Shown: positions 1 through 64,000 of the stretch, in pieces
Layout: each line of letters begins with the position of its first letter
Numbering within the stretch: the stretch's first letter is position 1
Assembly (NCBI GenBank): GCA_003344405.1
Contig: NOWV01000013.1
Span: 620,001-684,000, forward strand
Direction: 5' to 3'
Origin: Trichoplax sp. H2
Lineage: Eukaryota
Length of the DNA stretch: 64,000 nt
Notes under the pieces: generated by a model
Told to the model about the DNA's origin: nothing
Seen by the model: the letters and a program-made list of their open reading frames with translations, nothing else
The model's database searches: none
Position numbers and translations under genes: made by a program

Positions 1-192
1 TTTTCTTTGGCTTCTTGCTCGATGAAGGCCATCATATGGTGGATCTAGGGTGACGCCATATTGACATGAAAGTGGTTAGCTCAATATAAATGGCTTGAAC
101 AAAATTTCATTTATCCTCAACTGGATGCGGTACTACGCGAATCACTGTGGCAACATTACCTGCTTTTGGACTTCTGTATCTGATAAAGCCAT
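1..192 (-). CDS. ATP6V1E: V-type proton ATPase subunit E, 5' part (exon 1 160-192, exon 2 <1-44; continues off the window)
   Basis: Manual splicing across a GT-AG intron gives [26 protein letters not shown], nearly identical to the conserved N-terminus of animal V-ATPase E ([23 protein letters not shown]). Confidence 0.93.
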
Positions 193-335
193 TTTGATAG
201 GATTTAGTTGGTTTACAGCTGGCAATCTGTTCTGAATAAAATCTTGATTACTCCGCTATGGCGACTGCCGAGTTTGGAGGCAGTAGGAATCAGCTATGAA
301 TCAACGTCTCGGGTTTGGCGAAAGGAAACATCAAG

Positions 336-735
336 CGCATGTCACGTGAAGATAAATTGTATTTGGGCTAGAGTAGAGTACTTAGTGCCGTGGCTCAGTA
401 CTGTACGGTCATGAGTAAAACTTGGAATACTGTACTGTACATTGCGCATGTCACTTGAAGATCAATTGTATTTGGGGTACTGTACACTACAGTAGATACA
501 GTAGAGTACCAAGTGCCGTGACATACAGTACAGTAGTACACAATACTATACTGTACGGTTATGCGTAAAACTTGGAATACCGTACTGTACACTGCGCATG
601 TCACGTGAAGTTCAATTGTATTTGGGGTACAGTACAGTGGATACAGTAGAGTGCTGAGTGCCGTGACACAGTACTGTACTGTACTGTACGCTCATGAGTA
701 AAACTTGGAATACTGTACTGTACAGTACTGTAGTG
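336..735. repeat. Tandem triplication (~110-150 bp unit) upstream of ATP6V1E
   Basis: The block GCGCATGTCAC(G/T)TGAAG..AATTGTATTTGGG...AGTGCCGTG...TAAAACTTGGAATAC recurs at about 336, 444 and 594. Copies differ mainly in TACAG/TACTG insertions. Confidence 0.9.
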
Positions 736-1332
736 TACAGTACATACAGTACAGTACCGTACAGTACCAAACACGTGACACTACAGTATTTTGCTAGCAA
801 TTTCAAAATTCCTGTGCCTGAGTACTGTACACTGTACAGTACTGTACTGTACAGCCACAGTACTGTATACTGTATGCCAAGGCTTCTGCGATACGCTAAG
901 TAGGATTGAACAGGACTACCAACCAGCTTGCAGTGCCAGTGGCTAGCAGAAGTGACGTCACTGACACGTGCCCATACAGGATAATGTACTGTATGGTACT
1001 GTACAATGTACTGTAAATACCAGCACATGCCAGCGTCCGACGACTAATCCTTGCAGTAGGACTAGTAGTAGAACAGTGTGCTACTGTAGATTGGACGAAA
1101 AAATTTGGCTAGTAGCAGAACAGTGTGCTACTGTACTATAGATTGGACGAAAATTTGGCCCGATTCAAAATTCTGATGAAGTTACTACTATACAGCACTG
1201 TAAACTGAGTCTACAGTACAGTATGACTGTATCATACAGAACAAGCTACTCAGTAAATTCACTCCAACGCCCATGAAAGTCTCTCAGCCTGATAGAACTA
1301 CAGTACAGTACTGTATCCAGCTGTCATGTGAC
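341..1332. promoter_or_regulatory. Cluster of CLEAR/E-box/M-box-like sites and a CRE in the ATP6V1E upstream region
   Basis: GTCACGTGA at 341-349 and 600-608 (variant GTCACTTGA at 450-458), CACGTGAC at 772-779, TGACGTCA at 953-960, GTCATGTGAC at 1323-1332. Confidence 0.55.
1063..1159. repeat. Short direct duplication (~47-50 bp)
   Basis: TAGTAG(T/C)AGAACAGTGTGCTACTGTA[CTATA]GATTGGACGAAAA(AA)TTTGGC occurs twice in tandem. Confidence 0.85.
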
Positions 1333-2580
1333 AACAGCTGTCAGCAGCAACTTGTTCCACACCATGATTGATCAATTCGTATCCACTGCTATTTCGGAAT
1401 TACGCTCAGTCCCTACATAATCGAAAAAAATAATATACACCTTCCAATTGAATGGATAGATTGATACTACAGCATACACTGAGCCAGTTGATTTACTTTA
1501 TTTATACGTCTTTAGATAAAACTTTCATGACCAATAATACACGCTTGCATTGCATTGCATTGCTATACCTGCAGGAGGAGTCAATTTATGTTAGTAATGA
1601 ATGTTTCTGTACCAAACGTGTATTATTTCCTACTTTCCTTGCAGTGATGCTATAAATTGTTTGAAATTCCTGACAGTAGATTACTATACAATAGGTGTGT
1701 CTCAATCTGCTCTACGGACTACCAGCAAGATGTCCTTATGATACTGCGGGTGTTCAACCCGGTAGATAAACAGGACACGCGTACTTACACGCGTATCATG
1801 ATCAAATCATTTTACTATCTTGGCTATAAATTCTTACTAATACTTAAATAGTTCAATGGCGATGGTTTGAACAAATGAATAGTGATCTTTATTAACCAAA
1901 AGTGACATGAAACAATTATACAAATACAGCCGGGTAATAGTATCGCATACGACGACAAATCGTTTCGATTTTTGGATGCTCGTTAGGTGTGCATCAACTT
2001 TATGTTTATTACAAAGGTACCAGTACATTATCACTCTATTGGCAATAAATCTACACTACAAATACATTGGTAGTAACAGATCATCCTAAAGTCATGTATA
2101 GTACAGTAAACAAATATTGATGGAACAAATACAATGTTGACTATAACAATAATATAAAAATAGAAACATAGTTGAACGCGCAAGTAATTGAACATTTTAG
2201 AATCACATTTCTGTAATTAATATGAACTCATAGAGAAAAATATCAAGGCCAACTGCAATTTCCAACTCGAATACATTATCATCCTATTTGACCTACCAGG
2301 ATTTTCCTGTACTAGAATTGAACAGATATTGGTGTGCACATATAGAATAACAAAGGCAAAATATGCTATAAAAATATAAGCAGATGCGATCAAGTGACGA
2401 AGCGATATAACGTACAAGGCACATAAGTACTGCATATAACACACCAGTACACTAGTCGATCTTGCTATACAGCCATATTGTACTTTACAATTTTTTCGAC
2501 ATAATACAGTATCATTCCTTAACTTAGGATAAGGAAAAAATATTAATATCAAAATTAAATACGTTTACCGATCAAATAAT

Positions 2581-5500
2581 CTAACGGTTGCTATCGATAG
2601 GAATTTTACTTAATTCAAATAAACAATACGCGAGCGCCGAAGATGCTTCCAGGTTATCAAAGGCCAAAGATGCCAAATGTTGCTCGTACCGCCTAAGAAG
2701 ACTGACAGAAAAAGCTCAAAATCAATTCCTTGGCAAACAAAAGTTTTTTCATCAATTTTGATATCAATAGCTGTAGCTTTTGATACTACATACGTTTTAG
2801 CTTCGTGAGTAAATTTAACCAAATTGCGTAACGTTAATGCGGCTGTTAACCGAACGCATTTTGTTAACGGAAGTTCATTTTCCACCTTTGTACAAAGAAG
2901 AAATAAGTTCAAAACGTTGATACACCATTTAATGAAATAGAAATCAAAGTTATAAACCGCGTACTGTGAGTGGAATCTTTGGTTGAGGTGCATACGATTT
3001 CCTAGTAATTTTTTCATTTGATATTTCACCATAATTTTTTATGTGCTTCTAAAAGCGACACCGTAAATCGAAAAATAAATATTTTTCAACTTCATAATTT
3101 ACTTAAAATAGGTTACGAGTATAAATTAACCTGTAGATGAAATATCATAGAGAATCGAGCTCTTTTGACACGTTTTGTAGTGTCATTTAAACAACCTTCC
3201 CATCCACAAAATCCTTGAGAATTATTAGCATGCACATTATAAACATGACTAGCTAGATCCTTCACGTTCTCATAATGCCTATAGAGATAAAAGAATGATC
3301 AACACATCGATATCTAAATTCTACGATACAGAATAACCATACTTGAATACTCTTTTGCTAGATAAACAATGTATGTAAAGCGCATATGCAGTTACTGTAT
3401 GTAACGTACCGTTGGCAATCGTTCCATTTGCAAAGGTACGTTGCATTTTCCGTCTGTTGTTTAGAAGTACCAGTAGCTGCAGTATCTTCTTCAGTAGTGT
3501 CTAATTTATTCAAGCAATTACCGTTCGCTTGGCTAACTTGAGGGTATGCCTGTGTAGGTTGAATTGTCGTCGTGCTAGAACTGGTAATGCCAGCATTCGG
3601 TAACTGTTCATGATTATCAGTCGATAACGTCAAATCAACACTTAGTTGTCCATTAACTTTATTATCTATTTGACTTATTGATGATTTTCTCTTTAATGAT
3701 GTTATTAATTCAACCGATTTCTCTCCATTACTATTATTATTCAACCCTTGCAATTCAGAATTTTCAAATCTCTGATTAAATCCTTTATTACAATCCTTGG
3801 AAATAGATATATCATGCGTAGAAGTTATATCCTTGCGAAATTGTAAGGTTGCACCATTCTGTAAGTTACCAATAACTTTTGGTAAATTAATGCTTGCTTT
3901 CTCTGTAATGTTGCAATTCTTGGAACCGCTTTCGCTGGTTGTTCCGTTAGTATTATCGTCGTCTTTGCTACCGTTATTACTTACGCCTGAAGGATGCAGA
4001 AATCGAAAAGAGCAATCAGATAAAATTTGTACTTTAACGGAAGAAGTCGAAAGACTAGTAGAAGCAGGCTGGTTACTACCTAAACTTGCGTGTACTGTTG
4101 CGACGCTATCAGCTGTTGTTGCGGCAGAATCTTTACTAGTCATAGAACTAGGCGTGGAGTCACAAGATAGAGAAGCGACAACTTTGTTACTACTACCAAA
4201 ATTTTCTTGTCTTAAAGTAGTTGGTCCAGTTGATGCATAATTGCTTCCAGAAGACAACCCTTTATTACGAATATTAGGGTTCGCCAACGGCATTTGAACA
4301 AATTGAGTAGTTTTTTTCAACATTTGACTAGGTAGTCGGATAGCGCCTAACTGAGAATTTTGTTTTTGCGAATCGATAGAGAACTGCGGTCCTTGAGTAC
4401 TAGTGTCGATTCTTTGTAAATTAGCAGTTATATTACCCATACCACCACCTTGAGTACTAGTGTCTATTCTTTGTAAATTAGCAGTTACATTTCCCATACT
4501 TCCACCTTGAGTACTAGTGTCTATTCTTTGTAAATTAGCAGTTATATTACCCATACTTCCACTGTAAGGTTGCACAGTGGGAGTCATGTAAGGCATTTGA
4601 CGTCCCTGAACAGTACCGACAACAGTAGATGTCCGAGCAACACTATTCATTACAGGTAATGTTGGCGTTCGATTAACATTGGAATGTCCTATTAATGGAA
4701 TAATCATATGAATGAGAAAAATAATAACCAACATACATTGTGAATAAAGCTTAAGCGTAGTAATTACCAGGAGTATAAGTAAATGGCAACGGTCGAGCCC
4801 TTTTCCGAACACCAGTATAAAAATATTGATTTGTGTTACCATAGGTAACACGCTTAATTTCCGCAGATGGAAATACTTCGTGTATTAAGCGACTAAATGT
4901 CGTTGAATTAACGATACCAGTGATACTAAGTCTATTGCAGGTAGCCAAGTAATCGGAGTACATACCACTCCGTGGTACATACCCACCGGTACAACAATCG
5001 TAAGTTGCATTTAACCTACAAGGAAATATTAGCATTATTTAAAGGTTTTCAATATAATTTCGATGGGGTACAGAAGCCAATACAGACCATGCATGTGCAA
5101 AATTTTCGTTTTCTCGATCTATTCTTGACATTTCCTCGGCTGATCGAGATACTACAGGGCTAATAATAGCTGCTATATCCGCCATATTATTACTTGACAC
5201 CTGAGGTGGCTGCGCTTGTGCAATTGTGGAGGCGCTAATCTGCGATCTTTTATCGAAAAGAAAAATACCAGCCATGGCCTCTTCGCCGAATTTGTGAACA
5301 TCAAGGCTTACCAGACTGACCAATAAATCTACAAATAATGATAATTGATAGTTGACTGATGATAAAGATATTTTTAGGCATTTTCATCACTGGTATGACA
5401 TTACATGCTATGCGTCTATCACCAATACTTTTAAATAACACAGTACAATATTCGAAATTAGTAACGTAACAATAATAACTCAAGACGACTAACCAATGGA

Positions 5501-8500
5501 GTGATTAACTGCTAACACTTGACAGCATGTAGCTTCTCCTAATCCAGTTAAGGCGCAAAGAACATCTAAGCTAGTAATGAGAAGCTGAGATAAAAAAAAG
5601 CACAAATTCAATCCATTAAAACTTATAAGCCAAATGTAAATCCTAAGAATTAAGTGCTCAAAATTTAAAGAGTAAATACTGACATCCTTCTCACCTGAAC
5701 ATCAGGAACTGTTAAATAATTAATAACTACACTATAAATACTTGAATCGGTGACATTAGATATAACTTCACTATGATCAATATTCTCACATAAGCCTGCA
5801 GTTATTTCCATTCCTGAAAGAAAATCAATCGGTGATATGTATATATATGTATCTATTTGCAAGGCACTACAAAATCAAGATATCGAAATGTAGTATTGTG
5901 ATGATACTGCTAAAAACAAGCGGTCATACCCGTTCGTCATTACAAAATGTTTGTTTAAGACTACCGCAGTTTAATACCCTGACAACTAAACAATTAGTAA
6001 TTAAATACCTTTCAGAATATCTTGCTTATCGATTGATTTTATAAGTCTCCAAACATATTTTAATAAGATTTGAGTTCGATAATTAGTCGGTGATTCCAGC
6101 GATATCTAAGCATGAACATAAAATTATCACGGTTTGATTCACGTATCAAATTCTCCTGATAACAAGCGACCAGATCATCAGAATTTCATTTTACCTCCGG
6201 AGATAAGTTGCTTAGCGTTTCTAAAGCGTTACTTCTTAGTGATGAAATATTACTACACATGCATAGTAACAGGAATCTTTTATAAAATGGATTATAAAAG
6301 CCAAGTTAGTTTATATTTGTAGCATTAAACAAATCTTACCAAATGGTTCAAAATTATAAGTACCTTAGGCATACATCAGTATTTGACAAAACAACTGCAT
6401 TGGACTTTATAAACGATAAATTAAGGACTATTACCGCAACCTATTGAAAGACGAACTGTCTTAGTACAGATCACTCATTACTAATAATTAAGTATTAAGA
6501 TATTACATCAGCCTACTAAAAATCGGAAATCAGTACATCATACCCTTTCAAGTCTATCAATTGCTAGCCTCGACAACTTCCCCGGATAATGATCGAACAA
6601 GTTATCATCGTTATTTTCTTCTTTGGAATTATCATCAATATTCCGATGGTCTAATTTGTAACGCAAGATCAATTAAAGTGTCATAACACAGAAATTGTGA
6701 CATATTTTAATCATCATCTACCAGGAAATGGTCCATAAATCAATCTCTTAATTTCATTATCTTTCACACAGCTTTCCCAAAACTGAGAAAAAAAGGAATT
6801 ACAATTAAACCAACTCATCAGAACTACCCCATTCCGTAATAAAATTCATTAGCAGATACAGTATGGCAGATTACAATTGTTTCAAGAAAATTTAAATTCT
6901 TACCTTCACAAAATTTATTTCAGGGACGTTTAAAATACTTCTATCATTACTAATATGCTTTGCGTAATCTTTGGACAATTATAAATAAAGAGTAAATAAC
7001 ACAAGATTTACGCGTTCTTGCCATATCGTAATTTACAAATTCATAACATCAACTAAAATCAATATACCTTGTTCGAATAATCCCACTATAGCTAAGAGTC
7101 TACGAATAAAACATGGCATCTACACATAGAATAGCGTAATGAGTAGGTGTAAAAATATTGCAATGGCCAGTTTTAGTATCACTGTACTAGGTGTACAACC
7201 TTTACAATTAGGAACGGCTTATTAGTGTCATAAGACATTTCAATTAAGATATGTAAGGCAAATTCGACTTCATTCGGTAAACCCGACTCTAGAGCTAACA
7301 TCAATGTGTCCGATGTTCTAATACCACCTACTCAAGTAAATATTATCAAAAGCAAATTACTTATATATTGTATATATTTGCGCAATTGTCAAATGCTTAT
7401 AAAAATTAATTTAAATTTAATAGTCAGGTTTATCATTACAGAGCTCATACAATCTAAGGTTAATAAGTTTTCTATTGTAATTACATTGCATATAGCATCA
7501 GCTAACGGTTAATAGGCAACCGAAGGTATTTTAAAATCTTAAACTGTCGCTGTTATCCATAGATTATAATCATGGACAAAGCAACATTGGGTATCTTTCT
7601 ATTAGAGCATTTATTATAAAAATCTTAAGGGTTCAAATATTTACGTTTATTAATTATCCATATTAACGTTACTAACCTTCTATTGAAGCACTTGCCATTC
7701 TGTCGTAGGCTAATATTAGAGAAATAAGGACAAATAAGGAAAAAGTTAGCAATAATAATCACACCCGAAAATAATAGATACTACAAGATACTATTACTAT
7801 TATGCAAAGCTAACAATATAATCATTCTCTCGGTGATCATGTAGTAAAAAATAAAGAACAAGAGCTATAGCTATCGATACGGTTGCTATTTATTGACTTT
7901 CACATCGAGTAATATAAATGTATCGTAGAAACATCATCGATTCCATCATTATAATTTAATGATGTATGTAATTCCTCATGAGGTTTGATTATCAATGTTC
8001 AATAATATAAAGATATTACATAAGAGATATTGATTAGGTAACGTTAAAAAGATTAGTTAATAAAGAGTAAGTCAAGATACCTGTCGCGTGATTGATCTTA
8101 AGTCGACCTGAAGAAATAATATCTTCAAGGTCTTCATTGAAAAAATTGGTTTTCTCGTAAATTTTAAAATACCTTGGTATAAAATTGTAGAAAGATGACT
8201 ATTAACAAGTGAAATCCTGGTAGTTTCAAGTTTAGTATCGAAAATACTACAAGGTGAATAACAAGATACATCAACAAAATGAAAATGTGATCACTTTATT
8301 GTTGAGCTTCAGGGCAAGTCGGCAGTGCAGTATGAGAATCATATCATGTGGTGTAAGCTTCTTTTAAGTTTAATATTCAACTTTCATTACAATTTTAAAT
8401 GCACGAAATCAAGATTAATTAAACGTTTTCATCTAAATAGTTTTTATTTCCTTTTGATTCAAACTGCTAATTTATCTTGGGTGCCATTGTATGTTAATAT

Positions 8501-10350
8501 AGATTTATTTCTTTATTTTGTCGTACTATTCAGGATAGTAAGTAAAGTACTGTACTACATTACTATGCGTTAATTACCTTCGATTTATTTCGTACAGCGA
8601 TCGATCCAGAACAGATAATATAGTATTGTACTGTATATGGTACAGACTGTATACTGCAGTTTAGTAGGTGATTTTAAATCCTTATCCCGGCATATAGTAT
8701 GATTAACAGTAGTATAGTAAAAGCTTGATTCTTCCAGATGTAATAATTATTACGCGTAATTATTATCTTTCTTTTTCTTATTATTACACTATGTGTTACT
8801 TTGCACTAATTTGCGATTTATTCTATTGGGCTTCAATAACGGTACTGCTGTATTGTGCTTACTTGTGCTCAATTGTAAATATCCCTAACACTAAAATCTG
8901 GTAATTATTATTGCTAAAATTGCAGGACTTTGGTATGGAACTAGCAACAAACGACGTAACTTTCGGCGTTGAGCATAGACATAACATAAATCGTATACAG
9001 TATTGTAAAATTTGCCGTCATATTACATTATCTAGGAAATTTTTTATAAATTATTCAGTTTATGTCTATCGATGCACTGTATTGATTTGATTGCTGCACA
9101 AATTTGAAGACATTTGCATAGCGCAATAGATCGTTCAATCACTGCTATCAAAGGATTATAGGCGTAACAAGTGAAAGCAATAGATCAGACTAAAAGACGA
9201 AATGGATACGCTTTTGCTTTAATCCTTGAATGCTTATAATTGGTTCTAGCTGGCGTAAGTTTTCAGTCCAAATCTATGCCGTACAGGTAACCTACTGTAT
9301 TATTTAATGATCAATATTATGCACGTACGATGTATTGCAGTCAGCTAGAAGATACTGTTAGTATTGGAAGTAAATTGAAAAAGACAGTGTGGAAAACATT
9401 AGGATATCATTCAAGCAACCATTAACAGTCTACTGTACGAAGGGAATCAATCAATCGAGATGAAGGACACCCATGAGGAAAAATAAAGAAGATTGGTCGA
9501 GAATTTTCAGAGTATAGATGATATAAATTATAAGTGCGCTATTTTATAGATAGTCCTAATGCAGACGTTCATCGGTTGTATTGTATTGCAAATGATTTTA
9601 GACCTGAAGAAGACAACTATCATGAAGTTGTATCTCGTAGAGCAAAGTTTTTGGACACAAGTCAAGACAATTTCAAGACAGCAAACTGCAAGCATATCCA
9701 ATAGATAAATATATTGACCAGCTCATTGGATCAAAGTTATCTTACGCCATTACTATTTATTATAGTACCTTAAGTAGAATTGACGTAGAGCATACGAACT
9801 ATTAACGCATCCATCAGCAGGCAACTTCAAAGCTTCAGCAATTTCTGTCCATTTTCTTTGGCTAGTTACCTATTATTATAGATTCATTAATGATACGATA
9901 TCGAACCCGCTCTTCTAGCTGAGAGGAATGTAGAAAAAAATAATTGCATAGCTAAACTAGGAATACCTGAGCGCAACCACCACATGAAGTTACTTTACGA
10001 TACAATGCAGCTAGATCAACCTCTTTACCGGCAAACACTGCTTTATCAATAAATGGTGATCTAATAGTATATAACACAGTCATGATTAAGATGCAATGTC
10101 ATTTCAAAATTTTTTAAATTTTACTGTCCATTGGATTCTTCAGCCGCTGGCATCGTCAATGTAGAAGACTATTTGCAATTTGCTATATCGGCCATTTTTA
10201 GCTGTATTTGAATGCTTGTTTAGTTATATCATGAAGAAGCATATCAACTTACCCGATAGACTTGTGAAAACTTTTTAAATTTTCTAAAAATTTATCACCG
10301 CATGGCCGGGAAGTTGGCCCGAATAACTCGTTGCTCCGATAGGATGACAT
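2581..10350 (-). CDS. ARID2: AT-rich interactive domain protein 2 (BAF200, PBAF subunit), multi-exon
   Basis: Exons 10253-10350, 9967-10060 and 9769-9869 encode an ARID domain (FLENLKSFHKSIG|SPF..GKEVDLAALYRKVTSCGGCAQ|VTSQRKW..SSYALRQFYLR). Then LALESGLPNEVEFA (~7260-7300), an RFX-type winged helix (~4770-5015), two C2H2 fingers (CKWNDC..H, CGWEGC..RFSMIFHLQ) and the C-terminal VRLTAALTLRNL..LEASSALAYCLFEL. Stop TAG at 2581-2583. Confidence 0.95.
4391..4561 (-). repeat. In-frame coding tandem repeat, 3 x 57 bp, in ARID2
   Basis: Units start at 4391, 4448 and 4505 and translate as G(S/G)MGN(I/V)TANLQRIDTSTQG x3. Confidence 0.95.
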
Positions 10351-10784
10351 TACTGTTGAAAAAGAATGGCTATATCGACCTTGTTGGACACTGGGCTAAT
10401 AATGTACTGTACAGTATAGGTCTCTCTCTCTATAATACAGACTATCTTAAAGCACGTTAAAGTGATAAACTGCTATAGAATATTCAAATGGGATAGTTAG
10501 AGTAAGAATTTAATTGGAACCTAGACGATTTCAATGTGCAATGGATTTCTTTTGCAATTTTGACTTGCTTGAAGTTGATTTCCAAGTAAAAAGCAACACA
10601 GAGCGAAGAAGATTCTGAGAATGGCGCGGACGCAGCAGTGGACGGACTTCAATGTTGATTGCCTCGTTCACTATAAGCGCTTCCGTACTTTTGTGAGCAT
10701 GCCCTGTTTGTGTTGTTCTTCTAGCGCCATAACTCGGACCTAAACGGTCCAGCTGGTCCACTAGAAATACCGGTATTTTAGTCC

Positions 10785-11090
10785 ATGGAGTACAGTACAA
10801 TGCTACAGTATACAGTACTGTATAGTATGTTGTGGCGTGTAAAATGGCTGTCATCCCATCCAAATGATTGCCAATGAGGATGAACGATGAGTTACTGGGC
10901 GCTAACACGTGATTTATGACTTAATGGGTGATATCATTTTTGGGTACAGTACAATGCCTTTGCATTGTACTGTACCATACTGTAGTGTACTGTACAGTAC
11001 AGTGTACACTGAGTGTACAGTACCGTAAAAGTGGAACGCAAGCCTCATACGTGCTGACGGACGGACTTAGCATGCTGGATACAGTACCAA
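10785..11090. repeat. TACAG/TACTG-saturated tract upstream of ARID2, including a perfect hairpin
   Basis: Runs such as TACAGTATACAGTACTGTA and TACTGTAGTGTACTGTACAGTACAGTGTACAC; 15-bp inverted repeat GGTACAGTACAATGC-CTTT-GCATTGTACTGTACC at 10943-10976. Confidence 0.85.
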
Positions 11091-13018
11091 TCTCTATCAG
11101 TAAACAGCATCTTGTAGCATAAACTGGCGCTTGATGGTAGACGACATAACAAGTTATAAAGCAAATTTGAAAATTAATTAATGAACAAAAATCTAAAATC
11201 AAATTAAAACTAGTTTATGCCCCACTGTTAGAGCAGATAAGACCCTCGCTAGCTGTTCACTGCACCAAGATTGTGCTAGTATGGTACTTTAGAGTTCTAA
11301 ACTACTCCATCAACTACTGTACTCCGAGTGTGACCATTCTACATGCGTACATATTGTACAATCTAGATGGCGCAATGCAATCAATTCAATTCAATTTAAA
11401 TCGGCATCCAGAAATAGCGGCTATATAATCTTGAAATTAATAATATTTGCCATAATACAAATAAATATTAATTATCGTGGTAATAATAAGTATTAACTGC
11501 AATCTGAAATAAGGTGTCGTAATAATATACTGTACCTAGAAGATTTTCTAGTTTAACAACATCTCGATACCAGGGCATATTAACTGATCGCTACTAACGT
11601 ACTAAATTGGAAGAGCATAGTTCGACCAATGTTAGGTTTGGAATAAATTATAGCGATAGTACAACATCTTCGAAAGCTATGTTTTGGATTGCTACTGATT
11701 CTATTGCTCTTACTGTAGCGGCTTCTACAGTAATTGGATCTAATCGACGTTTAAAAATAATGCAGTACGTGCTTGTCATACTATGACTGTATACTATATG
11801 ATGTGTAGTGAACACCATTTTATCCAGTAGCGAACTATGGAAATGATAGATTTGCTAGTTTTGAATTGTGAATTCGTGATCCATTTTACTGCCTAGCTAA
11901 TTTAAGCCCAAATCTGCTAAAAAAAAAGTCCAAATCCGTAGCAAATTCTAGTTACAGCAATACTATAGTACGTAAATATTCCTTTATCATGTTTGCAAGA
12001 AGAGTAGAAAAAATATCAAATTGTAGGCGCGTATATGAACGTTCTTGTTCTGATTTATTTCCATTGCTGTTCTACGTTAGACCCTACTTTGCAGTTTCTT
12101 TGACCTCAAATTTAGGGCTATTACGCGTAGAGCTGATTTTACAACATTATTATATAATGATGGTAAGGAACAAATCGAATAAAACTAATAACAACGACTA
12201 TATATTTAAGGAAGGATTAGGTTAGACATGGACTTTTTTCTTGTTGTCCATGAGTTCCAGTTACTGTAACAGATGGCTAAGACGGTACCGGTACGACAGA
12301 CTCGTATAGTAAATACATTCGATGAAATGGAATAGCAGTTTATTCCCATGACATATGAAAACATGAAACACCAAACTTTAGTTACGGACAGCAATCATAT
12401 CAGCAGTGTCCGTCATAACTTTCTAATCTCCTTCTAATTAATTATGTGTTGATAACATCACGTACTACTATAGCACTAGGGATTATCGGATAAGCATCAT
12501 ATCCCACTAGAGGTAATAATTAAATTATTAAAGCATTAACGACAACATTCCTGATGTCGATCCCTCTGCTGAGCTGATCTTAGTATTCCATTTGTGCTGA
12601 TACACCATCAATACGCGCTATATTTCGCGCAGCTACGGACGAAATAAACTACAATTATATTGTCGAAAATCTATTTATTATAATGATACCACGCTATAGA
12701 TTACACTATAGTATGAAAGACTGAAATTTGACACCTTTCACAAATACAGAGTGAAAGAATCTAACTGTTAACATCAAATAAGCCTTAATATATAAAATTT
12801 AATGCAAATTTACTACTGGTTAGGATAGTTGATGGATTTATCCTTTAAAATGTAATGAAACTATCTACCTAGGTTGAAATAGAATAATGTAATAAAAATA
12901 AATAAATTATAAAATGATTATAAGTTACCATACTTCATACATTTAAAGCCAAAATATCCAGTATAACTTTAATCTTTATCCTGCACTTGTTTTATAACAT
13001 TAGTATTGCAGTCGAAGA

Positions 13019-14548
13019 TTAGTTAGAGCTATTCCTAGAATTGGAATTAGCAATATCGATGTAGGCTTTCAATTCTTGATCTATCTCCTTCCATATGGTA
13101 ACATACCTTTATAGATATTGCAACATTAACAAGATTAATTGAATAGTGAGAAGATAAAAAGTAGCAATAATAATGCCATTATAGTAGTATTTGTAGTGCA
13201 GATATTATTGACACAATCGCTTTTATCAAATTTATACTAACAGGTGAATAATTAAGATTAAGGTTACATATCCAAATAAAATGTAATATTACCGATACTA
13301 AAATTAAATACTATCGTCACAATAAGTGCAACGGTATGTAATAACTTAAGTAGAATTTCAATTCTAGTTAATACAACGTTTTTAATCGCCTTGTTTAAGG
13401 TAGCCTTGAATACAAGAATACTTACTTTCCAACATCGATAGGGACGCCTTCCTTTGTATATACTGTAAACGTTCCACGCTCGAATAATAAATCATGACCG
13501 ATTGCACCCCATTCAACCATCGATACTTTACCATGAGTAGCTCCTTCTCTTTTCAATGATCGATAAAATTCTGTTATTGCTGTAGGAAAGTGTAAAATTT
13601 AACACCTTAATGCTTACACCAAACATTTCCAACCAAAAGTAAATATGACTTTTGTACTGGCCAGTATTGTATTCTTCTTAACCCATTTAATGATATTATC
13701 GAAGCAATTGCTTTTTAAATTCATTAAAGGTAATTGTGTCAATAAAGAAAGCCCAAGAATGGGTGCTGATAATACCAAATGGTTAAAGTAATTTAGTTAT
13801 CTGGCATTAAAAATATATTTTATCTTACACAGCATCCACCTTAATTATTCGGCGCATACTACTCGCAAACGTTTATCATTTCGAATGAATCGCGGGCCAT
13901 TAGCTGATCTCTTTAACTATTTTATAATTCATATTAATCACGAAAAAATGTTGTATAAATCTTAGGGACTGTCCTATTCCGACTTTACGACTGATATAAT
14001 AATTAAATTAAAAAATTAGTGGCATTGTTGGTAGTACCAGGTACTAGGAGGCAGTAGTAGGTATACATGATTTTTTAAAATAGGATGGATGGTCAAGGTA
14101 TGTAAATATTATATACGTGTATGCAGTTTGGTACCAAGGAAAGAACATAATTTGGGGCGTATTATGAGATATGCGGTACTATTTAAGAGGACTAGAGTAA
14201 TAATATGTGGTAGTACCTAGAACTACACTTGAGATTATAACTTTACTGGTTACTACTTTTACCGTCTAACATTACGTGAAATATTGTGACCAAATGATGC
14301 TGTAAATCACACTTTAGTCACTCAAGCATGAATTTCCTACCTTCATTGCCTATGACTGATTCATATCCGTGGGGCATTAAAGTGGCATCGGAAGTATACA
14401 TTGATTTTATCTCATCAAGGTTGTTACTATTCAATGTATCATGAAATTTCTTGCTAGCTTTACTAATCTTATCGCCGATATCGGACTCTGAGCCTACAAC
14501 ATTAAGAGAGAGAATAACACAAAGAGATAGCAGAAATGTTAAGAGCAT
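13019..14548 (-). CDS. Secreted NTF2-like / ketosteroid-isomerase-like (DUF4440/YybH-type) protein, 149 aa; exons 14341-14548, 13426-13579, 13019-13106
   Basis: GT-AG splicing gives a continuous ORF: hydrophobic leader MLLTFLLSLCVILSLNVVG, then MYTSDATLMPHG..VIGNEAITEFY, ERGTFTV..IDVGKYVTIWK..YIDIANSN. The pattern resembles DUF4440/SnoaL-like NTF2 folds; family assigned by motif recognition only. Confidence 0.8.
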
Positions 14549-17500
14549 AAGCTGATTTCTACCCTACACTTTCTAGTACAATTTTAGAAGCGGTAATAAT
14601 TTTTTAGCCGAATAGATCCTTATTGTGAATTCGAATAAACTTGCTTTAACTTAGCTCCATAAAGTATAAATAAGTTATTGTCTGATTATGATAAATCTAA
14701 AGATGCTCAAGTTAAGAAAATTTATCGGTAAATCATTTTCAGGTTACAGCTTTGGAATGCCATTGCTAAGAAATTTTTAACCATACGATCTTTTATATAT
14801 AAATTGTGCAGCAATAGTTTCAACGCATGTGTTACACTAGCATGTCCGGATCTTCATTGCACATAAAATATTTTTCTCATTAAAGAATTGCAATATATAA
14901 ATTTTATATACTGCTGGCAACTATATCATACTGTTTAATTTAATAAAAGTACGACCAAAATGTTTAAATTCCATGAGAAAATCTATCAGATAGAGCAATT
15001 AAAGCCAACAATAAGTTGATTGTAAAAAATAGAGTTCCTAAGAACAGAATCTTTTAAGAACCCTTTTGTAAATCACCATGTAAAAATTTAAGAAATAAAA
15101 AACTAAATTTACATCACCAGTAGATTATATTTAATTAAGAACATAGACTAGTTTTGGTGGTAGCCATATAGGACAACATCAATTGTAGGTGATCAAAATG
15201 TAATCTAACTTGATTATATTCTTATATGTCATGTTTGCGTACGAAAGTAATTGATGTTAGAGACGGACAAAATGATATATACAACTTGTTCTATTTCGTC
15301 ATAAATATTCCGATATCAGGTTTAGAAATATAGAGAACTTTATTAGAGCAAAAATACTTAAGGCGCAACTGATCTAATGTGCTGTATTAAGTACTGAGTT
15401 GAGCGGTCATCGAATTAAATTTATATCGATCTTATCCTTTCTTCCTGTTATGTAAATCAATTTTATATTTAGTACATGGTTTAGAAATCATATAAATCAA
15501 TCTAATTGATGATTATTATCTTATTTTCTACTATAGTTTCCGGGTTAAGCAATACCGAAAACTCTAAGACTTTTACAGCAGTTTAAATTCCTATACATCA
15601 AAAATTTACAATACATTTTATAAACTCCTTTATCTGTATCTGCTCGTTCATTATTATATAATATAATAAATTTAAAATCGCGTTCAATTACACACTTATT
15701 TTTCAGAATTTCTAGCTTAAAGTATCGATGATATAATGCTACACCGCAAAAATATGATAACAAGTACTCTTGCTTTCTACAAAAGTAAATGTATCAATCA
15801 TGGAAATAAGATCTCGATCTGTAGGTATGTCGATATCGGTGATTATTATAAAACATTCTTTTACTGAGAACAGAAACTTCAATAAGAAAAATGACTCATG
15901 AACCTTCTTATGATTAAAAGAGTCACGCTTGTGCAATGTGGATGGTGTAGCCGTTAAGTGCTAATGATATTATGGTAACAGCCTAAGATTTTAATTAAAT
16001 CTTAACCTTAGTTTAACGCTGCAAATTTGCTAAGGTCACAGATTTAAACCTTCGCGTAATAACTATATCGTGTTAATATTAGCTACCGTGAAATATTCAA
16101 ATCAAAGAAAGGTAGCTGCTTACCTGATGCCATACTGCGTCTTGAAAGATTCTAACGGATGGCAGACAAAGGTAGAACTAGCTTTTTAAAGGAGATCTCT
16201 AGGCTTTGATGATTATCTGACCATATGCTACTAATAATATAGAATTGTGTGGAGAGAAAAATTACATAATAAAGAATTAATTAACGGTTCTATATATGTT
16301 GTCACACCAAGTTTGTATCATGCTGCTTTAGTATGAACTTATTTTTCGAAATCCTGCTCTATTAATAATAACTTTATTAGTTTTAACATCGGAAATAACA
16401 ACAAATGATAAATTATATTTTAATTATGGGTTCTCCGATACAGTTCAACTACTGCTGTGCAAACTAAATGAAATTTTTAGATACTGTATATTTATAGTTG
16501 GTGTTATTTTTTAAAACTTGTATATGGATAAATATATTTTCAATGAGTGCTTTTCCACTTTAAAGAAGACGATGCTAAGATATTGACATCTCTTAATATA
16601 AGATTTTTGTATTACTCAACATCTTTAAGCCATATTATATGTTGGGGCATTTTAGTCAATATTGGGAACGTATTGCTGATCAACCGTAGGTTGGATTAAG
16701 CCATCGTTTCAATTATCTGGTGTTCAATACCGCAATAAAAACAATTTTATATAGTAGAATGTTGTTTCAACTTTGCTAAAAATAGCGTTTAAACCAATCA
16801 TATCATTCATCTTAATATATTATTTAATTTATTAATGTCGATGTTTACAATACTAGTCTAACATATTCAGTTGTACATACGTTATGCTTATAATAGGAAT
16901 TAATTAAGAAATTTTTATACTGTAAGTAGAGTGATACCAAGATGTAGCTTTGATACAGAAATGTTTAAATTGCCATAGTTGTTACGTTACGGCAACAATC
17001 TACAGTAAGGGTAATTGCAGCTTCGATGCTAACTCTTAGATTAAACAGAAACTTTTTATATTTTGTAAAGTAAGGTTTTAATAGAGTATCAACGAAGGAA
17101 ACGCTATTGGTATGATCACTGTATATAAAATTTATTATTGAGAGAGTCTGTAAACTATAACCAAAGCTTCCACCTTAAGGAATAGGTATCAGTACTTAAG
17201 AAAGTTACTGTATACAGTACGTACAGTATTATAAGTTTTGGAGCGGAAAATGATATCTAAATGCACATATACACTGTACACAGTGCAAGAAACGAATTTA
17301 TGTTTGAGAATGGATTTCTTCGATATACCTTAAAAATAATAAAGAAATGTTAGAAGTAATATGAACGAATAACGGATTAATGCTTAATATGTTCGTAGTG
17401 TGTTATTTATAAAATGCTGTAGCTATGATTGTTATTTAAAAAATTTCCGGTGTTGTATGTTCTTTGATAATAGCTTATTGATATTAACTTTGAATTCCAA

Positions 17501-19660
17501 TCATCAACAGTCATGGAATCCTATTGTGATAAATGTTGATATTGCCACCTTCCACTGCTAGTATTGTTTGTGCGATTAAATATATTATACTTGGATACTG
17601 ATATAGAGTTCAAGGAGAACACACTTTCTGTCTGTTCTCTCCACAGGTATGTACATTATTTTCATTTATAATAAAATTGATTGATTGCAAGAAAGAATTC
17701 TTGTTAATACGCATATAATACTTGAAATTTGATCTGCTTGTAATATTCATCTTAAGGCAACATTTATTAGTCAATCATACCGTAGAATTGTTTTCGTCTT
17801 TCAAGCTATTGTGAAATATTATAGATATATTTTGGAGTCTGCTTTAGTAAAATTTTAATTATTTATATTTATGTAGTTGTAAGGGATACTTACCAAATAT
17901 TACGTAGTCCATCTATTGAGGATATAGACATGTACCAAGTGTAATTATTTTCTACTTTATAGAATTAATGCCCATGCTATCAATAAATGAATCAGATTAT
18001 TTGTATAATTTTCGTTTTATTACATGCATGATTACGTCAATCGTATAAATCATGAGTTATAATATTTATTTAAGCAGTGGTTTGTACCTTTGCAATATAT
18101 TTTACATTTTACTAGAAGACTACATTACCATTATATGTGTACGTATTAGTCCGATTTATGGACCTATAATAGATTTAGATAGTCTAGCTTCGCAAATATA
18201 AATATATCGATCACACATACGGCATACAAAATACGGGTGTGAAAATTGTGAATTAGAATAGTTTTTTCAAAAGTATACTTTTCGATGTGCTACTTCAGCT
18301 GCAGATCTCAACTGTGAAATGTTACCAATTTTTAGTAGTGTATAATAGTATTTTTATTCAGACCCTCTTAAAGTACTTTATACTTCTTTTGTTTACCGTT
18401 TCATTACAACTATTCTTATACCCCATAACGTATTAGTATGTTAATGATTCTTCATTTTTTTTATAGTTTATTAAGAACTTACACAATTTCAGCATAAATA
18501 TGGGGTATATAACTGATATAGAAATAGACATAGTGTAGAGATCAAATACGGTTCAATAGCCATTCACATGGCATTTTTACCACAATTTTGAGGCATATAA
18601 TAGGTAATAAATCTGAAATTTTCCTAATTTCTGTAGTATTAAAGTAGCATAATCTCCCTATATTATCGTAAATTTGCAAGTATACTGTGGTATATATACT
18701 TATGTGAGCATAATAACATATTCTAGAAAGAAATTTTACTTACAGTTCCAATCGTATTATTTTAATAGCGCTTAAATCATGCACTTGAATAATAGCATAT
18801 TATTGTACCTTGATGCTCCTTCAGCACTTTAATAACTTACTCATGATTTTAGATACAATAGTTTATTATTGTGAATAGATTTATATCCGTATGATGCTAC
18901 GATCTAGATTTATAGTATACTGCGTTTACTACAGAAACCAGAAACTGTCATTATCTTGTATATTTGTACTTATAGTCAAGAATCGCGTGCTAAAATGATA
19001 ACTAGAAAACATTTGCATGAGCCTTTAGTAATACCGTAGTCATCATTGTCTAACACATAAACTGCTTGGATATTATAGCAAATATTTCTATTCCTCACTA
19101 TGATACTATGTAATACCCCGATAATTAGTGCACAAATGATGGATAATTACTGTAGCAATACAGTAATTATAGAACTCCTAGTAGGAATAGAAATAATATT
19201 CTATAGTAATGATAATACTCCAATTATACTATCATTTTATTCTATCAGAAACCATAGTAACGCATCAATGTTTGCTAATTTATTCATGTTCATATAATAT
19301 TTGTTGCAGGGATCTTTATTATGTACACATAATAAGGCGAAAAATCTCTTTGTTACTTTTATAGTAACAGCTATACGCTGCGATTATGGTACTGCAGTGA
19401 TCGCAGTTTTTTTTAACACAGTAGATTTCCTTTGGAGTATCTTAGTTGAATATTAGTTCACTGGGCCATCAATATAAGGTGAATAGCATTTTGTATAAGT
19501 TAGTATAGATCTTGGTAATCGAAGTACTTAATGTTTTTCTTAAATATAGTAAGTAAATAGGACAACCAAGACATATTATTGACTTGATGGTATCGTTAGT
19601 AACAAAATTTTAATTACATTTAGTTTCAGTTAACATAAAGAACATAGGATATAAATTATA

Positions 19661-22492
19661 ATGGCATCAAGTGCAAAAGAACGTATGTTGGGACATTTAA
19701 AAGAGCAGCGTTTTCAGCCAGCAAGAGATCAGCTAACCCCTCAGGATGTTCAAGATTTAAAAATTGTTTTTGATGCATTTGATGTTACCAATAATGGGTA
19801 GGTAAATTATGTGAGACAGTTTTTTTTGTGCTTATTCATGATAAGGGATATCATATTCAAATTATTATATATTAGGTCTAGTCAATAGTACACATGCCCA
19901 CAGTTTTTAAAATGATAATTTGATGTAGCTGTAGGTAATATTAACGTTATTATTATTTCGATTACTCTAGTTTTGTAGTCTTGCGCTCATAGCTTTGAGT
20001 GTTAGCTGTTAGGAGAATCTTTAGTATTTTTTTTATGAGACAACAACGCAACGGCTACGAATTAGTTTATGATATAATACCTAATTACTCTAAAGTACTA
20101 CACTCATAAGTTATTTTATAAAGTCGGTTCTGAACATAACGTTAAGGAAAAAATTTGGAATGTATTTTGCGATGAAGTAGCCTTGAAAGGATTGATGTAA
20201 TCGTTTTATCGATGCAATAATAAGTTTTATTTGGAAATGGCGGATTATATTTATTATGGTACAAGAATTTTCTGTGATTACAATAATATCAAGAAATCGT
20301 GCTCAATACTATCTTAAGTCAACTAGAGCTGTTTTCTGTGTCGTATGGACATACTCATTCTCAAATAGTAATCCTTTGCTGGCTATAGCTATCAAATAGG
20401 AATTAGACAAAAAAGATAGAGAAAGTTAATAAACTTAATTATGAGTCGAAAATTTATATCCTGATGTTTATTCGTAATTTTAGAAGTGTGTATATCATGT
20501 AAAATGTCTTCTAGTGATTTAAATTAATAAAATAGTTTTATTTGATGACGTTAATTGTAGGCGTATAGATACTCGAGATTTAACGCGTGCCTTAAGGGCC
20601 CTAGGATTCAAAGTAACAAAGAAAGATATAATCGAAATGATGAGTAAGGATAACTATATTAAAATAATTCATTAAAGTAGAGTTGTAATATATTATCACA
20701 TGAAATGTCGGATTACTGTACCTATGCACTCTATTGTTGTGGATTGAAAGCTGTTGCGTAATTTAGGAGATAGCTCTTATAATTTACTAGTAATCTTTGA
20801 TATAGTCCGCAAAGAGATGGTAAAACTATCATCTTTTTTTCTATTAAATTACTTTTATATATTTATACTTTTCTATAATAGCTATTTTTACTTATTTATT
20901 AATTGCAGAGATTTTTGGTATCGTTACATCGACTGTATTATCATAAGTGTATAGTAAATGCCAGGCTCATACAAAAATCCGTTATTTACGTATTACAAAT
21001 AATATTTTAAATCTTGATAAAGTTTTTTTACTTCAACTTCACTTGTCATCTTGGTGCTTGCTTTTCATTCTGATGTAGGATGTTGTTGCATAATATAAGG
21101 TTGATGTAAAAACAATTTAATATTAAAAGAATGGAATACCTTAAGAATTTGTGGTTACTGATTAACTTATTAATAATGTAATCGTATTAATATAAATACA
21201 CTAACAGTAAGGTAACCGTAAAGTGTATCAAAACGATATTAAGTATGCCTTATTTCTCTGTTTTATATTGTCCATTACGTTCTATTTAGCCGACTATGGA
21301 TTAGACGATAAAAGGTAGGGCTTCTAATTAAATTCACTGTTTACAGCATATTCTCATTTTCCAAGTTTTACTCTGTATTGATAAATGGCGAACTTTCGCT
21401 CTTGCTATCTGATCGTACTATCTATAATTAAAATAGGCTAAAGTGCTCACCCTTAGCACTGTACTTTTTTAGTAATACACGTATGAAGATTCGTATGCAG
21501 CTTGTACTAAGATATTGAAAATTTTAAAATTATTTACACAACTCTTTTATTACTATTATATAGCAAAATTGAATTTGACGATTTCCTACGATTTGTAATT
21601 GATCGACAAGGTGAAAGTCGTGATATTAAAGAAGAATTAGCTCAGGTAATTCGTTAGCTAGGCATAATAGCAAACTTTCAACTATCGGAATGAACAGTAC
21701 ACTTGTAATTTTTGAACATACAGTGCAATAGTAGTATACTCGTAGTATTTTGCATATCAAGATAAACCTTGAAAGTGTTCGTTTCAGTTAAGATTTTTGA
21801 TGATGTATTTAATGAAATCGATCGATATTATAAGATGGCGGTTATAAAATTTTGCTATACTCGTACCTGTACACTATACAAGTATCAGTAGGTTTATCTT
21901 TTGCACTGTCTCTATCGATGCTTATACATGTACCAAAAGATTGATTTAAAGAATAATGCGCTACTGGCCAGTAGCGTATATGTAACTGATTTATAGCAAG
22001 ATTTATGTAAACTGTAATGATGAGTAAGAGATTATGCATATCATAATATTATAGTTAAAGATAGCATAACAATAATGATACTAGGATATCATTAACGCTT
22101 TTAAATACTATTTTATACCTAGGGATTCAAAATGTTTGATGTAGGTAAGTGTAGAGCAGATAGATACGACTGGTAACCAACGATCAGTTCATAGTTTTAT
22201 AGTATTTCGTTGGTGTACATTAAGATAAACTAAGTTGAGGCTAAGTATTTAAATACATATTGAATTATTTCTAGATGATACTGGCAAGATTACCACTCAG
22301 ACGTTGCGTAAAATATGTCAAGAGATAGGAGAGAGTTTTACGGATCAAGAATTACGGGATATGATTAATGAGGCGGATCAAGATGGCGATAATGCTGTCG
22401 ATGTCGATGAATTTACATCAATTATGCTCAAAACAAATCTATTTAATATGCCTGATTTAGCCGATCAGTTGAATCCAAGTTTGATGAAGTAA
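19661..22492 (+). CDS. Centrin/caltractin-like EF-hand protein; exons 19661-19797, 20561-20643, 21290-21314, 21564-21645, 22123-22144, 22275-22492
   Basis: The spliced product contains LTPQDVQDLKIVFDAFDVTNNGRIDTRDLTRALRALGF, IEFDDFL, EELAQGFKMFDVDDTGKIT..LRKICQEIGESFTDQELRDMINEADQDGDNAVDVDEFTSIMLKTNLF, a centrin-type four-EF-hand layout. It includes 25-nt and 22-nt microexons. Confidence 0.9.
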
Positions 22493-23556
22493 TGCTTCTA
22501 TACCATATTGTATGAAATATTTCTATATTGATTATGATGTGGTTTGCTAGCCATCTTAGGCGAGACGAAGGTTTGATAAATTTCGATGGTTTTAAACAAT
22601 TTTGAAGTGATTTATACTCCTTTGTATACATGCTGTATAGCTATACATATATAGTGCAACAAATATAGATTCAGATATCCTTGCTGGAAATGAAATACAG
22701 CTATAAACCTATTTACTGGTATTAATGTACATAGCAATATATCATTTCGATAATTCAGACAAACTGACAAAAATAAGATATTTTTAATAGTTTATTTAGC
22801 TTTCATTTTTCATTTCTACATGGCGCTGTGCTATACGCATACAGTGCTCCTTTTGATTGTGATGTTGATAAAGTTATTTCTGATTTATATGTTCTAAATT
22901 GGTTGTTAAGCATCACATCACGATGCATCATTTTACCGGAGAAAATATCTGTTGATTTAACATAGGATTCTATTACATGCTAGTTCACTTTACAAAGCAA
23001 TAAAACAAGTTCTTGTGGATATAAATGCTACTATTTTATAGGATGTACTATTTTGAACTGTCTTTAGAATTTGCCTTTATTATTCTAGTACTTTTTCTTA
23101 CTGATTATAACTAATTACAAGCAATTTGTTAGCCGGTTTGCGATTGCACAATGTACAGTATAGTATGAATCAAATTGAATCACTATCCGAGATCAATACA
23201 GTCTTGCCGTTATCATGCTGCTAACTAATTCAATCATGTGAATATTCTTAATGTAATAATTCTATTTTACCTGACTGGCATAAAAAGTAATGGAAACATT
23301 TTATTCCACTGATCCAGACGCGACTGTACGAGCCCGTGAGTACTTACGATCATTGAGTAAAGAAGTACGAATCCGAGAGAGATGTGATATTGTATACTAT
23401 AGTGTGGAGTATTCAGTATGTTGGTATCAGAATATCGATTTATTTTGAAGGATTTGCTATTAAAGTCTTCGGGTCAATATTTCAAAGAAAGCATTGTAAA
23501 AATTAAATTAGAATACAAGTGCTCTACTGGCTGATGCTCCATGGATGTTAATGAAC

Positions 23557-25000
23557 AAAGATTTGTTAGGCATGACTATCCGGATACAGTAGTAAACCGC
23601 TATTACGACATGACTTGTGTGATAACCAAGCTAATTTTAAGTAGGCAAAGTGATTACTTTGACTAGTTTCATCTTCCTGAAGGTACTGTAGATCAGCAAA
23701 AGGATTGATTTGTATTGGAAATTTTAAGGAAGGAACTCAATTTTGCGAATAAAGATTTGCTAGGCATGACTATTCGTATGCAGTAGTCGATGACTATTAC
23801 AGTGTAACTTGTATGATAACCAGGCCAATTCTCAGAAGGCAAAGTGACTACTTTGAGTAGTTTCACCTTGCTGAATGTGCTGTAGATCAGCGTTTCGTAA
23901 AAGGATTGATTTGTATTGGAAATTGCAAAGAAAGATTTGCTAGGCATGATTACGGTATGACTTGTATGATAACCAAGCCAATTCTAAGAAGGCAAAGTGA
24001 CTGCCTTGATTAGTTTCACCTTGCTGAATGTACTATCGATCAACGTTTGGTGAAAGGATTGGTTTGCATTTTGCAAAGAAAGATTTGCTAGGCATGATTA
24101 CGGATGATAATCAAGCCAATTGTAAGTAGGCAAAGTGACTACTTTGATTAGTGTCTCCTTGCTGAATGTACTATCGATCAACGTTTGGCGAAAGGATTGG
24201 TTTGTATTGGAAATTGGAAAGAAGTAAGCCAATTTTACCCCGTTGTCCATTAGTTGGATTAGTTTCACCTTGCTGAATGTACTATCGATCAACGTTTGGT
24301 GAAAGGATTGGTTTGCATTTTGCAAAGAAAGATTTGCTAGGTATGATTACGGATGATAACCAAGCCAATTGTAAGTAGGCAAAGTGACTACTTTGATTAG
24401 TGTCTCCTTGCTGAATGTACTATCGATCAACGTTTGGCGAAAGGATCGGTTTGTATTGGAAATTGGAAAGAAGTAAGCCAATTTTACCCCGTTGTCCATT
24501 AGTTGGATTAGTTTCACCTTGCTGAATGTACTATCGATCAATGTTTGGTGAAAGGATTGGTTTGCATTTTGCAAAGAAAGATTTGCTAGGCATGATTACG
24601 GATGATAACCAAGCCAATTGTAAGTAGGCAAAGTGACTACTTTGATTAGTGTCTCCTTGCTGAATGTACTATGGATCAACGTTTGGCGAAAGGATTGGTT
24701 TGCATTTTGCAAAGAAAGATTTGCTAGGTATGATTACGGATGATAATCAAGCCAATTGTAAGTAGGCAAAGTGACTACTTTGATTAGTGTCTCCTTGCTG
24801 AATGTACTATCGATCAACGTTTGGCGAAAGGATTGGTTTGTATTGGAAATTGGAAAGAAGTAAGCCAATTTTACCCCGTTGTCCATTAGTTGGATTAGTT
24901 TCACCTTGCTGAATGTACTATCGATCAATATTTCGCCAAAGGATTGGTTTGTATTGGAAATTTGAAAGAAGTAAATTGAATTTTGCCCCGTTGTCCATTA
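23557..25000. repeat. Tandem array with a 249-bp higher-order unit built from related ~138 and ~111 bp subunits
   Basis: The anchor GATTTG(C/T)TAGG occurs at about 23560, 23754, 23934, 24082, 24331, 24580 and 24718. Both subunits share CCTTGCTGAATGTACTATCGATCAACGTTTGG(C/T)GAAAGGATTGGTTTG; leftmost copies are more diverged. Confidence 0.95.
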
Positions 25001-25722
25001 GCAACTCCCATCGATCGACTAAAATAACTCCTCAACACTGTAGTAAAAATGGATCAAACTACCAAGGGCCAATATTACTCAACATTGTCATGATCCATTT
25101 ACGTGCAATTGGAGCCATCTTAAAGTCAATACTCAATCTTTCCAATTTCAAGATGTAATTTTGAGCTAAAAGCGCTTTTAACCCATCAGACAAGATGGAG
25201 GTAGGAGGCGTGACAACATCGAGTGCCGATGATCACAACGGACTGCTCTCCTACTCAGTACAGTTGATACCGGTAGAGTATAGGAGGTCAGAGTCAAATG
25301 AAAAGCCATGTGCTTATATTGGGTATACCGTGTACGATACGGTAACGTAAGCTAAGGGTAAAGTACTGCAGCGAAGGAGTTGAGCAAGGCCTCAAATGAA
25401 TCGATCTTCTTCTTGGCAAAGCAAAGGTAGTTGGAGGCTGTGGCGAGTGGATGATGGAGCGATTTCAAGCTTGATTTTAACTCGGAGTACGTTTGAGAAG
25501 CATTCAGAATATTTTCTAAGTAAAAAGGGCAACGGAAGAGACCTACTGTAATCCATCCATACTGTATTGGCTGAAGATTAGAGGTGCAAGCGATCGATCA
25601 ACCACCTCCATTACACGATCGACAACCGGCTGGACGACATCTATCGAAAGACACGAGTAGCAACAATAATTTCATTTCCTACTACAATTCTTGGGTATAG
25701 CTGTGAATAAACAACTGTAAAG

Positions 25723-28700
25723 ATGGCCAAGAAACGAATGAAAAGTCTTAAGGATTCGATGGAGACGAGATTTAAAGTAAGTAGCAATGGTTGATTGTAC
25801 AAGCAATTCATTCTCCCTCTACAGGATTATTTGTACATTCTTTGCTGAAACATCATCTCTGTTTTTATCCATAATCATGCTCGTACCCGTTATCAAATCA
25901 TTGCCTGTATTTCAGGATAGGTATCAAGATATTCATTGCTCAAGGCTAATGCTAGTTATTGTTTAGTAGAAAAGCTACTATACATATGAAATGATCCAAT
26001 TTCAATTTGACTATATTGTATTGGCATTCCATGATGTAGATCAATACAAAAGCCAATGGATGATCCTTGTTAGCTTATACCACAACAGTCAGCCAGTGAT
26101 TACTGTATCTTTTGACAAAGAATTCAAGGTAGCATTGGTGTAGGATAAAGGATAAGCTAGAAAATAGAATTGGACAGCTTAACTCTTTATGATATAAAAT
26201 AATCAATATATACGAGCCTACCTATAATGTAGATACATTTGACGTAGTAGCTACAATAGCCTGCGCTACAGGCATTACATCCGTACGCCATTAGATAGAC
26301 TGACGTAGAGTAATAGTGTATATATATATAACATTAGCTATCTACATTACAGTACAGTATTCATGACTGATATGAAATAATCAATATATACGAACCTACC
26401 TATAATGTAGATAGATTTGAAGTAGTAGCTGCAATAGCCTGCGCTACAGGCATTACATCCGTACGCCATTACATAGACTGACGTAGAGTAATAGTGTATA
26501 TATAACATTACCTATCTACATTAGAGTATTCATGACTGATATAAAATAATCAATATATACGAACCTACCTATAATGTAGATAGATTTAAAGTAGTAGCTG
26601 CAATAGCCTGCGCTACAGGCATTACATCCGTACGCCATTTGATAGACTGACGTAGAGTAATAGTGTATATTACATTAGCCATCAACATTTAGAGTATTCA
26701 TGACTTACTCTGCAATTCATTTCAACTACTGGCATATACAGTAGTACTATAATCCATGATGGACTGCTCTTAGCTAATATACAGTATAATTGTAGTCCTA
26801 CTACAGTATAGCTTACCTACGATACCAGAAGAAAGATACATCCACTTATTACAAACATGTACTGAGAGAGATACTGCAAACGTATACTCGTGTTGTATCA
26901 GCTACTAAAATTATAATATTCCTTCACTCATAGTTGCAATCCTACCTACAACTTACTTACAGTACAGGTATTGACAAAATAATACAACTACATATACTTA
27001 TGTAGAAACATATTGAATATGGTATCAACCATTAAAATTATAATATTCATTCATGGCCAATTCACTACAATGTATTTGAAGTAGATGCATTTAGTAATCC
27101 ATGATACAAATTGCGGTCGTACCGTAGCTCGCTTATAGCAGGCATTGAGGAAAGATACAACTACACATTTGTAACGGTACAACTAATATGATGCATTATT
27201 TTCAAGAATTGGAATTCTATTACTCTATTTCTAACTTCTTCATTTTACAGTTTAAAGGTTTTCATGAACGTATTGCAAGCATTCGAATTGATGTCATTCA
27301 TCGAGCTCAAAAAAGGAAATCAAACCCTGAGGTTGAGATAATAACATAGCAAACGTGATTATTATAGAAAGTACTCAATTATTCTTATTCAAACTCTGCA
27401 GCTTCTTTACCCTTCTTGTAATACAGTAATGTTGTTCTACTTGTGTGATCAAATGTACTCCTACTATAATGTTCATTCATTATGTCATTTGCAAGAAATA
27501 GAAACAAATGCTCAAGTTCGTCTACATGAATATAGCATATATTCTTATCCAGAAAAGATTCGATATCGTTTAATCGTAGATAATTTTCTTATATGATGAT
27601 TTTTGAATAAATTAGAGAGATAACTTGAACACTTTTAGCTAACATGTGGACTAGCAGTACAGTATAACAGTGCAGCAATTTTTGGGGGAGCAAATGACAT
27701 ACTATTGTATGAAGTATATGTACATTCTTGTCTAGGGATATCCTAGCAACGAATTTATGAGAAATTTTATGTTACAATATATTTCTAGTCTAATGCAATC
27801 CTCAAACTAGTATTGTGATTTGCAGGCTAGTATTCCTTTGGATATGAATAGAGGCTATTACAGTATATAGTTGATAAGCAGTTGTGTCTTAATACTCTAG
27901 CTTAATTTAGCTTGTACTTACCTACGGTACGTTTTATAATCAGTCTAAGAATACACCACAATACAAGCGTTATTTGCAATCCAATGTCTGAAATTGTATG
28001 CAGTCTATAACCTGAATAATTCTAATTGAAAATTAAAAATTGATATTGCATTCAAACTATTTTAATTAGATTTATAGTTTTTATATGTAGAGATAGTACT
28101 GTGCTGATTTATACATGTTAGTCCTTGAGATTTATATTGATACCAGATAAATTTTTTATATAAGGATGCCGAGACGTTCTTTATGGAAGCATTATTTAAA
28201 TGGACTGACTTGAATTGTAGTACAGAATTTGGTTAGTACGTTCGAGTACTATAGTTTTAAAATTAGGATCATTTAAAAATAACATACGTATAATTTTGTT
28301 ATACTTCAATATTTCATCAGTACAATTCAGGCGTGAGGTTTATCACTATTGTCAAACTTTGCCTCAACTAGTCCATCATAAGGTGAGAAAGTTTGTATCG
28401 CTTAACAAATTAAAGGGCACTCTATGCCATGTATTTAGTTATCATGTTCCTGTATTGTTGCTAGTATTGTAAATACTTATGTGTATACAATAACAACTTA
28501 CTTTTACATCATCGATTGTACATCTTATTCTTATCAGCCCTGATTAACTTATTGCTGTGTAGCGTGTTGCGTGATTAGGGTATTACCATCTTTTAACGGG
28601 CGTTATTTTCTGTTATTATATGCATGAATGAAATTGACTATTAGAATGAAATTTTTCAATTACTGAAGACATATCTGGAGAAAAAATCAATTCTAACTAT

Positions 28701-31700
28701 ATCAACGTTATTAGAGTAAGGGAGTACTTGACAATTAATTTTCAAGTATTTCAATAAATTTTTAACTTGTAATTTAAAATTTTACTGTATAGCATGTTTG
28801 TAAACTAATTAATATAAAAATTTATAATTCTGTGTCTAACCAGTTTGGCCGTTAATTTTGCTCGTGACCTCCAAAGCGATTTCTACCCTTATTTTGGAGA
28901 ATTCTATGCGGTACTGATAGTCTTATTAAATGTGGGTGATCCAGATGTTATCGAAGTAAGAAAAACTTTCAAACTATACACATGTTGTCATTTTTTTATA
29001 ACTTTATGAAGTGTGAAGTAAATTAGGATTATTAATCTACTGATTGTGATTAGGATGTGTTTAAAACACTGGCGTATTTATTTAAATATCTTTGGAGACA
29101 CATGATTCCAGATTTACGCAATCTATTCAAGTTAGTTGTGTTTTATAGATCACCTGAACTACTTATTGAAATCCTTTGTCGTGTCATTGATCAAGAAATA
29201 GTGCTATGCTTTATATTGAAGTTTATCATTACTTTGTAGAGTTTATCAAGAAATGTTGAAAGATTCACAAAAAATTTATATAAAATCATTCGCAACGGAA
29301 AGTTTCTCATTCTTAATGCGTAAGGTAATACATTTAAGATGAATACAATTAAGTGTGTTGGGGGTACTCTATTATTAAATTTATTATCTAGTATTCTAAA
29401 ATGACAAAAATTAAGTCATCTAAATAACCTTTTAATTATTCTAAACACTTCTAGGCTCCAGATCAGCATACTCTTGCCAATTATGTATTATCGTATTTGG
29501 ATAATGCAACTGAGGTTACTTAGATTAACATTAAATACTGACTGTAAAGGTCAAAAATAGCATTTGTAAAATTTTATATCTGTACTGACTATAATTATAA
29601 TCATAGCTGTGCGAAGGCATTGGATTGTTATATTTTGAAACGATCAAAGGAGTTAGTGGACAATTTCATACTTGTATTAACGAGGTAAATCTATAATTTT
29701 ATGCTTGTACTTTAATAACTTTAAGATATTTGAATTGGTTGATAGCTATAAATTCTATTATGCTACGTTATACAAGGATTGTTTTACATTTACTGATATT
29801 ACATAACCCTAGGTATTACCTGTTTTATTACAAAAATTGGGACCCATTCAGGAGATCTCTAATATCGAATCCCTTGCATACGACTCTGTACGTAATAATA
29901 AATTATAATCGATCTTCTTTGCCTTGCATATCATATTGGAGTTACGTAGTTGCACATATTGTTTTTTGATTTATGAGTATTAATTTATTAACTTCTATTG
30001 GTCAGGTTATGAAGACATTAGTATACACCGTTCAGGCTTGCGCAGCGCATAGCCAAAATGCTTATATGCAGCCTGTTTGGAATGCACTTTCGGTATGCGA
30101 GAATGTTATTTAACCAGTATACTTCTACACATTTTTCAAATTTTATTCATTATAGCAGAATAATATTGACCTGATATTAACTTGTGATTTAAGATCTCGA
30201 TGTAATTTCTAATTTTTAATCAATATAGTTTGTACTCTTTTAAAAATTTCTGTAGAGTGAAGTCAAACGTTTACATGAAAAGCTGCATAAGTTTACAAAA
30301 GAGGAAGAACATCATCAACTAGCGCGTCTACTACATTTAGTCAAGGAATTGATTCAGTGTGGTCGCAGTCGATGTATTGTTGACTTTCGATCATTTTTCG
30401 AGGTATTACTAGCTCCATCTAAGTATTTTGCTAATTTGAAGAAAACTTATATTCCTTACCTTGGGGTGTTTTTTTGAAAAGGATCTTAAGAAATTGTTAT
30501 TTGATCCCTCGCTACAACTTGAACATGTTAACGCCATCATTGAGATCTTTGCTTGCAGTCTTGTATCCCTAGACCGGATAATTGATAAAGTTCTACAAGA
30601 AGATATTGCAGATGCGGTACGTCTATTAACGCGACAATTTTATCTACAATTTCTAAAGGTGTTCGTTCGCAGAACTAATATTATTTTCTACTTTATTGCA
30701 TGTTTTTGTAGGTTTTTTCTTGTAATTGTGCTGTTTCTGTGGTTAGCAACTTTTGCCATCAATGTCAAGATGCCCCTTTATATGCTGAAGTAAGTCGATT
30801 TATTTGATATATAATATTAACTGGCATTAATAGAGTGCTACAATTAGTTATGTTTAAACACTATCTATAGGTAATCTTTCAAAAATTATCACAATACTGT
30901 GGGAACAAAACCTTAAGAAATAGCAACATCCAGATTCGGGATGAGCTATTGGAAGTATTAGCGAACGTATTAACGAACGCTGAGCGTAGTAGAACTTACA
31001 GAATAAACTTTGATAGTTGTGTGCCGCCAGAAATTTTAAAAGGAATGAGCTTAGAAGCAGTGCCTGAAGAAATTGTTAATGCTCTTTTTTTAAGTAATCT
31101 TAATCCTCCAATTAAACAAGAAAGAGTAGCAGCTGCTTGGTCATCTTTGCTTTGTCTACGCCATACAAAGTCCGTAATGCGTAATATTGATAACAGATAC
31201 CAAAAATTCTTGCATCATTAAATCCCTTAGAGTGTGTAATTTCTTGATAGCAATTAGGACAATTATTGATTCTTTTTAATATCATAGGTTAAGCCGTTTA
31301 AATGACAGTGTGGAATGTGTAACTTCTGTCATGCTGTGGACCATAAATAAGATATTAGCTACAGAAGAGAATAGCTGGACAAACAATTTGCTACATACAT
31401 TCAGTCAAGCAGTCCTTTATCTTGTTGGATCTTTAGCTATTAAAGATACGATAGCTGTATTACCATTACAGACATTGATAAAGATGCCGAAATATTGTTT
31501 TCATCACGAAGGGTTTCTTTATGCTGTCAATTTCTATATGGAAAAAGTTGGTCAGGAAGATCATATTGATATATTTACTAGTGATAACGTAAAGACGATA
31601 TTTTCATTACTGGCCTCGAATTTTTCGTCTCCTTCGCGACCGGTTAGTTCACTTTTTAATGAGATAGAATCGAATAATTTTAATAATTTTAAAATTAATT

Positions 31701-34700
31701 ATATTGATGCAGTTGAGGCTGTTGTCTCTGAAAATACTACGTAATATCGTTAAACCGATCGTTTCGTCGGAAGATGCTGATCGCAATGGTTGGTCGGATA
31801 CGGCGAAGAACATAATAAATAACCTTGTTATGGCTGAAGAAGCTTCCCCAACATTTCATGGCTATCGTGATAGGCTTATGCATTTAAGGAAATTAGTGTA
31901 TTCTAGGTAACTGAATAATAAATATGTATGATATGATACATAACAGATATCTGGAGTTTGGCACAGCCCTAATTGTTGCTATCTCCAGCAAAGCTAGTTG
32001 GATTAATGTAGTTAATACGACATTAGTATCTAGTGATAATTTTTACCGCTAAAATTAGTTCATGGCTTTAGAAAGGTTAATAATTTTTTATATCTATTCA
32101 GGGAAGTTTACGAAGGGTTGCCTCGAATTTTACATGAAGGAGTTTTGCAATATATAATTGGACAATTCTACGTCAATTTAAATTTAATATGGAATGAAAT
32201 TATAGCAATTTTAAAAACTTTTGCTGGAGATATGATAATATTTTGGCCTGTATTCAGGGAACATCTTGATAGATCTGAGATAGTAGGTCAGTCGTACGAT
32301 ATATATCATTAATTTTGCTAAGAATAATAAACTTAAATGAACCCTGTCTGTTCTTTTGTAAATTGTCTGACTACTTTCATTACTTATTATTGTAGACAAA
32401 TCTTCTTCAGAAAGTTACTCGATTGCTGATGAAGCGATTAACAATGACATAGAAAATTTTACGAGCAACAGTTTGATGAGATGCTTCAATTCTTATGTAT
32501 TGGCTGGTTATGTACCACGTGAAGAAGGAGTAAATTCTCGGCCGGATAATCAAAATTTTCGTTATTTGTTATGGAAATCGATGTTAGAATTTAGTGACTC
32601 TGCAGAATCAAAATCTCGTGATTTTATCTCTCATTTTATTCGATTTGCTAGGTATAGTAAGGGTATCATTTCAGCTTTTACCTGATAATTTTAAATTATT
32701 AGAATAGTTCAGGATATATTAACATGATTCATATCTGGAATCAAATAAATTTTTTCTTAGGAATGAATTTCTTGTCGATGGCCAGGAGATAGTATCATTT
32801 AATGAACTAAATCGACAATTAAACGATAATAACGATAATATAGATGATAATGATAATGACATCGCAGGGAATGATGTTGTGACACATGGTTTTAAAAGTT
32901 CCGTGCGCATGAGAAGAAATCATTACATTGTCAAGTATATCTTTAGATTAAAAATTTATGTCGTGTTTTAAAATTTGATGTTGATCTTTTTATTGCACTT
33001 CTTTCATGCTTAGGCTGCTTTCGGTTCAACTCTCCTTATTTGCAAAATTTAGAAATCCCAAAGCATTGTATAAGGAAGCCCAACTTCGTGATATTTACAA
33101 TAATGTGTGTTGTGTACCATTATTGCTCAATAAATCTTGTCTTATGCTATAGATTAAACAAGTATTGTTAATTTCTCTTGTACTAATTTTTACAATTTTG
33201 AATAGCTCTTGCTGCATAATGATCCTAAAGTACAAATGCTAGTTATCAATGTTTTATTAACGTACAAATATTCCTATTTAATTCAATACAAGTAAGTTGT
33301 TTTCTAGCTAGTCACTGTTTTCAATTTTGGTGTAACAGGCTAGATCGTAATTGCTATTAAATATTAATTGATATCAATTTTTCTAATAGAGAAAACTTTG
33401 AAAACCTTTTGAATGATGAATCATTTCGTGACGAATTAACTAAATTCAGGTAGATAGTACCTATATACTCTTAGCTTTACTATTCTATCTTACTTTATAT
33501 ATACATAATATGATACTTTGCATACCGGATATTAATACATTCTTATTCCTAACATAAATTAGTATTGATCCATCTTCATCTGTGATTGATAATGCTCATC
33601 GTAAGGACTTAATCCCAATCCTAATAAGGTAACTGTTAATTACCCCCTAAATGTCTAGAGATGTGTTTAATTTCATGATGTTATTAAGAGAAATAACTTT
33701 CGTTGTATTTCTTCTTAATAATTAGAATACTATATGGGCAGTTGTTTCGCCGATCTTTAGGTGCCGATAACAAAAGTAATATTGCATCTAGAAGAGCCTT
33801 TATTTTAAGATTTCTTGCTGGGTGCACAAACGATGAATTTCAAATTTTCACTAATTTACTGTTTGAACCTTTCGAGGGTAAGCTTATGTTCTTTTCATTC
33901 TTATTTATGTAAGTACGTTAGATGTTGCTGAACGTAATATCTTATTAATTGCATGTTGTAAATTGCATTTTTAACACTAGGTTTAGATAAAATTAAGCCG
34001 TTATACAATGAGATGCAGAAAATACCCATTAAGAAGCGGATAGGGTATAAGTTAATTGCTCAATACTACATAATAATAGAATTACTACACAACTGGATAC
34101 GAGTTATTCCTTACAACTGTCATTTTTTCGCTTGATCTCTTTTAAAATTATTAGATTTTTATCGATGTTTTCACTAATTATTTCAAAACTTGGCACAAAA
34201 GTTACGGATATCTTACCGTCGTTCCTTGATGTTTTATTGGCTATAACTGATGATTGTATCGTTACTTTATCTGAACGCCAGCAGGTTTTATTAATAAACT
34301 TTAAAGTGTATTGTAAATTTACTATTTTTAGCGTCTTGTATTATCTTTTTATCAGATTGATGGTAAAATCCTTCCTTCCATGAAGAAAATCCGGCAGTTG
34401 GCATATAATTCTATTCGATTGGTATTATTATCCGTAATATTATCAATTATTATCATTATTGCTTTCATTTTGTACTTAAAATCAATTCTTCTTTGCAGGT
34501 TTTTCAAGTATTTGAGGATTTTGACTTTTCTAATCATATTAAAGATATTTTTAGAGTGGCAGTCTGGCCTCAGGTTGATTATTTAAAATTTTTTACGAAA
34601 GTCGACGCTGTAATTAATATGTTTCATAATTTAGTTAAATTTTTTATCAGCTTTCAAGATTGCCTACAGAATGTATCCAACATCCAACGCCTTTGTTAAA

Positions 34701-37700
34701 ACTTTTTTATATCTGGAGTCAGAATACAATGTAAATAAATTTTGGTACAATCTTTGTTTAGTGAATACTGTATAGTTTAAGAAACGCTGAAAAAATTTGA
34801 TTTGCTATTCTTTTGCAGATATGTCCCCTTTCTTTACCAATGGCACCCTAACAACGAAAATCAGTTCATTTTGTCTGAGATTTTTTCTTGCTTGTCATCT
34901 CCGAAGGTCTCTTCAGCAGTTGTGACGATGGTTTTAGAAATAGCTAACAATCTTCTGTTGGCGAATGAAGTAAATCCCGATTCTGATAGGTCAGTATTTG
35001 ATCATGTTATATCGTAGCGTTGGTGATGTAACTGCTTAAGATGGCATCTATTCTAATTTACTTAATTCGTGCCAATTCATACCCACTAATTTTGAAATTA
35101 TAGACGGGAAGTGTTATCGTCCTATATTGGAATGTTATTACGCCATTTAAGCGATAGTTTAAGTTCTTACCTTGCTGTAACAAGTAGTCACCCTAGTAAG
35201 CTGAATAAAATGTCATCTGTGACAAAGCTGGAATTTTCTGTATTATCGAAGTAAGTGAGATCATTTAGATGATAGCAATTGACAATCCGATATCTGAATA
35301 TATAGTATTGTCTTCAATCTTTAATTATTAATAGGATTAGCCCGTTAGTATCGTCAAGTGATGAAAGTTGCGACTTAATTAGGCTACTTTTGAAGTTTAT
35401 TTCCAAGGGCAAGCGATTAGATAAAGTAAGGAATGATTTAATGCTGCTGATAGGTCAAAATAAATGTTAAGATGCATCATTTTATTTAGAATATGAATTC
35501 TTTTCTATATACTATCTTATTATTATCCATTAATCGATTTTGATATCCACAGTATACTGAAGCCAACATCCTTCAATCCATTTGCAATCTTATTGGTTAT
35601 GTAACAGATCGTATGAAATTTTTTAAGTTAGTAATTGACAGCTTGATAATATTAAATATTGCTAATTATGGATTTTAACTGTTTTGGCTGAGATTGCTAC
35701 AACGCTATATTAAACTATACAATTATCCTAAATCCTATGTATTTAGCGAAATAGCAATTTTATTTACTCGTATTTCCGGCCGTGAGTCAAGGGATCTTTT
35801 ATGTAATACCTTAAAGGTAGCTAATTTGGAATATTTCTAGCGGACTAGTTTCGTATGAGTGAAGCTATTGACATTGGATCTCATTTATTGTTTCATTCTC
35901 AGGCAATTTGTTGCGATGAAGTTGGATTACTGGAGAACATTTATCTCATTTTTCAGGTTATACGCATAATCTGCTAATATCCTAATTTTTCTGCTGTGCT
36001 ACCTGTATGTTTGGGTACTGTAAATGCCATTTGAAGTGTTTTTCGTAATATGGTTGTCACTGTTGCTTTAATTTGTTCACACATAAAGTTGAATTGCTGG
36101 GAAATTGAGCAACTAGATCAACCGGATTATGAAAAGAGATTAAAAGCTTTTTCGACCGTGAACAAATTGATTAAGGATGGTATCCAGAATCCACACTTTT
36201 ATCTACCTGTTGTGTGCAATTGTTTATATTTTACCCTTCAGGTAATAAATTTCGTGAAGAGAACAATATTATTCAAGTCTGAAATATTATTTGGATAACT
36301 ACTATGAATACTTTAGTTAGAAATGAAATAATCGATCTGATGTATTCAGTATCAAACCTACAGATCTAATTCTTAATTAATTTCAGGCGGATGATACTGC
36401 TATGCTGCATTCTAGCGGATATTGTCTAGATTTAATTGTTGGGTGCTTAACTGTAGGTACGGTGATTACTGGCAAGTTGTAATCGATGGTTTCCTTAACT
36501 TTAGATATATAGTTATCATCTAAAATAAGCTTTTATTATAGGTAAAGATGACGAAGTTATCGATACATGCATCATGCAGAGCATGCTTTCTACTATCAAA
36601 CAGGGTATTAAAGTGCAGAATGAAGTCAGTGCGGCACTTAATCTTAATTTTGTAAATATATTTTTAGAATTTAATTATAGTCTGACAGTTTGTTTATGAA
36701 ACTGTTTTGTTAAATATAGGTGAGCAGAAACGAATTTATTCGACTTTTGGGAGTAATTGTTAGAAAATTTTCATCAAGTAAAAAGTTAAGTTGTATACAT
36801 GGGTTACTAAATCAGAATCCAGACCTAGATTTTTTTGAAAATGTCCGACATTTACAGGTATCGTGCATAATTTTGTTACTGACTATTATTTACATAGTGA
36901 TAGTCCAATAAATTGCATCATTCATTTCTTAAGAATGTCATTTATTTGTGTTAGGTTCACAGGAGAATTAGAGCTTTCAAACAGTTAGCAGCTTATTGCC
37001 GGCAATCTCAATTATCAGCTGACTGGGCTGTATCATTTTTCTTGCCTATGGCTACAAATCATATCTTCGACAAAAAAGGTTCCAAAGATCCGAATTTAAT
37101 AACAGAAGTTATTAATGTTGTTGGGGCTATTGCATATTTAATGCCGTGGCATAGATATGTGTTTCATCTAAGGCATTTTCTAAGGCAGCTAACTAGGCGG
37201 ATAAATATTCAAAAAATTCTTATTAGGTAATCCTTGATACCCGGTATTTGTTGGACGTACTTTTATTCATAGCTTCGGTAACCTAGATTGTAAGGGTAAC
37301 GTGAACACGTGCACAAGTGTGGAACTGCTATGATACAGTAGTGAGAGGCCTTACGCAAAATTCACCTTACACACCGATTATAGTTATTTATAAAATGCAG
37401 GCGTTTATCTACTTATATGATTGCCAGAGCAAAATTTTATCATTTTAGAAACCTGTGATTATTCTTCCATACAACTAGATATAACGACTATATTGTCTAT
37501 TTAATACACCATAGATAACTCGTAAATGCTAATCACTATCTTGCTGTACTTATGTATGTTATCGCTATCAATTGGTTTTGGTATTGTCTGTAGTGATTAA
37601 TTTTACGTTTAGTTATAGCAAAGCCACCTACGCATTTACTACCATCATGGTTGGTACAACTTAATTCTGTATTAAATTATTTGCGTAGGGTTATCGTGGC

Positions 37701-40700
37701 TGTTCTTGATAATTTTCACATTGACATCTCAAATGCGGACTGTTTACCTGGTTTGTGGTTATTAATTTGATGCTCTTAAGCTTTGACATGATATAGACAA
37801 TTAACCATATGGAAACTATTTTGATATCAAGTGTTGTATTCGTATTTTACAGGTCTTGATATAGCGAAAACAGGAGAACTATTTATTGAGACTGAAGAAA
37901 ACATAGTTGAAGATGCACAGGATAAATTAGATGAAGAGTTGACAGAATCAGCTAGTGATACTGTTGACTTACATCTTAAACAGAAAGTATTTTTAGATAT
38001 TACCTCAAAAATTTTACCCGAGCTTCGAGATTGCTTAAAGAGTAAAGTAAGTAGAAGGGATGACTCCTATATTGATCATTGCTTGCGATGTACCAATAAT
38101 GGTGACTAGTAATTTGCTAATTTGATGGCGATTAGCTGGACTACTGTTAACTACCTTGTAATTTTTTATTAGTCGATTGGAGCTCACAAGCATAGTTCTA
38201 TGAAAGATGATTATCAAAACGAGATGTTAAGGATACCACTAGCTTTAGCTATGGTTAAACTTTTACTTAAATTACCAAAATCTACATTGGAGGTTCATTT
38301 ACCTGGGTTAGATTTAAACAATATTGTCAGCGATTCAATAAACTTGATTAGGTCACATTAAATGTTGCTTAATTTATCATATAGAATTATCTTGCGTGTG
38401 TGTCAAGCCTTGAAAAGCCACAATCAAGAAGTGCGCGATATTTGTCGTGATATTCTCACAAAAATTGCGGATGCATTAGGGCCAAATTATTTATCATACG
38501 TTGTTAAAGAATTAAGGACAACGTTAGCTAGAGGTTATCAGGTGAGTAGACATTTCAGGATAAAAACATTGTCTAAGTCAAGTTATATGAGATTCACTAG
38601 AATTTAATTGATTTCTCATGCTTTACGTACAGTTACATATTTTAGGGTATACTCTTCATTCTGTATTACTTGGAATAACAGAACAGTTAAAGCCTGGCAA
38701 TCTAGACGTTTGCATCGAAATGATAATGGAAGTCAGTGTATAATACTAGTCTGGTATACTAATGCTGTTTATTTCGCTATTATTACTGAATTAGTATTTC
38801 TGCTGCATGTAATTTAGATCGCCATTGAAGACACATTTGGCGATAGAGCCAATGAAAAGGAGATTGACAGTATATCTAAGAAATTACGCGAATCTAAAAA
38901 TAAAAGTTATGGTACATTTGAAATATTGGCTACTTATGCTAGTAATAATTCAATCGGAAATGTATTACTCCCATTAAAGAAGGTAAGCAAGTATTTTCTA
39001 TTAAAAAGAGCTAGCAAATTTCTTTTCATTTTATTATCCTCTTTATTTTTTCATAATCTTAATAGATATTGCAGGAAGCCCAGAATACTAAAATAGTCAA
39101 TCGGGTTGAATCCGTACTTCATAGAATTTGCACGGGATTGCTTAAGAACAGTGACTTCAATTTTGAAAGTTTATTAATTTTAGCCTATCAAGCTATCAAT
39201 GAGAGCTCAGCTTTATTACAGAGTGACGGTCAAAAGCTAGACGAGGATCTAGGCCAAATCAGTAACGCGGAAAATAGAAGCATATCATTTTTATTGTTAC
39301 CGGAACCACGTAGAGGAGGAAATCAACCAAAAGCAAATTTAAAGACTAATTCTTACGTATTTGTGGAATTTGGCCTAAAAATCTTTCTGATGATAATAAA
39401 AAATCGGACCATTAAAAAAGAAGATAAAGAATGTATTCAAATGTTAGATCCTTACCTTAATCTATTAAATGGGTGTATGAAATCGGATAATATAAAAGTA
39501 TGATGTTATTGAGATTATTACGTTTACATATATATATATATATATAAATATTATCGTTATGATACATCAGTGGCACAATTTTTCATGGGTAACAGATGTT
39601 ATTTTGATGCTGATAGGTACTTAGTTTAGTTGTACGCAGTCTCACTTGGCTAATTAAGCAACCTTTGCCGTCGCTTAAGACTGTTCTTCCTGCATTATCG
39701 CGTAAACTTTTCAAAGTATTACGTATTTATGCTCGAGCTGGAGCCGGAAAAGGCAATAATGCGGAACTTGTGCACTCATCATTTAAGGTAATTTTATGCT
39801 ATTACTGCACTGGATTATATTGTGTATACATTCCATCTGTTACTAGTAAGTGATGAAATTGTACGAGTTCTTAATACACTGTCTTCTTATCTTAGGCTGT
39901 CTCTATCCTTATTGGTAATTACGGTGATGTAGTTTTATCCCCTAATCATGTTAAGGTTTGGCACAAATGAACATATTTAAAATGATGAGTGAAATCGATT
40001 TTTAGCTTACTTTAGACTGTTTCTTATTGAAGCTATTGCTTACGTACGTCGAAGAGGATATCCATGACCATTCACGGCAAGCAACTGCCTTATCTGTCAT
40101 TAAGGTTTTACACTTCATATGATTAATAGAAAATAATATACAATATATACGTGTATATTTGTATATTGTTATATGTTTGAGCCACATTACTTTACATTTT
40201 ATGGATCTCAGGCCATCGTCTCACGTGGTATAGAAGCTGAAGAAGTGCATGATATCATGATAAAAATACAAGAAATGTCAATTAACGGTAGCCCTGATTT
40301 TGTCAGACTTCAATGTCGCCAGGTGATTGTCAACGTTCATTTTTCGTTAAATCTTCTCATATTCGTAATTTTAAGTAGAGATCTTACTCAAAATGTATTC
40401 TTGAATGTTTTCAGCTTTATATGCGCTATGTATTAGATTATCCGCTGGGCAAAAAAATCGAAAAAATCATTCAATTCTATTTAAACAATCTAAAGTAGGA
40501 GCACTTTTGCACTGTAGTATTATTTCTAATAAAAAATTTATTGTAGTATTGTTGATGTTTTGACTATTATGAATGTTTTCAGTCATGAGTACGAAACCGG
40601 TCGGATCTCTGCGCTCGAAATGATAGCTAGCATGTTAAATGAATTTCCCTCGGTAAAATTCGCATTTACTATAGATTGATCATTTTAAAGGTTATTTCTC

Positions 40701-42765
40701 ATTGTAACATTTGTTTTTCCCATAGTCTTTACTATTTGAATATAGCCTTATTATCTTTATGTCATTGGCGACTTGTCTTGTAAATGACGATTCTGCTACT
40801 TGCCGAAAAATGAATGCTTTAGCTGTTAGAACCCTACTTGAAAAAGTACGCCAATTTTCGTAATTTTATGATTTTTAGCTTAATATACGTCCATACATGT
40901 ATAGAATGAATGAGATAATAATCTGTTGTCTTACTTGAAGATGGATGTGACTCATTTAAATGAATTATTGGAATTAGTTATATCTTGGCTGAAAGGTCAC
41001 CGGGTAAGATATTATAATAACGATGAGCCGGTTTTATTTCAATATTTGTAACTTTAATAAGAGTCTTCTGTACCTGCACGTAATTCTAGGTCATTCATCA
41101 GCGATTAGCTCTGCAATTACTGGGTATATTCGCCGAATGTCAAAGCGACTTCTTAGAAAAACGACTAAAGGATGTTTTGCCTTTGGTATTAGCTTTAGCC
41201 AAGGACGGTGACTATGAACAGGTAAAAATTTTAGACTCCTTCTATACGATCTTTTTAGACATAAAAAATAAATGTTTATCTTGTGTTACATTAACAATAA
41301 CCATCTTTTGTTTGAGATAGTCCGATAATTTGGATCATGAGAATATTCGTATCCAAGATTCTCGATGCTATTACCTGATAAATACCCTGCAAAAAATTAG
41401 TGATAAATATGATTTAACCAACGATAAGTATCAAGGTTACATAACATCGCTTTGGGGTAAGATTTACAATTTGTGCTTTAACTGTTCTTATTGTTTGTTA
41501 TGTGTGTTACAATATTATGTTGGATGACTGCATACAAAGTAAACCAGAGTGTATTTAAATTTCATGTTTAATTCATTGATCCTACTATGTAAGAATTTAT
41601 AATCGATAATTTTTTTTATCATCAGATTGTATCATATTTTCGCTGGAATATCCGCACATGTGGGTGCGTTTAACTGGCTGCCAGTTGATAGGGTTCATAT
41701 TTTCCCGATGCAAACCTGATAAAGCTATCCATTGTAAAACTTTTCTAATAAGTCATTTACTGGAAGAGGACACGACAGCTAAATTGCAAAGTCTAATTAA
41801 AATCTTCATTTCACAATTAAAATCAAAGTATTTAGATTCTGCCTTAGCTGACCAAGTATGACATCACTTTAAATTTACGAATTTGGAAATTTTTTTACGT
41901 ATTTTAAGCTATGCTACTTTTCGCGCGGTTGACCTAGGTGACCAAGAATCTTATCTACATTTGCAAAGTAATACAATCAATGAGTGATTCTAAACAAGAA
42001 GATCTATCTTTTAAAAATATTCTCGAAAGTATGTGTAAAATCGCTCGATTGGAATCTGGAAATACTCCGAAAAGCGTGCAAAAGGTTGGCTTCAATACAA
42101 ACATATTATTTTATGTTCTAGACTACTATTCTATGCTATAACATTGTAACTATAATGGCGTTTACTTGCAACAGAGGTCTTGTGTAATTAAATGGATTGC
42201 AGCTATGGTCTTGGATTTAGATTACGATGTTCTTATAAGTAATCTCTCGATTCTATTGCAACCACTACAAAAAGAGAGTTCTTCAACCACTTCGAGTGAG
42301 TTTAATATCATTTTCACATTATAGTATGGTGTCATTATCATAAATGCAAGAGAGTAAGTTTTGTTAAAATGCTTGTATTTCTTAGGTGAAGAATTAAAAA
42401 TTTTATGCGATGAAATTGTGGGAATGATTAAAAAACGTTGTGATCCAGATAAATTTGCTATGGCTTATAGCAGTTCACACCAAACTATAAATGAAAAGAA
42501 GTTAAATAGAAAGAGACAAAAGGCCTTTGAGGTTAAAAAATTCAAGCTTGTTTCCATACTTGTAAGGGCAATGGCCCTTTGTTCTAAATTTTATTAATTA
42601 AATTTATGTACATATTGAAACATCTAGGCCGTTGCTAACCCACAAATTAGTGCTCAGAAACGATTAAAACGAAATTTACGAAAGAAAGAAAGTAGAAAGC
42701 GCAAGATGTATTTGTACAAACCAGAAAAACTTATTTCCAAACGTAAAAAACTAGATCAATCATAA
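25723..42765 (+). CDS. UTP20: Small-subunit processome component 20 (HEAT-repeat, DRIM), many short exons
   Basis: MAKKRM..TRFK|FKGFHERIASIRIDVIHR, ETFFMEALFKWTDLNC, LAVNFARDLQSDFYPYF, LFAKFRNPKALY, DFFENVRHLQVHRRIRA, TTLARGYQ.HILGY, QCRQ..LDYPLG, HEYETGRISALEM and a basic C-terminal tail. Stop TAA at 42763-42765. Confidence 0.95.
26190..26704. repeat. 3 x ~170-178 bp tandem repeat in UTP20 intron 1
   Basis: Units start at about 26190, 26368 and 26537 (TGATAT.AAATAATCAATATATACGA.CCTACC...GCCTGCGCTACAGGC...GTATTCATGAC). Confidence 0.95.
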
Positions 42766-42857
42766 TTATTCCTGATTAAAGAATTTCTGTGGTATCCTTT
42801 GTTACATTAGAATAACATCCAAAAGACAGTTATTACGTTTATTGAACTCCATTTTGG

Positions 42858-45800
42858 CTAATTCGACATTTTCATTATTCGCTTTAAATTACGAATTAGG
42901 GCATGTATAAATTCCAATCTTGATTTATCTTTTCCATAAATCTATTTATGTTAAGAGTGCAACATACAATACGATAAGCATGTTAAAATAGTCTGCAATA
43001 TTGTGTACGAAGATGTATGATATATGTACAGTAGTATTAATTAACTTTAAAGTAAAGAGTAACACTAAAATATGGAAAATAAACGTTAATAATTTTCTTA
43101 CGTCTTCAATTTCATTCATCTTTTTCAATATCGAATCGTTTAAGCATAACGGAGCATCATTTTTAATCTATAAGAGAAATTAGGTCCAAAACTATTGCAA
43201 CATATGCAACTGATAACGTGATATTTATTAACTGCAAATCAAGGATACATTGAACAAACCTGTTCATATTCTTCTTTTGTAATTCTTTCACTATCTGACT
43301 TTAAGCTATTTTCATCTTCATTTATACTGCTACGCGGTAGAGAGATATCTAGCAGTTTCAATAAAAATCCTCAAGCGATTATTGTTTAATACTAAGGAAT
43401 AGACATAGTTTACTGAATAATAATCGAACATCAGGTCGAATATGAAGTTATACTCGTGTACCGTGCAATTTTCTTAGCTTAGAGGGTATTTCTGCGCGAC
43501 GAGATATCAGCACACCGGTGTATTCGTCTAATGTCGGACATCGGAAAAAGAAATACTCTAGGTGATGCCAGACAACATACAGCGAATTTTCGATAATATC
43601 TAGAAAACTTCAGCTAAGAATGCAATCACTTCATCTAATAAAGTTTATTGGATAGCAATTTAGGGAAGAATTATTTTTAAATTTAAAATAGTTAGTAATC
43701 ATTTGCTGTTAAATAAAGGATACAAAAGTAATTTGTTATTTCTTTTCCTTTGTTATTAACTACTTTCGTCATCAAGGTATATATGAATTGATGACGATTC
43801 TTGTTTAATCTTCCCTCAAGCATCAGGATCATGTCTTCTGGTAGAAACTGTGAGAAAAGAGAATTAAACATCGTATTGCAATGTTGTATATGAATGGCAT
43901 TTGAAATGCGGTCTTACATCTTTCCACTCTTCACTCATTAAATCAGCTGAGTTATTCCATTTATAGAGATATTTTTTATAAACATCGAAAGTGACACTAA
44001 AATTGTCTACACAGTCTTTAAGCAACTGTATTAAAATGCTTAAGTCAGGCCATTGGGATGGTTTCTTAAGTTGAGATAACCCTGTGTCGAAGTTAAAAGT
44101 GCGAGTGTTATTTTATAGACAATTGAAACCATATCGGTAGAAAAAGATGCCTTTTGTATTTTTAACCTTTCCGAACAGCGCTTAGTTCAGGTGGTACCGC
44201 TTTAGTTAGCGATGGCGAAAAGCAGGCTGATCCGTAAATAGCTGTGCCTGAAAGAATAAGACACTTATTCAAGATCAGATTATTTACGTCACGACAATAA
44301 TTGTTGTTGTATACCAGTTAAAGTCGCTCGACAATAGGCAGTGATATTTAGGCAGATTTGTTGTAACAATAACTTAATTTCTTGCTTGCAAATTTCCTGA
44401 CTACTTTCTATTAGGGGATTTGAGTAGCCATGATTATTAATTACTGACGCTCTTTTAATATATTGATTCCATTGTTGGTGAGAACAGAAGCGAGGAATCA
44501 GAGATAGCACGTTCTTTCGAAGTTGAAGTAAAAAATTTCTATAATGTTTCTGAAAAAAATTGATGATGACATATTGATTATTACTAGCTTCCAGAAATTT
44601 AATCATAATCATAAAACGATATGCTTACTTGCTCATCATGATCACTTGCAGTAAAGTGTGAATACCAAGTTGAGCTGCCTTCACCAATGTGGTATATAAC
44701 AGTACTAACTAATGATAACTGCTTCAGCGACATCAATGAGACGTTTATATTGTCATTACGAAGGGTAGCATAAAAAATGCTGAGATTCTGGCGAACAAAG
44801 TTCAATATCTACAGTTTTAAAAAAATAGTTCGTTAAAGTTAATTTTATCAAAATTTTAAATCAGTGATGTCGCTGGAATACCTGTGAATAAGCTTCACGA
44901 TGTTTGGAGCCCAACGACGAGAAGATTGATAGAATAATTTCCAATATAGGAAATAACATCTGACGATGTCTGTCAACAGCGTCCGGTGTAAAAAATTCAT
45001 CGTCATCTGCGGTTCTAAAGAGTAAACAATCAAAGGTAATTAACATGCATCTAGTTACAAAGTAAAAATATTATGGTATTACCCTTCAGCCACAATTAAC
45101 TGCTCAGGGGGTTTAGTGGTATAGAATTTACATTCTGTGAGCATTGGTATTATTCCCGAGCGCAAAATTGCTTCAGCGCCGCGTTCATACGAAGCAATTC
45201 GTGCGAGAAGAGCCTAATCAAAATAATATATGTGTCAATGGATAGTGCTCAGGCCAATTTATAAACTATCATAAAAGTATTGTAAATTAACCATTTTAGA
45301 TTCATATATGTATAAAGGTTTCATTGAAATCGGAGTTGATACGGTTAGTGTCTGAAGAATTTCATCACTTCGCACGACGCCTTCAATAAAATGCCGTAAA
45401 TATCCTTTTACATCGAGGTAATCAATCCAACGTTTCTGCCAGTCCATTGAAACAATAACGTCCAGTACAGTAAACGCCAGGGTCTAGTAAAAGTGAAAAT
45501 TCTATTAGATGAACATCGTAACATGATGAAAATAAGTTAACGGTACCATTCCTATGTCAGGAGCATCGCACGCATCCCGACAAATGACATCCATTATAAT
45601 ATCTCCGTAACTGTACAGAACCGACATATCGTCATTTCTGTTTCTCTTGGAATCTGAATATTATAAAAAGTTTTAATACATCAAATACGCGAAAGCCGCA
45701 TTTAATATTTTAAATTGATACCTGAAGATTTCGATGCTTCCAATGATATTTGAAGGTAATGTAGAAGGGCAACGTATAAATTCATGCGAACTCTTTGCTG

Positions 45801-48800
45801 TTTACCACTTGAACGAAGGATAAAGTCAAGAATGCCTTTTAAAATATCTCGAAAAGTTGAAAATGAGAGTGGATCTTCTAGAAATAAGAATTGCAAAGAT
45901 CATCGTTACTAGTCATGATTGATCCATTCGCTAGGCTTACTGTTTTCTTATATTTACCAGCTTTACTATTAATAGAAGATTCTAAACCAACTGGAGTATC
46001 CCTCATCCTAAATGAAGCTAATTTGCGAAATTGTGCCATTAGGGCCAAGACAACGCCAGCAGCTGGGGCTTGAATTTCCGGCATTGCACCATCTCTACAA
46101 CACTGGTTAACATAATAGTCATCGATCATTTATAACATATAATAAAGATTTTCTCGAGCAGAATATATCTATTGTACAACTTTAATACACACCCGATCAA
46201 GTATCTCCTGCAGTAATCGCAATAATAAATCTTCACGCATTTTAGGTTGAAAAAGATCGAATGGACAGGCTCCAAATATTACTTCAACTACTTCTTGCCA
46301 GGCTTCAAATGCTTGTAATTTGGCATACAGAGCACACTGCCTCTTATTCATGAGAACAACATGTTTCAGTAAAGCTTGGATTTCCTAATTATATAATTGA
46401 AAATGCTTCAGCTAATAGTCAAGATTGAAATTGTTAATGATAGAAGTTAAATGCCTAACATTATTCAATCGTTCCTTGTCGATAGTAGCTTTACTTAGGA
46501 TATTGTTGACTTCTTCCTGTAAAATTCGTCGAAAAAAGTTAATATTACAAATTTTGGCGTTATTTTGACGCCAAACTTGTTGGCATGATTGCACGGCTTG
46601 ATCCAGCGCTGTTGGATCGAAAAATTCTAATTGCAGGTCAGCTTGCATATCCTGCTTCACATTGATACAGTCCAGTAAACAAAATAGCCTAATTTTCTTC
46701 TGATGAGTTGTTCTACCAGCTATAAAAATTTGAAATTTTAGTAAAAATATCAGTAATGCACTGCGATAAATAAATTGTTACGCGAGGCATAAAGATAGAT
46801 TTCCATTATCAATACTGAAATGCAATGTATATTAATTAATATAATGGAGAAGAGATCGAATGCATTACCGTCAAAACAAGAAAATTCACTAATGAAGGTC
46901 TTGCTTTGTAGTGCTGTACTTATACTGCCAACATCATCTTCAGTGATATTAGATGAACTGACCAATAATTCAACGAGGTTCTATTGTTGTGAACAATCAG
47001 AATTTTCACTTTAGATGAATTACACCTTTAATCTTTCGAAAATGAAATCAGCTAAGTTAATTAGACCAGGATTGTATAGCTCGCAAATACTCACCTGAGT
47101 ATCAGATCTTTGACGGTTTAAAGACGTAGATTGTAATTCAAGAGCAATACATTTCAGTAGCCAAGATTGTTGTAATAACATGATGACTTTGAATGGGTCT
47201 GGACTATCTGCTTCGTCATGTGTCTGAATATCTATTAAGAAAGACAGTATTTTAAAACATTGCAAGACTAAGAAGTTAATCATAGGGTACAAGCGCAGGT
47301 TTTTTAATACCGTTGGTAAAAGGCATCCTATACAAGTGCTTAGTGAAGAATTCGTGGTTGTTTCTCAAGTATCGTATAGTTGCATTGCAAGTTTCTGTCG
47401 ATGAACATAATTTATAAATGACATGGTAACACTGTTCAACAATTTGTGGAGGTTCCCTAAAACCGTTGTCCAGATTTCTTTGTAGAATGGTCAAGATTGC
47501 ATGTAGACATGTATGAGGAGTGCCTAAAATTCCTAATGGTACTGCGGCTATTAGTAACACGGAGGATAACAAAATAGAAGTAAAGGGTAATTTCAAAATA
47601 TGATATCTGATACTTTTAAGCCTACCTGGGTCTTGTAGAATTGTTTTGGAAACAGATTTACGAACATCATAACCTAATAGAAAATGAGCCAAACTAGGCG
47701 CAGGTAGATCTAGACAGTAAAGTAAAAGTTCAAGGATGCTTTCGCTCACAGCGGTATGGGTCTGAGTCGTATCTAAAATACTTTCATCTCCTTGAAACAA
47801 GACATAAAGTTTAAAGATTGATCGTTCAGATATAAAGAATGTCTACCTTTACACAGTCCCTCATCGTTATGAACATATTGTGGCTAACCTTTCTCAATGT
47901 ATTCTTGATCAAGATCTTGCAAGAAATTCGGTTCGTTATAGAGCGTTTCTAAGTGTTCCACAAAGCCTTTCATAATTTCAAGTGCAATTTCCTACGGAAA
48001 TTTTATATTTATAATAGTTAGTTGCATATCATAAAATCGATTCTGAGTGCTACTACGGAGTACATTTAACTACACAGTAGTAAAGATTACCGGCGTATTG
48101 GTCAGGACGGTAATGATATCTGATTGCAACATAGATGAACGACACATATGGTATAATATATTAACAGCTGATAAAGCTAAATTAGGATTTGTATTCCCGT
48201 GCGTCAGAAATCTGTAGGGGACAAAAAGAACTTATATTATAGTAACTAATAGGGACCAGATAAGCATGATTTAGCATAATCTCTAACCTGGCAATATACA
48301 ATAAATGATCCGTGCTACGAGTATGCGGATTAACATCTAGCAACAATGCACTTAATGGAGTAACAACTAATGATATATCGTATGCACGGAGTATTCGAAA
48401 TAGCTGCTTTTCCAGATGTAAGCTCAACTCCATTAACCGTAAAGCATAGAGGGCAGCTTCCTCCAAATAATTTCTTCCAGCTGTATTAATAAGTAGAAAC
48501 ATTACAATACTGGATCGAGTAAAAGTTCACGTACAAAGTGTTCCGCACACACATATACATCAATAACGATGTCTATGAAGTCTTACAATAACGTTTTATA
48601 CTTACAAGTGCTGGAAGCAAGTTCATCAAGTCCTGTACCAGCAGTATAGGTTACCGATAAAACCTGATTTATAAAAAAATAGTGCATTATAAGTTTATGG
48701 TTGTTCGCAATAGTAGCAAGAAAAAAAGGAACAATTTGGTTGTACAGAATTATTACCAGTTTTAACATAGGAGTTGGCTGTAACATTCTTAAAAATAGTT

Positions 48801-51800
48801 CGTGGCCAGGCGGCTTAACTACAGGGCCAGTTTGCGTAACTGTGCTGTCGGATTGATTTTCCAAGAAGAACTCGGGGGCTGGTTCATAATTTCGCATGAA
48901 TTTTTCAAATAGTTTCAACACAAGACTGGCTACTTGCCACTAAATTTAGAATTTCCGGATTAAGGGTAAAATATTTTAGTAAAATTTCCAATCTTTCAAT
49001 CGAAATCATCGGATAAATTATTTATTTAATAAACCTTTTCACTAGCATCGCGGTACTGCCTAGTACTAAATTTTAAGAAGACATCTTCCAAAAGAAAGTT
49101 TAGGTATGGCTGAAAGCCTGGTTCTCTAGCACTGATAGTGAAAGTGGATGGATAGTAGGCATCTGTTAAATTGTCCAATAAAGTTATGAAAGCTCTGGTT
49201 TCAGGATAGGTTTCATGCTTTGATTCAATCTCGACTAATTCAGCCTAATTTAAATCATAGCAATACATTATAATTAGCTAAGCCTTTTATATTATATGCT
49301 GCATGTATTTAGTATCAATAATAAATAGTGTTACAAACCTCTATACCAGTTTTACGATTCTCATTTGAATTCGTACGTATGATCTAATTAATATTGTTAC
49401 CGAAGTATGAATTAGTAATATGTACAACAATTAGCATAAATAGACCCATACAACGTACTTGAGAAGATTCCAGGTATTGCCATACACTAGGAGCAATTTC
49501 CTGAGATTTAGCAAAACCTGCTAAAGTAAGTAGTATTTCTGCTTTTAATGTAAACGGAACTACGCAGCTCAGTAGGCCGAATAATACTGGCATAGGCATG
49601 TAATGTTGATTTTCGTATAAAGCCATACGAGCTGTTTCATCCTAATAGTTATTATTATGAGAAAGCCGATAGTAATAAGTGAGATTGGTATTGCTAAGGA
49701 TAGACATATAATGATATCTTCAAGATTGACATTTTTCATTAAGCTTACTTGTCCAATTATACGCTGCATTAAGCGTAATATCGCTTCAAGACCTGCCAGT
49801 TCTTCAGGAGTAATTTGATGAATCTGCTGTGATTGACTGGATACTGATCGTGATACAGATTCATTTAAACTGACATAATAGCTGTAAGATTGTGAACATA
49901 AAATAGGAATTTGAATCTTGACGAATATTCAAAATCGATTGCATAAAATTACCGATCACCTTTTAAAGGAGTAAAATACATGATCCCACGATACAGAAGC
50001 TCCACCTCCATGGCCTGAACTATTACTTTTCAGTAAAAGGTAACAAAAATAAGCAGCTTGTGGTCCAGTAGCTAAGCCCATTAACATTTCAACGTATGGG
50101 ACGTACAGGAAAGCCGGTAGTAAATCGCCCGCGAGTCTAACAAATTTGAAGAGGTTGACCTAATTGGCGAGAAAGTTTTAACATAAGAGACAAACTTTGT
50201 AGATAGTAAGCCTAACAATACAAAGGCTAGGTTAGAAAAAAATTTGGCTTACTTGTCGATAGGAAGGTCTACCGCGATAGCTAACACCCATCGAGGTAGC
50301 TCCATAAGTTGTTCCGATATCTGTTTGACACCAATATTCTAAATTGAGTTGTAAATTAAGGGGATCTGTCTTGTACAATTCACCAATCTGTCGGTTGTTT
50401 AAATGAAGTATAAATATATGCATGATCAATATCAAATTATTTTTTAATATATTATATATTATCTTTATCAAAGAAACATTGTTGAATATTTAAAATGAGA
50501 TCGGACCAAATAAAGAAAGTCGGAAAATTCCGTTCTTAAATCAGACGGTTCTCTATTTCCTTCTTGTATAGTAGCTTGCTGAATTCTAGCACTTTCATCG
50601 GCTCCATTTCTAAATTCCTTGATCTAACGACATGTGTATATAATTTATTGTATATTACAGTAAAAATAAACAAGAATGCACCAATTCTGAATAAGGAACA
50701 TATCTACTGATTAATAACCTTTAATGGCATAAGAATGATGATACCAGTAATTAGAGAATGTATCCGTCTGACAAGAAATTCCTTATATAATATAGAATTA
50801 ATAATAATTTATATTTGTTAAAACACACATTATTGTGATTATAGAAACTTTGTAATGTTGATTGTAAAAAATTTTTATTACCTCATTATAAAAAGCTTTC
50901 GATTTGATAACTTTATGACGCAAAAAGCGGAGAGCTCCGATGCGTACTGCATACTCCATAATGACTTCGTCGTCTTCCAATATTTCAGGGTTGTCTAGGT
51001 TGATAGTAGTCTGCTGAGAGCAGACACGTAAAACTAGAGACCACGCCATTAGAATAACTCCTCTTAGACCTTCATCTTCCCAACTTGCACTAGCACTAAG
51101 TAGTGCGTGCATTTCAGGTAAAAATGTTGCATCGTTAACAAGTGGATGAGAAGTATCTATAGAAAGATAACCCAAAGGATGGTGATAATGATGTAACTGT
51201 AAGATGTTGATAATCCTTGACAAGGATTTTATCAACTTTATCAAGGTAATTTCATTACAAGGATAGCACTAACCAGAAGGGATATTCTCATTTTCACCGG
51301 TACCGAATGCTTCAAAATCGATACAATTTAGAGTCGTTGCTAACATGAATACATCTACTGCGTTCAAGGTATCATCAGTAGTCCTTGGTTTATAATTTCT
51401 TACATATTCTATCATCTTCAAGGAATCATTCTTAGATAATGGCTTATAGAAAGACCATATAAACAAGCATTCAGCTAGCGATATGGTATATTCTAGTCAA
51501 GACATAATAATAAGCTGTTAGATATTGTTCATTAGTTTAAAAATAATCACCGATAAACTACTTTATAAATAAGAATCTTATAAAAGAGTAGAATAATACA
51601 ATTTTTGAATGATATTATGGAACAAGATCCGTAGTCCCTGGTTGGTATTGGAACTGATGAATAATATGCAAGCAGAAATTTAGAACATTGCGAGCATTAC
51701 CTTCAAGGATACCAATAAGTTGTAGTCTATATTTGATAGTTTGCGTTGATTGATCTGTTAGAATTTTGGTAATGATATTATCGATGTTTAAAGTTTTAAG

Positions 51801-53474
51801 GGAATCCATTATTTTAGCAGTTATTCCTATAACATCAAGAAAGGAAAATATCTTAACAAGGTAGTTTAAGAGCGAAAGCTGAGTTGGTTGAATGGAGATG
51901 AATATACTGCTATAGCAATTTGTTTGGATGATAATATTAAGGTTGTAGCGTAACAAAGTTAAAAGAATGAGATCATGTTAAAATCATTTAACGTATCACT
52001 AATGACAGTTGAGATTAGTGGATTGTATTTATCCAGTATTACCTTCATCCATAAGATCATTAGTATATTTAGCAACTAATTGGATAAATTCTTCACCCAG
52101 ATCAGAGTCATTAGAGCCATCAAATCTCCATTGAATGAGCGATCGTAAAGAATAGGAAAGACAGCGGCAACCATCGTAATACAGTATTATAGCTAAAGGT
52201 AAACGTTGTAATCCAGGAAAACGTGGTTTCTGATGTTCACTAGCTAAGAGTAACTCCATGGAAGCATATTCGTTTAAATCTAAAATATCGCTTAAATTAA
52301 GAGCTTCTTCGATGAAAGACTGACTGAAAATGCGTGGAACTGGTTCGCCATAGACTTGAATGCCAGAAGTAGCGCCATGTTCTTTGATATTTTTTCGGTC
52401 TAATGCACTTCTCCTCTGTTAGGAAATAGTCATAACAAGTTTATCATTTAAAGCTGTTATTTTGACATGATCGAATTATGCAAAGTGTTGGAATGATATG
52501 CTACGCTATAGCCATGTTCCAATCGTGGTTGGCTGAGTGTAGCGTCTATATCTCTCGTATAGTACAGTACATAGGTAGTTGGAAGTTGCGCTATATGCAG
52601 TATTGCCTGCATCAAGGTAAATTTGAGTTGAATTGATTTGTATCATGGCGCCTGGTATATCGATCGATTGATACGACTGTTGCATAAGTTTTTAAGTATT
52701 TTTACGCCTACTGTAGAATGGTCAATTTATTGACTTGATGCAAGTTGTCTGTAGTTGAATAATTTTATTCTGTACAATAGCAAGATATTATTTTCTATCC
52801 TTGCTTATGTGGCTATTATTTTCTATCCTTGCTTATGTGGCTATTATTTTCTATCCTCGCTTATCTGGCTATTATTTTCTATCCTTACTTATACGGGATT
52901 AGACTAATGTAGATCAAATCATTGAAAAGGATGACAGAAAAGTGCTTATGACACTTAAAATGTTGTATCATCGTTAAAAGAGATGCTACATAATGAACTA
53001 ACCGTTGAGGAGAAGAGAGATAACAACTGAGGTTTATATTTTTTCAGTACTGTTTCAAATTCATGGTAATCCGGTAGCTTGTCCAAAGTCAACGTCGATT
53101 CGACAATATGCCAAATTTCTTTACTGGGACCCCAAACTATATATTGTTGGATAGATTGGCAAGAAATGAATGAGTATGATGTATGCTAGACAAAAAATGA
53201 TTGCATCATTCTACTAGTATCGTCGATGAAAGAAGACTGTCATTTTGCAGCCTATCCAGCATCTCGATACATGAAGTCATTGGTTGATAGCTCGTTCAAG
53301 TGAAATGTTAACTTTCTTTAAAATACGTTCATCTTAAAGTGCTTCAAGACAATTTGTACATGTCTATCCATAAATGATGATGGAATCAATATCAATAAAA
53401 TGATCATTTTAATTTGAGCAAAGAAGAGAATTGATTACTGTTGTACCTCCTCGAACTTGAGTGGAGACCGCCAT
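42858..53474 (-). CDS. NUP205: Nuclear pore complex protein Nup205, many short exons
   Basis: Exon 1 (53447-53474) MAVSTQVRG splices to VWGPSKEIWHIV..LKKYKPQLLSLF. Further motifs: EALNLSDILDLNEYASMELL, IGELYKTDP..LEYWC, LKAEILLTLAGFAKS, APSLAHFLLGYD, WLLKCIALEL, YIIENSLYVVWHHLEYF, and C-terminal IYGKDKSRLEFIHALIR. Stop at 42858-42860. Confidence 0.95.
43600..43723 (-). other. Candidate U12-type (minor spliceosome) GT-AG intron in NUP205
   Basis: 5' splice site GTATCCTTT; branch-like TTCTTAGC shortly before the 3' AG. Splicing joins ..TNYF|YIIENS.. in frame. Confidence 0.75.
52786..52892. repeat. 28-bp minisatellite (~3.8 copies) in NUP205 intron 2
   Basis: TATTATTTTCTATCCTTGCTTATGTGGC at 52786, 52814, 52842 and 52870 (last partial). 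Confidence 0.92.
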
Positions 53475-53511
53475 TCTTGGAGCTCAATTGGCTTGGATTG
53501 TAAGTGCTTGC

Positions 53512-53945
53512 AGGCTGCGGGCTGGTAGCGCAGTCGTGCAGGGCCATCTACAGTACCCAGCTCAGTAGAGTACAGTGCAGTGCAGTAGGGTACAGTACAG
53601 TACTGTACTGTGGAGTAAAGTACTGTACACTGTACTGTACAGCCATGAACCACTAGAAATACAGTACCGTACAGTATGGCACTACGGCTGCGGGCTGGTG
53701 GCGCCTGCGCAGTCGTGCAGGACCATCTACTGTACTGTACTGTACTGCACTGTACACTGTACAGTATTCTTCTAGTAGTCTTTGCTATAGGCTAGCAGTT
53801 TGATATTGTCCTGCGCAGTAGAGTATTACCTGTGTGAGTACAGTGATTTTCTTCACCTGTACTGTACACTGTACTGTACGACTGTGTGAGACTGAAATCG
53901 TCTCCATCAGAATTGGACAACGACGACTTATTGTACTGTACACTA
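53512..53945. repeat. NUP205 upstream region: duplicated GC-rich block plus TACAG/TACTG-saturated tracts
   Basis: GGCTGCGGGCTGGT..GCGCAGTCGTGCAGG.CCATCTAC at about 53513 and 53686, each followed by TACAG/TACTG runs. NRF1-like GCGCCTGCGCA at 53701-53711. Confidence 0.8.
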
Positions 53946-54270
53946 GTGACATTACTTTTGTTGGAGACTGCTGTATTTGGAGATTTGGAGCGATTAGCCT
54001 TTATATACAAGTGTACAACTTTTGTAATGTACTCAACGTTGTGTACCATGAGTGCATCGATTATTACAAAAATGATGTCACTATTTGGTACGTCAAGTAC
54101 ACAAGGGGCTATTATCAATAGACTGTTTGGTGTAAAATAGAAATGGCCATTTTTTGAAACCATAGAAAATACTAGTCATGACAGGATACGCATCAATGAA
54201 TTGAGGAATTCATTATTTATCCATCCATTAAGGTTAATCTACAACGACAGAGTCGCTGTCCTCTCCTGTA

Positions 54271-55187
54271 CTATGAAGATGGAAGGCGGCGAAGAAGCGC
54301 CATGGTACACCGGTACAGTGTCAGGTCTAGACTAGCGCCCTATGACTACAATGTACAGTGTACAGTACGGGGTATCGCGCTGTACTGTACACTGTACTGT
54401 ACACGCTTCTCCTATGAAGATGGAAGGAGGCGAAGAAGCGCCATGGTGCACCGGTACAGTGTCAGGTCTACTGTACTGTATGTAGACTAGCGCCCTATGA
54501 CTACAATGTACAGTGTACAGTACGGGGTATCGCGCTGTACTGTACACGCTTCTCCTATGAAGATGGAAGGAGGCGAAGAAGCGCCATGGTACAGTACAGT
54601 ACAGTGTCAGGTCTACAGTAGACTAGCGCCCTACAGTATGACTACAGTGTACAGTGTACAGTACGGGGTATCGCACTGTACTGTACACTGTACACGCTTC
54701 TCCTAGGAAGATGGAAGGAGGCGAAGAAGCGCCATGGTACAGTACAGTGTAGCACTGTCAGGTCTAGACTAGTGCCCTATGACTACAGTGTACAGTGTAC
54801 AGTACGGGGTATCGCACTGTACTGTACACTGTACACGCTTCTCCTAGGAAGATGGAAGGAGGCGAAGAAGAAGCATGGTACAGTGTCAGGTCTAGACTAG
54901 CGCCCTACTGTATGACTACAGTGTACAGTGTACAGTACGGGGTGTCGCGCTGTACTGTACACTGTACACGCTTCTCCTATGAAGATGGAATATGACTACA
55001 GTGTACAGTGTACAGTACGGGGTATCGCTCTCTACAGTACTGTACTGTACTGTATAAAGATGGAAGGAGGCGAAGAAGAGCCATGGTACAGTGTAGCGCT
55101 GTCAGGTCTACTGTAGACTAGCGCCCTATGACTACAGTGTACAGTGTACAGTACAGGGTATCACGGCCTACTGGACACTGTACACGC
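54271..55187. repeat. Tandem array, ~7 copies of a ~130-148 bp unit, between divergent NUP205 and E2F7/8
   Basis: The unit CTA(T/G)GAAGATGGAAGGAGGCGAAGAAGCGCCATGG..TCAGGTCTA..GACTAGCGCCCTA..CGGGGTATCGC..ACACGCTTCTC starts at about 54271, 54412, 54555, 54703, 54844, 54977 (internally deleted) and 55057. Confidence 0.95.
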
Positions 55188-55210
55188 TGCATCCATTCAT
55201 CAAGGCTTGT

Positions 55211-55269
55211 GATTGGCTGCAATTTAAATCATTCACGCCTGCGCTGTATCCACCGTCTTTTCGCGCGAA
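55211..55269 (+). promoter_or_regulatory. Putative cell-cycle promoter core for E2F7/8: CCAAT box, CHR-like TTTAAA, E2F site
   Basis: ATTGG at 55212-55216, TTTAAA at 55223-55228, CGCCTGCGC at 55236-55244, TTTTCGCGCGAA at 55258-55269. Confidence 0.55.
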
Positions 55270-56103
55270 TTCTCAAAAAACCAGTCAAGCGCCAACGGAG
55301 CTTGACTGGTTTTGATGATGCATAATAATACACAAACTAGACTGAAGGCAGTCTCGACTTGTTACTATCCATGTACTCAGTCATGAGTGCATAGGACAGT
55401 GGAATCGGTGTTTTCAAGCCAGCTTTCCTGCATTTCACCACCATCACACAGCTCGACTTCCCTCCATTTACCAACAGCTTCCACTTGCACCATAGTAATC
55501 CACTACAATTGGGGGGCCTCACTCGGCTTTCCATATTAACTATAGAGCGAGTGGTCAAGTTAATACTGAGTTTGCATTGAGCTGCAGGCGTGGATTTCCT
55601 TCATCGCGGATTAGGGATTGCCAGATTAATCCACTCTAAATCAATCTATAGGTTCCTTTTTCTTCTCTTTCCAGTGGATCAATGCTATTGCTACAGCTTG
55701 ACTTATTGGTAATTGAGTAGAGAACGCAAACTTCATCCACTGAAACGACAGAATCATCGTGCTGACCAAAGTTGAGTTGTATCGCGCCAAGAATCCATCC
55801 ATCGCCAGTAGGCGATCCAATTGATATCAACATCCATCAACGCTCGCTTTTACAACACAATATGATACTATCAATTGCCATTGGATATTAGAGTTTGCAT
55901 TCTCTCTCTCTCTCTCTGTCAATTGGTCGACTACAAGCGGAATTAGAGATCCTTTTTCCTCCATTAACTTTGCACATCCAGCTGAGTCGACAACATCGCC
56001 GTCGATAGACTGTACTGTAGTAGGCGAGATTAGGCTAGCATTGATTGTCTAAACAACATTATTCAGCTCCAATTGGAAATCGTCTTCTACTTGCTAAAGC
56101 GCA

Positions 56104-59100
56104 ATGTATACCAATAATCCAGTACAAGATCCTATCCCGATGCCATTGGCACAGGATAGCAATTTATCTTATCGTTTCACCAACACCACCATGGCATCGT
56201 GTAGTATCGATGCTATCAACAAATGCTCTTCACCAACGCCAATCAGCACATCGTTACAAGAAATCCCGCCAACCACACCGGAAAAAAGTATTCGTCGTGC
56301 TGAGGATATTACTGTACCATTGACGCCAACTGCCAATTTGAAAATGTTGGCATCTGCTGTCAGCCCAGTTTTGAGAAATCGTGAAGAAAGAAAGCGTCTT
56401 TTCACTGAATTGCAAACTTCTAGTAGTAATTGTTCAGAATCAGGAGATTCAACAACAGAAGCAAAATCAACCACTTGTTTTAATAGAAAGGAAAAATCGC
56501 TAGGCTTGCTATGTCAGAGGTAGGGTATTGGCAAGGATCGATAACCTTTTCAAAATTGCATCTTGCTTACATTTATAAAATGGGGTCAATCCAATGATTC
56601 AACCATACTTTTCCTCTCCTTTCATCCTTCAACAGTAAATTAGAAATTAACTTTGTGTTCCTGTAGAAGACGACATTCCCAACCTACTGTACAGTTTTCC
56701 ATCATAATCACCATTGTAAAAAACTTCCATTTCCAATACCATTTCATACACACCCTCAATCCTAAGAATTCTTCGCCAATGTTGCTATCCACTCTTTCAT
56801 TACATTACAATATTGCTAAAATTGCCAGTGTCCATGAATACTCATGCAGTAATGGATTCAAATTGACACACAAATAGGCCAAATTCTATGCGGACCGTAC
56901 AATAATAGAAAAAATACCTAGTCATACAGTACTCAACACAAGCATGACTGTTCTTCTACGTTAATTTGATTCTTAGAGAGAATGACTTTTTGCACCCGTA
57001 GATGTAGTACTGCAAATGTATTCACACAAATGCCATGAAATTGATTTGGACTATTCTTTCCATCTAGGCTACAAATGATCGTCATACTACACTTTTTATT
57101 CGTGATATACTGTACGTATAGCAATGGTACGTTTTTTTCATAATACAAACATCAAGTAGCTAGTAAAAAGAATGTCAAGATATCGCCAAGTCGTTGATTT
57201 TCTACTTACGATGTTGCAATCAATAGTGGCGTTCGAGGTATAAAGGAAAGCATTGCAGTGTAATGCTCGCCTCAATTTACTTTCAATGCATATTATCCAA
57301 TATACAATACTGTAGGTAGTTGCACATGATACTACATAAAATGATAGAAGACGTATTTGCAACTCAAAGCGAAAGGCATATCTTCCATCCTAGACTTCCT
57401 TTCATACTACACCTGCAGTATACAACAGTATATCGATGATTACGCAGCACTATAAAAAAGTAATCAATTAATCAGATGGATCTGTCTAATGCATTGCGAC
57501 TTAGCCGATACAAAATAAAGAGGATACTATTAATAAAACTCCTGTAAAGGATATTACACATCATACCTGTCTGCTTTCTAAACAATGATTTGCTATTTCT
57601 AGGTTTTTAGCACGTTATCCCGAAAATTCAGTTCCAGGACAAGAAATTGAAATTTGTTTAGATCATGTAGCGAAGGAGCTCCGTAAGTCTTTATAATGTA
57701 ATAAAATAGTCAAGAAAAATAACAACATATAAATAAAATTGGTCTCAATTTTTTAAAATTACACTGGCTGGGTATTTATAAATTTGAATTTTCCTGATAT
57801 AGAGGTGGAACGGCGAAGAATCTATGATATTGTCAATGTACTGGAAAGTGTAGAAATCGTCAGTCGATTAGGAAAGAATACCTATGTTTGGCATGGAAAA
57901 AGGAAAATTGCATCCAATTTAGCCAAATTAAGGGTAAAGATTTACGATACTGTACAAGACCTCAATCATAATATCACAATAGTACCGCTAACAATGATAT
58001 TCTTATAAAAATGATTAGTCTTTGCTTTTTGATCACTGTCACACTTGGTGTAGATGTATTTATACTTTATTAGTATTTTAAGTATGACCAATAAATGCCG
58101 TTATGCCCTTATTATTATCATCATCCATTATAATCATACCTTTGTGAATTATTCTAGGCGCATTTGAAACCTGCAACGCAAGGATTGCAAAACATAGATT
58201 TTAGTAACATCAGTTTTAGGCAGGAAATGAATGTAAGCTATTGAGAAAGTATTTCAAAGAGCATTTTGAATCTATAAACGTACATCTGTTTGATATAGCT
58301 TAATATCTATTTCTTATATTTTAGCTTTCAAAGAAACTTTCTCCAATGGAAGCTAAAAAAGATTCTTCCAGTGCTAGAAAAGGTACTGATACAACGTTCA
58401 CACTTATGCCTTATATTGTTGACATGTTGTATTTGGAATTCATCATTGCTTCTTAATCCATCATAACTGACCTAAAGAATAAAAGATAATCTGTTTTTCG
58501 CTTTGATTGATACGTAGAAAACGCCCGTAAAGATAAATCGTTGGGGATGCTAAGTCAAAAATTTATCATGATGTTTATGGCTTCCGCGGTAATTGCCAAT
58601 ATACGAAATAGGATATCGTTGAGTAATTATTTTCGGCCTTTAATGACAAATTGTGTCATTTTTTCGGAAACAGACGGAGATAGTCACCTTAGATGAAGCA
58701 GCACAGGTCCTAATCGGGAAGCAGCCAGCCGAGAAGGACTCGTCTAAATTTAAAAGTAAATTGTTGTTCTTTAATAACATGATAACGCTGGGTAATAATG
58801 TATGTTTAGCTTGGTCAAGTCATGATAGTTAATTCTCTTGTGCTATGTTCATAGCTAAAGTGAGAAGACTGTATGACATAGCCAACATTTTATCAAGTCT
58901 TCGGATGATTGAAAAGACTCATGTAACTGAATGCACAAAGGGAAAGAAACCGGCGTTTAAATGGATAGGACTTAATTTCAGTACGCTTCCAGGTATGGTT
59001 ACCGTTAATGATTTTACTTTACAGTGTCAATTATCAGTTGCAAGCTTTCTCATCCAGTAGGTAGTGCTCTTTGTACTAAGAAATTTTATTAAAAGTACAA

Positions 59101-60853
59101 TTCATTGAAGTAGTTTACTTTATAGTATTCTGATGAATAAGCAAGATCGGTTACTTCTTTCAGACACCGAGAAGCCATATAACGCAATGAATAGCCCAGA
59201 ACGCGCTGCCGTACAGTCATTAAGATATTTATCTGCAAGGAATGCAAGATCTGATGTCATTGTATCGACAAAATCTGTTCTACTGCCGCGTACTAATATC
59301 ATGGATTGTCCGAAAAAGCATGAAAAGCCCACAACGCCCAATTTGCTAGACAGTAGTAGAATTAGCAATCGCGAGGATGATACCGAAAACAACCCTGAAA
59401 GGTCTTATATAACAAATCTTAATAGGGAAAACTCAAGCAAGAGAATAAAACTAGGTATGGATGGAGCTGTAAGGCAATATGCTACTAGTGACTACATAGA
59501 TGTCAATCTTTGCAGTATATATTGTGTGGTGGAGGTTTGTAGATTAATGCCTTTCGTCTTTAACAGTAACCTAACATTGCATTCTAAAATTTTTATCATT
59601 TTCTTTCTTTAATATCATAAGATCCAAGTAATTACCGCGGCAGTCCTCGAAAAAGAACGCAATTCGGCTTTGAAGGTTATTCAATAAAATAGTAATATAA
59701 CAGTGCAGCTTTTATTTATATGCTACAGTGTATTAGCCAGGATTTGCGTAGAAAATTACGATAAAGATATAATTGATCATAATTATTGTAATTAATGATA
59801 TAATACAGTCTACATATATTTGTGCTATAAACCTAAGTATTGGTTTCATATATACGCGTCTACTGCATTTTATATTCACAAAGACAATTAACTTTCAATG
59901 CATTCGCATGTTATTAGATTTGACTAACACTCAATCCGCAGTTTCTCCGAATACAACTTGGTATACTACTGCAACTCAAACTTATCCTACTGTGGCTCTG
60001 GCACCAGCAACAGATTTACTGATGACAAATGTTCCTACCCAACAACGAACTGATGTAGATCTACAGAATGGTAAGTTTGATATTGATGTGGTACACTTAC
60101 AGTATATGTAATGGGTTTAAATTGACAATACAATTTATCTTCTCTGAAACTAGTGTCGAATAAAAGTTGGACAAGCAGTAACAATAATAATAGTGGTAGA
60201 AATAGTTCAAGTCCTACGACAAGTTGGGATAAGATGACAGGAAACAGTAATACTGATAATAACTATTATGTGCTCTTTGTATTGTGTGCCTCTTTAGTTA
60301 ACGTATAGGATTAAATTAAATTGTTTTAAAATTACTTTTAGGAAGAGAATCTAGCAATCTGCAAGCCTTACCAACTACAAAAGTTGCAACAAGGCTTTCT
60401 CCTTGGCGTTTAGCTCCAGTGGTTACCGTAGGATCGCATTGCTGTTTTATTATTAGCGAGCCAACCGCTACTGCTGCAACGTCAGGTACACCTATTACTG
60501 CTATCCCGCAACAAATCTTGGTAACCGATTCTGAAGTTGTGAAAGCCATGTCCAATCGTGGTATAACTACTTCTGCTAGAATAGTCAATCCTCAATTAAC
60601 GAATAATCCCATGCTACCCGTCCACATTACGACAATGGATAGTGGCTTAGCGGCATCTCTGCAGCCGAATTATTATAACTCCATACAGCAAACAATTAGT
60701 AGTAATAATAGCTCTTCATTGCAAGTCGGTAGTCGTTTTGAAAGCCCTCAACATCACAGAAATAAACAAGCAGATGGTGCATCTCCTACTATTAGCGATT
60801 GCAATGATAGCTCTAGAAACAGGGGTTGTAACAATGGTGAAAGAAAACAGTAA
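56104..60853 (+). CDS. E2F7/8: Atypical E2F transcription factor with two DNA-binding domains (E2F7/E2F8 family)
   Basis: [20 protein letters not shown]1 [31 protein letters not shown]2 [37 protein letters not shown]. Exon structure of the low-complexity C-terminus is less certain; stop at 60851-60853. Confidence 0.93.
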
Positions 60854-62242
60854 TATTATTATGAGAGATACCTGCTATATTAGTTTTATTCTATGATTAT
60901 AACTAGTGTTTGACTTGGACTGAAAATGAACTTAATAATATCTCTACTACGTAGCCTGGATGGAGTTATTTTCGCTCGCTATTTTGATGGTGATGATAGA
61001 ATTATGAGGATATTTTTTGGCAACAATTCACTTCCACGTAAAACTGTTTACAATGCACACTTTACCCTTGAAACTATATAAGATCTAGAGCTAATATTTT
61101 TTATAGTTGAAAATTTTTCTATCGATTTTCTGATGGATGTCCTCACGCTTATAATACAGTACTTTTGATTTTTATAACATTTTTGGAATAATTCTATTTA
61201 CATCCTGCTAATGAAAGCGGAACTCTAATGTATGATAACTTGAAACATAATAAATGTATGAGCTTACATATGTGTACGGCTTGGGATATTTCGTTGTAGA
61301 TTACTCTCCTTTAACCTTTAACAAGAAAAATAAAGGATGGGATGATGAATAGTACATTACCTGCGTGTTTACGTCAACGCGGCGTTATTTCGATCTTGAA
61401 CTCTTGTCGATTATAATAATTATTATACGCGTATTATTGCCTAATTTTGGGTCCATAGATTGTTTGTAATGTACAGTAGTCTGTTCAAGGTCGCGTTTTA
61501 TTTTTCATGTTAATTCAACCCTAAGAGAAAATTAGGATGAGAGCGGTCTAGCGGCCTTGGTGAATTAGTACGACGTATCATTATTGGATGGAAAGCAGGG
61601 TTAGTAGTCCTTGATTCTTCCATAAAATTTATCCGTTTAGGAAGCTTGTGAAAACAGATCCAGCTTTCTATTCCAGACCACCTAGACTATTATACTTTGG
61701 TAATAAGCTAGTTGGATGCAGTAGTGTAAAGTTAGGCCCTAAACTCGCAAGATCTCTATACGCGAAAATCGACCTGCAGTAAGTAAACAAATAAATCAAA
61801 GCGCAAACTTGATGTAATGGGCGTGCTCAGTTTCGGTCCGATGATTTTGGTAGGTGGTGCTGTTGGCTTCTAGAAGTGACATGATTTTTGCTACTGGATA
61901 TCATAATCGATCAACTCAGTCACTCATTGCTAGACTGCACCAATAATATGGTAGTGTCTTTTCTCGTCTTTAACTTAGCATGATGAGCAAAATTGATGTC
62001 ATCATTGTGGTTTCAAGACTACAGTACCGCACTGTCGTTTTGGTTAATGTCTCCAAAAATAAAATAAATGATCATGTACAAATCAAAAGGATGTACACTT
62101 GTACAGTACTGTAGAATGTATTTGTCATATTTTGGAGATATTTAGACGGCCAGAAGCACCGTTCATGATTCCATGTTTATTCCTTTTTAGAGTCAGGCAA
62201 GTACAGAAATCCTCAGTCTAATTGTTCAATTTTAGCAACTTG

Positions 62243-63067
62243 GCAAAATTGATGTTTTGGCCATAGTCTAGTTGTGACCATGCAGTACTAGAGAATGGAA
62301 AAAATATTGTTGCTCAAATGCTCAATACACCTACTGTACTGTGCTAGGCTGAAACTGGAGTACTGTATAGTAAGCTGTAGTTCTAAGTCCATATTGCATA
62401 AATTACTTCTACTAATTTATGCAAAATGGCTAGTCTCCGATCATGAACTTGGAGACACTACAGTTTGGTGCCTGGCACCTTACTGCTTTAATAATGCACA
62501 CAGCCATTCTGTAGACTACAGTACTAAAGAAGGTCTTGCAAAATTGATGTCTTGGCCATAGTTTCGTTGTGACCATGCAGTACTAGAGAATGGAAAAAAT
62601 ATCAGCAATATTTTTAAAAAATATTGCTGCTCAAATGCTCAATACACCTACTGTACTGTGCTAAGATGGCTAGTCTCCGATCATGAACTTGGAGACACTA
62701 CAGTTTGGTGCCTGGCACCTTACTGCTTTAATAATGCACACAGCCATTCTGTAGACTACAGTACTAAAGAAGGTCTTGCAAAATTGATGTCTTGGCCATA
62801 GTTTCGTTATGACCATGCAGTACTAGAGAATGGAAAAAATATTGTTGCTCAAATGCTCAATACACCTACTGTACTGTGCTAGGCTGAAACTGGAGTATAG
62901 TAAGCTGTAGTTCTAAGTCCATATTGCATAAATTACTTCTACTAATTTATCCAAAATGGCTAGTCTCCGATCATGAACTTGGAGACACTACAGTTTGGTG
63001 CCTGGCACCTTACTGCTTTAATAATGCACACAGCCATTCTGTAGACTACAGTACTAAAGAAGGTCTT
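62243..63067. repeat. 3-copy tandem repeat (~295, 240, 290 bp) rich in short palindromes
   Basis: Units begin GCAAAATTGATG at 62243, 62538 and 62778. The middle copy has an internal deletion and a small insertion. Confidence 0.95.
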
Positions 63068-63224
63068 TGATAACTTGATTTGAATTGATTTCTTACTCGA
63101 TCATCCAAGTGTATCATATTATCAGTTCGACGCTTACGGTAGTGCACCAGTTAGCAGCCATTAATAATATTTATAGACAAGAGTTATCGAGGTGGAAAGT
63201 AGTTGAGATAGATCGAATCGGGAC

Positions 63225-63470
63225 ATGATGGATGCTGCTAACCAAGATATATCAAGCGAGAACCTGGCCACAGCTATAGCGAATACATCACTAGCTGTAA
63301 GCGATCAAGTGACAGGCCAAGAAGTTGGTAACGATGATAGGTCAGCTATACATGGATATGACATAACGGAAAAACTTTGCATCAATAGTAGGACAGCTCC
63401 ATTTATGCCAATCAATTCTAGAACCATCAAGGGATCCGTTATGAACTGTACTATTGCAATCCTCTATTGA
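63225..63470 (+). CDS. Possible first coding exon of an unidentified gene
   Basis: ORF MMDAANQDISSENLATAIANTSLAVSDQVTGQEV has protein-like composition, a possible donor (G|GTAACG near 63328) and lies just downstream of a tandem array. No recognisable domain. Confidence 0.3.
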   Translation: MMDAANQDISSENLATAIANTSLAVSDQVTGQEVGNDDRSAIHGYDITEKLCINSRTAPFMPINSRTIKGSVMNCTIAILY

Positions 63471-64000
63471 TTAATTATCGTTACTACGTCAGTCAGACTA
63501 TTACCGTAGAATGTTACTCATAAACAAATATTCAAGGCTATACCACATTTCTACTGTCAATCGATTTAGTACTATGTCATGAACGCTATCGAGCCTGCTC
63601 ATTTCAATTGATCGCTGAAGGAGATGGACTAGATATCACTGCCATACGCTTCTACAGTAGTAGTAAAAGCTACCTACTTACTTACGGAATCATATATCAT
63701 ACACTCCATAACTTTCAAAATCATACACAATTATTCAAGAAAATGATGGCTTCAAATCGGAATGGTCATAAAAATGAACTTGATACAGTAGTGTTAATGA
63801 ATACTGTAATATTGGTTATCAATGTAATCATTATCTATCTAAGCGATCGAATAGTATATCTCAATTTTAATAACTCCAGGCTGTAACTGTATCATAATAT
63901 TGTTCTAATGCTATTAGTACGATCTTCATTTGCGGTTTAAATTTGATTATTTACAGTTCTACCACTGCCTTATTCTTTACTGGATCCATCCTAGATAGCC

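What the first reader, a model, noticed from the sequence alone, without database searches (positions are those of the whole stretch)
396..63067. Footprint-like motifs concentrate at gene 5' regions and predict element ends CAGTG...CACTG, yet no element is present
Seen: dense TACAG/TACTG tracts lie upstream of ATP6V1E (~400-1320), ARID2 (~10400-11090) and NUP205/E2F7/8 (~53550-55180). Scattered copies occur in introns and intergenic DNA (e.g. ~8548, ~8628, 17206-17228, 26348, ~27657, ~52563, ~62102), and by eye no stacked runs occur in coding exons. Spacers between TA pairs are CA/TG, CAG/CTG or CAGTG/CACTG, all nested prefixes or suffixes of one terminus, 5'-CAGTG..CACTG-3'. Established: Tc1 and Tc3 inverted repeats begin CAGTG. 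Inference: a TA-targeting transposase prefers open promoter chromatin, and footprints persist where 5-bp insertions are tolerated. This would remodel promoter spacing and make footprint density a sequence-encoded proxy for accessibility.
Basis: partly seen in the sequence, partly recalled or inferred. Interest (0 to 1): 0.85.

Follow-up and report, generated by a model that had tools for sequence, protein, structure and literature searches.

The report
Transposon-footprint-like repeats at Trichoplax promoters
The commonest short repeat of the placozoan Trichoplax, already known to sit in front of genes, has the sequence signature of the scars a cut-and-paste transposon leaves when it jumps out, which would explain where this odd repeat came from.

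Summary
The window is Trichoplax adhaerens. TAC[AT]GTA occurs 166 times against 15.0±3.7 in 200 dinucleotide shuffles and is the commonest 7-mer. TACA[CG]TGTA occurs 26 times against 1.0. Dense tracts lie upstream of ATP6V1E and ARID2 and between NUP205 and E2F7/8. The UTP20 and NUP205 gene bodies are near background.

The phenomenon is already published as the (ACAGT)n microsatellite, the major SSR of this genome, with 54% of loci within 1 kb upstream of genes (PMC2871265). It was read there as a possible transcription-factor site. I found no paper giving the footprint reading.

New evidence supports that reading:
- The unit is TA-bounded: exact 7-nt runs number 47 against 10.7 expected in the TA phase, with three of the other four phases near expectation.
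- Copies of tandem repeats differ by 5-bp CAGTA or CTGTA insertions at the same TA, in both orientations.

Three things count against the reading or leave it open:
- CA/TG spacers are not enriched.
- No donor element or transposase lies in the window.
- Unit orientation is not fully random.

Chromatin targeting could not be tested. Verdict: a known feature with a plausible (about 0.6) and apparently unpublished origin.

The parts
396..1320 (.). Tract 1: dense TAC[AT]GTA / TACA[CG]TGTA units upstream of ATP6V1E (minus strand) and downstream of the ARID2-like gene
   Evidence: 40 TAC[AT]GTA in 300-1400; sequence read; the stacks listed include 672-688, 711-732 and 823-851
335..700 (.). Tandem repeat of about 110-150 bp (3 copies) inside tract 1; the copies differ mainly by TA-bounded units
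10405..11086 (.). Tract 2: units from 55 bp to about 730 bp upstream of the ARID2-like start codon (10350, minus strand)
10944..10977 (.). Perfect 15-bp hairpin, GGTACAGTACAATGC-CTTT-GCATTGTACTGTACC, with a CAG unit on the left arm and a CTG unit on the right
   Evidence: read; pair 10793/10972
53549..55153 (.). Tract 3: units in the divergent intergenic region between NUP205 (minus) and E2F7/8 (plus)
   Evidence: 41 TAC[AT]GTA in 53500-55220; sequence read
54276..55210 (.). 141-bp tandem array, 7 copies, used as an internal before/after comparison
   Evidence: TRF; alignment
54328..54329 (.). Site A, empty TA (CAGGTC-TA-GACTAG); also empty at 54765 and 54893
54614..54620 (.). Site A filled: TACAGTA (copy 3)
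55109..55115 (.). Site A filled: TACTGTA (copy 7)
54469..54484 (.). Site A filled: TACTGTACTGTATGTA (copy 2; two 5-bp units plus TGTA)
54632..54638 (.). Site B filled: TACAGTA (copy 3); empty TA at 54341, 54496, 54778 and 55127
54906..54912 (.). Site B filled: TACTGTA (copy 5)
62361..62367 (.). TACTGTA in CTGGAG-TA-TAGTAAG; the paralogous copy at 62896-62897 has the bare TA
17206..17228 (.). TACTGTA-TACAGTA-CG-TACAGTA: three units on three neighbouring TAs, in mixed orientation, in otherwise unique DNA
26348..26359 (.). TACAGTACAGTA in copy 1 of a 169-bp array; the matching place reads TAGAGTA in the other two copies (one at 26690-26696)
1..46 (-). Exon of V-ATPase subunit E (reads IHHMMAFIEQEAKEK); the gene runs off the left end of the window, so tract 1 is upstream of it
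   Evidence: translation; the family name is recalled, and no Pfam hit was obtained
2613..10350 (-). ARID2-like gene CDS (TRIADDRAFT_54817; ARID and RFX domains)
29697..42594 (+). UTP20-like gene body (approximate limits), at background motif density
   Evidence: Pfam UTP20 and UTP20_N hits; densities
43000..52418 (-). NUP205 (Nup192 family) gene body (approximate limits), at background motif density
   Evidence: Pfam Nup192 hits; densities
57757..59057 (+). E2F7/8-like exons carrying two E2F_TDP DNA-binding domains

Best explanation
The tracts are the (ACAGT)n repeats of Trichoplax adhaerens. Their building block is most likely the excision footprint of a TA-targeting cut-and-paste transposon of the Tc1/mariner/pogo superfamily whose ends begin CAG (probably CAGTG) and end CTG.

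Proposed mechanism:
1. The element inserts at a TA and duplicates it.
2. On excision the transposase leaves 3-nt 3' overhangs (CAG on each flank).
3. The overhangs anneal with a central A:A mismatch, and end joining fixes the site as TA-CAG-TA or TA-CTG-TA, a net gain of 5 bp.
4. The rarer 7-bp gain, TA-CA[G/C]TG-TA, would come in the same way from a 5-nt stagger on CAGTG ends.
5. Each footprint adds a new TA, so repeated hits in the same promoter-proximal DNA build stacks of mixed orientation.
6. Replication slippage and tandem duplication of the surrounding 110-150-bp units then amplify the stacks.

Shown here: the motif excess, the TA phase, the near 1:1 ratio of central A to T, 5-bp gains at bare TAs between paralogous copies, and concentration in 5' intergenic DNA.

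Inferred: that a transposon was the agent, that it preferred accessible promoter DNA, and that the element is now rare or extinct.
For: 1. Motif identity. TACAGTA and TACTGTA are the canonical Sleeping Beauty footprints, and Tc1/mariner footprints are the first or last 2-4 nt of the element between TAs (PMC6943129, passage). Tc1/mariner excision usually leaves a 2- or 3-bp footprint, and TAYAGYNR resembles Tc1/mariner ends (PMC3464196, passage).

2. Unbiased spacer census. CAG/CTG (z about 40) and CAGTG/CACTG (z about 30) are the two most over-represented TA..TA spacers. Inside the tracts the 3-nt spacers are CTG 50 and CAG 44, and every other spacer occurs 6 times or fewer. Variation is therefore concentrated on the central base.

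3. Phase test. Runs of exactly 7 nt of the periodic pattern, observed against expected from 60 shuffles:
- TA phase: 47 against 10.7
- A phase: 2 against 1.6
- C phase: 15 against 8.7
- W phase: 11 against 9.4
- G phase: 7 against 1.6

4. Paralog comparison.
- In the 141-bp array, site A is a bare TA in 3 of 6 copies. The other three copies carry TACAGTA, TACTGTA and TACTGTACTGTATGTA.
- Site B is bare in 4 of 6 copies and carries TACAGTA or TACTGTA in the other two.
- A third pair is 62361 (filled) against 62896 (bare).
- A self-BLAST census gave 34 insertion rows with 5 bp as the modal length. The 12 five-bp rows represent 10 distinct events. The script scored 8 of them as TA+C[AT]GTA units, one more is such a unit by eye, and one (GGAAA) is unrelated.

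5. Singles without a local template. 56 isolated units lie at least 50 bp from any other unit, and their flanks are not conserved. At 17206-17228 three neighbouring TAs each carry a unit, in mixed orientation.

6. Mixed orientation inside stacks. There are 10 opposite-sense against 17 same-sense neighbour pairs. This is not what pure slippage gives.

7. Dispersal across the genome. In contigs of 4 runs, the bin 668-1334 collects about 190 times the depth of its neighbours (13592.7 against about 70 in X1), and the loose ends there agree only 0.36-0.44.

8. Published genome-wide context. ACAGT makes up 78% of 7233 pentanucleotide SSRs, and 54% of ACAGT loci lie within 1 kb upstream of genes (PMC2871265, Findings).
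Against: - No donor element and no transposase lie in the window. The TIR scan gave 47 candidate pairs. In 37 the 'TIRs' are themselves footprint-like, and the other 10 match only 13-14 of 16 bases, largely through the shared CAGTA start. No transposase Pfam domain was found in 197 ORFs.
- The genome is reported as TE-poor: 0.13% TEs, 11 mariner/Tc1 fragments, and no element with all the features needed for activity (PMC2871265).
- Orientation is not a coin flip. 7-bp and adjacent 5-bp units share sense in 19 rows against 2 (about 10 against 2 after discounting tandem copies). The 14-mer TACTGTACACTGTA recurs at 823, 53621, 53860 and 54383. Several palindromes carry CAG-type units on the left arm and CTG-type units on the right.
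- A 5-nt stagger lies outside the 2-4 nt given for the superfamily.
- The fill-in junction TACAGCTGTA occurs 0 times, and the 2-nt class is not enriched.
- A strong promoter preference is not typical of Tc1/mariner elements (recalled, not tested).
- The strain indels of 5, 7 and 10 bp in tract 1 can also be read as slippage or as collapsed tandem copies.
- No comparison with another placozoan species was possible.
Confidence: 0.6

Rival explanations
1. An ordinary but motif-specific microsatellite. (ACAGT)n arises and grows by replication slippage and is kept near promoters because it works as a binding site for a transcription or architectural factor. This is the published reading.
For: - Wang et al. 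2010 proposed a TFBS role from the upstream bias (PMC2871265).
- A neural-network analysis of Trichoplax Micro-C maps recovered a repeating ACAGT motif among the motifs it searched for de novo as associated with chromatin structure (preprint 10.1101/2024.11.14.623548, passage).
- Pure runs exist (672-688, 53728-53744), and TRF calls a period of 5.
- Same-sense neighbour pairs outnumber opposite-sense pairs, 17 to 10.
- Unit-sized length differences occur between strains.
Against: - Slippage needs a pre-existing repeat. Sites A and B and position 62896 are bare TAs in the other copies, and both CAG and CTG versions occur at the same site.
- Slippage does not explain why one motif dominates.
- It does not explain why isolated units are TA-phased.
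- It does not explain the 56 isolated single units.
- A functional role could explain retention but not origin, so this rival is partly compatible with the best explanation.
Confidence: 0.2
2. The tracts are decayed termini or internally deleted remnants (MITE-like) of a transposon whose inverted repeats themselves read CAGTGTACAGTAC..., or of the Mutator elements reported in placozoan housekeeping promoters. On this reading the tracts are element ends left in place, not footprints.
For: - Palindromes carry CAG-type units on the left arm and CTG-type units on the right: 54643-54695 and its copies, 10944-10977, and 53567-53597 with 53728-53758.
- 7-bp and 5-bp units are coupled in the same sense, and one 14-mer recurs.
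- Kim et al. 2025 report Mutator insertions in promoters of looped housekeeping genes (PMC12221973, passages).
Against: - Loose ends at the tract borders in thousands of contigs show no shared flanking or internal sequence (agreement 0.36-0.44).
- Isolated units have unconserved flanks.
- Clean 5-bp gains at a TA are not element remnants.
- The preprint says the transposon-associated Trichoplax motif is a repeating ACGG, distinct from ACAGT.
- Mutator elements make 9-11-bp target duplications, not TA (recalled).
Confidence: 0.12
3. The units are short templated insertions made during alternative end joining at breaks in promoter DNA, copied from nearby or distant ACAGT tracts.
For: Local clustering and both orientations would follow naturally. 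No direct evidence was obtained here.
Against: - Such insertions should use any microhomology of the unit, yet among isolated units the TA phase stands far above the rest and only the G phase (7 against 1.6) shows any other excess.
- 56 single units have no template within 50 bp.
Confidence: 0.05

Closest known systems
(ACAGT)n microsatellite of Trichoplax adhaerens (Wang et al. 2010, Biol Direct 5:18, PMC2871265)
   Same: It is the same sequence in the same organism, with the same bias to the upstream regions of genes. The window's tracts are instances of it.
   Different: The paper treats it as a perfect-repeat microsatellite and a possible TFBS. In the sections I read it does not consider TA phase, the A/T centre, the 7-bp variant, single units or a transposon origin. 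Its supplements were not seen.
Canonical excision footprints of Sleeping Beauty and other Tc1/mariner elements (TACAGTA / TACTGTA)
   Same: Identical 7-bp sequence, TA on both sides, a central A/T alternative, and a net 5-bp gain at a TA (PMC6943129).
   Different: Known footprints are single scars at sites where an element was observed. Here they are stacked into arrays, concentrated at promoters, and far more common than any candidate donor element. A 5-nt version is also present.
Mutator-associated motif at looped housekeeping (GP1) promoters of placozoans (Kim et al. 2025, Nature, PMC12221973)
   Same: It is a transposon-linked sequence feature at Trichoplax housekeeping promoters. The window's genes (V-ATPase E, NUP205, ARID2) are of that general kind.
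   Different: According to the preprint that motif is a repeating ACGG, while ACAGT is a separate motif. The logo is in a figure that I could not read, and I could not check whether the window's promoters are GP1.
TA-bounded internal eliminated sequences of Paramecium and Euplotes
   Same: TA boundaries, and an end consensus (TAYAGYNR) that resembles Tc1/mariner ends, read as relics of a transposon invasion (PMC3464196).
   Different: Those are retained inserts that are excised precisely in the soma. Here the inserts are gone and only scars remain.

Membership tests
Tc1/mariner-type excision footprint | The event sits at a TA dinucleotide, with TA on both sides of the added bases | tested here: met
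   The phase test gives 47 against 10.7 for the TA phase, with the A, C and W phases near expectation and the G phase at 7 against 1.6. Bare-TA and filled copies exist at sites A and B and at 62896/62361.
Tc1/mariner-type excision footprint | The added bases are the terminal 2-4 nt of the element; for CAG...CTG ends the result is TAC(A/T)GTA | tested here: met
   The sequence is identical to the canonical footprints quoted in PMC6943129. The CAG:CTG ratio is 44:50 inside the tracts and 37:35 outside. The 5-nt class CAGTG/CACTG lies outside the quoted 2-4 nt.
Tc1/mariner-type excision footprint | A donor element with matching inverted-repeat ends and a DDE/D transposase exists in the genome | tested here: not met
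   Not met within the window: TIR scan; no transposase domain in 197 ORFs. The genome itself could not be searched. The literature reports 11 mariner/Tc1 fragments, three with intact ORFs but no TIRs. Their sequences are in a supplement I could not open.
Tc1/mariner-type excision footprint | An occupied allele (element still present) exists at a site that carries a footprint in another individual or lineage | not testable with these tools
   Only contigs of 4 runs over bases 1-20000 could be laid, and 27 of the 39 indels were not shown.
Trichoplax (ACAGT)n microsatellite (Wang 2010) | Perfect tandem ACAGT-type repeats longer than 12 bp | tested here: met
   TACTGTACTGTACTGTA at 672-688 and 53728-53744; TRF period 5 at 711-767 and 53563-53642.
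Trichoplax (ACAGT)n microsatellite (Wang 2010) | Location within 1-5 kb upstream of genes | tested here: met
   The three dense tracts lie upstream of ATP6V1E and ARID2 and between NUP205 and E2F7/8.
Slippage-only microsatellite | New units arise only next to identical pre-existing units | tested here: not met
   Units appear at bare TAs and as 56 isolated singles. 10 of 27 neighbouring 5-bp pairs are of opposite sense.
Mutator TIR motif of placozoan GP1 promoters (Kim 2025) | Same motif as the loop-anchor / Mutator TIR consensus | tested here: inconclusive
   The logo is only in a figure. The preprint names that motif ACGG and lists ACAGT separately.

The most novel reading that the evidence does not exclude
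The whole (ACAGT)n class of Trichoplax comprises thousands of promoter-proximal arrays plus many single units. On this reading it is the fossil record of a TA-targeting Tc1/pogo-like transposon with CAGTG ends that integrated preferentially into accessible housekeeping promoters and was excised again and again. The element would now be at very low copy number or extinct in a genome almost free of transposons. The scars would then have been co-opted as promoter or 3D-architecture elements, so footprint density would record past germline-equivalent chromatin accessibility.
Probability: 0.3. Interest if true: 0.85.

Novelty: new variant of a known kind. Interest (0 to 1): 0.62.

Why it matters
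The dominance of one pentanucleotide repeat in the Trichoplax genome, and its position in front of genes, has been called intriguing since 2010 and has had no explanation of origin. If the repeat is made of transposon excision scars, several things follow:

- A genome described as nearly free of transposons would carry a large hidden record of cut-and-paste activity.
- Excision footprints would be shown to seed microsatellites and to lengthen promoters in 5-bp steps.
- A motif that a model of placozoan 3D chromatin maps picks out would have a mobile-element origin, next to the Mutator link already reported.

The idea can be tested directly with the published placozoan assemblies and the ATAC and Micro-C data.

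Tried and rejected
- Whole-genome search: no genome is held for this window.
- Orthologous locus in metagenome contigs, using the NUP205 5' exon as query: 137 pattern matches, none a relative.
- Rfam at gathering thresholds and ARAGORN: 0 matches each, so the tracts are no known RNA family.
- De novo TIR scan for TA|CAG...CTG|TA within 40-8000 bp: 47 pairs, none convincing.
- Pfam on 55 + 142 ORFs: no transposase domain.
- CA/TG (2-nt) footprints and the TACATGTA and TACAGCTGTA junctions: not enriched or absent.
- TAC[CG]GTA (13 against 5.5): 4 of the 13 are point-mutated units inside tracts and the rest are scattered. This is not a second class.
- Flank logo of 99 single units: only a weak G at position -1 (0.34 against 0.21) and no extended motif.
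- Read laying showed only 12 of 39 indels, and all runs were contigs. Polymorphism of isolated units between strains could therefore not be judged, and uncovered parts say nothing.
- The motif logo of Kim et al. 2025 is in a figure and could not be read.
- A search for a Trichoplax core-promoter or initiator description returned two papers on other animals.
- I considered that the empty copies at sites A and B lost a unit by TA-TA microhomology deletion. I rejected this as less parsimonious, because both CAG and CTG versions occur at both sites.


Full report
**What the window is.** The window has 33.7% G+C. A 508-aa ORF at 3361-4884 (minus strand) is 100% identical to the Trichoplax adhaerens protein TRIADDRAFT_54817, an ARID/RFX protein. 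tblastn of that protein places its CDS from 10350 down to 2613 on the minus strand.

Pfam hits and translations give the rest of the gene map:
- The reverse strand of bases 1-46 reads IHHMMAFIEQEAKEK. I recognise this from memory as the N-terminal part of V-ATPase subunit E. No Pfam hit confirmed it.
- UTP20 lies on the plus strand at about 29.7-42.6 kb.
- NUP205 (Nup192 family) lies on the minus strand, with its N-terminal match at 52032-52418.
- An E2F7/8-like gene lies on the plus strand, with two E2F_TDP domains at 57757-59057.

No whole genome is held for this window.

- TAC[AT]GTA occurs 166 times, against 15.0±3.7 (maximum 27) in 200 dinucleotide-preserving shuffles. Strand-merged, it is the commonest 7-mer of the window.
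- TACA[CG]TGTA occurs 26 times against 1.0.
- A census of every TA..TA spacer of 1-7 nt, made without choosing motifs beforehand, ranks CAG/CTG first (z about 40) and CAGTG/CACTG second (z about 30). The next entries are pieces of unrelated tandem repeats.

Per-kb counts show three dense tracts: 40 hits in 300-1400, 13 in 10380-11120 and 41 in 53500-55220. Lesser clusters lie at 26-27 kb and 62-63 kb. Tandem duplication inflates the raw numbers. Outside the three tracts, however, 72 hits remain against about 14 expected, and 56 single units lie at least 50 bp from any other unit.

**Position relative to genes.**
- Tract 1 lies directly upstream of the minus-strand V-ATPase E gene.
- Tract 2 begins 55 bp upstream of the ARID2-like start codon.
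- Tract 3 fills the divergent region between NUP205 and E2F7/8.
- The UTP20 and NUP205 gene bodies (22.7 kb) hold 7 units, where shuffling predicts about 5. Four of the 7 lie in 7.6 kb of non-ORF DNA. Other non-tract DNA holds 1.72 per kb. Tolerance of 5-bp insertions alone therefore does not explain the distribution, because these introns should tolerate them.
- No stacked run lies in an exon that I could map.

**This is a published feature.** Wang et al. 2010 (PMC2871265; I read the abstract, the whole Findings section and the first part of the reviewers' comments) report the following:
- Pentanucleotides make up 61.8% (7233) of 11,697 microsatellites in T. adhaerens.
- 78% of those pentanucleotides are the single motif ACAGT.
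- 54% of ACAGT loci lie within 1 kb upstream of genes and 85% within 5 kb.
- The authors suggested a transcription-factor binding role.
- They also found only 0.13% transposable elements, including 11 mariner/Tc1 fragments. Three of these have intact ORFs but no inverted repeats.

A 2025 preprint (10.1101/2024.11.14.623548; passage read) recovered repeating ACGG and ACAGT motifs from Trichoplax Micro-C maps. It assigns ACGG to the transposon motif of Kim et al. 2025. Kim et al. (PMC12221973; passages read) describe Mutator insertions at looped housekeeping promoters. Their motif logo is in a figure that I could not see.

**Is the footprint idea in print?** I found no sign of it, within these limits:
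- (Trichoplax, Tc1, excision, footprint): 191 papers hold at least 3 of the 4 terms. None of the 20 listed holds 'Trichoplax'.
- (Trichoplax + TACAGTA): 1 paper, unrelated by its title.
- (ACAGT + Trichoplax): 45 papers, 25 listed. I opened three. Only Wang 2010 and the preprint are relevant; the third hit was a primer.
- (excision footprint, microsatellite, mariner, TA dinucleotide): 20 papers, none on this by title or abstract start.

The library lacks most subscription journals, and supplements were closed.

**Anatomy of the unit.** Inside the tracts, 130 TA..TA spacers are 3 nt long and 41 are 5 nt long. The 3-nt spacers are CTG 50 and CAG 44, with every other spacer at 6 or fewer. The 5-nt spacers are CAGTG 15 and CACTG 8. 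Variation is thus concentrated on the central base, at close to 1:1.

The decisive structural test is phase. If the repeat were a generic microsatellite, or were copied in by arbitrary microhomology, isolated single units should occur in all five registers. Runs of exactly 7 nt of the periodic pattern are instead as follows:

| Phase | Observed | Expected |
|---|---|---|
| TA | 47 | 10.7 |
| A | 2 | 1.6 |
| C | 15 | 8.7 |
| W | 11 | 9.4 |
| G | 7 | 1.6 |

The flanks of 99 single units show only a weak G next to the TA and no longer motif.

**Before-and-after evidence inside the window.** The 141-bp tandem array at 54276-55210 provides paralogous copies.
- At site A (CAGGTC-TA-GACTAG), three of six copies have the bare TA. 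One copy has TACAGTA, one has TACTGTA and one has TACTGTACTGTATGTA.
- At site B (GCCC-TA-TGAC), four of six copies are bare. One has TACAGTA and one has TACTGTA.
- A third case is CTGGAG-TA-TAGTAAG, bare at 62896 and TACTGTA at 62361.
- In a self-BLAST census of all paralogous alignments, 34 insertion rows were found and 5 bp is the modal length. The 12 five-bp rows are 10 distinct events. The script scored eight as TA+C[AT]GTA units, one more is such a unit by eye (54391), and one is unrelated (GGAAA at 23918).
- At 17206-17228, three neighbouring TAs in unique DNA each carry a unit: CTG, CAG, CAG.

Slippage cannot create a unit at a bare TA. Reading these sites as losses would require A/T transversions of exactly the central base at both sites.

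**Evidence from other samples.** Contigs of four coded runs were laid on bases 1-20000.
- The tract bins collect far more depth than their neighbours: 13592.7 against about 70 for 668-1334 in X1, and 2178.9 for 10673-11339.
- Loose ends at the tract borders agree only 0.36-0.44. The same short pattern therefore sits in very many places with unrelated flanks. This fits the published count of loci and argues against a long repeat family.
- Of the 12 indels shown (of 39), most lie in tract 1 and are 5, 7, 9 or 10 bp long. One is a 10-bp gain that adds a CAG unit to an all-CTG run. These can also be read as slippage deletions or as collapsed tandem copies, so I give them little weight.

**Best explanation.** TACAGTA and TACTGTA are the canonical footprints of Sleeping Beauty. 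Tc1/mariner transposases cut the non-transferred strand a few nucleotides inside the element, and end joining leaves the terminal 2-4 nt between the duplicated TAs (PMC6943129, passage; also PMC3464196, passage).

Two identical 3-nt overhangs (CAG) anneal with a central A:A mismatch, which gives the A/T alternative. By the same logic, 5-nt CAGTG overhangs would pair at four of five positions with a central G:G mismatch, which gives CAGTG or CACTG. That last step is my inference.

The TA phase, the central-base alternative, the 5-bp gains at bare TAs in both orientations, and the isolated singles all fit this reading. Stacks follow because each scar adds a TA. Slippage and tandem duplication then amplify the stacks. 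I put this at about 0.6.

**What does not fit, or remains open.**
- No donor element and no transposase lie in the window. The genome could not be searched.
- Orientation is not random. Neighbouring 5-bp units are of the same sense 17 times and opposite 10 times. 7-bp units and their 5-bp neighbours share sense in 19 rows against 2 (about 10 against 2 after discounting tandem copies). The 14-mer TACTGTACACTGTA recurs at 823, 53621, 53860 and 54383.
- Several palindromes carry CAG-type units on the left arm and CTG-type units on the right. This suggests that some long stacks are longer pieces of one terminus (CAGTGTACAG...) or internally deleted element remnants, rather than sums of independent scars.
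- A 5-nt stagger lies outside the quoted 2-4 nt range.
- Promoter preference is inferred only from position.
- No other placozoan species could be compared.

**Rivals.**
- A selected binding-site microsatellite (0.2) explains retention and pure runs, but not origin, phase or the bare-TA gains. It is compatible with the footprint origin as a later co-option.
- Element-end or MITE remnants (0.12) explain the palindromes and the sense coupling, but not the singles or the unrelated flanks.
- Templated end-joining insertions (0.05) fail the phase test.

**Verdict.** The targeting and accessibility parts remain untested.

Noticed in passing
window 24008-24955 (also 23553-23924): Young tandem array with nested periods of 138, 249 and 387 bp at 95-98% identity, next to an older 194-bp repeat. 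No Pfam hit was found in its ORFs. One TACAGTGTA (23798) and two single units (23585, 23684) lie in the older part.
   Followed up: partly
window 26190-26705: 169-bp tandem repeat, 3 copies, 92% matches, with (TA)n length variation between copies and one copy-specific TACAGTACAGTA.
   Followed up: partly
window 4391-4562: A 57-bp unit repeated 3 times (93% matches) inside the large ARID2-like coding exon (3391-4689), that is, a 19-residue coding repeat. Short-read contigs of run X1 break here.
   Followed up: no
window 335-700: Each copy of the roughly 110-150-bp repeat in tract 1 starts with GCGCATGTCAC[G/T]TGAAG, which holds an E-box-like CACGTG in 2 of 3 copies. CACGTG-like sites recur at 773 and 966. 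They may be real promoter elements of the V-ATPase E gene.
   Followed up: no
window 54276-55210: Each 141-bp copy also carries a conserved G+C-rich block, GATGGAAGGAGGCGAAGAAGCGCCATGG, and the palindrome GTCTAGAC at site A. Indels of footprint type among the 7 copies look, by eye on the alignment and without a count, about as frequent as point substitutions. If so, the local event rate per TA would be high.
   Followed up: partly
window 62230-63100: A dispersed/tandem repeat of about 240-290 bp (copies starting at 62505, 62745 and 63035, plus a partial copy near 62230) 3' of the E2F7/8-like gene. Each copy carries units at the same places, so these units predate the duplication.
   Followed up: partly
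window 52786-52892: A 28-bp unit repeated 3.8 times (94% matches), between the NUP205 5' exon and tract 3.
   Followed up: no
window 22253-22489: An isolated plus-strand ORF with an EF-hand pair (Pfam E 1.5e-11), in a gene-poor stretch (12-29 kb) where no other ORF gave a Pfam hit.
   Followed up: no

Follow-up and report, generated by a model that had tools for sequence, protein, structure and literature searches.

TA-bounded 5-bp insertions in placozoan repeat arrays as possible Tc1/mariner-type excision footprints

Results

The window, i.e., the whole 64-kb stretch of DNA that was analyzed, contains Nup205-like, UTP20-like, E2F, RFX and EF-hand genes. The exon at 47276-47842 (minus strand) has 79% identity to the T. 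adhaerens Nup205-like protein TRIADDRAFT_22433 while the next match reaches 35%, and the window therefore comes from a placozoan other than T. adhaerens. Tandem repeats are common, consistent with the 2.4% that minisatellites are reported to make up in Trichoplax, and include arrays at 23553-25001 (period 138/249 bp), 26190-26716 (169 bp) and 52786-52892 (28 bp).

The array of interest (54271-55199) is intergenic. The gene downstream of it is the Nup205-like one, with its N-terminal exon at 52032-52418 (minus strand). The array consists of seven head-to-tail units of ~141 bp each, and TRF describes it as period 141 with 5.1 copies. In the unit alignment these are u1 (54271-54411), u2 (54412-54554), u3 (54555-54702), u4 (54703-54843), u5 (54844-54976), the truncated u6 (54977-55051) and u7 (55052-55199). 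Directly upstream of the array, at 53536-53940, TACAG/CTGTA words of both orientations form a degenerate patch. Directly after the last unit follow GATTGGCT (55210-55219) and the palindrome TTCGCGCGAA (55260-55269), which we take to be CCAAT-box-like and E2F-site-like, respectively; read in this way, the two words suggest a putative promoter at the array's edge.

Two isolated TA dinucleotides vary between the units. Site A (GGTC-TA-GAC) is empty at 54328-54329 (u1), 54765-54766 (u4) and 54893-54894 (u5), and is filled by TACAGTA at 54614-54620 (u3), by TACTGTA at 55109-55115 (u7) and by TACTGTACTGTATGTA at 54469-54484 (u2). The latter reads TA-CTG-TA-CTG-TA-TG-TA, that is, two canonical units and one TATGTA. 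Site B (GCCC-TA-TGAC) is empty at 54341-54342 (u1), 54496-54497 (u2), 54778-54779 (u4) and 55127-55128 (u7), and is filled by TACAGTA at 54632-54638 (u3) and by TACTGTA at 54906-54912 (u5). Across the six full units, the filled states at the two sites represent at least five independent ones, and both central letters are present at each site. The initial annotation had reported these positions from the sequence, and its coordinates were all correct, with one empty site B (54496, u2) omitted. The alignment and indel tabulation that it proposed gave TA versus TACAGTA/TACTGTA at two isolated TA sites in the seven-unit array. It also bore out that the CAG/CTG inserts are not copied from adjacent bases or other neighboring sequence, and that both orientations occur at one site, which holds for A as well as B.

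The changes recur between young paralogues. Pairwise substitution distances between units range from 1.6% for u1/u2 (2 mismatches in 129 columns) and 2.9% for u3/u4 (4 mismatches in 138 columns) up to 15%, and the site state differs within each of these two closest pairs. With so few substitutions, motif indels must be about as frequent as all substitutions per unit. In u6, from which ~80 bp were lost, the right breakpoint of the deletion junction (54984-54996) is exactly the site B TA; this fits, weakly, with breaks made there. When metagenomes were scanned with the repeat unit, allowing the gap at site A to vary, 0 matches were obtained.

The same difference is found elsewhere in the window. 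In copy 1 of an unrelated repeat, TACTGTA occupies an isolated TA at 62361-62367 and the sister copy has plain TA at 62896-62897; CTGGAG-TACTGTA-TAG (62355-62370) thus aligns with CTGGAG-TA-TAG (62890-62900) in copies that are 95.4% identical. At this position and at sites A and B, the gain is exactly C(A/T)GTA at an isolated TA, flanked by two TA as opposed to one in the paralogues, and does not represent growth of an earlier motif run. A second case is ambiguous: TACAGTACAGTA at 26348-26359 in unit 1 of the 169-bp array corresponds to TAGAGTA in the other two units (26518-26531 and 26685-26699), and a substitution is also required. The three units of a tandem array at 338-771 differ mainly in gained or lost TACAG/CTGTA words in both orientations, and alignment of the 23553-25001 array showed no simple motif indels.

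A possible, although fairly unlikely, explanation is motif-specific turnover of a micro- or minisatellite in which no transposase takes part. TACAG words would then spread through tandem duplication of short stretches, through slippage during replication and through switches of template at the GTAC palindrome found in every junction. Sites A and B might have been filled ancestrally and emptied by TA..TA microhomology deletion, with the central A/T changed by point mutation or switching. Several unit differences are indeed plain tandem duplications of existing words, namely the 12-mer CTGTACTGTACA (x2.1 at 54380-54404 by TRF), the 7-mer TGTACAC (u2 versus u3) and TACAG, which is present one to three times in the 5' part of the unit. 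However, sites A, B and 62361 offer no prior motif copy or GTAC for slipping or switching, the inserted bases are no copy of a neighbor, and two exact central transversions would be required at about 2-10% divergence. In terms of parsimony, insertions alone need ~7 steps and deletion plus central transversion ~8 or more, so that the orientation argument alone favors insertion, and the empty state is a putative ancestral one.

Template switching is active in this DNA, as seen from the middle copy of the repeat at 62.2-63.1 kb. This copy carries a 22-bp insertion (62594-62615) that is an inverted copy of what follows, and within it CAGCAATATTTTT (62603-62615) is the reverse complement of the adjoining AAAAATATTGCTG. 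Such a snap-back event, located in a neighboring array and unrelated to the TACAG motif, speaks for turnover by strand switching, as does the structure of the junctions at which motif orientation changes: TACAGTACTGTA (7 times) and TACTGTACAGTA (3 times) are all perfect palindromes centered on GTAC, which strand switching predicts.

Across the 64 kb of the window, TACAGTA was counted 166 times on the two strands together, compared with a mean of 14.47 (largest 24) in 100 dinucleotide-preserving shuffles, and TACWGTA is the top-ranking 7-mer. The motif forms patches at 0-2, 10-12, 26-28, 52-56 and 62-64 kb. Parsing of the whole window as TA(CWGTA)n gave 139 arrays, comprising 121 single, 11 double, 5 triple and 2 quadruple ones, and the longest perfect run has four units. 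Among the 27 junctions within these arrays, orientation is kept in 17 and switched in 10. The same-orientation majority speaks for turnover. Nevertheless, the arrays are short and nearly random in orientation, which is unlike slippage: a slippage microsatellite has long homogeneous head-to-tail runs and varies within runs only, and here 121 of 139 arrays are single, no perfect run exceeds four units, 10 of 27 junctions switch and gains are found at isolated TA. Turnover also leaves unexplained why the dominant pentamer should coincide exactly with TA-CWG-TA, the canonical footprint. Stacked scars account better than slippage for the insertions at isolated TA, the two orientations per site, the preponderance of single units and the near-random array orientation.

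The enrichment is limited to TA-flanked words. TACAGTG (48 versus 8.6 expected) is raised together with TACAGTA (166 versus 15.2 expected in this comparison), and CACAGTG is not (3 versus 4.9 expected). The latter count ruled out an RSS/Transib heptamer, which had been considered as a candidate. A second TA-bounded word, TA-CAGTG-TA (TACAGTGTA/TACACTGTA, 7-bp unit), was found 26 times compared with 0.9 expected, e.g., at 54347-54366 and 10999-11012, and 17 of the 26 adjoin canonical units. This word forms a 12-bp palindrome, CAGTGTACACTG. Other Sleeping Beauty footprints showed no enrichment in the window (TACATA/TATGTA, 68 versus 93 expected; TACGTA, 18 versus 18.3 expected), and the blunt-join product TACAGCTGTA had 0 occurrences in it. 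Beside canonical units, the tokens CA/TG (5 observed versus 2.5 expected), C/G (14 versus 11) and CG (2 versus 0.66) were counted, with no window-wide excess.

Breaks that arise in the ordinary way and are repaired by polymerase-theta-type end joining could also insert the motif. An end would prime on a nearby TACAG/CTGTA word via TA microhomology, copy a few bases and rejoin, and motif-rich regions would thereby seed further motif in either orientation. We find this distinctly unlikely, although a motif copy is present within a few tens of bases at each informative site: GGTACAGTG precedes site A by 12 nt, and TACTGTACTGTG precedes 62361 by ~25 nt. The strong clustering of the words in the patches listed above also favors such seeding, and the inverted insertion at 62594-62615 shows that other sequence has been inserted in a templated manner. 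However, templated end joining gives variable lengths and junctions, and here, without exception, exactly 5 bases or a stack of 5-base units have been inserted with both TAs intact. Moreover, 52 single words have no motif-like 4-mer within 10 nt, many of them in AT-rich gene bodies, and the specificity for TA is left unexplained.

Compared with TA sites in general, the flanks of these 52 isolated singles are only mildly different (chi-square p = 0.019), which speaks for an origin as excision scars. There is a mild G/C excess beside the words. This excess, and the position of the array upstream of the Nup205-like gene, could point to selection for a functional word of the form GTACWGTAC, such as a transcription factor or insulator binding site in promoter-proximal DNA, with an unremarkable mutational source. 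In the main-text parts covered here, Wang et al. (2010; PMC2871265) report that 54% of ACAGT repeats in T. adhaerens lie within 1 kb upstream of genes and propose a role as transcription factor binding sites, offering no origin for them there. A 2026 neural-network study, in the part covered, ties repeating ACAGT to insulation in the same species (PMC12817080). As the main cause of the pattern we regard selection as very unlikely. Selection creates no 5-base insertions, and it does not explain the same TA indel in both orientations between near-identical units. Isolated words are also about 4-fold over expectation in the gene bodies at 12-52.5 kb (33 arrays versus ~9 as the share of the shuffle mean).

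The initial annotation had called for a search for DD34E/D transposases and for TA-flanked elements with CAG..CTG ends; within the window, to which our search was confined, neither was recovered. No transposase, integrase or DDE family was among the 16 Pfam families matched when 157 of the 163 ORFs (>=65 aa) of the window were scanned, the other six ORFs all lying within the array. Rfam gave 0 matches in the window. Pairs of TACAG...CTGTA with matching 20-nt arms revealed no convincing TA-CAG...CTG-TA inverted-repeat element in the window, as 13 of the 14 candidate arm pairs consist of the motif itself. The remaining pair, a 543-bp candidate at 11726-12268, was rejected since its arms match at 16/20, which is chance level, and its sequence does not read as element-like. 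A 508-aa ORF at 3358-4884 (minus strand) was likewise discarded as a transposase, having no Pfam match and encoding a low-complexity Ser/Thr-rich repeat protein. This protein is rich in Ser, Thr and Asn, and a 57-bp coding repeat at 4391-4562 gives GSMGNITANLQRIDTSTQG three times.

Discussion

The differences between TA and TAC(A/T)GTA could be scars left where a transposase of the Tc1/mariner superfamily (IS630-Tc1-mariner) had cut both strands at TA. Although no single explanation is secure, we give this reading a chance that falls a little short of even. An element with TA-CAG(TG)...(CA)CTG-TA ends, present now or in the past, would have entered a TA and duplicated it. Staggered cuts at excision would leave a 3-nt CAG overhang on each flank, the overhangs would pair except for an A:A mismatch at their center, and either TACAGTA or TACTGTA would be fixed by end joining. 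Each scar would provide two new TA targets, and through repeated hits scars would hence pile up, randomly oriented, as short mixed arrays, with later growth in the same orientation in part by ordinary small duplications and slippage. Over time, and in open promoter-proximal DNA, such stacking may give rise to the (ACAGT)n-type words that prevail among the simple repeats of placozoans. The form of the insertions, their TA sites, the two orientations, the recurrence in young paralogues and the excess across the window are observed; the transposase as the break-maker, the mobile element with these ends and the empty state as the ancestral one are inferred.

The comparison with Sleeping Beauty and Tc1-like footprints is close in several respects. 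According to the part of the preprint covered here, Sleeping Beauty leaves two canonical footprints, TACAGTA and TACTGTA, produced by a 3-nt stagger and a mismatch, and TATGTA is a minor, non-canonical one (bioRxiv 10.1101/659086). The window shares with these footprints the duplicated TA, three inner bases in the place of the terminal element bases, either central letter, the gain of 5 bp and the TATGTA variant. CAG and CTG both occur at each site and at 81:85 (A:T) over all TACWGTA units; the element ends that they would match are putative. Unlike the known footprints, the scars number 166 in 64 kb and are stacked in arrays, and no donor element, transposase or occupied allele is seen in the window. 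The co-occurrence of the 7-base TA-CAGTG-TA, which is no described footprint, and the lack of enrichment of other non-canonical footprints also set the window apart from Sleeping Beauty.

The usual terminus of Tc1-type elements is CAGTG. CAG and CAGTG might accordingly represent two odd-length prefixes of a CAGTG end, each annealing to its inverted partner except at the center, which would yield TAC(A/T)GTA and TACA(G/C)TGTA, respectively. The CAGTG word would require a 5-nt stagger, and we know of no described Tc1/mariner cleavage of this kind.

The initial annotation had viewed the pentamer repeat as a stacked record of Tc1/mariner excision that only resembles a microsatellite. The form of the insertions, their isolated TA sites, both orientations and the short mixed arrays, which are unlike slippage products, agree with that view; the part that lacks a counterpart in the window is the transposase or element itself. 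Its further suggestions of a hyperactive element or a domesticated cut-and-rejoin system are conjecture. Nor is the motif new, as it equals the (ACAGT)n already published for T. adhaerens, and the proposed footprint origin alone would be new.

In the parts of Wang et al. (2010; PMC2871265) covered, 61.8% of T. adhaerens microsatellites are pentanucleotide and 78% of those are ACAGT, counted as perfect repeats >12 bp. ACAGT is a rotation of TACAG/CAGTA, and the pentamer, the phylum and the promoter-proximal setting are all shared; the window motif is thus the same phenomenon in another placozoan. TA borders, single units, mixed orientation and insertion polymorphism are not mentioned in the main-text parts covered of that paper. 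Our literature search found no link of ACAGT or placozoa to excision footprints in the sources it reached, with most subscription journals and supplements outside the search.

Cuts at TA are also known from a programmed system. The TA-bounded internal eliminated sequences of Paramecium have ends that resemble Tc1/mariner termini (PMC3464196; PMC3408717). They share with the window TA-delimited cuts with CAG-like inner bases, features that point to a Tc1/mariner ancestry. However, Paramecium excision is precise, developmentally programmed and leaves a single TA, whereas the window shows an imprecise 5-bp scar and no sign of programmed elimination.

It also counts against a footprint origin that related Trichoplax genomes are poor in transposable elements, yet each hot TA would have to be hit at a very high rate. 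The same scarcity favors turnover. From the sections of the genome papers covered, transposable elements make up 0.13% of the T. adhaerens genome, and its mariner/Tc1 fragments number 11 (Wang et al., 2010; PMC2871265). Three of these fragments have full ORFs, which speaks for the footprint reading, but they are single copy and devoid of TIRs. DNA transposons account for 0.5-0.6% in Trichoplax genomes, where Ginger elements predominate among them, and no more than 9-12 sequences score above the Pfam thresholds for transposase, reverse transcriptase or integrase (Kamm et al., 2018; PMC6057997). The elements are judged inactive by the authors. Mutator elements near placozoan promoters are described in the covered part of a more recent study (Kim et al., 2025; PMC12221973). 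A bolder version of the footprint reading is that placozoans retain a Tc1/mariner-type, TA-specific cut-and-rejoin activity, low-copy or domesticated, still active and with a preference for open promoter-proximal DNA, whose TAC(A/T)GTA and TACA(G/C)TGTA scars stack at their own TA targets and are the origin of (ACAGT)n. A nearly transposon-free genome would then hold a dense record of transposase activity, since tied to chromatin insulation. We consider this full version unlikely.

That (ACAGT)n is so abundant in Placozoa was noted in 2010 as lacking an explanation and has been so since, and the motif has lately been tied to chromatin insulation. A footprint origin, if true, would supply a concrete mutational mechanism for this abundance, and would show that the scars of excision can grow into a major part of the sequence and seed simple repeats. 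It would also imply that transposases have been substantially active in a lineage in which active transposable elements are considered to be nearly absent. Should the footprint reading be wrong, a mechanism is still required for 5-bp insertions that are specific to TA and random in orientation.

Stacked motif words also give rise to secondary structure. An inverted repeat at 54647-54695 (GTGTACAGTGTACAGTAC ... GTACTGTACACTGTACAC) is found in each unit, with further copies at 54788, 54921, 55001 and 55137. As folded DNA it forms a 20-bp stem of -21.3 kcal/mol (z = -7.47), and 0 of 200 shuffles were equally good. Its borders in the array units are TA-CAGTG ... CACTG-TA, and it looks like a miniature TIR pair. 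A smaller palindromic pair lies in otherwise unique sequence at 11700-11735, where TACTGTA and TACAGTA stand inverted with GCGGCTTC between them.
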